A stretch of 64,000 bases of DNA from the human T2T-CHM13v2.0 reference genome, Homo sapiens. The translations under genes were made by a program, and so were the position numbers. Positions 1 through 64,000 of the stretch are shown here, one piece after another. The notes below the pieces were generated by a model. The model did no database searches, was not told the origin of the DNA, and saw only the letters and a program-made list of their open reading frames with translations. Numbering within the stretch: position 1 is the first letter of the stretch; each line of letters begins with the position of its first letter. The DNA lies in NCBI RefSeq assembly GCF_009914755.1, contig NC_060926.1. One strand, 5' to 3'.

Positions 1-38
1 TAACCATGTAAGTCCTAGAAAGCAGCTTTCTTGGCAGG

Positions 39-225
39 GAAAGAGCACAGATTTGGGAGCCAGACAAACCTATATTTAAATATTCATGCTCAGCCTTTAA
101 CCAGCTGGGTGACTGTAGGCAAATTACTAGGCCTGGTTTCCTCTTTACCTGGAAAAAATACCTTCCTCCAGACCTGTCCTGAGGTTTAAATGAGATCATA
201 TCTGTTAAAAAGCTTGGTGCTATGT
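39..225 (+). mobile_element. MIR SINE fragment
   Basis: Core motifs ctgggtgact..ggcaaattact..gtttcctc..gaggtttaaatgagat. Confidence 0.65.
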
Positions 226-437
226 AAACTCTAAAATGCACAGATAATTTAGAGCCTTATGTCCTATACATACAATGTTAAAAATTGGGGTTGTATTCCC
301 CAAATGCCTTTGAATAATAAAAATATCAGAGTGATCAAACAAAGAAACACAAACACTTTAAAATAAATGTTTACATACACAAATGATTTTATAAACATGC
401 ATTTAAAATGTAAAAATGAACTCAGATATCAAACTCC

Positions 438-1152
438 TGAAACCACCATTGCAAAATAAATATCTGAGACAGTGTAACAGATCTGACTTAACCAACTCCA
501 TCTTGCTTCTAACCACCAAGCTCTCCTTGTTCATTTTTGGACATAAGCCAAATTCACTTTGGGAGGAACTTAGTTGATAGTTTAAAACAAAGTGACAATA
601 GCCCTTTCCCAAAACAAACCCCCTTCTTGCCTGGGGACTAAACTGCCTTTGTAGGACTAACAAATTAGCCAAAAGATTAGAAATTATGGTTTAGGAGTCA
701 TGCAGCTGGAGGCTACAAGATTCCAACCCTCCCCAAATTGCTCCTGGAGATAACGTCACTATTATAAAACCTAAGATCCGTGCTTGAGAGATTTTGCAGA
801 CTGTGCACTTGATGGATCGGCTAGCACTACACAGATCGATAAACTGGCTCATCTGATCTTATGGCCCCCGCCCAGGAACTGACTTGGTGCAAGAAGACAG
901 CTTTGAATCCTTATGATTTCATCTCCCACCCAACAGATCAACACTCCAGATTCACTGTCCTCTACCTACCAAATTATCCTTAAAAACTCTGATCCCTGGA
1001 TGCTAAGGGTAACTGATTTGAGTAATAATAAAACTCCAGTCTCCCACACAGGTGGTTCTGCATCAATTACTCTTTCTCTATTGCAATTCCCCAGTCTTGA
1101 TAAATTGACTCTGTCTAGGCAGTGGGCAAGGTGAACCTGTTGGATGGTTACA
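438..1152 (+). mobile_element. ERV1 solo LTR, LTR8-like
   Basis: TG...CA termini (tgaaaccaccattgcaaaa ... gatggttaca), AATAAA, and a 4-bp TSD ctcc (434-437 and 1153-1156). Confidence 0.85.
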
Positions 1153-1290
1153 CTCCCATCATAACTTTTCCTTTTCAGGGAGTTTTCCAGATAAGCTGAA
1201 ACAGGGGGGATTTTATACAATACAGTGAGTTTGCAAAGTTGCAATATTCTTCCATTTCTGGAAATCCTGTGGACATTCTAAGATTCTCAA
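1153..1290 (-). pseudogene. Dynein pseudogene AAA1 exon remnants (continuing 405-437 beyond the LTR)
   Basis: MSTGFPE resembles VAEGFVD; KLTVLYKI resembles KFITLYTL; SYDG|SL across the LTR resembles HYDWGL. Confidence 0.5.
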
Positions 1291-1699
1291 TGGCTCTAAT
1301 GACTTTGGGACTGCATTTAACTTAGAATCAAAAGTCTGAAATGTTTTCTAAACCTATTCTGTATCCATGAGTGATTATAAAAGTCTTTGATGAATGGTGG
1401 TAAATGCTAGAAGAAGAATGTCCTTGGCAAATTCATATTCTTCGAGGATCTCTCACTCTTCCATTTCAGTAGGTTCTTATTCCTATACCACTGATTCTAA
1501 CCACTTCCCTTTTCCAGGATGCTGAAGGTACAGAAAGGTCTTCTCCTAGAGGAATCAAAATATTCTTTCTTATCCCTGAAAACACATTTGTTTGATATCT
1601 CTGGGACTCTGTGCTTCAACATAGAAAAAAAAATGCTTGCCAAATGTGATAATTAATTCTTTAGACATACAAATTTGCTGTATCCAGTCACAAATCCAG

Positions 1700-1870
1700 G
1701 CAAGCAAAAGCCATCCCATCATGATTTCTGATCACTGCCCCAACCTAAGCTCTCTTCACTTCCTTCAGATGTTTTCCCCTGCCCTTCAAAATCACATTCC
1801 TAGGCAAATACAACAATTGGAAATTGCAGGCTAGCTCATCGGCTTCCAAAGCCAACTCAGGGTGATGAAA
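1700..1870 (-). pseudogene. Dynein pseudogene AAA1 P-loop exon remnant
   Basis: AG then FITLS, resembling YITLT. EGQGKT (GQGKT at 1770-1784) resembles Walker A GPAGTGKT; AFAC resembles VFNC. Confidence 0.6.
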
Positions 1871-3496
1871 CTATCACGCTTTGTTTCCACAGGAATGGCT
1901 TCTCTTGATGTTTTCAGTTTATCTTTTTTGTACATATTTTCTCTTCTTAAATATATTGAAGAGTATAAATAATCCCAAATTTGAAGAAAATAAAAAACAG
2001 AGAGAGAGAGAGAGAGAAATAATCTGACACAGATTCCCTCTGTGAGGGCAGGCTCAGACTGCAGGCTGCATCTTCAGAATCACTTCCAACTGGCATGCAC
2101 CCTTCAGGTTTTTACTGGAGTCAAAGCAGCCCCCATTATGAGGTACTAATTAAGTGGCCATAATCTAAGCGCAACCCAACCTTACTTATTTTAAGGTAAT
2201 AACTTGCTTTTTTGTGAGCGGCAAGCTGGAGGGACCATTTTAATGAGTCTTTAGTCATGCATATATGATGCATAAGTAGGCCCATTGTTCTCAGGAAGAC
2301 TCTGAGGTAGACTAGAAAGCGAAAAACCCAGACTTCAGACTGAGAGGTTGAGTATCCTATTCACAGTGTCAGCTGGGCTTTGTAGCAGTACTCTTCTATG
2401 GAATCTCAGTGGGGCTATCCTCCTATACCCAGGTTTAGACTGCCTAGAGCCTGGGACATATTATGTCTTTTGTGTCTAGTCATGTTCTTATGGGAAGTTG
2501 AGATTGAGGCTGAACTATCAGGGGTTTGCGAGCCAGATCCCCTGTTCCCCTGACTCTGGGGACACAGTGAATCCCCTGGGCTAGCCTTGGTACTGACCCG
2601 CCCTGGACTGGATGAATGGTGTCCGTCACAGGGTGTTATCCAAGGCTGAACAAGCTGAATTTAGGGAACTGTACGGTGAACTGTATCTGGGCCACTGGAG
2701 ATCCCCCCTGAAGGGAATGGATCAGATCCATCACCACTGTCTGTCACCCAGAGGCAGGAAATGAACGGATGGATATTGGAGGAGGGGAGCACAGGTCCTC
2801 CCTGGGACTGCAAGTTCACTGGACTCTAGTTCTAAGTCCCTGGGAGTGCCCGTTGGCCGAAGGGGTTGAGTTGTTCCTGCCATTGGGAAACCTGTGAGGA
2901 TTATGAAGGAAGATTTTGGCTTGTGAGCTTTCAGAGTGGCGCATTCTAGGGTCAGCTGGGACCCACTTTGTTTTCTGTTACCCCAAGCCTTCAGAGAAAG
3001 AGCCAAAAACCATGGCCCAACCTGAGGTACTCAGTGGAATGAGGGAGGGCAGGAGGCCCTCCCCAGGGCTGGAGTAGCTGGGTGCTGGACATGGGCCCAT
3101 CAGAGTGGCTGTCGTGCCACCAGTGGCATGCCTAGCCTTCAGGATAAGAAGCCTACACAGAAAGATGAATAAAGGGACTGGTTCCCAGGGACACTCTATG
3201 GTTTTCAGGGGCCTAGGTTCCTGGCAATTCACAGTGATAACTGAGAGGACACTTTGAGGGGGATTCCCTTCTGGAAAGGAGGACAGTGGCAGCTCATCTT
3301 GTGTTAGTCTGAGTATAAAAAGGATGAGTTATTTCATTTTGTCATCACAAAATGGTTAAGTATGGCTTGGGTTCTGATGGTTACTGTGGTGTCTTCTTTG
3401 TGACTTAAAATGTACTAAAATCAGGAGATCACCTAGAAAAGGCACACAAGAAATATTTATTCTTTTTTTCCCTTTCTCCAAATTCAGATAGATCTC

Positions 3497-3700
3497 CTTT
3501 TCTGAGATTGAGGAGTAGAACCAAAAGGTCTCTATCCAAAGGAATGTAAGATAGTTATAAGATAGTTATATCAAGATAAATAATTACTAACAGCCTAGCA
3601 CACATATTAGAAAATTTATCACTTATATTTTTGTTGGTATTTCTCATCCCTGGAAATAAGATGCCCTTGCCTTGGGTTAGCCACTTGCAAAGGAAAGTGT
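3497..3700 (-). pseudogene. Dynein pseudogene exon remnant
   Basis: KWLTQ, RDEKYQQ, FSNMCA and YNYL resemble TWLSQ, RWEDTQK, FVNICDA and YEYL, in order. Confidence 0.6.
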
Positions 3701-4036
3701 GTTTGTGTGTCACAGAACGCTGTCTATTCACAGATCTTGCTTTTCACAGTAGAAAACCCGCTCCATCAACTAATTTTTTGTGTATGCCAATGCTTTTCAT
3801 CAATAGAGAAGCGCTCAGTGGAATATTTAGCCTGAGGACGAAAATATAAACAGAACGTTCTGCCACAAAAGATATACACCTTCTCAGAGGCCAGGGAAAT
3901 AAGGAAGATGATCTTCTATATCCCTCCCTTTTCCATAACTCCATGAACCTAGTGCTGATTTTGTAGCATCTCTGCTTAATTCTGATTTCATGCAGTTTTA
4001 CAAGGTCAGGTGTCAATCAGTAGCAGCCAGAAACCA

Positions 4037-4185
4037 AATTTGCTTGAAATCAGGCCTTCAACCTAGAGGCACACATCTATCTATTTCCCCTTGCATTTCC
4101 TCAATTTCAACAAAATTTTGTCCAGATCTCAAGTTCTGTTATATTTATCCCTACATGATAGTAAGGTTTATTCAAAGTGAGCTAC
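4037..4185 (-). pseudogene. Dynein pseudogene exon remnant
   Basis: IDVCL*VEGLISSK resembles IDVHARDVVAKLISQK. Confidence 0.5.
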
Positions 4186-4599
4186 AGTTTTCTAATAGAT
4201 TCTTTTTTAGCCATTTCGGGGTGAGCTTTTCGTAATACAGGAATAATAAAGCCAGCTTGTTTAACAAGTTTCATAAACTGGATACATAGGTTGATTCCAT
4301 TTTTGTCTTTATTAGTTTCATGGCTTTCTTGAGGTATAAGTGACATAGAATAAACTGCACTTATTTTAAAAGTATAATTTAATAAAATGTAAGATATGTA
4401 TATACCCATGAAACCACCATTACAGCCAAGATAATGAACATATTCATCACCCCCAAAGTTTCCTCAGATCACCCCATTTTTAACTAAGGAGAATATATCC
4501 ACAAGCTCCTATTAGACTCTCTGCCTCAGAAAGTCAAATTGCTGAGAAACCTATTTCTGAGCCTTATTTGGCTTTTATTTACACAAGTTGAATAGATAA

Positions 4600-4720
4600 A
4601 CATAATTCGTTGACAATGCATTCATAAACGAGGATACGTGAAATCTGTCTTCCAATTGCATCTTAAAAGAACATATTTTCATAGTAAAGTCTATTTGTCC
4701 CGGGAAGCATTAGACTATTT
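4600..4720 (-). pseudogene. Dynein pseudogene exon remnant
   Basis: FPGQI, WKTDF and YE.AL resemble FPAQV...WTTDV...YETAL. Confidence 0.5.
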
Positions 4721-5594
4721 GAAAGATGGAAATGGAAAAGTGAGCGATCATACTTAGAAAAGTCGCTGGTTTTTATCTCTTACAGGTCTGCAAATTTCTC
4801 AGAAGCTAAGCTTGAGAAAAACTACAGATTCCCGACATGAGTATTGTAGCCTCCACCCTCCCTTAGTCTCAGTGACAGAAGTGAAGCCCAAACCTCAGTT
4901 TTTACTCTGGGGAAGCACATTTTATAACTGGTCTCTAATTAAATGTTATTTAATAATTGCTTAATAAAAATTCTAACATTCCAGATAAAGTCATGGCAGC
5001 AGCACTATTAGTACTATGGTACAAAGATTTTCCCTTCTATGGTGTCTGCAGCAGCTGGATTCCTCAGTTCCCAGTTCTGCTGCTTACTAACTGTGAGAGC
5101 CCATGGCTAAGACATTGAACAGCTCCAACACTCAGTTTCCTCATCTATTAAATGGGACTAATGATAACAATAAGGCTTCCATGAAGATGAGATCGTAGGC
5201 ACTCCTTTAATGTTCACTGCCATTATTGTACCTGCATTGCCTTTTCTAGTCATACTATGGGCTAGAAGTGAGAGAGAAAAGCCTCAAATTTCAGTGTTAC
5301 TGACATTCTGGAGCAAGTATTTAATACACATTAATCTTTAGTGGAGCTAGCTGTCTTCTTATGCATCCGGACATCTGCCTACAGCCAAGTGGTATGTACC
5401 CTTCCAGCTCATTTTAATTTGGGACGAGAAGAAAGGACACTCATCTGCCAAAGAGGAAAGTTCCTTCACAACCTTAGCTTTTGAAGCTTACGAGAAGGAG
5501 CCGGTTGTGGAAGTGGCCCCACCCTCCATTGGAAGGCGTCTGTTCTGGACACTTGAGTTCTCCTGCAAGACCCCAGAAAAGCAGTTTTCTAACT

Positions 5595-5711
5595 ACCTTT
5601 GAAATGTCCCCATGGGGGCCAGTGCATCCTCTGTAGATAGCCCTGAAAAAATAGAAAAGCCTCCCAGTTGGAGCAGCTCTCTTGAAATGCTTTTTCACAT
5701 TGTATATTATA
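5595..5711 (-). pseudogene. Dynein pseudogene exon remnant (FPRFYF motif)
   Basis: CCAG acceptor. QCEKAFQE, RLFYFF and GDISK in shifting frames resemble [35 protein letters not shown]. Confidence 0.65.
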
Positions 5712-5768
5712 CTGGTAAAAAGTTTAATCCATCTTAGTTCCTGGAATTTATCCTAAGGAAATCATTCA

Positions 5769-6069
<301 letters not shown>

Positions 6070-6414
6070 TTTTTTTTTTTAAGACAGAGAGAGAGAAAGA
6101 AGCAGTGAAAAACAGCATACATTAGAAGGTATACCTCACATTGATGCTAATAGTAAAAAATTCTCAACAACCTCATGCAACATCTAAATTTTGGTACATT
6201 CATGGGCTGGAATATAAGGCAGGGATTTTAAATTATAAATGTAAAGACTACGTAGAAACAGAAGATGTTTCTGCTACAATATTTAGTAAAATAGTAGTTT
6301 GATTATTGCACATGCCATCTAACCTCATAAAAATAAATATAATATGACAAAGATGGAAAGAAATATGTAAAAAAAAACTATTTTTATGTTCCAGTAGGTG
6401 ACTATTTTGGGAAA

Positions 6415-7259
6415 ACTCTGAAACCGGGTTTTTCTCTGCTCTCACACCACCACCACAATTATCATCAACACAGAAAAAAGACTTCCGTGACCATTATAAT
6501 GTCTGCAGGGTTTTCCCCACACACCAAGCAGCAGACCCCAGCTGGGTGTCCTCCAATTCAATTTTGACACTATCCACCTGGCCATAGTGTCAGATCCCAC
6601 AGGTTGAGGTCTCAGTCCCCAGGACCAACTAGCTTCAAGTTGGGGCTCCCATGATCCCCTCTTGGGGTTTGATTAATTTGCTGGAGCGGCTTGCAGAACT
6701 GAAGGAAACAGGTTACTGGTTTAGCATAGAGGATATTAGGATACACATGAAGAAGTGAACAGGGTGAGGTATGGGAGAAGGGGTGTGGAGCTTCCATGAC
6801 CTCCCTGCTCAAGCCAACCTCCTCCAGGAACCTCCACATGGTCAGCTATCTGGAAGCTCCCAAACTCTATCCTCTTGGGTTTTTATGGAGGCTTCATTAC
6901 ACAGGCATGATTGACAACTGTGTAGAAATGTGACTGGACAAAAAGCACATGATCTAAACCCAGCAGGCCTTGTCTGTTCAGACTTTTCTTGGCCTCTCTG
7001 TGTAGCATTCCTTCCTCTAGGGTATGGGGCTGGTCTCTCTCTGGAATGAGGGTCTTATGACCCACAATCAGATTAGAGTCCTGCCTTGGGCAGGTGAAAG
7101 GAAGGCAGGAGAAGATCAAAGAGAAAAAGATTTTGTTTCCTGAGGCCTGCTTCTGAGGCCTAAAGAGCCCCAGTATTATAACAAAAGACTGTAACAAGGA
7201 TTATATGAGTTATGAGCTAGGAACCATGGACAAAAAGCAATATATATAATAATATCACA
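6415..7259 (-). mobile_element. MER21-like LTR
   Basis: Reverse strand begins tgtgatatt and shares internal sequence with the element at 34735-35515. Confidence 0.75.
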
Positions 7260-8081
7260 GTGAAATTTTTCTCTTATTTTCCAGATTTTCTGTATTGTTT
7301 TTATGTATTTTTTAATGGTAAAAATGATGGTTTGCCAGGTGGCTTTAAAAGAAATTATGAAGTCCAAGATGCTTTCTATAGGCAAGAAAGCTGTGTACTA
7401 TTTTGTGGATTTTTTGCTTCCTCATTTAGCTAGGAGTGTGATGGATAACACACACAGAGTTTTCCTGTTAACTCAAGAGAATCCTTCACAGGAAGAATCT
7501 CAATTGTGAGAGATTCATAAGTGTAGACGGGGCAGTTAAATGGCAGCCAACTTGGCCCCTGGAAAAAGGGAAGCCTGGCAGATCTGGCTCTAGGCGTGAA
7601 TGGAAGTCATTCTGCAGGGTGTAGTAAAAACAAAATGACTTTGGGGCATTACAGATCTGTGTTCAACTTTGTCACCTTGGGATAATCAATTCTGGTTCAG
7701 TTCAAGTCAGTTTACTTTTCTGACCCTCAATTTCTCCATTTGTAAATGGGAGTAACTATGATTATGACATCCTCCTCAGAAAGTCCCAGTGAGAATTTTA
7801 GTGAGTTCACTATACTAGTTGCTGGAGATAAAATGATGACTAAGACATCAGGCTCAAGAAGTGTACTGGGGAAGAGCATTATTAGCAAAGGGTGCAACAT
7901 AGCAAAGGCAGAGAGGAGAGACATCCCATGCTGGGGGCAATTACTAACAGATCTGTATCAGGGCACAGCAGGGTGTAGCAAAAGTAGACAGGCAGGCAGG
8001 AGACAGACCCATAAATCCCATACCATTAAACTTTACCCTGCAGATAACAGAGCCACTGAAAGATTTTATGCAGAAGAGTGG

Positions 8082-8466
8082 TGATATGGTTTGGATTTGT
8101 GTCCCCGCCCAAATCTCATGTCTAATTGTAATCCCCAGTGTTGGAGGAGGGGCTGGTGGGAGGTGATTGGATCATAGGGGCAGATTTCCCCCTTGCTGTT
8201 CTGGTGACAGTGAATGAGTTCTCATGAGACCTGGTTGTTTAAAGGTGTGTGGCACCTTCCTCTTCTCTCTCTCTCTCTCCTGCTCTGCCATATGAAGATG
8301 TGCCTGCTTTCCTTTCACCTTCCACCATGATTGTAAGTTTCCTGAGGCCTCCCCAGCCATGCTTCCTGTATAGCCTGTGGTACGGTGAGTCAATTAAACC
8401 TCTTTTCTTCCTAAATTACCCAGTCTCAGGTAGTTTCTTATAGCAATGCCAGAGTGAACTAATGCA
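8082..8466 (+). mobile_element. MaLR solo LTR (MSTA/MSTB-like)
   Basis: tgatatggtttgg...ctaatgca termini; 5-bp TSD agtgg (8077-8081 and 8467-8471). Confidence 0.88.
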
Positions 8467-8653
8467 AGTGGAAATTTCTTTTTGCATTTTGTCTAGAACA
8501 TGTACTAATGCAAGCGGAAATTTCTTTTTGCATTTTGTCTAGAACACTCTGGCAGCCCCATGAAGGATAAGGCTCAAGGAATAGAAATCAATTAAGAGGC
8601 CACTGGGTGCTCCAGTGAGATGATGGATCTAACAGATTCAAAACTGAGCCCTT

Positions 8654-8950
<297 letters not shown>

Positions 8951-9823
8951 ACCCTGAGTCCTTAATCTCCTCCCTGTCCCTTCCCACTGCAAACCTAGTC
9001 CTCACGCAGCCTTCCCCACCTTGGTGGCAGTGATAGCCTTCCAGCCACTCCCTGTCTACTTATCTCTCATATCCTGCAGCCCTTCCCTCAGCAAATGCTC
9101 TGGTTGGTTCTACCTTCGGGTTATAGGCAGAATCCAGTGACTTCTTATCATTTCCACTATAAGCCAGCCTTATTTCTTGCCTGGGATGTGGAATAGCATT
9201 TTGTCCATTCTTCCTGTTTCTGCTTCTTTCTGTCTTCAGTTCACCTTCAACACAGTGGCCAGGGAGATCCTTTTAGGATTTGGCAGTCATGCCATTCCTC
9301 TACCCAAACTGCCCATCTTCCCCTTCACCCTCCTTGCTCCATTTTCTTCTGAGAACTGATCACCTGGTAGCACGGTAGGTACTGGGCAGATAAATATTTG
9401 TTAAAATAATGATTAGATGATTAGGGTCATGGTCTAAGGTAGTAGAAGAGGGAAACAGTGGGAGAAGACTTGTTAAGAATGACTTGGGAGGTGAAATTGA
9501 CCAGATTCAGTAACTGATGGCATAGTTATAATGGGGAGTCAAGACGACCCCAGGTCCGTCACTGGGCACTGGGATGGGTTGGTGGTGTCATATCCTGGTC
9601 GAGGGAGCAAAGGCAGTGGAGCAGGGATGAGATATGGGACATCCTGGGTAAGGGGGCTCCGTGGACTGTTCAAATGCAGACATCTGGGTACAGAGGTCAC
9701 AAGGGCTCCCTCTGCCCAGCCAGACTTCCCCTTGCCTGGTTTCCAGATGATGTCTGGAGAAAGGCAAACCCCAGATCAAAAACTAGGGTACCTAAGAATG
9801 CCCAAAGCCTACTATAAGGTTGT

Positions 9824-9872
9824 CATTACTTTTAATGATAAAAACCGCAATTTACTTCTGCATCAACCTAAT
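9824..9872. mobile_element. MADE1 (Hsmar1 mariner MITE) fragment
   Basis: cattacttttaatgataaaaaccgcaatttacttctgcatcaacctaa matches the MADE1 centre and right TIR. Confidence 0.75.
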
Positions 9873-9879
9873 AATTAAA

Positions 9880-10010
9880 AGTCCAGATTTCCCACCCTGC
9901 TGATTCTGATTCTGTAAGAGCTGCAGGGAGCCTAAGAATCTTCATTTTAACTAGGGCCCAGGGGATTCCGATGCAGATAATCCGCAGGCCTCACTTTGAG
10001 AAACACTGAC
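9880..10010. mobile_element. MER5-like hAT element fragment
   Basis: gattctgattc..gcctaagaatct..cattttaac..gatgca..cactttgagaaacactg. Confidence 0.65.
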
Positions 10011-11374
10011 CTCAATCTATCTCACTTTGGTCCCATTGATTACGTCTAGCTGTCTGAAAAACATATTTACATTCCTATCATTTTGTTAAGTCAGGACATT
10101 GTCAGGTGGAAACACTGACACTGATTAACATGTAAACTGTATTCCTTGCATGTATTTGATAAAGAATTTTATAACATTATCTGTCATAATTATAGAATGC
10201 AATGGCATGTTCCAGTGAGTTACACATAATTACATTAAAGCAGTATTTAGGGCAATTATATTGTTTGTTGAACTGTAATTTCATTAAGTGCAGAAACCTA
10301 TAATGGATTAAATTCAGAAACACTAAGTTTTACAGTGGCTCCCCTTGAAAATATTAAGGAGATATGGGGTTTGTATTGTTCTGCCAAGTCCCAGTTAGGG
10401 CCTGAACACAATAGGGAATGAGATGCAATTTGCCTTGCACAACCCTTTTGGTTTTGTCTCACCCCCTCCCCCAACTCTATACCTTACACCTCCCCTTCTG
10501 TCACCATCAGTCACGAGCTCCAGTCTCCCTGGGCCTAAACCCCCCACCTCCCAGACACCCACAGACTCTCTCTGCCACACTCTTCATTCGAAGAAAAATA
10601 CAGTATCTCATTCTCTCAGAGACTCAGAGGTCAAATTTTGGTGTGTGTGTTTTTTTTTTTTTTTAAATAGATTCATAGCAAATGAAACATTCCAGATGTT
10701 AAAAGCGTGGACAGTGAGGTCCATGGACCGGCAGGATCAGCAGCCCCAGAAGCTCCTTGGACCTGCAAGACCCTCCGGCCCCACCACAGCCCTACTGAAC
10801 CAGGATCAGACTTTAAAAAAGAATCCAATGCCAGTTTGAGAAGCCCAACTCAAAAATCTAGACCAACAACCTGGTCTACCTTCCTGGTGAGGAAACCAAG
10901 CCCCAAAGCTCCCTGGCCTAGGGTCCCACAGCTGGTGGTTAGCAGAATCATGTCAGAGCAAGAATAAAGGTTTTACTATTTTACAAACTATTGTACTTTA
11001 CTAATAGCTACACTTGGGCACCAAACTATGTGCTTTACATACATTATCTCTTTTAAGCCACTCAATAGCCCTACAAGGAAGCTAGCTATTCATGTTCTCA
11101 CTTTGGAAAGCAAAAACCAAAAGTCAGAAATGGAAATTTATTTGAGATTATAGTTAACCGAGTTTCAATACCAGATCTTTTCAACTCCAACATCTATGTT
11201 CCCAAAGCAGTGCTTCTTATTTCTAACCCATGTGAAAACAAGTGGTTGGAATGTCAAGCTCATGAATCATTTCTCTGCCTTCAGAATCTATGCATGGCCC
11301 TCCCAGCCCAGGGCCAGAGGGCTAAAAAGCTCTTTCTCCTGAAGGTGAACTGCTACCTCTTCTTACACCCACCG

Positions 11375-11515
11375 CTCTATTATTTTCCAAATAATTTACA
11401 TTATTTCATCACATTGCTAAGCCTTCACTGGGCTGAGATGCAGATGCTCCAGTTATCTTCAGACTGATTCAGCTGCAACTTCCATGTGAATACAGAGTTC
11501 CATCTTAGGACCAAT
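11375..11515 (-). pseudogene. Dynein pseudogene exon remnant
   Basis: HWS.KMEL resembles TWATMKF; QCDEIM*I.LENNR resembles KSDEQLFETLEHNQ. Confidence 0.5.
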
Positions 11516-11706
11516 GGGAGCCCCGTGCACCCTTCACTTTCCTACTACCCAAAGTAGTAGGTGTGGGGACGCTGCAGAGAGATTGAGATCTGCAGTTGAA
11601 CATAATTCCACATCTGTCTTAGTTCATTCAGGCTGCTGTAACAAAATACCATAAACCACATCCCTATGGCTTATAAGCAACAGATATTTATTTCTTATAG
11701 TTCTGA

Positions 11707-12079
<373 letters not shown>

Positions 12080-12192
12080 GAGGACCCATTTTCTTGTTCA
12101 TATAGATGCCTTTGCACTGTGTCCTCACATAGTAAAAGGAGTGAGGTCACTCTCTTGGGTCTCTTTTATAATGGTGCTAATCCCATTCATGA

Positions 12193-12587
<395 letters not shown>

Positions 12588-12639
12588 GGAGAGATACAAA
12601 TAAATTCAGATCATAGCACCTTCCATGTCGCTTTGGCAA

Positions 12640-12745
12640 TGGGTTCTCCCATCCACATTTCCTTGCTGGAATTCCTTGAAACAATCAGCACAACTTCTTC
12701 TTGAATGGGCAGTCTTAGTTTCTGTTTTTATACTGAACTACTTAA
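12640..12745 (-). pseudogene. Dynein pseudogene exon remnant (DHC_N2/linker)
   Basis: FSIKTET resembles FLINEAT; LRLPIQEEVVLIVSRNSSKEMWM resembles LNLHSYEDEVRGIVDKAVKEMGM. Confidence 0.6.
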
Positions 12746-12761
12746 CTCCTTTCTTTCCCGT

Positions 12762-13320
12762 GTGTTATTAGTCAAGGAAAGAGAAAGAGAACCAATAGGA
12801 AGGATGGATAGATAGGTGATAGGTACATATATACAAACAGAGGAGATCTATTAGAAGAATTAGCTTATGTGGTTATGGGGGCTGAGAAGTCCCATGACAG
12901 GCTGTCTGCAAACTGGAGAAGTAGGGAAGCCAGTAGTGTAGCTCAATCCAAGTGCAAAGGCCTGAGAATCAAGGAAGCCAATGGTGTTGGTCTGAGGCTG
13001 AAGACCTGAGAACCTGGGGGTGCTGCTTGTGCAAGTCCCAGAGACCAAAAGCTGGACAACCTGGGGTTCTGATGTCCAAGGACAGAAGAAGAAGGAAGTT
13101 CCAACTCCAGGAGAGTGAATTTGTCTTTCCCCTTTCTTTTTGTTCTGTCTGGGCCCTCAGCCAATTGGAAGGTTCCCATCGTCGTCGGGTGAGGCAGATC
13201 TTTCTATTCAGCCCACTGATTCAAATGCAAATTTCTTCTGGAAACACCCTCATAGGCATACCCAGAAATAATGCTTCACCAGCCATCTGGACATCCCTTA
13301 GCCCACTCAGGTTGACACAC
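12762..13320 (-). mobile_element. MLT2-like ERVL LTR
   Basis: gaaccaatagga..gaattagcttatg..ggctgagaagtcccatga..aaacaccctca..acccagaaataatg..ttgacac. Confidence 0.75.
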
Positions 13321-13479
13321 ATCCCTCAGCATTCTACATCAGCTTTGGTTAAAATTTCTGATACCAAAGGGCCTATGGTTTCTAGCTTCACCTTTTCTCC
13401 CCACTATAAGTCTTCTTTATGGTTCTATTTCTTGGTAATCTGAACTCATTCACATTCTTAATCTCATGTAAAGCAATAC

Positions 13480-13560
13480 TTAAGAACTAGCAACTTCAGG
13501 TTCCATAATTGCACAGCTTCTGCTCCTGTGAATCTGAGGCCAGCAAACTTGACGAATAAA
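13480..13560 (-). pseudogene. Dynein pseudogene exon (81 nt)
   Basis: TTTTAG acceptor, GTATTG donor. WPQIH...MEPEV resembles WRQIHVEQMDVEL. Confidence 0.55.
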
Positions 13561-13632
13561 CTAAAATAAAAAACAGAAAGAAAAAACATTCAGTTCCTTC
13601 AAATAATCTCCAGATTCAAGAACTGAGTTTGA

Positions 13633-13975
<343 letters not shown>

Positions 13976-13979
13976 CTAG

Positions 13980-14354
<375 letters not shown>

Positions 14355-14829
14355 TGAAGTGAGAAAAATATGAGGGTAATTAGAGGGGCCAACCAACAGT
14401 AAATGTTTGCTGTTCGTTATTTCAGAAAATACTTGTGTAAGTACCCATGTCGCCCCTCCAACTCTTAGTGTGACTCCTTCCCAGGCTTGAGCTATTTTGC
14501 TTGTCCCTCTGCCTTCCTTCAAATGCCCTGTGCCACTGTTCAAATGCAGGCCTTAAAACATATTTCTTAATTATAGATAATAGTTGATTGTAAACATAAC
14601 AAGAGATTTCTTTGTTGTTTGTGATATACTTAAGCATATAGAGAAGAATTACCTAATTTATGCTGTGTCTGCAAGGTACCAAAGCAGGTAAAATATAAAA
14701 CAGTCAAGTTGATCACTTAGTGTTGCATAGATGCACAATAGGTTATTTAGCTGAATTCAACTCTTCTTTTTTTATCTATAACTTATCTGAGTGAAAAAGA
14801 TAGTAGTCTAGTGATGTTTTCCAGAGTAA

Positions 14830-15296
14830 AGGTGCCACCACATGATGGAAAGCTCAGCTTTTTTAGCCTTGGCATTTATTTATTTATTTTTATTTTTATT
14901 TTTTTTCCTTTGAGACAGGGTCTCACTCCATCACCTACGCTGGAATGCAGTGGTGCAGTCACAGCTCACTGCAGCCTCAATCTCCAGGGCTCAAGTGATC
15001 CTCCAACCTGAGCCTCCTGAGTATCTGGGACTACAGGTGCGTGCCACCATAGTTGGCCAAATTTTTTTATTTTTTTGTAGAGACAGTGTCTTGCTATGTT
15101 GCCCAGGCTGGTCTTGAACTCCTGGGCTCAAGTGATCCACCCATCTCTCTCTCCCAAAGTGCTGGGATTACAGGTGTGAACCACTGCACCCAGCCTAGCC
15201 TTGGCTTTTCACAGGGAGTGGCAACTCCTCCTCCCAGAGCAGAGCTACTCCAAAGATTTCTGCTGCTTCCAATGTAGATTTTCAATGATTTCAGAT
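14830..15296 (-). pseudogene. Dynein exon remnant split by an AluJ
   Basis: [11 protein letters not shown] resembles QESTRLFEVAL. With the Alu and one TSD copy removed, CEKPRLKKL resembles CRKEIKLLKGL. Confidence 0.55.
14874..15195 (-). mobile_element. AluJ inserted in a dynein exon remnant
   Basis: Reverse Alu; TSD tagccttggc at 14864-14873 and 15196-15205. Confidence 0.9.
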
Positions 15297-15811
15297 CTAC
15301 ATAAGAACGTAGTTACTGTTTAGGAGAAGCCAGCTTTCATGGAGGAAACTGTATTTGTGATCCTGATGATTTTCCTTGAACAGGCCAAGTCTCGCCACAT
15401 GGCATCATTTCCTCCTCACCTGCAGAATCGCTGTGACTTATGGCTCCTCTGATTGCACCTGCTTTCACCAGCAGCCCTGGAAGAGAGCTCTTCTGTGTGG
15501 ATAAGAGTTGAGAGATCTTGGTTTCATTACTTGTTTAAATTGGACCCTCTCAAATGAATGTAAGCACATAATGGGGGGACTACACTATGAGATTAAAAGG
15601 AATCCAGCTGTTACCAGAAATGGGTGCCTGCCAGGTTTATCCACCAAATTCTTTCCACTTCATGTCATTAAAATAAAATTTGAGTTTTAAAATGAAAATT
15701 TCTCAGATTGATATGAATTTGTCTCATTGATTTTATTAATATAGCCAGTTAACATAACAATTCTATCATACAAGGAAATGAGAATAATACAAAAGCAAAA
15801 ATAAGGGTAGG

Positions 15812-16157
<346 letters not shown>

Positions 16158-16302
16158 TCACATTAATCTGTAAAGGACAAAAAAATAAGACTTTAAACTC
16201 TTAATTTGAAAAGTTATCTCCATTTAAATCTCCTTTGCTTATTTTATTGACCACCTCCTTTGTGGATTTCATTTCCTATCCTTGATTTAAAAAAAGGTTA
16301 AG

Positions 16303-16655
<353 letters not shown>

Positions 16656-17089
16656 CTACATCAAGGCAGCCTGTATAAGTATTGCATTTAGACCCCACAA
16701 GGGCACTGTGAAGAAATGCGCTCAGGCTAACTCACTCAAGCAAGATCACAGTGCTCAAAAGTGCTGAGCAAGGATTAGAAGCTCTCTTTTCTCCTTCCAA
16801 GTTCACAGACTGTTCTATTAAATCTTTAAATCTTTTTTAAATACCCTGTAAATACACAGAACATACTTAGAAGACCATGAGTCTCCTTTGACTTGTGGTT
16901 CAGGGCCCAGTTGGGGGAAAGTAATACTATCTCCTGGAGATAACCTCTCTCTCTTGAGTCCCTATCACTTATGCCCATATAAATCTCTTCTGGATGCTTT
17001 AGTAAAGCAGTTAAAATAGCAGAGATTTTAGGGCTATTGCCTGGCATGGTCCAGCTGCCCACAGTCCCCCAATCAGTACTCAATGGGCT

Positions 17090-17159
17090 GAATTCCCACT
17101 TCACGTCCTCTGCTCAATCTTTCCCTATTTCATCAATAAATTGCCCTAACTCAGTTATA
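17090..17159 (-). pseudogene. Dynein pseudogene exon 5' part
   Basis: Splices in phase with the previous exon (AG+T = Ser). SITELGQFIDEIGKD* resembles SLNELQEFIKETDSGL. Confidence 0.75.
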
Positions 17160-17496
17160 CTAACATATAATATGAGAAAATGCCAACAGTTAATTAGGGA
17201 TGAGCCTGTGAAAACTTGGGGGAAGCTACATGTTTCAATTATATTAATGAACACGTAAATGCAATCAAATCAAATGGATAAGCATTGTGTCAAGTTTTTG
17301 CAAGAAGAGAATTGCATTTCACATGCATGAAAGCAACTCTCTTGTAACTTACAGAATACGACATTAAAAATAAGCACATAGGAGAACCATTAAAATACTT
17401 ATTATTTGAGTTAAATTAGAATTCTATGAGGATAGTTTCATCAAATGATTTGTGTTATTTTAATTTCCTTTCACAATCAGATTCAAATTACTCTAC

Positions 17497-17659
17497 CTAC
17501 AGGTTACAATTGTTAAGCAGATGCTCCTTAAACATCAAATCTCATTTTTTGTAACATTCATCATGGATTTTTAAAAGTATCAAGTTGAAGCTAGCCACTA
17601 AATATCTTCTGATTTTTAAAGTTATCAATTCCTTCACATAATATTTCATAGATGTTGAT
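17497..17659 (-). pseudogene. Dynein pseudogene exon (163 nt)
   Basis: Polypyrimidine tract plus AG; INIYEILCEGIDNFKNQKIFSG*LQLD resembles IDSYETLYEEVCRLEPIKVFDGWMKID (W to TAG). Then MFKEHLL and an AG|GTAGAG donor. Confidence 0.9.
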
Positions 17660-17790
17660 CTTAAAGGAAAAGGGGAAAAAAAGGAAAGATCTCTCAGAGG
17701 CAAGAGCTTTATATCTCAAAATATTTTATGATTTAACAGCTGTCCTGGGAGTTGAAAAAGATGATGCTAGACTCAGCTAAAATTCAATAC

Positions 17791-18047
17791 GTGTTCTGTA
17801 AAGTGTGCTAACTGCAGTGTGGAGTTCTGACACTCATAGTCCACATGCAATTCTAGTTTTTCAGCACTAAGAAATCACTCATGGAGAAGGAACTGCTTCG
17901 TGAATTCAATTTTATCATCCATCCATAAGTAGCTGTATTTCTTCAAGTAGCTTTGATACTTGTGAGCATTAATGGTGACTGATTGCACCCTGCTCGGGAT
18001 TTCCTGGTGCATTTCCTCTGGCACATCCATCTGAGCCACGTTCTTTC
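17791..18047 (-). pseudogene. Dynein pseudogene exon (best-preserved, 257 nt)
   Basis: EEMHQEIPSRVQ...YSYLWMDDKIEFTKQFLLHE*FLSAEKLELH...LAHFTEH resembles AEVRQEIMNRVV...[31 protein letters not shown]...LEQFKEQ. TAG acceptor, GTATTG donor. Confidence 0.92.
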
Positions 18048-18938
18048 CTAATAGAAAAATAAAATGGAAAAACATAAGTGGAGCCAATGATTTTTCTTTT
18101 AAAACCATGAAGAATTAGAGGTAGACTACTTCAAGCTAGACTACCGCCATCCAAAATCCAACCAGTACCCCATTAAGTTTGAGAGTTTATTTTATACAAG
18201 AGTTCTCAACGTGTTGTATGTTAACTAAGATTTGTAAAGATAATCACACTCTAAACACAATAGAGGATCTTGTTATTTAAGGGAATATATTGTGAATCAC
18301 TTGGTAAAGTAGATAATTCTTTTGGAAAGTGAAAAATCACCAACTTACTTTATCCTTCACAGACTATGTTGGTTTTCTTAAGACCAGAAAAATAAGCAAC
18401 TGAATCTCTTATAAGTAGAAAGTGGATTTTCTCACCATGAACATTCATGAACCAGCAGAATTAGACATCAACCAGTGATCAATAGAAAAGGTGAAGGTGA
18501 AGATTTCCCTCTGACAGCATCATCTCCTTACCACCTAAGGAGCTCAAGGAAGGCAGAAGAACCTCATTGCCACTGTTTCCAAAGACCTCTCTGATGTCTT
18601 TACTGTAAGCAACTCTGCCTTCAAGCAGCCAGGAGACTGATTTTACGAGGCAGATGAAGCCAAATGATAGGTGATTGCGTATGGGTGTGTTGGCCATGGG
18701 ATCTTTGCCTTATAGTTCCTACTTCTTCTCTTGGCTAGATACATACCAAACCAACCAATGCCTATGGTCAATTTGTGTACTTTGGGTCTCCATTTTCTTG
18801 TTTGGTTCAACATTACGTCATCTTTATAAAATAAATTGAGAGAAAAAATTTATAAGAAAGACTTAAGTATGTTCCAAGAAAATATGCCATTTACCCTAGA
18901 GGTTGAAATATAATCAATTATTCAAAACTTGCATGCTA

Positions 18939-19391
<453 letters not shown>

Positions 19392-19509
19392 AGAAAGAAA
19401 GAGAGAAAGAGTGAGAAAGAGAGAATGAAAGAAAAGAGAGAAAAAGAAAGAGAGAAAGAGAGAAAGGAAGAAAGGAAGAAAAGAAAGAAGAAAGAAAGAA
19501 AGAAAGAAA

Positions 19510-19605
<96 letters not shown>

Positions 19606-19610
19606 AAGAG
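19392..19610 (+). repeat. (GAAA)n / GA-rich microsatellite grown from the Alu tail
   Basis: Direct reading. Confidence 0.97.
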
Positions 19611-20069
19611 AGTTCCTGTTCCCCCATTCTGTGTTTTTCAAACATTTACTAATTTTTCAAAGTTCAGTGTAAAAGTCACCTCCTTAGTTGGACCTCAACA
19701 GCACCCTTCTTATTGTGATGATTGTGATGTGATGTGGCAGAAATGGGAAAGGGCTGGGATCCAGAAGGGAAGGGTTATAGTCTTGGGGTTCACTTCTTAC
19801 TAGCATGACCCTAAGCGAATGGCCTCAACTTTCTGAGTCCTTTTCCTCTTCTATAAAATGGATTTAACCATCATTATTTCACAGGACCATTGTGAAGACA
19901 AAGTGAGATGAAGAATGAAAAACTATCCCTGGTACAGAAAATGTGAAATAAATATTTGTTCCACCTATTCTATAGCCCTTCATTGTTCTACTCACTCATA
20001 ACTGTGAACTCCAGAAGAGCAGGAGCCACACTGTGTTCATCTTTATAGTCTGCACCTAATACTTAGGAG

Positions 20070-21345
20070 GTGTTTCAGTTAAAATTAGGTAAAGCTGCAT
20101 TTGGCCAAAAACAAACTAACTAAGGAGACCTTAAATCCACAGTTTTTATCTCTCCCATAAAAATCTAGGGACTACTAAGAATCCAGGGCTGCTCAGACAG
20201 TTCCACAGATGAGTCAGGATCCCATACTCCTTCCAGCTTTATCGCCTGCCACCGTAAGGATGTGGCTCTCGTTAGCATTATCTAAGACGGCAGATGGGGC
20301 TCTAGGCAACATATCTGGATTCCAGGTAGTACAAAGAAGGAGAAGGGCAGGTCTCTCCCTGGAAAGACATTTCTGGAAGTTGTGCAACCACTTCTGCTTA
20401 CATACCTTTGGCCGAAACTTGGTTGTATGGCTCCATCCAGCTGCATGGGAGGCTGGAAAGTGTAGTCTTCAGTCTGTGCCTCTGTATATCCAATTAATAT
20501 TCAAAGTCCTGTTACTGAAGAAGAAGACAGAATTTGATGCTGCAGGGACCATGAATGGTATCTGCCCTATTACACACATGACTATGCTTTGGGAAGTTGG
20601 TTCTGGCAGGGATGTGGAGAAGGAATCAAGAGGCAAAAGCTGAAAGCCAGGAGGAGAGTTGGGACACTCCAGTAACACTGACAAACATAGGCTAGAGGAA
20701 GAGAGGAGCTCTTCCTCTCATTGAATGAGTACTGCATGCCAGACCCCGTGGGGTGCACATTACCCACACCGGCTCATTTGTCACTTCAACCTCTCAAAGC
20801 ACACTGGAGTTCAGATTTTAGCAGAATATTTATTCCAACTTGGGATTGTTAGGTGACTTAAAATGGCCATCATTATATTTCACGATATTGTGGATTGGAA
20901 ATATGGGCTGGGCTCAGCTGGGTGAGTCTTCTCTCCATATAGTGATGGTGTTCATCTATTGTGGGCTCACCTGGAGGATTCCAGGAGGCCTCACTGACGT
21001 GTCTGGCACCTTGGCAGGGCTGGCTAGGAGCCTGGGCTCAGCTGGGACTGTTGACCAGATTGCCTGCCCGTGGCCTCGCCAATGTGGTGGGCACAGAAGT
21101 CGGACTTCTTATATGGCAGCTCAAAGCTCCCAGAGAGAGCATCCTGAGAGACAGGAAGTTGGAAAGCTCAAGTTGTTTGTTTCTTGGAGGTCTGGGCCTC
21201 AAAACTGGTACAGCAACACTTCTGCCATATTCTATTGCTCAAAGCAGTCCCAAAGGCTGCCCAGATTCAAGGATGGGGGCAAAGACCCCGCTTCTCAATG
21301 GAAGGTAGGTACAAGTATTTGCAGCCATCTTGAATTCTCCACAGG
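20070..21345. mobile_element. Two old MLT1-type MaLR LTR fragments (~20070-20560 and ~20850-21345)
   Basis: Typical MLT1 motifs (gggctgggctcagctggg, cttcttatatggcagctca, cttctgccatattctattg). Confidence 0.55.
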
Positions 21346-21837
21346 TGACTTGCACTTAATCAGTATCCAGTAAGTGTTTGTTGAATGATTCACAGGTTTG
21401 GTTCAGTTCTAGATCCTGAAAAATAACATAAATGAGAAACACATCAAGTGTCTAGGAGTTTCTAGAACTTAACTCCTTTCTTTTGAAAAGGAGTTCAAAA
21501 TACAGATTTAGGACACAGGATCTGACTGTACATTAGCAAAATAAAAGTGGAGTTTACTCCAAAACATGAAGGAAGAAAGTGAACGGCTATTCTTCTCCAT
21601 TTCCTATACTGTAGCAACAGTTTGAATAGGTTGATTGCTTTTTGGTATTACCTGGGAATTTCTTCAAGATCCAAGCTGATTACTCCCTTCTGTCCTAGAG
21701 ACAGGAAAACAGCCAAGGAAGAGTGAGTTACTGCCTAAATATAAGCTTCCTTGGCCAGTCTTGGGTGAAGGAGGTAAAAAGGCAGCAGCTGGAAAATGCC
21801 CCAGGGAGAGTCTCATTTTTTGAAAGAAAAGCAGTAC

Positions 21838-22168
21838 CTGACAGGTGTCTTTTCCAAGGCGCCTAGCGACTCCCTTTACAAATGAGGCAGCGCTGAAGTC
21901 TTGATGAGACGTTCTCTCCTGCTAGTGACATTTTTATTGACAGCATGGCTCTAACAAGTTTGGAAAGTCATCTCATTGTCATTCAGGACGAGTGGGGCCC
22001 CAAAGAAAGGGATGGAGTTAGAGCTGGTCTTGAAGTTTTCCATCAGATGCTGGCTCTAACTGATACTGATATGAACACTTGAGCATCCTGGGCAACCCAC
22101 ATAAAACCAAATAATTGCAGTGACAACTCCCATTCATCAAAATGAGATGCGAGTAAGTTCTGCTTGTC
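21838..22168 (-). pseudogene. Dynein pseudogene exon (331 nt)
   Basis: CAG acceptor and CAG|GTACTG donor. QHLMENFKTSSNSIPFFGAPLVLNDNEMTFQTC* resembles [54 protein letters not shown] resembles [20 protein letters not shown]. Confidence 0.85.
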
Positions 22169-22539
22169 CTGATAATGACTTGAAAATGATAAGTTAGTGA
22201 AAAAAGCACTTAGGAAGACTTTTCCTTTCCACCTCAGCTAATTGGCCACTTCGTTTGTAAGCGAGCCTTTGCTTTATTTTAAACTAGTTTTTCACTTCAG
22301 CTACTACAAGACCCTGCCTAGACTAGATAACCTTAAATCTTTTCTGGGTGAGGCTAGACTGCGCTAGCGTTAAGTTCCTTGAACATGAATTTCACACCCC
22401 TTCCATGCCATGCCTTCCAAGTCCTTTACAGGCCATGAAAGTAAATACAATCCAATCTTGTAAGAGAAATAAATGTGGGCTGAAAGGAACTTAGCCTGTG
22501 CATCTAATAAAAATCAATAACCTTTCCAGAAATATAATA

Positions 22540-22720
22540 TATTGAATAATACGTCCGCTGTTTTCACCTGAATCTGTAAGGGACATTTCTGTGGTACCTC
22601 TACCAAAGGAAAATCAAGATCTAATGGTTTTTGCTTATTGAGTAAGAAAAGCATGAAAAGCTACTGCTTATGTTTACAGAGAAGAAGGGGCATTACAGGC
22701 CAATGTAGGAAGGACCAATG
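22540..22720 (-). pseudogene. Possible dynein exon remnant
   Basis: HWPVMPLLLCKHKQ resembles DWSANPLFERKDNK; LTDSGEN resembles IKESGLK. Confidence 0.35.
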
Positions 22721-23319
22721 CAAATTTAGCAAGCCAGATAATAGCTGGGCGAATGTGACTTTTACCATAATGGCGGTGTTGCTCAAGCATGCTGCAGGCC
22801 TTGATTGGCTGACCTGTGAATAACCTTTTTTGACTGTGTAAACAGGGCAAATAAGTGACTTCACTGGCCCCAAATGAGTGATTAGAAGCAGTTATCCAGC
22901 CCATACTTATATTTATACAACTCCTTTGCGAAAAATCTCCAAGTTTGCCTTTTCTCTCTCACAGAGAGGTAACTTGACCTAAGTTCTGTCCTTGTGGTAA
23001 AGGGCGCAACCTGAAGGGACTTTCACCTGAACCAGCTGTACGCTGCTCAAATCCTTAGGAGTTAGTTAACTCAGACCATGAATTCTTTACCATCCAGGCA
23101 AGCAGACCCCCTAACACATTCCATCCCAAGAAAAAGAGGGCATTGCTCAATCAATGTGGCTCTCACAGAAGCAGCTCCATATTGCCCTTAGATTTCTGGA
23201 CTTGGTTGTCCTGATCTCAGCTGTGTCCAGGTTTACAAGAGATTTTTCCACAGTGCATCAAAACCTGCCAAACCAGACTACGTTGTGTGGCATGGTGGGA
23301 TGGCTAAGGGTGGGGATTT

Positions 23320-23525
23320 GGCACTGAATTGCATGGGATGGAGCCAGGCTCTGCTACTCCCTTGCCATTGTAACTTGGAGTAAGTTACTATCCTTTGTCT
23401 CTTACTTCTGCATCTGTAAAATGAGGAGCATAATGGTTGTGGGGATTATGAGAAAATAACATATAAATGGCTTTCTGTAGTATCTGCATATGGTAAGGGC
23501 TCAAGAAATATTAGCTATCATTATG
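23320..23525 (+). mobile_element. MIR
   Basis: ggctctgctact..aagttact..catctgtaaaatgagga..aaatattagctat. Confidence 0.7.
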
Positions 23526-24113
23526 ATTTCAGTTGCCAGCTCATGATCTTCACTTTGGTTGCCAAAATGGGTGGGAATGGGAGTTCCTAATTGCAAGATG
23601 CTCTTTCACAGTCTAATTTCACTCAGTGACTAAATTCAGGCCCTGATATCAAAACAAAAATGTTTTCGTGGATGATAAACATGAAATATTCTTTTATCAA
23701 CCACATTTTTTGCCCGTTGAAGTAGAAAATAATTCCTTACAAAAATAATTTTTTAAAAGCACATTAAAATCTGGTCGTAATAATAACCCACGTGCTCCTT
23801 CTGTCCCTACACTTCATAAAGAAAAGAAAAAAAAACAAAGAAAAAAGGAAAAAAGTGATGGGGGGTTCTCCCGAGTCATGTCCTGCACACCGGGCTGACA
23901 CACGTGTTCCACCAAATCTGTGTCTACAACATGAAATGAGGTGCAGTTTAACAATCCCGCTGGCAGGCAGGCTAAACAGGTCTTAATTCATCAACATTCT
24001 TTGATTGGAGCTTGGATTGAATATAGATTAAAACTCATTACCCAGGCTGGTTCAGCTGTCCTCCAGCTTTTTGTTCTCACCTACATCTGTCAGAGAAAAT
24101 GGTCCATATTTAT

Positions 24114-24218
24114 GTCGTGGAGAATTTCTCGTTTAGGATATAAGCATGTCAAAACTTTGGGTATGTCAGGATCTTTCAAAATCTCTGCGTGTTACACTTC
24201 CTGGGGAACAGCTGAAAG
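24114..24218 (-). pseudogene. Dynein pseudogene exon (105 nt, one stop, donor mutated)
   Basis: LSAVPQEV*HAEILKDPDIPKVLTCLYPKREILHD aligns without gaps to DNAH11 [35 protein letters not shown]. AG acceptor intact; donor reads ATAAAT. Confidence 0.85.
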
Positions 24219-25322
24219 CTACGCACTTTCACAGCCTGACTGCTTTTAACCCTTCACACTGAGAAGGTGATGTCTCGTTATAAAGCAGGAGAGATTTCTC
24301 ACACTGTATGAGAAATATTTACCATCACCATCAGCCGCTGCTAGCCTTTAAGCTGCTCTGTGAAAAGTGTGAAGGAGGGGAGCCAGGGGAACCGAAATTC
24401 AGCTGCCAACCTCTGTAGCAGAAAAGATTTATCCCTTGGAAAATGTAGGCTATCACTGTAGAGAGCCACCTCTTAATGGCTTTCAACTCTGCAGAAATTG
24501 TTGTCAGGGAGACTGAAGCAGGTGCCTGTCATGCAGAGGCCATCTTGTCAGTTTGCTCGGCCAGAAAGAGGACTCGCTGCAAGTTTCTGGTTTCCACATC
24601 CCATTTATCCAGGCTCCATCATAATCGATATGCAATGGAACATACAAAAGACCTGATCTTGCCCATAATGATAGATTTGCAAAGTGGGCCAGACGAGCCT
24701 CACAATCAACTCTCAAAGAAAATGCAGACATCTCTCCCTGGAAGTGGGGTTGTTGGCACAAAATGCTGTGAATTGTTCCATAGTCTTAGGCTTCCTTTCT
24801 CTGAATCCCTATAGCACTCATTATCCGTAACACACAATTTAGCACTTGATTATATACTGTCTCGTATTGTTCTCTAATTGTTTCTCCACCCAGATAAGAG
24901 GTGGAGTTTCTTGAAGACATCATTTTTCCCCCTAACATGATTTCTATAATTGTCTGGAGCTGCTTCCCTTAAACCTCTGTCTAGTAATTTTTCTTCCATC
25001 ATGGTATGGTCTTCAAATCCACTTAGATGAGGAGAAATAAAAACATCAGTCACCACCCCCAGAAAAACACAACTAATTGAAAAATAAAGAGCACCTGCAT
25101 ACATTATGCACACCCAATAATGTGTCACGTGGAGAAAATATCCTTACGGGTAAGAAATTCAGGGGACATTTGTTTCGACAGCCACTGAACATCTTAGCCT
25201 CATACTAGCACACACTTACAAAAGTCTCTTCACTCTTCTGTGTCTCCCTATCCTTTTCAACGGGGGAAAAAAGTTTTTAAAACAATGACAATGCAATATC
25301 CTGAGAGAGGGCTCCAACTTAC

Positions 25323-25390
25323 CTCTGGATTGAAGTTAGCATCATATAATCCACACCCATTGCTCCAGGAATTGGTTGCTTGAATGCCAT
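25323..25390 (-). pseudogene. Dynein pseudogene exon 3' part
   Basis: KQPI...GLYDANFNPE followed by a GTAAGT donor; resembles NQPL...GLLCVNFDPK| and TVNFNPQ|. Confidence 0.7.
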
Positions 25391-25503
25391 CTGCAGAAGC
25401 AATTAGCACTTCTTTTTCTAGAGGGAATATAATACAGCACCCCCTATCGTGGCAAAAACAACTATTTTCAAGTGCTTTTGGAAAACCAGATGATTTTTTT
25501 TAC

Positions 25504-25629
25504 CCAGACATTTTGTGAAGGACAGAATCAGCTTCTTGATGAATTCCTTTTTGAGTCTTCAGGGTGGGTCCATCCTTCAGCCGCTCCTGGATGACATCTA
25601 TGGCAGCCCTGGCAAGCTCTCCATGTGCC
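25504..25629 (-). pseudogene. Possible dynein exon remnant (126 nt, AG/GT bounded)
   Basis: CTTCCTCAG acceptor and GG|GTAAAA donor at the expected position. Protein similarity is weak. Confidence 0.3.
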
Positions 25630-27215
25630 CTGAGGAAGCAGGCAGAGGGTGCTGGGCAGGAGACTCTCTTGTGTCTCTAAGGATCATTTCAGGTTCTCGC
25701 TAAGTTTCTCTGCAATGCACTCCTTAAAAAGGGGGAAATGGTTGAGTCACAAAATTCCTTGTAGTTCTCTGTTTTCACAAAGGATTTGTAGAGAGGCAGG
25801 CAGGTACCTCAAGAAGAATGCCCATCTCCCCGTCTTTTGGCAGAACCACACATTTAAGCGTAGCAGAAGAGTGAGGCTTTATACTATTTTCAAAACTCTT
25901 CAAAGAAAGGTAATTCCACAACCTCCTCCCAGTCCATGGTTCGCCAACTGGCCGCATGAAAAGATTACTCTACGTACTGCATGATTTGCGTTTCAACAAC
26001 ATGTGCTCAGGTTGCTCCGCTTGCCTCCCTCTCCCCTGGCAGGCAGGACCAGGTAAAGTGCAGAATGAAAAGGCAAGACCACTCGTTAAAAAAAACAAGT
26101 GTGAAGACTTCCAAGGTGGCAAGAACAGAGCATCAAGCCCAGGATGACCCCGTCCCAGGATGGCCCCATGTGACTGGCCTCAGGGGAGACCACAGATGGG
26201 TCTGGATCTGGCCCTTGCAAGCCCCTTTTAGCCCATCTCTATCGTACCATCTTTTCTTACTTCTTCATAGCATGATCTTGTTTTTGTTGTTGTCGTTTAT
26301 TTGTAGCACTTGCCAGAAGACTCCTACCTGTGCCTGTCCTTTAATACATAGAATCTTCTTGCTTCAGCTCAAATCTTCTGGTTAAGAGAAGCAGACACCC
26401 CTCCATCTACTTTAAGAGGGCATGACCATGGGACCTGGGCTGGACCAAGACAATGCCTGGAACAGTAGCTTATGTGCTCTCTCTCTCTCTCTCTCTCTCC
26501 CCCTCTTTCTCTCTATCTGCCTCCACTTTTCCTTTGGCTGAAGCTCTATTCTGCTAACATCAGCCTTCAGATTACCCCGTTGCTTTCTCCTCATAACTTT
26601 GGCCTTCATACAGCCTCCTGGGTCCTGACTCTGTCCCACGACTTTTCAGCTGAAGATCCCACTGCTAGCACCTCGACTCAATATTCTTTAGTCCAAATTC
26701 CCAAGAGTGGTCCCAAGTGACCCAGCCATCTTCCTACACCAGATCACGGGTAGCTGACCAGGCCTATGGATTGGCTACCTTTGGATCAGATGTCATTCTT
26801 GCTCCAGCTAACTTTTTCTTGGAGGAGGGATCAGGTCATGTGATACATCACTTGACTGCCCAGGGCATATGAGCAGAGTAACTCTATTAAATAAATGAGT
26901 TTGTGGATGGGAAGGCATCTTACATGATTGCTTTACAGTGTTCAGTTCTCTCAATTCCCCCAGTGGGGTGGGCATTATCATTCTCATTCTGCAAGTATGG
27001 AGCTTGAGGACCGGAGACTTTATGCAATTTGCCCAAGTTCCCAGAGATGACAAGTGTTCGAGGCAGAAGTCGGGCATAGCTGAGACTGCAAAACCCCTAC
27101 CCTGAAGCTGTCTCCAAAACTGAGAGGAACAAAACAGAAGGGACCTAAAATGCTTCTCACCTGCTCAAAACTCAGAACTAGACCTGCCCCTTCATACACA
27201 AATCCCAGAGGTGAG

Positions 27216-27955
27216 TGTATCAGTTTCCTAGGACAGCCATAACAAAGGAGCAAAGAGTGGGTGCTTAAATAACAGAAGTTTATCATCTCATGGTTCTAGA
27301 GACTGGAAATCCAACACTGAGGTGCCGGCAGGGTTGTTCTGAGAGCTGTGAGGGAGAGTCTGTGCCAGGTCACTCTGCTCAACTTGTAGCTGGCCGTCTT
27401 CAGGCTCACAGGGTGATCTTCCTCTGTGTAGATATGTCTATGGTCTAAGTCCACATTTCTCATTTCCCTTTTTTTCTTTTCTTTTCTTTTTTTTTCTAAA
27501 GACACAGAGTCTCACTCTGTTTCCCAGGCTAGGATGCAGTGGCGTGATCTTGGCTGACTGTAAACTCTACCCCCGCAGGCTCAAGCAATCCTCCCACCTC
27601 AGGTTCCTGAATAGCTGGGACCATAGGCACACATCACCACGCCTGGCTAATTTTTGTATTTTTTGTAGAGATGGGGTTTCACCATGTTGCCCAGGTCTGG
27701 TTTCAAACTCCTGGGCTCAAGCAATCTGCCCAGCTCAGCCTCCCAAGGTGCTGGATTACAGGCATGAGCTACCACACCTGGCCCAAACGTCTCCTTTTTA
27801 TAAAGACACTGTTGTATTGGCTTAAGGCCCACCCTAATAACCTCATCTTAACTTGAGTGCCTCTGTAAGTGCCCTATTTACAGAGGTCACACTCTACGTA
27901 CTAGGGATTAGGGCTTCAACGTATGAATTTTGTGGGACACAATTCAGCCCATACC
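27216..27955 (-). mobile_element. MLT1B/C-like LTR interrupted by an AluJ (~27469-27785)
   Basis: MaLR motifs on both sides of a reverse Alu. Confidence 0.78.
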
Positions 27956-28523
27956 GTGAGACAATCAAAACACTCCTCACATTCCTGCTCAGTGATCCCA
28001 CTTCTCATTCTTAGAATCAGGGCCAGGGAGGCAAGAGGCAGCAAAGGCACAGACACCTGCCAGCAGCCTTCCTCAGCACCTGAGTGCACAAGGGCTGCTC
28101 CTGCCTTCCCTCACAAGGCCCTCCTGCCAGCCTCATGCATCCAGCAAGCTCAGCCCCACCTAAGCTTTCTGTCTCTCCACCCAAGCCTGCTCCTCAGCCT
28201 CCACAGAAGGGCCTGGCAGAGCCAATGTCCAGCCACTTTTTCAGCCTTTTGATGCAGCTGCAGAGGCTCCACGTGCTTGGTTGTGCCATGGGATAGGCAG
28301 GACTCCCTTTTAACACATATAGCCTTCCCTGTTCAGTAGGACAAGCAGACTTAAACTGGGGTTCAGGAGACAGCCATGCATAAGGTGTGAATTGAGGATG
28401 TGCAGAGGTTTGAACTGAGTCTGGAATATATCAACCAGGGCATCTTCCCCCCCACATCAGTGGTACACAGAACAGGGATGCTGAGGGGAGAAGAGTCATT
28501 AAGACTTTGACATAGATTAGCTA

Positions 28524-28908
28524 GTGCTATGTTTTGAATGTGTGTCCCCTCCAAAATTCCTGTTGAAACTTAATCCCCATGGTGGTGGTATGAAGAGGCG
28601 GGGCCTTTGGGAAGTAATGCATGGAGCCCTCATGGATGAATTAATGCCCTTATCAAAGAAGCTTCAGAGAGAGTTTGCCTCTCTTGCTCTTCTACTCTTC
28701 TGCCATGTGAGGACACAGCATTTGTCTCCTCTGAAAAATGCAGCAACGAGGCACCATCATGGAAAAAGATACTGGCACCTCACCAGACACTGAGCCTGCC
28801 AGTCTGGATTTTGGACTTCCTAACCTCTGGATCTGTGAGAAATTAATTTCTATTCTGTATAAGTTGCCCAGCTTAAAGTATTTTATTATAGCAGCACAAA
28901 GACCACTA
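28524..28908 (+). mobile_element. MaLR LTR (MSTD/MLT1A-like)
   Basis: tgctatg..gaatgtgtgtcccctccaaaattc..gttgaaacttaatcccca..attatagcagcac. Confidence 0.8.
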
Positions 28909-29438
28909 GTGTCACCTTTAATGGTTGACACAGGGTTTTAGACCTAAGGCTTGATTCAAATTCCAATTCTGCCACTGGTTGTATGGCCTTGGACACATTT
29001 TTAACCTCTCTGTTTCATCCTCTATATAATAGGCATGATTATAGCTACCATGCAGAATTATGACAAGGATTACATGAGGTGATATGTATAAAACATTAGT
29101 ACTATACCAGGCAGTTAGTAAACATCCAAAAAGTGGTAAACACTATTGTTGTTATTATCATCATCACAGATTTTGCCTAGAACCTATCCATCTCCATAAC
29201 AAGGTTATTTCTTGCCACTTCCTAAGTTAACTTGCTTTGGATTTGTAGAGAATGTCAATTAAATTTGAATAAGAAATCTAATAGATGAATTTGTAAGTCA
29301 ATAGACAGTTAATCTATTAAGCAAAGATAATAATTCATATTTGGGAAACAATTACTGAGCATCTCCCATCTGCCAGGCATATTTTAAGATATTAGTAAAA
29401 CATATTTCTTGTTTATTGCTGAATAATACTCCATTTTG

Positions 29439-29440
<2 letters not shown>

Positions 29441-29481
<41 letters not shown>
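29441..29481 (+). repeat. (TG)n microsatellite
   Basis: Direct reading. Confidence 0.97.
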
Positions 29482-29483
<2 letters not shown>

Positions 29484-29689
29484 AATGCATTTTCTTACCT
29501 CTTCTTTATCCATTCAGCCATTGATGGACATTTAGGTTGTTTGTACAAACACTTTAGTTCACAAAATGCTTTCACATGTATTATCACATTTGGCTTTCAC
29601 AAAGACTGGTATTGTCTCCATTTTACAAATGATAATATAGAGTCAAAAGGATTATATGACTCACCTAAAACTAAAGCCAAGAGTTTATA

Positions 29690-30030
29690 TATAAAACTCC
29701 TGGGTTCAAGATATATATATATATATCTTCATATATATCATCTTAATGCTGGCACTACACATATATTTTCTATACAATATACACATATGTATATAAATAT
29801 ACATATACTACACCTAAGTATTTATAAATAAAGTATACATACAAATGAATAAATATATAACCATATATATTTATATATTACTTTTATATAACCATTTATA
29901 ATTTACATATTTATAAATACAAACATGCAAACATAGCACATACTCTACATATAAACATTTATTCATATGTTTATAAATATATGTATATATTAATATAATA
30001 CTACATATTTTACATATATAATCTTAATGC
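29690..30030. repeat. Degenerate (TA)n low-complexity tract
   Basis: Direct reading; tcttaatgctggca occurs near both ends. Confidence 0.8.
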
Positions 30031-30301
30031 TGGCAGTACAATTTCTTCTATAGCAGTAACCAGGAAAATAGTCTTGAGAAGTCTGCTGGGTGAGGGCAGG
30101 ATGGAAGGAAGCAAGAAAAAAAGAGAAAATAAAGCTGTTCTGCATAAAAAACCAATAGCCACTTGCAGAAGAGATGACAGAATAGAGATAATAGCTAGGC
30201 AATATGAGCAAGCAGATAAAGGTTCTTCAGAAATAGGAATCTCTTTTAAAAATTAAAAATTTTAAAGATTTTTGGCAAACCTCCTCCAATTTCCTAAAAT
30301 C

Positions 30302-30606
30302 TTTTTTTGTTTGTTTGTTTGAGACTGTGTCTTGCTCTATTGCCCAGGCTGGAGTGCACTGGCATGATCTTGGCTCACTGCAACCTCCCCTTCCAGGGCT
30401 CAAGTGATTCTCCTGCCTCAGCCTCCTGAGTAGCTGGGACCACAGGCACACGCCACCATTCCTGGCTAATATTTTTGGTATTTTTTGTAGAGACAGCGTT
30501 TCGCCACGTTACCCAGGCTGGTCTCGAAGTCCTGGGTTCAAGCCAGCAGCCCACCTCAGCCTCCCAAAGTGCTAGGATTACAGCCATGAGCCACCGTACC
30601 TGGCCC
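30302..30606 (-). mobile_element. Alu
   Basis: Reverse Alu consensus. Confidence 0.9.
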
Positions 30607-30899
30607 CTAAAACCTTTTGAAACATCTGCTACATACCTACAATTCTCCTGAGAGTGGGTTTTAGCAGAAATCCATGTAAAGAAACTGAAGCGTCACTTCA
30701 GAGTTGCTGTGGGACCTGATGAGATACTTGCCTAGCGAGCCCCAGAAGTGGATAGTTCAGCAGATTCGGGAGCTCAGACCAGAGGTACAAGGAAAGCAAA
30801 CAATGCCCCAGGATGCCCAGAGGTCTGGTCAAGGCAGAGGTGTTTCCTGTACAGGGGAGGCCATTCAATACAATTTCATTTGAATTGCAGTAGACAGAG

Positions 30900-31010
30900 A
30901 ATATCCACTGGCATCTAGATTATAAAGTAATTTGGTACTTTGAAGAAAGATTGGGTATAAATGGCCTTTTGACTGTTATTTGGGGAAGGTTTCCAGTTTG
31001 GAGCTTTATT
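30900..31010 (-). pseudogene. Possible dynein exon remnant
   Basis: KLQTGNL..KRPFIPNLSSKYQI resembles KLLDIAGNLLERPLVARDTSDKYLV. Weak. Confidence 0.25.
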
Positions 31011-31539
31011 GTCCAGAGATGGGGATAAGAATTGATAATTTGAACGAATAACTTCAGGCTACACTTCCAAAGAACTTTCAAAGCCCCAGAGTTTCATTGC
31101 AAGGGTAAGATTAGGCAGATGGCTCTCAGGACCAAGATAATTCTGGGCACTACTAAGTGGACAACTGCCCAGGAAATAACGAAGTGGCCAAATATGTTTT
31201 CAAATACAAACAAAAACAAAAACAAAAAAATGGAGCTGAAAGGACTAGAGCATTGGTTTTCAAGCTTCATTTTGCAATAGATTCCTTCGCTCAAAGAAAA
31301 TCTTACACATTCCACACAGGGAACTGTTCTGGTTGAAGACATGATTCTGGAAATATGAAGTCCCCCTAACCAGAACCTGGGTAGCACTCTAAAACCCACA
31401 TTTGGGGCCAGGGGTCAAATCAAAAAGAAAATTCATTTGTTTATGCTGTTTCGATTTTTAGTTACAACAGACGAGACAAATCCTCAAAATTACTGCCTCA
31501 ATTAATCTGTGGTGGAAAAACATCGGAATGCAGAGCAGG

Positions 31540-32200
31540 TGGTGTTGATGGGGACTGACTAAGAAGGGGCCTGAGGAAACTTTCTAGGGTGATGGTAATA
31601 TTCTATATCTTGATAGGAGTTCGGACTACATTTGCGAAAATGCAGCAAATATGTAGTTCAGACTTGTGTATTTCATAGATGTAAATGTTATATCCAATGG
31701 GGAAAAGTTATAAGCAAATATTGAACCCTCGCTGATAAGATGCACGTTGAAGTGTTTGCAGGGTTGTGTACAGAGGTCTGCAAGTTACTTTCAAATGCAC
31801 CAAAAACAAAACAGGGTGGCTTGACAGAAGGAGGGATGGATAGACGGATAACGAGGTGACAACGTATAGTAAACTGTTAGCAGCAGAATCTAGGTGGTTG
31901 GGCATACAGCTTTCAACTTTGCTGTATCTTCAAATCTTTCTTAATAAAATGTTGGGGGAAAAGGATTCTTATCTTTTAGAGACACATATTGAAATACTTA
32001 TGGATCAAATTACGCAGTATCTGGGATTTGCTTCAAAATAATGTGGGAGGAACAAGTGTGGGGGAGAATAGAGGAAATAAGATTGGCCAAGAATTTATAA
32101 TTGAAAATGGTAATGGGGTACATGAGGACTCATTTTCCTCTCTCTACTTTCATGTATATGTTTGAAATTTCTGTAATAAAAAGTTTTTAGAAATGAAAAA
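31540..32200 (+). mobile_element. Old L1 (L1M) 3' fragments
   Basis: gaaactttctagggtgatggtaatattctatatcttgat; ggtacatgagg..tctctacttt..tttgaaattt..aataaaaag. Confidence 0.65.
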
Positions 32201-32301
32201 ATAACACTGTATTAGATATGACTTTTAAAGCTTCTTCCTAATTCTATTTTGCAAATATGAATACATAGTGTGTCAAAAAGTTTTTTAAAAAACAATAAAC
32301 A

Positions 32302-32462
32302 GGCCAGATCCAACAGCTCACACCTAGAATGCCAGCATTTTGGGAGGTCGACGCAGGAGGATCACTTGAGCCCAGGAGTTTGAGGCTGCAGTGAGCTATG
32401 ATCATGCTACTGCACTCTGCCTTGGGCAACAGAGTGAGACCCCATTCCTAAAAGAAAAGAAG
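32302..32462 (+). mobile_element. Alu monomer (FRAM/deleted AluJ)
   Basis: Single-arm Alu. Confidence 0.8.
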
Positions 32463-33580
32463 CAATAAACAATACATTTTTGCCTATGATGACGGGCTCT
32501 CATTTAGAAGACCAATGTAGCAATTATGCTTTCATCAAATTTATTTGACTAAAACTATGTTTAAAATGGAGAAGGCCCAGTTTCTATTCTAAAAAGGTTT
32601 CTCACTATGAAGCATCAGTGAGGAAATTCAAGTTATTAAATTGTATCTGACTCTGGTTCCTGACATGGGCTCCCCATAATAAGAGAATAAGAAGCCTACA
32701 ACTCTAGGTGTGGCTGCCCTACCCAGTTTACAGCGCACATCCTCCGCACCACCCACCTTCGTTAATGCAACCAAATGCCAAGGAGTTCAGGGCCAGTCCC
32801 TGCACAGGAACCTAGGGTTTCTGTCTCTGGAGTCACTGCTCTTATTTGTTTCCATACTGCCTTTCTAGTAAAATGCTAGAACTCTCAAGCCAAAAAGAAA
32901 AAAAAAAAAAACCACTTTTGAGATTCATGAAAATGGAATCTCTCCTATATGTTTCCTATGAAATAAAGCTTAATTCAAGGAAACACCCCCACATTCTGAT
33001 GTTTAGCCAAACCACCTTGGGCTTTACAGTGGGGCCAGAAATATGACAAGATCTGGCAAGATCTTCTGTCCTTCCTGCTTGCCATCAAAAAGAAAAGCTC
33101 CCCCGCCCCAGCTCCTTCCTCTCTGTGCTCTCTCCCCACAACCCGGACTTTCTTATGGTGTTTCGAAACATGTCCTTAGGAACCTGGATAAAACCCAAAC
33201 AATCAAGATTCTGGAAAACTGGAATGTTGTTTCTGAAAAATTTTAAACCTAGAAATAAATAAATCAGTGCCTATGTGTTTGGTTTGAGTTTTGGATGAAA
33301 GCCCAGAATGACTTTCCTTTGCACCTGAACTGGTTTGCCCATGCCTGGGCAAGAAAACCACCTGTCCCTCAGTGGAAATAGTCTTCGTTATTGTTCTGTG
33401 GGCTTTAAGCTTTTTGATATTTAATATTATTAAAGAGCACTCCTCTGAGGGCAAAAGATGTCCCTAGGCGACTTGACGGCTCAGTGGGCACTACGTGGGC
33501 ATGCAGTGAGCTGGGTGTCTCTCCCTAAAGCCTCATCCTGGTAGGAGGGAGCCAGAGGGAAGCAAAAAAAGCCAGAGGGT

Positions 33581-33994
33581 TGTGAGAATCATCAGCATTA
33601 CAAAATGGAGTCACTAATGTCCAATGCTGACAAAATGGAGCCAAGAGGCCATGAAGGAGCATCCCCATGCACATATGCCTATGACGGTAATGACACAAGG
33701 ACTTCCTCTAAACCTCAATGTTCTAGGTAAGCCGCCTGCACAGCACACTTGCCTGCCACAGCTGTTGCCAATGCCTGCAGTAAGCCCCTGTAACCCATGG
33801 TTGTTGTTGCTGTTGTCTTTTCAAAACAGCTAATGTGGACTTCCCTTTGTCTTTAAGCTTCCCCTTGCCCCAACCCCTTTGGATGTGCCTATGGTTCACC
33901 ATCGTGTATATCCCATATTGCAATCCCCTCCTGTTCCCAAATAGACTCTTGGCTTCAGAGAGTCCGTCTCTGTGTCACTCATTTTAGGTTGACA
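33581..33994 (+). mobile_element. ERV1 solo LTR (MER31/MER67-like)
   Basis: tgtgaga..aaatggagtcact..ttttaggttgaca termini. Confidence 0.65.
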
Positions 33995-34734
33995 AGGCAG
34001 TGTGGCAGCTGTCAGTGACCATGGGGAGGTGATGAAGCTTGCAGCTGCTGGTACTGCAGATGGCTCAGGGAAAGGTTTCCAGAGCTAGGCTGCCTCGGGT
34101 TAGGAACTAAGCTTCTCCATGTTGCAGCTCAATGACCTTAAGTAAGTGACCTGGGCCTCAGTTTCTCCATTTCTAAAGTGAGGATAATCATAGCTCATAT
34201 GGATCAAGCACCTTCCCCTAGCCCAGCCCTGTTCTGAGAGCCCTGTAATTCATCTTTATGACAACCATATAAGTAGATGTATGACTATCCCCACTTAAAC
34301 GAGCTAAAGGAGTTCCTGAAAGTCACACAGCTGGTAAGTGTTGGAGCCAAGCAATCAGACTCCAGAGCCTGCTCGCTTAACCATCAGGCTCCCTCACCTG
34401 CCTTTCAAGACCACTGCATAATCATGATCATCCATAACACCCTCTGGGCCTAAAAAGGTATAAAGCAACCGTGGAAGGAGCAGGCCTTGTTCCCCTAAGA
34501 TTGCAGCAAGGGTGAGCAACTTGCCCCTGACTAACTTAGACACTAACCAACTAAGAAAAGAGGACCAGGCACTGGAGTAGATGAAGGCATGGCCAGATCC
34601 AGGTAGGACGCCTGCAGGGAGCCCACACGAAGTGCTTTCCACAGGGAGCCCAGTGATTGTCCAGAAAAATGATGCAATCTGGGAAGACACAGTAACCAAA
34701 AAGTACTCAGAAGCTAAGAAACTTGGTTCAGTGC

Positions 34735-35515
34735 TGTGATATTGTGAAATACATATTTGGTCTTCATCTCCAGAGTGTCTTTTGTATGCCAACGAGACGA
34801 CTGATGGGGACTGGCTGCCAGATAAACCAACAATGTGTTTAGAGAGTTGGAAATTTCAGTCCCACCCCCTAGCCCCAGCCCACCACCAGGGAGGGGAGTG
34901 GGCTGAAGGTTGAACTGATCACCAATGGTCAGTGATAATATCCACCCTGCCTGTGCAATGAAGCCTCCAAAAATCCTATTGGACTGGGTTCAGAGACCTT
35001 CCAGATAGTGGAACAAATGGAGGTTCCTGGAGGGTGGTGGGCCCTAGGAGGGCAGGGATGCTCTGCACCCCTTCTCCCATACCTCGCCCTATGCATCTCT
35101 TTATCTGGCTGTCCATCTGCATTCTTTGTAACATCCTTTATAATAAATGGGTAAATGGAAAGAAAAGTGTTTCCCTGAGTTCTGTGAGCCACTCTAGCAA
35201 ATTAATTGAACCCAAGGAAGGGGCAGTGGGAGCTCCGATTTGTATAGGGGACACCTGGGGCTTTGCAATTGGTGCATCTGAAGACTGCACCCGTCTTGTG
35301 TGAACCTGTGAGATCTAACACTGCCTGCAGGTAGATAGTGTCGGAATTGAATTGAATTAGAGGACACGCAGCTGGTGTCTGCTGGAGAATTGCTGGGTGT
35401 AGGGGAAAGCCCACACATCTGTTGTCAGAAGTGTTGTATTGAATGACTGTGTAAGAGAGGAGAATAGGAAAAAAACACTTTGGTTTTTGGGGTTTTTTTT
35501 TTTCCTATATCCCTT
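34735..35515 (+). mobile_element. MER21-like LTR
   Basis: tgtgatattgtgaaatacatatttggtcttc..gtgtcggaattgaattg..cagctggtgtc. Confidence 0.78.
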
Positions 35516-36904
35516 AGAAGCATCCAACCCAGAGAAGGCTGGACAGAACAAACAACACAGGCAAAACCCAGAGGAACTGCTGCAATGCCACCTGGCTGAA
35601 AGGTTTAGAGAAAGGAGAATTAGAAGTCCAGGCCCATTTGCATCTCAGGCTAAAATTCAGGACAGTGCTCAACTGCTATTTCTTGAGTCTGTTCCTATCC
35701 AAATATTTGTAACTTGTGCAACAAGTTAACAAGTCCCTAGAGAGACTAACAGTAAAAAGCCCTTAAAAGTGAAAGATAGTGTGCATTTATTTTAGTGAAG
35801 GCAACAAAGTAGAGCCAATGGGAAAAGATGCAGCCGCTTTGAAGACAGCGCCGAGAGGGAGTATTTGGAAATCAGAGATACACAGGCCAACTCCCAAGGG
35901 CTTACAGAATGAAGGCAGAAATACATGGGAAGCCTATTGAGGCTGCTGAGAGGACCGAGGGGCATCTGGAGGGAGGGCAGTGTTCTCTGGCTCCATGTGA
36001 CCCCTCAGTGACACCCACAGGCCTGGAAATGTCTGCAGAGGCCTCACATAGCAGAGCACTGTGAGCTGGCCATGTGCACACTGAGCAAGGGTCAGGGGTC
36101 GGGAGGGAGGTGGGAGGCTCTAAATAGTCTTTACTCTCCCCCCGTCCAGCATCTGTGAGTCAGCACAGTCAGCCTCTGATGAGTCTCTGTCCTTTCTCGG
36201 TCTCTGTTCCTCTGAGGGAGACATGAAGGAAAAGGGGAGGGTTTCTGTATCTCTTCAAGACTAAGAGGAGGTGGAAGTAGGGCCTGGTAGGAAGTGAGGG
36301 GAGGGGCCCAGGAGCTGGCTCTGGCAATGCTCCCTCAAAGGGCGATGAGGAAGAAATGGGAGCTGCAGGGGATGGGGTCCCCCCTGGCCACACTGCCAGG
36401 TGAGGTGAGACCCAAGACCCTCCCCCTCCAGCACCCAGAGCCTACTCCAGCAAATTCTCCTGTCAGCGCCTGGAGAGCTGGACTTGATGAGCACACACCC
36501 ACCCCCCTCGGACCCTTCAACAGGAGGGACTTCAGAGACTGAGTCCTTGTTCAGGCCCATCCGCCTACTCCACATGGAAGCCAGGGTAACTAGACTGAGG
36601 AAAAGGTGGGGAGAGAAGGCGGCCCCACTGCAGCTAGTGGAACATAACGGTTGAAGACCTTTGAGGGGCTAGGTAGAGCCCCCTGGCTATGCCCGCAGCA
36701 GGCAGTAGGAGCCAGCCTCCGACTCTCATGACCTCCAGGGCACAGTGACAAGACAGGCTTGTCTTTGCTAATATTGATCACCTTGCAGGGCTGGGCTGCA
36801 GGACCAATTATTAAAAGATGCTGCTCCCACCAGATGAGGAAGATTCCAAACAAAAAGGAGGAGTGACATCAGAAAACTATCCTGCTGTACCTAAGCCACT
36901 GCTG

Positions 36905-37487
36905 GGGCTCAGAAAGCAATACCTGGAGCACGGTGCTTTGAATACAGAGTACTCTGAACTAAAGAAGCAACCTTAGAACCAAGATCTTCCCAATCTTCTC
37001 TGGCCCTCATCTCCCGGCCCTCTGCCTCTCCCGAAGCACAGGGAGAACCTCTATCTGAGGTTCCCTTATCTGCGTAAGGGGTGCTCCTCCCAAATGAATG
37101 CAATTCCCTTAAGCCCTCTCCCTATGATCTCGTCACACAGGGAATATTAACTGTCAGGAAGATTAGAGTTGACAGCATGCCTGGAGTCCAGAAAAACTTT
37201 GTCCCAGGTTGCTATCTATTCTTTGGGCCCAGTCATCTCCCCTAAAAACCATTTGCTCTTCCTCTAAAAGTGCCCACAGCCCCCCTTTCCATCTGCCCTA
37301 TGAAGAAGGGTATTTAAGCTTCTGAATCTCATGGGGCTCTTGGGTCCTCACTTTCCTGTGATGTCCCCATGCATGTAATACATTTGTATACCTTTCCTCC
37401 TGTTGATCTGTGTGTTTTCAGTTTATTTCAGCAGACTCAATTATCAAACTTCCACAGGGAAAAGAGAAGGTTCTCTCACCCCTATAC
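36905..37487 (+). mobile_element. ERV1 LTR (MER39/MER34-like)
   Basis: TATA-like ggtatttaag, catgtaatacatttgta..cttttcctcctgttgatctg, ending cccctataca. Confidence 0.6.
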
Positions 37488-37789
37488 ATGCATCAAAGTC
37501 AGCCTTTTGGCCTTCCCTTTATTTAGAAAAGGTCAAAAACAATGTTTTACAAAGAATAGTACTTATACCAAAGTTATATTCCAATATCTGGAACGAGGTA
37601 TAAAGACAAGGACCAAATGAGATGAAATATAAAATATGTTGCGCATCTGAAGTGATTGTTTTTGTGTAATAAACACTAGTCATTTAAAATTGATTTGTAG
37701 ATGATCATACGTGATTTCACATTCCCAAAACACCTATGATGCAAGAGAAACATTTTTAAAAAACCACACACATTGTCCATTTCTCTCTG

Positions 37790-37900
37790 TTACAAATGAC
37801 TTGTTTGAGACCAATTTTCTTATAAACTATTGCTAGAATCAGAAGTAGAAATCTCAATGAGAGTTGGATAAGCCTTCCCAGAAACTGAGCAAAGATGGAT
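37790..37900 (-). pseudogene. Possible dynein exon remnant
   Basis: IFAQFLGRLIQL resembles VFVRLDGFLGRLHVV. The position is collinear but the match is short. Confidence 0.3.
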
Positions 37901-38157
37901 CTATAAAAGCTAGTGTGCAAACACCGAGACTCATGCACAGGCAAAACAAAACAACCAATCAGCAAACACCAGGTGTTTACTCTGGACAAAGCAGAAAGCA
38001 TCACCAGGGCAGCAATTGCCTTCTTGGGAAAAACAGTTCTGTCTTGACTCTATCCAGAAAACGTTCTTAATAATAAATACACATTTTCACATGTCTCCAT
38101 ATTAATAATGTGGTTCAAATAGATTAATATAAAAAATGCTACATGTTCAATAGAAAT

Positions 38158-38283
38158 TTTTTTTCTAGAGACAGGGTCTTGCCATGTTGCCCCGGCTGGT
38201 CTCAAGGTCCTCAGCTGAAGCGACCCTCCCACCTGAGCCTCCCAAAGTGCTGGGATTACAGGTGTGAACCAGTGCACCCGGCC
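38158..38283 (-). mobile_element. FLAM-type Alu monomer
   Basis: Reverse left-arm Alu. Confidence 0.85.
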
Positions 38284-39622
38284 AGAAAGAATTTTTGAGG
38301 TTGACTGTATTTCTCCCACACCCATGAACAAAGCTCTGTGACCATTACTCTGCCTGAGAAAAGAAGCATATTATTTTCTGTATAAGAACATATGATCTTA
38401 GGCTAAGCTGAAAGCAAACTGAACTTTATCATAACAAAAGGCAACTGGCAATTTAGTGTAAAATTCAAGTGCCTGAGTTTTGAAGTCAGAAAACCCTGCC
38501 TATGGACCCTCTTCTTCCTCCCTGGATGTGAGACGCTAGGCATATCTCTCTCCTTGACTTAGCTGCCTCCCCTGTAAAGGGCTCTACCTCATAGAATTGC
38601 TATCAGAAATAAGGGAGATACTTGAAGCTAGCACTTAGAGATTCTCAGTGAGATACTCAGATTAAGCACAGGCACTTATCTCATTTCCCTTCTAAAAGAA
38701 ATAAAACAGACATAAACTCAGGAGTTGTATGAGAGACAAGAAGATAATGGGCAAGAAGTATCAGCAAATTTTAGGGAGCTAGGAAGTGGATAGAGGAATA
38801 GTAACTGACTCATCAGAGTTTATTCAGAGAGATATGATAATGAGAAACAAGCTGAGTTGCTCCTTCAGAAGCCCAGAAAGACGTAGAGACTGAGGCTCCA
38901 GGGCCTAGGAGGACATGGAGCAGGAGCAGAATGAAAATGGGGGCTGAGTGAAAGGCTGAGGCAGGAGTGGACCTCAAGATTCCCTCCTGACCCCAAGCAG
39001 CCGCCAACTACCATTATCCCATCTCTTGAGATGATCAAAGCTAGAATCCCTAGAGACATTAACATAGAGAGGCATGAAGGAGGAGAGAGCCAGCTTTAGG
39101 GCCAACACGGGGCATCATGTGAACGGCTTCATGCTGAATGGCAGACCCAGGGCCATTCCCCGGCCCTGCCCTGAGAGGCTGACAGCCGGGCTATAGTGCT
39201 TCCTCCAAACCCAATCCCACCCCAACAAAAGACCAAAGACTCATTTTTAGAGAAACTGAACAACTTCAAAGAAACATCCCATATTTGGGTATCCCCCAAC
39301 AAAAAAGCCAGCTAGCCATTCAATTGCTACAATAGGAGGGAAAAAGAACCAGCTGTCAAGCCTGTGCACTCACTCAGAGCCTCCGATCAGCTTTCTAGTG
39401 CCTCGCCTTTGACTATGAATGGAGAACCAAGGATCACCAGAAACCTTCAGGAATATGCGACCTGCAGCATAAACAACAGAGAACAAAACAAGGAAGTGGG
39501 AATAAAGGAATGAAAGGGCTAGAAACAAACCAGGGACCAAAAAAAAATTTAATCTTCAGGAATATAGAAGATAATGTAGCCATGAACCAAGAACAAGATA
39601 CTATTTTTCTTTAAAGAAAAAC

Positions 39623-39921
39623 CAGCCAGGTGTGGTGGCTACACCTATAATCCCAGCACTTTGGGAGGCCAAGGCAGGTGGATCACAAGGTCAAGAGATC
39701 AAGGCCATCCTGGCAAACATGGTGAAACCCCATCTCTACTAAAAATACAAAAATTAGCTGGGCATGGTGGCACACGCCTGTAGTCCCAGATACTCAGGAG
39801 GCTGAGGCTAGAGAATCACTTGAAGCCAGGAAGCAGAGGTTGCAGTGAGCTGAGATCACACCACTGCACTCCAGCCTGGCAATAGAGTGAGACTCCGTCT
39901 CAAAAAAAAAAAAAAAAAAAA
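39623..39921 (+). mobile_element. Alu (Sc-like)
   Basis: ggatcacaaggtcaagagatc diagnostic; poly(A). Confidence 0.92.
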
Positions 39922-40599
39922 ACCATTAGAGAATATAACACACGTTCTCTAGTTGGTATCAGCTACTGTTACTGTCATTTTTATTACCATGTGTTACCCC
40001 ATATGGCTGCCCTACATAAAGACACCTTTTCTCAATTCTACTGCAGAAAGATTCATTCACTGTCTATCCTCCAACCCCTTGACCCCCTTGCTGTTTCTCA
40101 AGAAGCAAGCCAGCTTCCAGTCCTTTCCACTTGCTGTCCCTCTGCCTGGGCCACTGCATTATTGGATCTCCAGCAAGAGGTCTTCCTTGCCACTTAGTGA
40201 CAGCAGGGCCTCCTACTCCCATCACTCTTCACTCCTTTCCCTCCTCTCCTCCACGGCACTATAGGAATTACAGGATTTCTTGATGGCCTTGTGTCACCTC
40301 CACCTCCCAGGAGAGCAGGCCCCAGCACTTAACATAAGGGCTCATATACAGTAGGCTGTCCGTAAATACTTGTTGAATGGAGAGACAGATAAATTTTAAT
40401 TATGTCAGGGGGGAAAGGATGACTATAAATATTCAACAGAGCATATTAACCATTTTTTTCTCTCCTGGAGAGGTTAGAAGAGCCAGAGACAGTGAGGTTT
40501 CCACTGAAGTTGCTGCTTAAAATACAAATTATAGCTTGTCCTTCCATTAGTCTTCTGAGTTCTAGTGGAATAAAATATAAACACCAGCATCATTTACCA

Positions 40600-40799
40600 T
40601 GAAGATAACTGGAAGTGCTGGGGACAAGTATATTTATAAAATGTGAAAATTGTTTTCTAAATTTAAAAAACTGACTTTAGGAAAGACATATATCCTGTAT
40701 ATGCAGGTCTTCCATTGGGCAGGAACTCAAATTCAGAATCTCCCAGTTTTTGAGTTTTTCCAAGGGGCAGGCTCATCAGGAAAGCCTTTATTTAGCAGC
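40600..40799 (-). pseudogene. Dynein pseudogene exon remnant
   Basis: TTTTCCCAG acceptor; LPLGKTQKLGDSEFEFLP resembles LKPLRILLEEMEQADFTMLP (DNAH17). The 3' end is approximate. Confidence 0.45.
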
Positions 40800-41249
40800 C
40801 TGGGAAAATATTCTTCTGTGCTTTTTCTTTTACAATAGCCACAGGCACAAACAAACAAAAAGCAACTCAATCCAAGGGTTTTTGAACAAACAGTTTCAAA
40901 AAAAAAGACAAAAACAAAATGAAAAAATAGTTTCAAATTCTTCAGACAAATCTTTTCATTCAAGCTGATGTTCACAATTACAGAATCTTCACACTTTGAA
41001 GTCCTCAAGTTCAAACTCATTTTACAGAGGAGAAATGTGAGGCCTAAGGAGGTCATTGTCCAAGTTTACAGAGACTGCCACGACCATCTGGGGTCTCCTG
41101 CCTCCCAGGCCTCCCACTCTTCCTGTTCTGTCCCTGGCTGGCAGGGGTTGGCTCTCCTCGGAGCTCCAGTCCCCCCTGGGTTGGGTGTTTAATAAGATCT
41201 GAAAGGAAGAGAACAGCACCCACCAGGGCCAAACGAGAAAGAGGGTCTG

Positions 41250-42770
41250 TCCTCAAGCAACTAACACTCCCAAGTGAGAGACAGACTGTGAGCTTGTACA
41301 GAAATAACATGATTTCCATTTCTGAGAAGCACTATGAAGAATAAAATAGGTTAATATTGCAAGAACAAGTGGAGTTGAAGGTGTGTGTAAAAAGCCTTCT
41401 CAGAGGAGGTGAGAATTGAGACCTGAGTGATGAGGAAGGGTCAGTTGTGGGAAGACTTAGAGGAAGAATGGTGAAGGCCTTGCAAGGAAACCAGCCAGGC
41501 TCATTCGGGGCCAGGAGAAAGCTGACGCCTAAGAGAGAAGATCTGAGATAAGATGGCGGCCCGGGCGGTGAATGGTTGAAGACGGCGAGAAGGATGTATC
41601 TTGGGAGTAGAACCAACAGGAATAACCAAAGGAGTAGATGTGGAGGTGAGAGAAAGAGAAGAATCAAATATAACCACTAGATTTGTGGATGGTGGTGCCA
41701 CTCACCAAGATGGGCCATGCTTGGGGGAGAAAACCAACAGGTCCGTCTGGATGGGTTAAGTGTGTTTGTTAGCCATGGAGTAAGCCTCTGAGTTTACTTC
41801 CATGTTCTCGCTTTGTGCCCCTCTCCTTCCCTCCCTATGTTCAGCCATCTGGCCTTCTTTCAGTTCTTTAAACATGCAAAACTCATTCTTGCTTCTAAGC
41901 CCTCACACATGCCGTTCCCTGTACAAGAACACCTCACACCTTCATGACTTCTCCTTTTTATCCTTCAGGCCTCAGCTTAAATGTCCCTTCTTCAGAAAGG
42001 CCTTTTCAAGCTGTTTCAGAGTTAACTACGTTAAGTGGTAGGGCAGTAGATGAGTCTGTAGAGGCCGTTTGCCTACTTCACTAACAGAGACAGGGTGTGA
42101 GCATTGCTGTCCTAGGATTTGGTCCTCGTTGTATTGGGTGGTGATCACAGTGTTAGCACTGTAAACCAGGCTGCGTGTTTATTTATAATGAGGCACAATC
42201 TTTTCCAGTGATTGGAATACTGTCACCCATCCAGGTCTCCTCCTGCCTGAATTTGAAACAGCTGGGAAACCAAAGTAAAAATGAGAAGGTGGCTCAGTGG
42301 CCTAGGAGTTGTGGGCTCAGAAAGGGGGCAGTACTTAATTTCCAGCAAAACTAGTGTGGGCTATCAATTGACCAATGACTAGCACCGATCACAGATTTTG
42401 TTTACTTCTTTCCAAATTTTATGCTGAGTAACAATCAACTTCTACCTGGTTGAAGTAGTATGTCTGCCTTCTCTAACCTAATTTCTATAAATTAGCCTTT
42501 GTTTTGTCTTAAGTTGGGGGAAAATATCTTTTCTAACTATCCCATCTAAATTAGGACCCTTCCCCTTATTCTCCATCATAGCACTCTGTTTTCCCCTTAT
42601 TCTCCGTCATAGCACTCTGTTTCCTTCAAGGGACTTACCATCATCTGTAGCCACTCATCAGTTTACTCTTCTCATCCATCTTCCCTACTGGAATGTAATT
42701 GTTATAGACTCAGCACCTGGCACAATGCAAGGCACTTAGTAAGTGCACCATGAAAATGTGTTCAGATGAA
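41250..42770. mobile_element. L2 fragments
   Basis: L2 motifs (cagcttaaatgtcccttcttcagaaaggcctt; gcacctggcaca..ggcacttagtaa). Confidence 0.55.
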
Positions 42771-43229
42771 CAAAAGGAAAAATAAAAAATAGGACTTGGG
42801 TTTGCAAAAAGGTACAGGGGCTTTTGGGAAGGGGCAATGCAGGTATAAAAATGGGCCCATGAGGGTGTGGGGGAGAAGACCAGGAAACAGCCTGACTTTT
42901 GAGACTGCTCTCAATGGCCTTTCCTGCCAGCCTGTTCCAGCCAAAGCTGCTCACAGGCAAGAGTCTCAAGGAGAAAGGTACAAGGCTTCATTCCCTGTGA
43001 AACATTGGCTGACATCTACCTGTGCACACTGGCTTTCCTGGGGAGATCCCATGCCACAAAACCTTTCTGAAGGCCAAAAGGCAGCCCAGACAGTCCTTTG
43101 TATGAGCTGAAGGTTAAGAACTGGACTGGAATTGCAATAAACGGCATCACAGAAGGCAACATTCCCCGTCTACGTGAGGCAGTTTCAATTCATGATAAAA
43201 TTATCCTGCTAGTAGAGTTTGGCCTGTTT

Positions 43230-44440
43230 TTTAACAGACAATTTTTAAAAATGGTTTTAGATTTACAAAAAAATTGAGATGAGAACACAGAGTTTCCATA
43301 TACTCCCTACCTAGTTTTCCCTATTATTAACATCTTCGTTCAGATTAATGAATCAGTATTATTATCATTAACTAAAGTCTATATTTTATCCATATTTCCT
43401 TAGTTTTTTACCTTATGTCCTTGTTCTGTTCCGAGATCCCATCCAGGACACCTTATTACACTTTTTAAATCTTATTTTATTTTTTATTTTTGTGAGTACA
43501 TAGTAGGTGTATATATTTACGGGGTACATGAGATGTTTAATACAGGCATGCAATGTGAAATAAACACACCATGGAGAATGGGGTATCCATCTGCTCAAGC
43601 ATTTATCCTTTGAGTTACAAACAATTCAATTACATTCTTTAAATTATTTTAAGATGTGCAGTTATTATTGACTATAGTAACCCTGTTGTGCTATCAAATA
43701 GTAGGTCTTATTCATTCTAACCACCTTTTTTGTACTCATTAACCTTCCCCAGCTCCCCCCAGCCTCCTCACCACATCTCATTTAGTCTTCTTAGGTTTCT
43801 CTTGGCTCTGACAGTTTCTCAGATGCTTTTTGTTTTTGATGACTTTCAGTTTTGAGGACGATTGGTCAGTTATTTTGTAGAATGTTCTTCTCTTGGGGTG
43901 ATGAGGATTTGGGAGATCACAGAGGTAGAGTGCCATCTTCATCACATAGTATCGGGGTGCATAATATCCACATGACATTACTATTGAAGTTGACCTTGAT
44001 CACCTGGCTCAGAAAATGTTTGTCAGGTTTCTCCCATGTTAAGTTACTCACTTTTACCCCTTTCCATACTGTACTCATTGGAAAGAAGTTACTACCTGCA
44101 ACCCACACATAAGGAGTGGGGAGTTACGCCCCCTTCCTTGAGAGCAAAGTATCTACATTAATTATTTGGAATTCTTATGCACAGGAGATTTGTCTCTCCT
44201 CCATTTATTTATTTATTCAATCATGTATTTATATTAGTATGGACTCTTGGATATTTATTTTATACTTGGGTTATAACTCCATACTACTTTATGTATTTTG
44301 TTGTTCAAATTGTTCCAGCTTTGGCCATTGGAAGTTCTTTCAGTTGGCTCCTGTCTTTCTTTGACCTACCCCCCAGTCAATGTGGGGTTTAGTTTTGTTT
44401 TGTTTTAATCACTTTCTTAATTTCTGGCACTACAAGAGGC
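43230..44440 (-). mobile_element. Old L1 3' region with a nested L1MA fragment (~43465-43770)
   Basis: tatatttacggggtacatgagatg..ggagaatggggtatccat..gtgctatcaaatagtagg. Confidence 0.75.
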
Positions 44441-45129
44441 AACTTGTTTCTCAAATCATTCGTATAGCAGACTCTGACTCAAGGCAGCCTCAGAAGTAGG
44501 TAATTAAAAGCATGTCTCTGCCTTTTGTCCATGGAAAGGGATATTTCTAGACTGTTTGGTTCCCTGGTGCTCACTTTGGTGAGACTTTCGCTTTGCCTCT
44601 CAAACAGAGGTCATTTGTCAAATGTCAAAGGACACCAGAAGCACTAGACTGCAGGAAGAGGAGCACCAGTAACAGCCACAAAGATTGGGATTAGCTGTGG
44701 CCTCTGTACCAGCTGAGTGACCTCAGAGCAGGTCGCGACACATCTCTGAGCTCCAGTTTCCTTATATATTCCTTGCAGGGCTTTGTGAAGATGAAAGGCA
44801 CAGTGCCAAGCCCAAGATTTTTGCTTAAAAAACGGTTAACCTCGAAGGAGAAAGAGTGAGAGTGCAGGTCCATTGTACTGGGATCTCAGGGTTGGAAGGA
44901 AGAACAACCAACTTGCTCCAGCCTCTCCAGACAGCCAGGCCTCCTTCAATTCCAAGCTGAACAAATGACTCATGAATTCTAATCCATTCTTCTAGTCTCA
45001 GCTTCCCTCCTTCATGCTGGGAGGCCAAATTACAGTATTTTATTATTTTCTCTCTTTACCGTGTATTTTATTTATCTCTGTTGTGCTGCCTAGTTTGGGC
45101 ATTTTTTCAAAAGCCCTACTTGTTCCTAC

Positions 45130-45242
45130 CTGCTATTTGTATTCCTGGTAAAACCACCAAATGCTACAGTGCACCTCTCCCAACCTTCAAGAAGATTTCT
45201 GTGTTGTATTCTTGCCACGCTGCTGGCTTCATTAGTCTGGAG
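45130..45242 (-). pseudogene. Dynein pseudogene exon remnant
   Basis: CAG acceptor, then LQTNEASSVARI resembling LQAPVVLKMVKI. Ends at an AG|GTAGGA donor. Confidence 0.5.
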
Positions 45243-45265
45243 CTGAATGCTGAAATTCCACTTAC

Positions 45266-45360
45266 GGTTTGGATTTTGGTCTTCCCTTAGCATGTTTATC
45301 ATTTTCCAGACTAGAAATTCTGCTCCTGGACAAGTGGCTGTTCCTGGTAGTATCCACCAG
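45266..45360 (-). pseudogene. Dynein pseudogene exon remnant (DHC_N1 region)
   Basis: ILPGTATCPGAEFLVWKM resembles LLQGENPTPKVELEFWKS (DNAH9). Ends at a GTAAGT donor (45260-45265). Confidence 0.6.
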
Positions 45361-46306
45361 CCAACCAACAAACAAATAATAGAGCAAGTCTTGGTAGAAT
45401 AGAGGTGGTTTGGGTCAGACTTCTAATCCTACCTGAAACAGCAGTGCAGTGGTCAGCTGTCCACTGTGGACAGAGCCCCTGGTACACAGTGGAAATTGAT
45501 GTCTGGATTTCTGGCTTTTCTTCACTAACTTCTAAGAGGTTGGAACCACCTATGTCTTATTCACTGCTATATTCCCACAGTGTAGCACAGTGCCTGAAAC
45601 ATAGGAATAGGTGCTCAGTAAACATTTGTTGAATGAATGAATGAATGAATGAATGAATGGGTTTTTCCAAAAAGTGAACACTCCAGCTTTTCTTTCATGT
45701 CCTGATAGATGCAGAAGAGGTGCTCTTTTCCTTGGTCCAAAGATGGCTCCATTTTGTGTGCCCTGCCATGTGGATTGTTTTCTAAATATTAATTTGAGTT
45801 AGAGTTGGGAAGGCAGTGCTTCTATAATAGTAGGGGCCCTGGAAAGGGAGATGAATTTGAATACGCATGTCCTCTCACCTCCTTCTCTCTTGAACACTCC
45901 CAGCCATCCATACCCCCACATCCTTCCAGACCTGGCCCCTGCCCAACACCAAGCTGCCTCTCTTCCCAGAGCTGCTGAAACATCTTCCTTTAAACCATAG
46001 CATTAACTACCCCTGAAGTGCATCCTCATGGCAGAACATACTCTCTGAAGACACCTCTTATACTGTAATCCTCTCTCTTGTCATCTCATCCTTTATGCTG
46101 ACTTCATTTCTCATGTATTCCTATTTTATCTTCCTAACCTTAGTATAAATCCTTTGAGAACAGAGATTGTGTCTCATATTTCTTTATCATTCTCTCTGTC
46201 CTGGCCCCATCCCTGGCCCATGGAAAGTTCTTTATAAAGTTATTCACCTCCAAGCCACTAATTCCTGATCACTTCCTCACTTCAAAAAAAAAAAATTAGC
46301 TAAAGG

Positions 46307-46634
<328 letters not shown>

Positions 46635-46888
46635 TCAAAGATCATCAGAAAGAACTGAGCCAAGATAAACCACAACAATACGCTAGGTTACACTGAACTG
46701 AAATATTGAGTCGATAAAAAAAAAAAACAGTGCTACTGAAAGGAAAAGGGCAAAAATTATGAGCCAGTTTAGCAATCCCCTCACTGCCTTCCTCACACAC
46801 ATTTCACCACAAAATAGTAGAATCCACTTGACACAATCTCCAGTGTACTCCAACAGCATCTCCTTGCACTGAAGGGTTTTTTTGGTGA

Positions 46889-47327
<439 letters not shown>

Positions 47328-48600
47328 TAACTACCTGGAAAGCATCGAACCACAGATTTTTCAAGCTGGGAGGGATATAAAAGACCAGTCAAGGCTATAA
47401 TTCTAAATCTAAGGTCCCATGTCTCCTTTCAAAATATGCATGACCCTCTGGAAATGGTATGAAAAACCAAGTAAAGGCTGTGTAAACTTTTCTGGGGAGA
47501 GGATTTATAAACTTTCTCAGAGTCTTAAAGGGGTCATGCTACCAAAAAGTTACAGATCACTACTCTGGGTTAAGCCCTTGAAGTTACAGACCAGAAGGCT
47601 CTGACCCAGAAAGGTTAGGTAGTTTACTCAAGTAAAGACAGCCAGGTGGTAAGAGAGCCAGAATTACCACCCGATTCTCCTGACTTCCGACTGCCACTTG
47701 TCCCTTGCACTGACACCTTCTCGCCTTCTTTTTTTCACTCTAAAGAGAATTTCTTTGTGACAGTATTTGCTCTTGCCGGATTTGACCTGTGGTGTGCTGG
47801 GTGCTTTGCTCTGTTATATTTTAAGTATCTTCTATTTGCCTGCTTTCCTTCACCCTAATGATGCCCACAGAGATGTAATTTTCTCACTTTGCTTTTTCTA
47901 TTATCATCTTCTCTGGCCTTTGCCCACTCTCTTTTCTGCTATACATGGCATGCCTCTGTATGCCCTTTGTCCTCCCATCCCGATTTTAAGAGAAGTATTT
48001 ATTCCCATGTTTTCTGTATTTGCCTGGATGTATTCTTACCGAGCTGATGGTAAGACTCTTCTGTCTCAGCAGGAAGCTGTTGCTCACGGCAATTACGCCT
48101 GCTGTCTTCCTTTTCATTTTCCTTCAGCTCTTGATGAAATTGTGTTTCCAGAAACCCTATGAATCCTTTCTCAGACTCTTACATAACTCAGTGTATTCGG
48201 CCATTTCTTTTCCATCCATATTTTTTTTGTTGTTGTTTGGTCGGGTGCTTGACTCATTTTCTCTCCAAATAATTTGGTGGCGATTTGATCTTCAGTTTCT
48301 CTCACGCGGTAGATGCTCTCCTGCATCCAAATGGGTGGCTCGAGACCCAGTCCGTTTGGGTTGGCACTTGTGGCATTAGCTGCAGAATATGTGTGTGAAC
48401 TTGCCAGTTGTGTTGTTTGTGAGTCTGTTTTGTTGATTTTTTTTTTGTTTTGGGACAATTGCTTGTTTGTTTACTCTTTGGGGGGAAGCAAATGTTAATT
48501 TTAGATCCAATCTTAGGGCTAAAGTTTGAAATGTGTCCTTTTACTCTAAGTTACATCCTTTCTACCTTTAAAGAGTGCACCTCTTAAGCAAATTCAGCAT

Positions 48601-48602
<2 letters not shown>

Positions 48603-48647
<45 letters not shown>
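48603..48647 (+). repeat. (GT)n microsatellite
   Basis: Direct reading. Confidence 0.97.
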
Positions 48648-48649
<2 letters not shown>

Positions 48650-49999
48650 CTGGGAATGATTCTAGAGAATATTTCATTAGGGCTGAAATGTGGATTTCAA
48701 CATTCTCTATAAATAAATCAACACTTGAAGATAAGTTCTCAATTCCACTGCCTCCACCCCACCCAGCCCCAGCCCCAGCCCCTTGCCCTGTCCTACCATG
48801 CAGGTGATTCAGCCCCAAAGAAACACCAGTGAAATTAAGGCAGAAATCAGGCCCTTACATATCACACTAGCATTCAAAAGAGACCCACAGAGTCATAGAA
48901 AGGGATTGGGGATGAGGTGGATGAGAGGGTGCAACACAGCGACTCACAAATCTGGTGGCGCTTTCTTTGGGTTATGGTACTGACTGAGAGTCAATGTGCC
49001 TTACAAACAAATGACAGACTGATTGAATGTCTCTGAGCCCCTGGATCTTGGGACAGGGAAGGAGCAAAGTCATTCCAAGTCCCAGTGAATAGGCAAGGGA
49101 GTCGAGGAGGGGTGACAATGAGTCTTTGCTCTATTTCCTTGTTGGTTCCGAAGATAGGGCAGGACAGATTCCACAAGGAGCTCATGGCGACCCCCACTCA
49201 GAGGCAATGAGGCAGGGCCTGGCATCCTTGGGCTGCCATTATGGCAACATACTCACTTGCATCGCACTCGCTTTCCTCCATGTGCCATGGTACCGTGGTG
49301 AACCTTGAACCCTGCCGGGGCTGCCATCAAAGTTTGATCAATGTGTAAACTATATTTTAACTGTCATTGAGAATACATACTGGCAATGTTTGCCAGATAC
49401 AATCTTGAGCTGAATGGGTCACAGTATGCAGCCTGAGGTCTTGTACAAGTTTCTGCCAGAAGAAGGAAACAGCTACATTGTAATGTCAAGCCATCCTGGT
49501 TCAGCTACCTCATCCATACAGTGAAAAGATTCAACCTGATCACCCAGAGCAGCCTTCCTTAATAAGGGCTAATTCAAGAAAAACAAACCTGTCAGCGGGT
49601 GAGTGTGTTCATTTGTTCACTCAAAATGCTAATTGCTTTATTGATCCCCATGGCAAAAAGTGAATATTATAGCAATTACTTTGTGAATAGAAGAATATGA
49701 GTGAAAATGTAATCATTGTTTTGTTCTATTAAAATATTAATATCTGGACTTTTTTAGAAGAAGCAATAAGGACACAAGTTTCTAATCTTTTAACCCTTAT
49801 ACTTGTTTAATGTTGCACCTGAGAATTCACAAAATGCATTCGCCATCTTTACTTCCTTTCTTTCTCCAAGACACCCTGAGAGAAAAGCACAATTGCAATC
49901 CTTATTTTACACACGGGAAAATTAAGGCTAGAAATAACTTTCTAAGGACAGGGAAGGAGAAGTGGAGCTGAAGCTAGAATTCCTTCACTACATACAATG

Positions 50000-50995
50000 C
50001 ATGGTACAGATGTGATTTTTCAATATTGTATAATGAAATGTATCAACATTTAGAAGATTTGCAAAGCTTAACCGATATTTTCCAAATGACCCATGAATGA
50101 CATCAGAAAATCATGCATGCATAAGAGACCCACTCAAAGTACAAGATAGATCAATGCACTTTAATGTAACAGAATAGGAAAAGTTCATTGCTATGGTTTC
50201 AGATTTCACATTATAACCAGCCTTTAAGGAGTCCCCTCCTGCCAAGTGTTGGTGTAGTATCAAAGATGGATGTCCATGATTATCTGAAAAGGCTCCTCCT
50301 CCCTTTTCCAACTACATATCTGTGTCAAGCTAGATTTTTTTTCATGAATTTCAACCAAAACAACACATCCCAACAAATTAGATGCAGAAGCAGCTATAAG
50401 AATCCAGTCATCTTCTAATAAACCAGACATTAAAGAAGTTTACAAAAATATAAAACAACGCCACTCTTCCTACTAATTTTTTCAGAAAATAAAATGTTTT
50501 TAATTTTCAAAAATGTATTATTCATGTTAACATGTAATGGGTTTATTACTATTATTTCTAAGTGAATTAATATTTTAACTTATTTTCAGTTTTAATTTCT
50601 AATATGGTAAATATGGATATATATAACCCATATACACAAAATTTCTTTGGAGTTCACAATAATTTTTTTTTTTTTTTGAGACAAGGTCTCACTCTGTCAC
50701 CCAGATCTCGGCTTACTGCAACCACTGCCTCCTGGGTTCAAGCAATTCTCCTGCCTCAGCGTCCCGAGTAGCTGGGACTACAGACACACATTACCACGCC
50801 TGGCTAATTTTTGTAATTTTTGGTAGAGACAGGGTTTCACTGTGTTGGCCAGGCTGGTCTCAAACTCCTGGCCTCAAGTAATCCTCCCAAGGTCCTGGGA
50901 TTACAGGTGTGAGCCACTGCACCAGGCCACAATAATTTTTAAGAATGTAAAAAGGACTTTTTGGTCCCGAGACCAAAAAGTTTGAAAACTGTTAT
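50000..50995. mobile_element. Charlie1-like hAT DNA transposon remnant interrupted by an Alu (~50663-50927)
   Basis: aagtacaagatagatcaatg..tttaatgtaacag; terminal gtcccgagaccaaaaagtttgaaaact. Confidence 0.7.
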
Positions 50996-51007
50996 ACAAT
51001 CAGCCGG

Positions 51008-53120
51008 CTGCTATATTGGCAAAATAGACTTTAAGACAAAAATCATTGTGAAGTATAGAGAAGGCCACTATATGAAGATAAAAGATTCACTTCACCAGGA
51101 AGATATAACAATTCTAAGATTGTATGCACTTAAAAAAATAGCCTTAAAATACATTAAGCAAAAATATATTTGTCCCTTGGCATCCAGGAGGAACTGGCTC
51201 CGGGACCCCACCCCACCATGGATACCAAAATCCCCAGATGCTGAAGTCCCTGATAGACACTGGTGTAGTATTTGCACATAACCTGTACATATCCTCCCAT
51301 ACACTTTAAATCACCCCTAGATTATTTATAGCACCTTCTACAAGGTAAATGTTATGTAAATAGTTGTAATATTGTGTTACTTAGGAAACGATGACAAGAA
51401 AAACAAGTCCATACAGATTTAGCACATGATTTAGCACATATATTTTTGATTATTTTCAATCTGCAGTTGGTTGACTCCACAGATGTATAACCCAAGGACA
51501 TGGAGGCTGACTCTATATATAAAGCATATAAATTGGCAAATCCACCACCATAATGGAAGATTTCATTTCGTCTCTCTCAATTATTATTAAGTCAAGCAGG
51601 CACAAGTGAGTCCAGAGATTCTGGACTCACAAAAGAGATGTTACACTCCGATGGTGAGTGGACAGAGAATAACGAAGAAATATTCACAAGGAATCGGTGA
51701 GGTTAAGAGACACCAGCTGAGGATGGCTGGAGAAGCACATCCAGAGCTAGCAACAGGAGGACCGAGGGCCCAGGCCAGGGCGTGGTCACCAATACCAACA
51801 CAGGGAGAGCAGCAGCTGAAGGAGAGGGTGCACACAAGCTTGGTGGCCTTGAACAGGGCATTGCAGTCTTTGCCAAAATAGCCTGGCAGGAGGGAGCTGG
51901 GTGAATGAATACTCTGACTTTTACTCTATCACTTTCTGGTCTTCCATTGGGTGAGCCCACGGAAGCCAGGGAGCAAGGGTGTCCTTGCTACAGATCACAC
52001 AGGCAGCCTGCTGATGCACAAGGCAGGGCGAGGAAACATGGAGAGGGGCTCTGGAGGGCAGAAGGAGAAGTCCAGCACACAAAGAGATGATCTGAGCAAC
52101 ACAATGCACTGGTCTCCTTTTCTGGATTAAAAAAAAAAAAGAACACTGGATCCAACAATTAAGGAATACACATTCCTCACAAGCACACAACTGGAACATA
52201 TACAAAAATCGACCACAGTTCTAAGCCAACAAGCAAGTATGAGCAAATGTTAAAAAGTCCGTATCAAACAGAACCTGTTCTGTGATCACAAAACATTTCA
52301 ATGGTGTGGGATTAAGTCAATAACAGAAAAAAAAATGCAGTGGAACCCCACATGTTTGGAAATTTTTAATACACACTTCTAATTACTCAAAGAAAAAAAT
52401 GCAAACCCAGATAGACTCAGAAATTAATGATAATGAAAATACCGCATATCAAAGCTTGTAGAAGTAGCAAAATAGTACATAGAGGGAAATGTATATCTTT
52501 AAATGCCCATATTAGAAAATTTTAAAACAGAATTAATAAGCTAAGCATCCAATTTAGAACATTAGGAAAAATAAAGTGATTGCATGAGTCTGTTTTGCAT
52601 TGCTGTAAAGGAATACCTGAGGCAGAATAATTTATAAAGAAAAGAGATTTACTTTGGCTCATGGTTCTGCAGACTGTACAGGAAGCATGGTGCCAGCATC
52701 TGCTTCTGGTGAGGCCTCAGGAAGCTTCCAATCATGGCAGAAGGTAAAGGGGGAGCAGACATGTCACATGGAGAAAGGGGAGCAAGAGAGAGAGGGATGG
52801 GGTGCCAGGCTCTTTTAAATAACCAGATCTCGCGTGAACTCATAGAGTGAGAAGCCACTCATTACCACAAGGATGGTACCAAGCATTCATAAGGGATCCG
52901 CCCCCATGACCCAAACACCTCCCACTGGGCCCACCTCTAATGCTGGAGGTCACATTTCAACATGAGATTTGGAGGGGACAAACATCCAAATTATAATAGT
53001 CACAAAAATATGAAAGGAGAAAATAATAAAATAGAAAACGAAGATCAAGTAAAGATGATCAAGCCAAATGTTCGTTCTTCAATTAGACTAATAAAATCTT
53101 TTTGAGACTAATTTGAAAAA
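51008..53120 (+). mobile_element. Old L1 ORF2 (endonuclease region) fragmented by nested MER2, an LTR-like element and an MST LTR
   Basis: KIDFKTKIIVKYREGHYMKIKDSLHQEDITILRLYA resembles L1 ORF2 EN. MER2-like ~51170-51515; MSTA-like on the minus strand ~52578-52998. Confidence 0.8.
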
Positions 53121-53126
53121 AAGGAG

Positions 53127-53490
53127 GGCTGGCACGGTGTCTCACGCCTGTAATCCCTGCACTTTGGGAGGCTGAGATGGGAAGATCGCTTGAGCCCAGG
53201 AGTTTGAGAGCAGTCTGAACAACATAGTCAGACCCCATGTCTACAAAAAGTAATTTAAAAATTTAGCTGGGCATGGTGGCGCTCACATGTGGTCCCAGAA
53301 AGTCCAGGAGTTATAAACTGTAGTGAGTTTTGATCATGCCACTACACTCCAGCCTGGGCAACAGGAGTGAGACCCCATCAAAAAGAAAGAAAAAAAGAAA
53401 GAAAAAGAAAGAAAGGAAAGAAAGAGAGAGAGAGGGAGGGAAGGAGGAAGGAAGGGAAAGAAGAAACAAAAGAAAAAGAATAAAAGGGGA
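53127..53490 (+). mobile_element. AluJ (internal deletion) with a GAAA/GGAA tail
   Basis: Alu consensus plus a purine-rich repeat. Confidence 0.85.
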
Positions 53491-56400
53491 GAAAGTAAGA
53501 ATACACAAATTAAACATTGCATCTCTGCTTCCCTTTTCACAGCCTCAGTCCCACATTCCTAACCTCCAGCCATCCTTTTTTTTAGCTCTGTGTGAGCTGA
53601 AAGGGTGTGTTTGAGATTAGAGGTTAAGTGAGCAAAGTATGCATCTGAATTGGGTGACTTTATAGAATCTGTTGAGATTCTGCATGCTCTACCGTATCTT
53701 CTGACGAGCCCCTCTGGGCTCTGTGCTCCTGGGTGTGTTTGAGGGTCCGGGCTGTGCAGAGAGCAGGCATTGCTATCTAAACAAGAATAACCAGAGCACT
53801 GGACGCTGAGCGCCTGAGGTGGAAGAAGTGCCCCGACGCTGCTGGAAAAACCAGCGCCGACCTGGGAAGCTAACGGAGCAGAAGACAGATCTGAGCCCTG
53901 CGCCATCGTTTTATCTATGGCCAGCTCTGTGCTTGCTATTCATAAGCCGTGTGAACACTGCCATTCAGGTGGGATTTGGGGTGCTGAAGGGCTCTCCACG
54001 GCTACAGAAAATCTTTTTGTTGTGCTGTTTAGGGAATTTTCTTTTGCTTTTTGTATTTTCCATTTTTCTTGTGCTGCTTTATAATACCTTTTCTACAGGG
54101 ACCACAAATCCCTTCACAGTGCTCAGTCATCTTTGTAAAATGGAGGCCCATTTACACGTGCTATCTCAAGATGTGTGGACCAGAAATGAAATACTCACCC
54201 AAATCATCCAGACCCCGGGGTTTTATATTCATGGAAGACTGTGAAAGGTAAAAAGAACTGTGAACCAGGTGCAAAGAGTCATTTCCAGCTTCATAATTAC
54301 TGAGGGGAAACGGTATTTCAAAACCATGGGCGTGGAACTGAGGTTGGCAGGGACAGAGGTGCTATAACACACATTAAATCGTTGCAAACGGCACCATCCA
54401 TTATAAATTAGTAATATCAACACTCTATCACTGAATACACTTTTAAAACGGAAATGTAGTCTTTTATTTTCTCCCATCAGAACCTGGTCGAGTCCTTTTG
54501 ACTCTTGAAATGACCAGTCATTAATCTGCTGAAATGTTTCAGGTAGTTGGAGAGAAATCCCTGCATTCCAATTTATTGAAAACTCAATTCAGAATTTAAT
54601 TTAAAACATCAATATTCTTCATTCAGAGCAACATTCCCCAAATAACTTTTCGTTTCCAATTTTAATTAAAATAACAGTCTGAGAATGGCATATACTGTTG
54701 CTCTACACGCTCATTAAAAAACAAACATGAACTAAAATTGATTGATATTATCCCTGCGGTAATGACTTTAAAATTCTCACTCTGGCCATTTATAATCATC
54801 ATAACTAAGTAAAATATGTATCTCTACTTATTTAACCACTAAGGAAAGATAACTCATTGTCCCCCAGTCATTTCTTCAACACATTAGAGCTCTGACTTGA
54901 AAAAAGAAAATTTCTGTTTTAATATTTGAGTATGATGAGATCTCCATGGACCATTAGTAGTCTTTTCTATTTTTATCTTAAACTTGGGTTATTCTTGTGT
55001 ATGCATAAAACCACCTTCCATGCTTTTTAATTCTATGAACTGGAAATAAGAAACAATATTTATAGATGATCTCTGAAATTACCCAGTAAATACAGCACAT
55101 AATGATTTGACTGACCTCCCCGAGGTGTGTGTCATATTGGTATTTGTATTTCTGCTATCTATCAAACCTAAGATATAGATAAGGCAATAAACCTCTAGTC
55201 TAAAGCTTATTACACAGGACCATAATTCTTTTTATTTCTTTGTAAGAATTACTATAAGCAAAATCTGAACGTTTTCTTATTTCAATCTATTTTTCCTCTT
55301 TTGAAACCTGAATGTTATCCTTGTTAAAAATTGTAATGTAATTCCATGGTAATTGATACTGCAAAGAGGTTAGAAATACACACGCAGGCCTGCCTTTAGG
55401 GTACAAGGGGCTCGTCTTATTTAATTTAGAGCATGGCTCCTATACAAGAACAATACTGAATTTTCAACCAAAATTGCATAAGTCTAGCATGTAAGTGATG
55501 TGTAAATGAAGTGCTCCCTGAACAGGCATTAAATGCGCGTTAAGAGGGAAGACCATAACAGTCCATCATTTCAATGATCCCAGCCCAAAAGTGCTTGAGT
55601 CACTTTGACACAACAGAGTGTGACAGCTTCATAGGCACTGTTTCAGGCTGCTGGGTCCAAGCCCAGTGGAAAAGTGCAAATGAAAATCGGCCCAACGAGT
55701 CACCGATGGCCGTGGCCCAGGCTCTGAGTGCCAGTTGGCACAGTCCATCACTTTTCCAGACTGGACTGGCCAACTTGATCCACAGGAGGGAGGATTTTAC
55801 GTGATTTTGCTCTAAATAAATGATGAGCAACTGATGTGGAAATAAGCCAATCAGATAACTTTAGGTTTGAATCCAAACCCTGGGCAATGGTTTCCAGGTG
55901 CTCGCCAAACAGATAGGAACAGCCCCTGGAACAGCACAAAGGGAACAGTCTCTTGGGAGTTGATGTTCCAATCTTTGCCTCACATACGAAGGTATGTAGG
56001 GTGAATGCCTAAAAATTCATCTTCCCCTACAGGGATTCAGAATAAAAGCATTCTATCTTTTTCCAGTCCAGGGCTAGTATCTGTGTATCTTTCACTATAA
56101 AATGAGTCCCCATGAAACAGTCCAACTTCAGTTATTAATGAAGTAATACACCCATTCATGTAGGAAAATTGATCCAATGCTATTTTGGCAGGGATGAGAT
56201 TGCTACACATCCAGGACCTACTACCAGGCCTTGACCATGGTAGGAACTCAAAATTATCTTACACAAGTCAACTTTGACTCATTTCTTAACTATCAAAGAT
56301 GGATTTGCACCATCTATCCATGCACTTTTATTCAAAACCCTAAGCCTGCATTTGCACCATGTTTAGCTGGAAGTGGGAATGAAATCTATACCACAGGACA

Positions 56401-57094
56401 CAATGTCATCATCACTTTGTGAGAACATTACCCATAATATGGCCTCGTTAGTATCATTCTCCACTGATATAATCAACCCACTGAAAATTCCACTTCTAGG
56501 TTATACTGTTGAAGAAACATATCTTAGACCTAATCATTAAATATCTAAGTGTTGGCATCAAAGAATATATTCCAGGAAATAAATATATACATATATGTAC
56601 ATACACATACGGCACAATCATCAGACCTCATATATTTTCCAAATAACCTTTTCAAGAGAAATGTAAACTTTTGCTATTTTTATAACATTTCTTTTTAAAT
56701 ATGTGAATACCAATAATGTAATTTAACTTTTTCTTAATATTTAGGGTTGACCTTAGAAATATAAATTAATATTATCTCCTATAACATAGTGGTGCTCTTG
56801 AGGCCTATTGATGTACATAAAACTCGCCATTTTAGTTACGCTGACAGACTTCAGTTCAGGAGGAGGGGGTGTCTGGTTTTGGCCACTTCTGTGAGCATCC
56901 CTGTCTCCTCCCTGAATAAGAAGTTGTCACTCCACCCTGCTGTCATGTAAACTTTTCTTCTCATCTCAATCCCTACCATGTCATTGGGTTTTTCTGCTCC
57001 TAAAATGCTATTGGAACTATTCATTCATTCATCTATTTATTCTACAAGCATTTAATGAGCCTCTATTATATGCCAGGCACTGTCCTGGGAATAG

Positions 57095-57331
<237 letters not shown>

Positions 57332-58020
57332 TGATGAAACCCACAGCTGATGGGTGGACAAGCAATTAGCCAAAGAATCATGCAAATAAATGTAACATCA
57401 CCTCAGAGAAACAAGAGGGATATGAGGCAGTAGACAACCAGGAACTGATCAGGAAGGTCAGAGGAGACTTCCTTGTGATGGTTGAGCAGATCTCCTAAGA
57501 GTTCACTGGTGAGGAAGGATGTGGAGAGAAACACACGTGCCAAAGCCCTGTGGTGGGAGAGAACACAGAATCTGCCACATAGGAAGAGGAGCCCTGTGGC
57601 CAAGACCTAGGCCTTTTGGTCTCTAAGGGCAATGGAAGGCAGTTCAGGTGTATAAGTGGGCAGTTGCATTTTGAAAACACCACCTTGGCTGCAGAGTAGA
57701 GGACATTTTGGACATAGGCAAGCTTTACATCCAGTAGGAGCCTGTGGCAGTTAAGTCCAGCAAAAACGATGGTGGCTTGGCCTAAAGGCAGTATTCTCAG
57801 TCCAGGCTCCACAGAATTCTGTGAATTTAGGTGGGAAAACAAGCGTATCTTTATTGTCATCAACCGCTAATTGAAATTTAGTATTTCCTTTCGTTATAAA
57901 CGTAGGCAGCAAACCACAGGAGTATTAGCAGCATCTGTGACCTTGCTACCGAGAGAAATCACAGGTGTTTTCAGATCACATTACAGTTGCTGCAGATATA
58001 TCAAGATATCATTTATACTC

Positions 58021-58320
58021 GGCCAGTCGCGGTGGCTCACGCCTGTAATCCTAGCACTTTGGGAGGCCGAGGCAGGCGAATCACCTGAGGTCAGAAGTTC
58101 GAGACCAGCCTGGCCAACATGGTAAAATCCCATCTCTACTAAAAATACAAAAATTAGCCGGGCATTCTGGTGTGTGCCTGTAATCCCAGGCTGAAGCAGG
58201 AGAATCACTTGAAGCTGGGAGGCGGAGGTTGCAGTGAGCCAAGATTGATTGTGCCACTAAACTCTAGCCTGGGTGACAAAGCGAGACTCCGTCTCAAAAA
58301 CAAACAACAACAACAACAAA
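58021..58320 (+). mobile_element. Alu (S-type) within a hAT-like element (~57790-58630)
   Basis: Alu consensus flanked by tcatttatactc duplications. Confidence 0.88.
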
Positions 58321-59174
58321 AATATATATATATGTCATTTATACTCATCACTACTTGAAAATTACTGCAGTTGTTAGGCCTGCTACTATGTCATATTACA
58401 TAATGCATTTATAAAGAAGCACATATATTATTATAAGTCAAAATTATTAATACTTTGATAACTGTATTTTAACATAATTGGTTTTCTTTGTAATCCTGTG
58501 TTTTATTTAATGCATTATAAAGCCTTATTCTTTCTGCATTAGTTTGCTAAAAAAAATTAAAAAGTTAAAAATCTTACTTTAAAAAGGGGCACATAGGCTT
58601 CACCAGACTGCCAAAGGGTTTCATTGCAAAAAGTAGGTCAAGACTCCCTGCACGTGAAGAGTGGACGATTTGAGAGCTGTGTAGAAGGTCAGTGTGGCAT
58701 GACCGAAAGGTGAATGGGCGCACCCAGATGAAGGGAAAGAAGGTGCCTGGGAGAGTTTCTAGAGGTCTGGTTTATGCAAGTGGATGAGCAGTGGCGCCTT
58801 CAATCAAGGAAGAAAACACTAGAAGAAGAAGACCATAAGAACATCTATGGGTAAAGCACAAGGGCTTTCGTCACTGGGCTCTGGGCATCTCATTTGGTCA
58901 TTTTTTTCCCCTCACTTTCTGGTTCTCAGCCAAATTGTAGATAGTTGAGAAATATTGGGAAGTCGGATGTCACCATGAACAGATACATACACATATAAAC
59001 AGAAATCATTATCAAGAAAATTACAGGTTTCTAGTCACAATTTCCAGTTACAAGGTATTTTTTAATATTTACAAATGAAACCATTATCCAAAAGCTGCCT
59101 TTTCCTCTCTAGTACAAGATTGCTTCCCAAGGGACTGCATTTCTTTTCCTAGAGGACACCAGTTTTCATTAAAA

Positions 59175-59325
59175 CCTTGAAGGAAGCAATGGATGTCATC
59201 GCCCCAAGTCTTCGTTTACTAGGTCCCGATCTCCATTCTATTTATTCAAGACTACCACAGCTCCTTCAAAAAATCAGAAACATCAACCCAAATATCCTCA
59301 TTATTTCTGTTTCTACACAAGAGCA
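59175..59325 (-). pseudogene. Dynein pseudogene exon remnant (tail, early)
   Basis: LCRNRNNEDIW resembles VLSNKNNHKSW; downstream T.LLPS resembles KTLLPLP. Multiple stops. Confidence 0.4.
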
Positions 59326-59419
59326 ACATATTGACTTTGCCAAAACAATTAAATTTAAGCCATGAGTCACCAGCCAAACAGTCCCCTTGGTGACTTCATC
59401 CAAGCCTTCCTCCTGCCAG

Positions 59420-59745
59420 CTGTCCCTCCTGCATCTGTCGAGTCCTGGGCAGGGGAAGGGCTGCAAACAAGACAGATTAAATTCTGTGATATGTCTTCAT
59501 TTTTGTTGCCTTAGAATTTGTGGAAACCTTCTAAACACAAATTGATTCCAAATCAAGTTTTGAATATCGGAGTCAGGGAAATGAACTATTGATTTGCCCT
59601 TGGCTCTGCAGAACTCAATCAGAATTTTCTCATTTTCTGCTGTTTTTTTCCTTTTACCTGTGGAAGGAACACTTCGGGCAAGAACCAATTCCAAGGCTGG
59701 TAGATGATGTTTGAGAAATAGTGGCTCTCCTCACCCCTGTCATTC
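59420..59745 (-). pseudogene. Dynein pseudogene, N-terminal exon remnant
   Basis: ORF 59497-59694 contains AENEKILIEF...RRFPQILRQ, resembling the DNAH17 N-terminus AEENVALFTEF...GFPQSLKSK. Another frame gives NEDISQNL..SPSP, resembling SENINKDN..SPTP. Confidence 0.55.
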
Positions 59746-61653
59746 TCAGGTGTCGATGCACATGTGTTGGCATTTTAACTTTTACAAATTTTTTTCTATT
59801 TATTTTCTTTTACCCACTCACCAGGCCCTAACTCCCTCCTACAGAAAAATCCTAAAGATATTAAAACCATAGGAGATTTTCTTTTTAATATACCCCATCA
59901 AGAACTATGATTTACACTATGCTGAGTGAAATCCATTTCAGATGTCCTGCTTCAAGTTTCTAGAATTTAATACAAACTTAAATATCTTATTGGATTAATG
60001 CATCCATTCAGTGTTCTGCTGTTACTTTGATCATGTACTCAGACAAAAAAATTTTCTTCAAAGGAATTACTACTATAAATAGGCTGCTTTGTGAGAGAGC
60101 CAGTTCTGCTACATACTAGAAAACATTTCAACAAAAACATTTGTATCAAACTGGTTGGTTTTTAAAGAACTTTTCCAGATTAAAGTCAGCCTGGCAGACT
60201 GGACTGCTTAGCAGTTGGACAAATTTAGCCAGGCTGCTAGACACATTTCTCAAACTTTTTCTAATTTCCTGTTACGTAAGTAATATACAGTGAACGTCAA
60301 AGTAGGAGAGAGGAAAAATAATACAGCATCCTTATAAATATCTACCTCACATACACAATGCAATCTACATTCTGGGATACAGAAGGCACATTTGCTCAAC
60401 TTGTTTAGTTAACAAAGCAAAACAAAATCTTCGTATGTTAAAACTTGATCAATGGTTAGCTGCAAAGCTTCAAAACCCAAACCAGCAAAAAAGAAAAAAC
60501 AAAAATTACTGGCTGATACCTGGTTACAGGAAGAGGAGAGCCTCATGCATAACTGCAACCAGGGCCTCTAACCCTGTCAAGGAGCTCTCTCCCTTTCTCT
60601 CATCCTTTGTCCTCTCTGCTTCTCTCTGCGGGCTGGCTTCATTCTTGCAGATCACCTTTATCTACCCAAGGCTACAATCAGAGCTACTTCTAAGTCATAT
60701 TTTCTCAGCATCAAGACAAGAAAGTAAAGAAACTCTTCTCCTCTGCTACCAACTTCTGTTTTTTAAAAATGGCAAGGAACGACTCTGCTGGGTCTAGTTT
60801 AGGATACATGCCCCTTCTCAGAGCAATCATTGTTGCCTAAGAATATGGTGGTATAATTGGCTTGCCCATGCCAACCTCACACCCAGCAACAATCACAACA
60901 CCAGGGAGTCAAGGTCAAATTTTAAAGTGCAACTCCCTTTTGCATCCTGTATTAGACCAGCAGTTTCCCAAAACAGTCTCAGAAGGAAGGGAGAGAGCTT
61001 AGCAAACAAAACAATAAATGCTCACCCTAGGTATGTGGCAATCATAACTCTACAGTTTCTACCAGGTAAGATTTTGCCCTGGTTTGACATTTAAGATACC
61101 AGAGAGCAACTTAAATTACTTTATATCAAAGATGTTGTTTCTCTAATATAAAATTATAATTGTGTGAATTGTTAGCAATGATTCAACATGAAAAGAAATA
61201 ATTTTATAGTGACATTAAGTAAATATATTTTCTCCATTTCTAGTATTCTCTGATATTCAAGTACTAGGTCTTTCTGGACATAAAACATTGAAGTGTCTTT
61301 TCTTCTCTCTCTCTCTTCACTTACAATAGGCTACACTAATAATTTTAGAGAGCCATGAATGATCTTTCCACATAATAATAAATGTTCTAGAATTGTTCTA
61401 ATTCAGCAATATCAGCAGTGTCCAAAAGCTAAGTGAAAATACCATAAACATTGAGTGGAGATGGCCATTTCCTTCATCACATATGCATAACTGTGCAATC
61501 CTAGGAGCCAATAGAAAGGCAGCTTTTCCACTCAGTGTTGGGTACCACAGGCAGTTGACCAGAGGAGCTGGAGGCTAGCCCAGCGCCACCACTAACAGTG
61601 TTGCTGTCACTACTCAGGACCATCGTTTCCTTGCCTGTAAAAATGATGGGACT

Positions 61654-61987
<334 letters not shown>

Positions 61988-62058
61988 TTAAAGTTCTAAG
62001 CTATTAAAATTCCAGTAAAGATTATTGCTAATTTTCACTTTAAAAAATTAGAATTCTA

Positions 62059-62373
62059 GGCCAGGCGCAGTGGCTCACGCCTGTAATCCCAGCACTTTGG
62101 GAGGCCGAGGTGGGCAGATCACAAGGTCAGGAGATCGAGACCATCCTGGCTAACATGGTGAAACTCTGTCTCTACTAAAAATACAAAAACAAAATTAGCC
62201 GGGTGTGGTGGTGGGCACCTGTAGTCCCAGCTACTCAGGAGGTTGAGGTGGGAGAATGGCATGAACCCAGGAGGCGGAGCTTGCAGTGAGCCAAGATCAT
62301 GCCACTGCGCTCCAGCCTGAGCGACAGAGCGAGACTCTATCTAAAAAATAAAAAAATTTAAAAAATAAAAATA
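62059..62373 (+). mobile_element. AluY/Sc-like
   Basis: TSD aaaaattagaattcta. Confidence 0.92.
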
Positions 62374-62428
62374 AAAAATTAGAATTCTAACAGAAAAGAA
62401 TGACATAGTTGTGACATAAAAGAGCATT

Positions 62429-62570
62429 TGCCAGGTGCCAGTGGCTCATGTGTGTAATCCCAACACTTTGGGAGGCCGAGGCGGGTGGATCACATAAGGC
62501 CAGGAGTTAGAGACCAGCCTGGGCAAGATCTCTTCCCAATTTTTAAAAAATAAATAAAAGAAAAAAAATA
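62429..62570 (+). mobile_element. Alu left monomer
   Basis: Single arm plus A tail. Confidence 0.8.
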
Positions 62571-63286
62571 AAAGGGCCGTTTTATTTTAATCTCTTAACA
62601 TACAGCTAGTTGTCAGTCTCTTGCTCATTAAATGCTTACATGGCCCCTTGCCACCTTCGGGGCTGGGTGTCAGGGATACAGATGAGCAAGCACGTTGCAG
62701 TCCAAGAGCTGTGGAGGGGAGACAGCGTGTAAACAGATCATGAAAGTGCAATGTCAAAAGCATTCTAAGAAGGTAGTAGGCAAAGAACCCAGCGGGGAGG
62801 TGGCGAACCCTCCCCCACGATGACCTAACCGAGGAGGGTACATTCAAGATGAGCCTAGAGAATCTGTATAGTTAGCCAAGTGTGAAGGAAGAAAATCTGG
62901 GCAAGGGAGGAAGCATGTGCCAAAGGAGCTCAGCAGGTTCTGAGAAAGGAAGTCTGGTCAGAGTGGGACAGGTGTGGGGCAGAGATGAACGGTGAGGCCA
63001 AGGGACTTTCTCCTGTTGACAGAGAGAGCCGCTGAAGGGCCTCCCACAGGAGCTGGGCACACACAGACCTGCCTCCTAGAAAGTGCCCTGGCAGCAGTGC
63101 AGAATGTGGATCAAGGGAAGAGTGGCCAAAGGCAGAGACAGTCAGCCATCACAAAGCTCCTATATTCATTGAATGAGCTGATGAGGATCTGGGTTAAGGC
63201 AGTGGCAGGAGCAAGGGAAGAGAGGGCAGGGGCTGCTGAAGGAGGAGAAGGTTTTCTGCGGCCCATTAACTGAATTACATTTATCA

Positions 63287-64000
<714 letters not shown>

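What the first reader, a model, noticed from the sequence alone, without database searches (positions are those of the whole stretch)
405..59745. Fossil ~59-kb intron-containing axonemal dynein heavy chain gene hidden in apparently intergenic DNA
Seen: about 20 minus-strand segments between repeats translate into stop- and frameshift-riddled peptides, several bounded by AG/GT with compatible phase. Knowledge: they resemble outer-arm beta-type dyneins DNAH9/DNAH11/DNAH17 (N-terminus, DHC_N1, DHC_N2/linker, AAA1) in the protein's order. Inference: different exons resemble different paralogues best, and divergence looks too high for a recent duplicate. This points to a unitary pseudogene of a separate family member lost on the lineage leading to this species. 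It is nearly invisible to ORF finders.
Basis: partly seen in the sequence, partly recalled or inferred. Interest (0 to 1): 0.92.

Follow-up and report, generated by a model that had tools for sequence, protein, structure and literature searches.

The report
Dead fourth outer-arm dynein gene
The human gene desert between SP3 and CDCA7 holds the decayed exons of a fourth outer-arm beta dynein heavy chain gene that fishes, amphibians and lizards still have, and this window contains only a small tail-domain part of it.

Summary
The core of the finding is real, but its extent and content are misdescribed. Minus-strand, collinear, stop- and frameshift-bearing dynein heavy chain relics exist (clade HMM over 264 kb: 9 minus hits, 0 plus).

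The fossil spans at least 222 kb, from window +86,001 to -136,444, not 59 kb. Inside the window I confirm 4 strong relics: 24111-24224, 21838-22055, 17788-18047 and 17576-17671. Two short coherent pieces (25317-25361, 17479-17556) and up to 3 weak ones add to these.

All window relics come from the tail (second half of DHC_N1 plus the stretch before DHC_N2). The late-linker, AAA1 and AAA2-lid relics lie below the window start. One early DHC_N1 exon lies at +85.8 kb. No N-terminus and no DHC_N2 relic was found anywhere.

A 523-column tree puts the fossil inside the 'dnah9l / DNAH11-like' clade (sharks to lizards). That clade is sister to true DNAH11, with DNAH9 and DNAH17 outside. Human paralogues are only 41-59% identical. 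The order SP3, fossil, CDCA7 mirrors SP4, DNAH11, CDCA7L.

It is a unitary pseudogene. One relic exon, outside the window, was probably already reported in 2009 (PMC2831330).

The parts
59102..59359 (-). Weak, collinear candidate relic (P0003 aa 290-363); 4 in-frame stops.
   Evidence: tblastn 25.4 bits against a plus-strand maximum of 25.0. Tail HMM 5.5 bits at 59147-59317. No Pfam dynein hit. Not significant alone.
25317..25361 (-). Short relic exon end (P0003 aa 564-578), followed by a consensus donor GTAAGT.
   Evidence: 10 of 15 residues identical, 27.3 bits. It joins exactly onto the next relic (q578 then q577). Donor seen.
24111..24224 (-). Relic exon (late DHC_N1; P0003 aa 577-612); acceptor AG before 24218; one in-frame TAA.
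   Evidence: tblastn 62% over 34 aa, E 1.7e-5. phmmer 15.0 bits. HMM 12.6 bits. Sequence.
21838..22055 (-). Relic exon (P0003 aa 762-833, after DHC_N1); one in-frame TAG, one frameshift near 21900-21918; donor GT after 21838.
   Evidence: tblastn 32.3 + 27.7 bits in two frames, E 7.9e-6. HMM 16.6 bits, 11.4 bits. Sequence.
17788..18047 (-). Best-preserved relic exon in the window (P0003 aa 834-920; clade-HMM 953-1047). One in-frame TGA. Polypyrimidine tract plus AG acceptor; donor GT at 17790. Its start coincides with the start (18047) of the last exon of predicted lncRNA LOC105373745.
   Evidence: 112 bits, 65% to P0003. HMM 74.9-93.6 bits. 89/80/75% to P0001/P0002/P0003. Sequence. The only human paralogue hit is DNAH17 at 41%.
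17479..17671 (-). Next relic exon (P0003 aa 937-991) after a ~125-nt intron. Several stops and one frameshift before the MFKEHLL stretch.
   Evidence: 39.7 bits. HMM 12.3 bits (17576-17671) and 5.3 bits (17479-17556). Sequence.
1..64000 (-). The whole window is an inner piece of the fossil gene, which continues beyond both ends. The form accepts only places within 1-64000, so the outside relics are listed here in window coordinates, all on the minus strand:
- 85843..86001: early DHC_N1, clade-HMM 304-356, no stop.
- -1510..-1430: HMM 1184-1210, before DHC_N2.
- -46759..-46583: end of linker, HMM 1727-1785, 1 stop.
- -83953..-83846: AAA1, HMM 1927-1962, 1 stop.
- -89754..-89551: AAA1, HMM 2042-2109, no stop.
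- -134015..-133890: AAA lid, HMM 2316-2357, no stop.
- -136444..-136313: HMM 2360-2403, 2 stops.
   Evidence: - HMM scores, in the order listed: 46.4, 10.5, 44.7, 20.2, 62.2, 45.2 and 40.6 bits.
- tblastn with P0004, P0005 and P0006: all HSPs collinear on minus.
- Pfam: DHC_N1 40.7 bits (+85.8 kb); AAA_6 23.1 and 29.9 bits; Dynein_AAA_lid E 3.8e-4 and 0.18.
- PF08385 genome scan, E 1.4e-6.
- Human paralogue identities.

Best explanation
The window lies inside a unitary pseudogene. It is the in-situ wreck of the human orthologue of the vertebrate 'dnah9l' gene, which NCBI often labels 'DNAH11-like' or even 'DNAH11'. This would be a fourth outer-arm-dynein beta heavy chain. It is the sister paralogue of DNAH11 and arose before jawed vertebrates diverged, most likely in the 2R genome duplication.

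The gene ran on the minus strand from just below SP3 towards CDCA7. It was a normal intron-rich gene of at least 222 kb. It lost its coding function on the mammalian line leading to humans and has since collected stops, frameshifts and repeat insertions. Only the more conserved exons are still recognisable.

The window holds the tail-domain part only, about aa 420-1100 of about 4450. It has no protein function now. One relic exon's old acceptor site is used by a predicted lncRNA.

Shown: the relics, their order and strand, the lesions, clade membership, the absence of a close human copy, and the mirrored gene order. Inferred: the time of loss, neutral decay, and the 2R origin.
For: 1. Relics and order.
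- tblastn with three near-full-length clade proteins (Ascaphus P0004, Rhinophrynus P0005, Latimeria dnah9l P0006) gave 8, 8 and 7 HSPs at E <= 0.01. All are on the minus strand and collinear from aa ~305 at +86.0 kb to aa ~2400-2440 at -136.4 kb.
- Clade HMM over 264 kb in six frames: 9 minus hits at 2 bits or more, 0 plus.

2. Lesions. 9 in-frame stops in 537 aligned relic codons, plus frameshifts in relics 21838-22055 and 17479-17671.

3. Not processed. Relics are spread over 222 kb and flanked by AG/GT.

4. Clade. ML tree, 46 rows, 523 columns, LG+G4:
- fossil + P0003, 99.7/100; + Varanus, 89.1/98; + amphibians, 93.3/98;
- the 100/100 branch separates this clade from true DNAH11, DNAH9, DNAH17 and the amphioxus/hemichordate sequences;
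- fossil branch 0.52 against 0.10 for P0003.

5. No live human copy. Human genome searches with 5 relic exons return only the relic itself plus DNAH11/9/17 at 41-59%.

6. Position.
- chr7: SP4 21.566-21.618 Mb (+), DNAH11 21.696-22.010 Mb (+), CDCA7L zinc-finger exons 22.039-22.041 Mb (-).
- chr2: SP3 174.452-174.387 Mb (-), fossil 174.368 to 174.1456 Mb (-), CDCA7 173.8525-173.8535 Mb (+) (hub table for SP3).
- Fused fish gene model P0279 has an SP3-like front: 93/81/63% to human SP3 exons against 86/39% to SP4. Its dynein tail is 87% identical to the sturgeon clade member and 47-52% to DNAH11 proteins. This indicates sp3 directly upstream on the same strand.

7. Literature. PMC2831330 (section 24 read) states that the SP3-CDCA7 and SP4-CDCA7L blocks are 2R paralogues, and that one DNAH11 exon aligns to non-coding chr2 DNA. 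PMC6008050 (passages) lists zebrafish Dnah9l with no human counterpart.
Against: - The N-terminal ~300 aa were not found between +86 kb and SP3.
- The half beyond aa 2403 was not mapped. Genome-wide Pfam scans found no chr2:173.86-174.15 Mb hit for Dynein_heavy (28 matches at E<=0.01 among 52 candidates scored), AAA_9 (54 of 67) or AAA_8 (62 of 63). These scans are insensitive here: the DHC_N1 scan found 1 of at least 5 tail relics.
- About 200 aa (tail-HMM 381-583) have almost no relic across 34 kb of the window.
- 0 of 5 window pieces hit a dynein Pfam model, so their identification rests on clade-specific queries.
- DNAH17 and human DNAH9/11 enter the tree only as 191-283 columns of exon translations. 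DNAH9 is otherwise one shark protein.
- Gene labels by chromosome place are recalled, backed by 85-95% identity of chr7 exons to dog DNAH11.
- P0279 is flagged UNVERIFIED_CONTAM, and adjacency is read from a gene model, not from a contig.
- The 80% human-bat identity of the 18-kb relic is higher than I expect from old neutral decay.
Confidence: 0.9

Rival explanations
1. The relics are leftovers of a DNAH11 paralogue lost right after the 2R duplication, kept recognisable for about 450 My only because they act as cis-regulatory 'coding exons' for SP3. This is the reading of PMC2831330 for the one exon it found.
For: - PMC2831330, section 24, proposes exactly this for chr2 (hg18) 174454487-174455587.
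- The +85.8 kb and 18-kb relics are much better kept than their neighbours.
- The 18-kb relic is 80% identical between human and a bat gene model.
Against: - Predicted near-full-length genes of this clade exist in sharks, ray-finned fishes, coelacanth, lungfish, amphibians and Varanus, so the paralogue was not lost after 2R.
- The fossil nests among amniote members next to an intact 991-aa tail (P0003). The loss is therefore later than the split from squamates.
- At least 11 relics over 222 kb with stops look like gene-wide decay. Ten of the 11 relics could be compared with Varanus; in 9 of those 10 the ratio of fossil-Varanus to Varanus-Ascaphus identity is fairly even, 0.66-0.88.
Confidence: 0.04
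2. It is a duplicated (segmental or dispersed) pseudogene copied from DNAH11, DNAH9 or DNAH17 within mammals.
For: DNAH11 is the best human match by score for 4 of 5 relic exons tested; one of these ties with DNAH9 at 57% identity.
Against: - Identities are only 41-59%, lower than to frog, lizard or coelacanth clade members: 54-57% overall against 42% to dog DNAH11.
- The tree separates the fossil from the DNAH11 clade with 100/100 support.
- The locus is the expected paralogous position next to SP3.
Confidence: 0.02
3. Chance similarity of random ORFs in repeat-poor intergenic DNA.
For: - Several window pieces are individually weak (59102-59359, 54487-54563, 23130-23285).
- No window piece hits a dynein Pfam model.
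Against: - E-values reach 9e-33 in the window and 3e-22 outside it.
- There are no plus-strand hits at thresholds that give 4-9 minus-strand places.
- Order and strand are strictly collinear.
- Exon junctions match the protein exactly.
Confidence: 0.01

Closest known systems
Vertebrate dnah9l, labelled 'DNAH11-like' by NCBI (zebrafish dnah9l; Latimeria and Lepisosteus 'dynein, axonemal, heavy polypeptide 9 like'; amphibian 'DNAH11-like'; Varanus P0065)
   Same: - Same clade in the tree.
- 54-57% identity over 495-528 relic residues.
- Same domain order: DHC_N1, DHC_N2, AAA_6 and so on in P0004.
- sp3 lies upstream in a fish gene model.
   Different: - The human copy is dead: stops, frameshifts, and most exons unrecognisable.
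- The other species' genes are predicted intact. Expression is shown for zebrafish dnah9l in the otic vesicle (PMC6008050, passages read).
Human DNAH11 (chr7, between SP4 and CDCA7L)
   Same: - Closest living human paralogue: 51-59% on 4 relic exons.
- Sister clade in the tree.
- Mirror-image neighbourhood and orientation.
   Different: - DNAH11 is an intact gene.
- The fossil is not derived from it; the split predates sharks versus bony vertebrates.
The '2R exonic remnant / regulatory coding exon' of Dong et al. 2009/2010 (PMC2831330), chr2 hg18 174454487-174455587
   Same: - Same interval (SP3-CDCA7) and same partner gene (DNAH11).
- Probably the +85.8 kb relic. Its DNAH11 partner exon lies about 20 kb into DNAH11, as does the chr7:21700405-21700554 partner of my relic.
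   Different: - That paper reports one exon, says DNAH11 has no paralogue there, and dates the loss to post-2R rediploidisation.
- Here at least 11 relics over 222 kb are mapped, assigned to a living vertebrate clade, and the loss is placed after the split from squamates.
- I could not lift hg18 coordinates to this assembly, so the identity of the exon is inferred.
Classical human unitary pseudogenes such as GULOP (recalled, no call)
   Same: A single-copy ancestral gene disabled in place, with working orthologues in other vertebrates.
   Different: - This one is far larger: probably about 80 exons, judging from my recalled exon count for DNAH11.
- It is much more decayed.
- It is not annotated in the RefSeq table given for this window.

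Membership tests
Dynein heavy chain, outer-arm beta type (Kollmar class DHC4-beta) | Match to the tail model DHC_N1 (PF08385) | tested here: met
   The +85.8 kb relic scores 40.7 bits against a 28.3 cut-off. This relic is outside the window. 0 of 5 window pieces match; they match the DHC_N1-bearing P0003 instead.
Dynein heavy chain, outer-arm beta type (Kollmar class DHC4-beta) | Motor-domain modules in order (linker, AAA1, later AAA modules) | tested here: inconclusive
   AAA_6 relics score 29.9 bits (above cut-off) and 23.1 bits (below). AAA-lid relics are at E 3.8e-4 and 0.18. All are collinear.
dnah9l / 'DNAH11-like' orthology group | Phylogenetic nesting within the group, apart from DNAH11, DNAH9 and DNAH17 | tested here: met
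   fossil + P0003 99.7/100; + Varanus 89.1/98; the clade is separated from DNAH11 and the rest by 100/100. DNAH17 is represented only by 283 columns of human exon translations.
dnah9l / 'DNAH11-like' orthology group | Conserved position next to sp3 / cdca7 | tested here: inconclusive
   The human arrangement is shown. One fused fish model, P0279, links an SP3 orthologue to a clade-type tail, but it is flagged as possible contamination. No non-human assembly could be inspected.
Unitary pseudogene | Disabling lesions in an intron-containing (non-processed) copy | tested here: met
   9 stops in 537 relic codons. Frameshifts in 2 window relics. Exons are spread over 222 kb with AG/GT borders.
Unitary pseudogene | No functional copy of the same orthology group in the same genome | tested here: met
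   Whole-genome searches with 5 relic exons return only the locus itself and DNAH11/9/17 at 41-59%. The first-look filter of that tool makes this a strong but not absolute negative.
Unitary pseudogene | Functional orthologues in other species | not testable with these tools
   Near-full-length predicted proteins carry all the dynein Pfam domains in many vertebrates. Zebrafish dnah9l expression is reported in PMC6008050. Function was not tested here.

The most novel reading that the evidence does not exclude
A subset of the relic exons is not decaying neutrally. This would include the 18-kb relic in this window and the +85.8 kb relic near SP3. They would have been kept as non-coding elements after the gene died, as enhancers of the SP3 regulatory block or as the spliced exon of lncRNA LOC105373745. 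Alternatively, the gene died independently and late in several mammalian lines, with an intact tail (P0003) still surviving in a lineage closer to humans than lizards are.

The hint is that the 18-kb relic is 89% identical to a New World monkey model and 80% to a bat model. My rough, recalled neutral expectation for human-bat would be near 40%.
Probability: 0.3. Interest if true: 0.65.

Novelty: new member of a known kind. Interest (0 to 1): 0.5.

Why it matters
- It would show that the vertebrate ancestor had four outer-arm beta heavy chains: DNAH9, DNAH11, DNAH17 and dnah9l. Mammals on the human line dropped one of them. This bears on how different cilia and flagella (airway, node, sperm, inner ear) are built from paralogue-specific dyneins.
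- It corrects a published reading. One of these exons was taken as a 450-My-old relic of genome duplication held by regulatory constraint.
- It explains part of the SP3-CDCA7 gene desert.
- It accounts for spurious 'hypothetical proteins' predicted from this locus in other mammals.
- It flags that database names ('DNAH11' for clade members in sharks, teleosts and Xenopus) hide the fourth gene.
- The locus could serve as a test case for separating neutral exon fossils from exapted ones.

Tried and rejected
I switched to local HMMs.
With the 2596-aa P0012 it scored only 18 of 265 candidates and missed the fossil.
- The representative-library search with P0003 returned mostly unnamed fragments. 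None of its 17 proteins of 3000 aa or more matched the human DNAH9/11/17 exons at above 49%. Vertebrate DNAH9 orthologues were therefore not obtained that way, and the DNAH17 comparison rests on a single exon. Human exon translations were used instead.
- Pfam genome scans for the C-terminal half (PF03028, PF12781, PF12780) gave no hit in the interval.
- A search for zinc-finger ORFs in the 10 kb at the SP3 3' end found none. SP3/SP4 places came instead.
- The weak hit at 54487-54563 did not reappear at 22 bits or more. It is kept only as 'possible'.
- Earlier findings of this scan were not open.
The outside relics are now listed in one window-wide part and in the text.
- Literature searches that found nothing on a human chr2 dynein fossil beyond PMC2831330:
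  - 'dnah9l' (4 papers);
  - dynein heavy chain + pseudogene + DNAH11 + DNAH17 + vertebrates (1 paper);
  - 'unitary pseudogene' + dynein (4 papers, titles only seen);
  - 'axonemal dynein heavy chain' + 'lost in mammals';
  - 'DNAH11-like';
  - 'LOC105373745'.
- Kollmar 2016 (PMC5100056, passages read) lists only DNAH9/11/17 for human and mentions dynein pseudogenes in fish and birds. Its supplements were not seen.

Full report
**What was checked.** The window is T2T-CHM13 chr2:174282001-174346000 (hub note). It lies in the gene-poor interval below SP3.

**Is there a dynein fossil?** Yes.
- A genome-wide six-frame scan with Pfam DHC_N1 returned 47 matches from 76 scored candidates. All but one fall in places I recall as the known dynein genes. 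The exception is chr2:174367849-174368004 (-), E 1.4e-6, which is window 85849-86004, outside the window.
- Inside the window, the open frame 17878-18051 (-) hit three database proteins among 9 candidates. Two are ab-initio models from a titi monkey (P0001, 89%) and a bat (P0002, 80%). The third, P0003, is an unnamed 991-aa protein carrying DHC_N1 (75%).
- tblastn of P0003 against 264 kb (the window plus flanks fetched) gave 13 HSPs at E <= 10. Nine are minus-strand and collinear. The other 4 are weak (E 0.8-8.7) and scattered.

**Who are the relatives?** P0003's best long relatives (201 hits, 120 listed) are named as follows:
- 'DNAH11-like' in amphibians (Ascaphus 53%);
- 'dynein, axonemal, heavy polypeptide 9 like' in coelacanth and gar;
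- 'DNAH11' or 'DNAH11-like' in sharks, teleosts and lungfish;
- an unnamed Varanus protein (46%).

Mammalian DNAH11 proteins reach only 36-37%.

**Extent of the fossil.**
- With three near-full-length clade proteins, tblastn at E <= 0.01 gave 8, 8 and 7 HSPs. All are minus-strand and collinear, from aa ~305 at +86.0 kb to aa ~2400-2440 at -136.4 kb.
- A 4459-position HMM of 20 clade proteins was searched without filters over six frames of the 264 kb. It gave 9 minus hits at 2 bits or more and 0 plus hits.
- The fossil therefore spans at least 222 kb, and the window is an inner piece of it.
- Pfam places the outside relics in DHC_N1 (+85.8 kb, 40.7 bits), AAA_6 (-83.9 and -89.7 kb) and Dynein_AAA_lid (-134.0 and -136.4 kb).
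- In Ascaphus P0004, DHC_N1 is aa 198-771, DHC_N2 is 1273-1677 and AAA_6 is 1811-2137.

**What the window itself holds.** The results come from chunk-wise HMM scans, phmmer and relaxed tblastn with P0003.

| Window place (-) | P0003 aa | Support | Lesions and signals |
|---|---|---|---|
| 25317-25361 | 564-578 | 27.3 bits | ends at a GTAAGT donor |
| 24111-24224 | 577-612 | E 1.7e-5 | AG acceptor; one TAA |
| 21838-22055 | 762-833 | 32.3 + 27.7 bits | two frames; one TAG; GT donor |
| 17788-18047 | 834-920 | 112 bits, 65% | one TGA |
| 17479-17671 | 937-991 | 39.7 bits | stops and one frameshift |

- The junction between the first two relics is exact in the protein (q578 then q577).
- Weak collinear candidates are 59102-59359 (25.4 bits against a plus-strand maximum of 25.0), 54487-54563 and 23130-23285.
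- With the full HMM, window hits cover positions 674-1065 only, and none is on the plus strand at 2 bits or more.
- The window thus carries the second half of DHC_N1 and the stretch between DHC_N1 and DHC_N2. It has no N-terminus, DHC_N2 or AAA1.
- Splice signals and lesions were read directly from the sequence.

**Which gene was it?**
- Five relic exons searched against the whole human genome found only themselves and three paralogues:
  - chr7 DNAH11 at 51, 57, 54 and 59%;
  - chr17:11.5-11.7 Mb DNAH9 at 46, 57, 43 and 50%;
  - chr17:79.4 Mb DNAH17 at 45, 53, 53 and 41%.
- These gene labels are recalled from chromosome place. The chr7 exons are 85-95% identical to dog DNAH11.
- This excludes a recent duplicate.
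- I aligned 41 long proteins, added the 11 relic peptides, human paralogue exon translations and P0003, and kept the 523 columns covered by the fossil.
- The ML tree (LG+G4) joins the fossil with P0003 (99.7/100), then Varanus (89.1/98), then amphibians (93.3/98). This sits in a clade that also holds lungfish, coelacanth, ray-finned fishes and sharks.
- A 100/100 branch separates this clade from true DNAH11, which itself spans sharks to mammals. DNAH9, DNAH17 and the amphioxus/hemichordate sequences lie further out.
- Both sister clades contain cartilaginous and bony vertebrates, so the duplication predates their split.
- Over the relics, the fossil is 54% identical to Ascaphus, 57% to Varanus and 42% to dog DNAH11. 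Varanus and Ascaphus are 79% identical on the same columns.
- There are 9 in-frame stops in 537 codons. The fossil's branch is 0.52 substitutions per site against 0.10 for P0003, as expected after loss of constraint.

**Position.**
- The CDCA7-type zinc-finger model hits chr2:173852504-173853505 (+) and chr7:22039271-22040547 (-).
- DNAH11 exons run from chr7:21.696 to 22.010 Mb (+).
- SP4-like exons are at chr7:21.566-21.618 Mb (+), and SP3 exons at chr2:174.399-174.442 Mb (-).
- So SP4, DNAH11, CDCA7L on chr7 is mirrored by SP3, fossil, CDCA7 on chr2, with the same relative orientations.
- A fused fish gene model, P0279, has an SP3-type front: 93/81/63% to human SP3 exons against 86/39% to SP4. 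Its dynein tail is 87% identical to the sturgeon member of the clade and 47-52% to DNAH11-type proteins. This points to sp3 directly upstream on the same strand in that fish.
- That record is flagged as possibly contaminated, so I count it as a hint.

**Literature.**
- Dong et al. (PMC2831330; section 24 read in full) state that SP3-CDCA7 and SP4-CDCA7L are 2R paralogous blocks.
- They report that one DNAH11 exon aligns to non-coding chr2 DNA (hg18 174454487-174455587).
- They say DNAH11 has no paralogue there, and call the piece a remnant of post-2R rediploidisation and a candidate regulatory exon.
- By its DNAH11 partner it is probably my +85.8 kb relic. I could not lift the coordinates over.
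- My data change the story. The paralogue survives in most vertebrate groups, the human copy nests among amniote members, and at least 11 exons remain. The loss therefore came after the split from squamates.
- Yamaguchi et al. (PMC6008050; passages) list zebrafish Dnah9l without a human counterpart.
- Kollmar 2016 (PMC5100056; passages) names only DNAH9/11/17 for human.
- Six further searches found no description of the multi-exon human fossil.

**When was it lost?** This part is inference.
- No named mammalian or bird member of the clade appeared among the 120 listed long hits or the 16 near-length hits. Squamates did appear: Varanus, Phrynosoma and Lerista.
- The monkey and bat models contain only the 18-kb relic amid unrelated or Alu-like peptide. 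This suggests the gene is dead there too.
- The stop density and the branch excess suggest roughly 0.1-0.2 neutral substitutions per site. By recalled rates that means on the order of 100 My.
- Against a simple old neutral decay, the 18-kb relic is 80% identical between human and bat. P0003, the fossil's nearest relative, has an intact 991-aa tail and even resembles the human intron after that exon.
- Independent late losses, or non-coding constraint on some relics, remain open.

**Side observation.** The last exon of the predicted lncRNA LOC105373745 (17847-18047, hub table) begins exactly at the ancestral acceptor of the best relic.

**Limits.**
- The N-terminal ~300 aa and everything beyond aa 2403 are unmapped.
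- DNAH17 and DNAH9 are thinly sampled in the tree.
- No non-human assembly or GENCODE track could be inspected.

**Verdict.** This is a real unitary pseudogene of the fourth outer-arm beta heavy chain (dnah9l type). One of its exons is probably already in print.

Noticed in passing
window 17847-18047 (-), with 20406-20514 and 20971-21041: The last exon of predicted lncRNA LOC105373745 starts at 18047. This is exactly the polypyrimidine tract plus AG acceptor of the best-preserved dynein relic exon. The lncRNA model seems to reuse the dead gene's splice site.
   Followed up: partly
P0001 (Plecturocebus cupreus) and P0002 (Sturnira hondurensis), matching window 17878-18051: These two database 'proteins' are ab-initio ORF chains. 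They contain the relic exon read on into its intron, amid Alu-like or unrelated peptide. They look like annotation artefacts of the same fossil in other mammals.
   Followed up: partly
P0279 (flagged UNVERIFIED_CONTAM, Acipenser sinensis): This fused gene model has an SP3-type transcription factor (Btd box and zinc fingers) followed by a dnah9l-type dynein tail. It indicates that the two genes are adjacent on one strand in that contig.
   Followed up: partly
G000 chr13:88565561-88567381 (-): An SP3-like stretch of about 600 codons in one piece, with at least 5 stops. It was the best hit of the fish SP3-like sequence (58%). It looks like a processed SP3 pseudogene.
   Followed up: no
Protein names: Members of the dnah9l clade are named 'DNAH11' in sharks (Mustelus, Heterodontus), many teleosts and Xenopus tropicalis (P0013). 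The true DNAH11 of the same groups carries the same or a '-like' name. The naming hides a fourth paralogue.
   Followed up: partly
P0003 aa 921-943 versus window 17663-17790: P0003 reads in frame through the short intron after the 18-kb exon. Its intron-derived residues resemble the human intron translation. It looks like an intron-retaining transcript from a fairly close relative.
   Followed up: no
window 25400-59000 (-): About 200 aa of the tail (tail-HMM 381-583) have almost no detectable relic across 34 kb. By contrast, 21.8-25.4 kb holds 3-4 relics within 3.6 kb. Decay or deletion is very uneven along the fossil.
   Followed up: no
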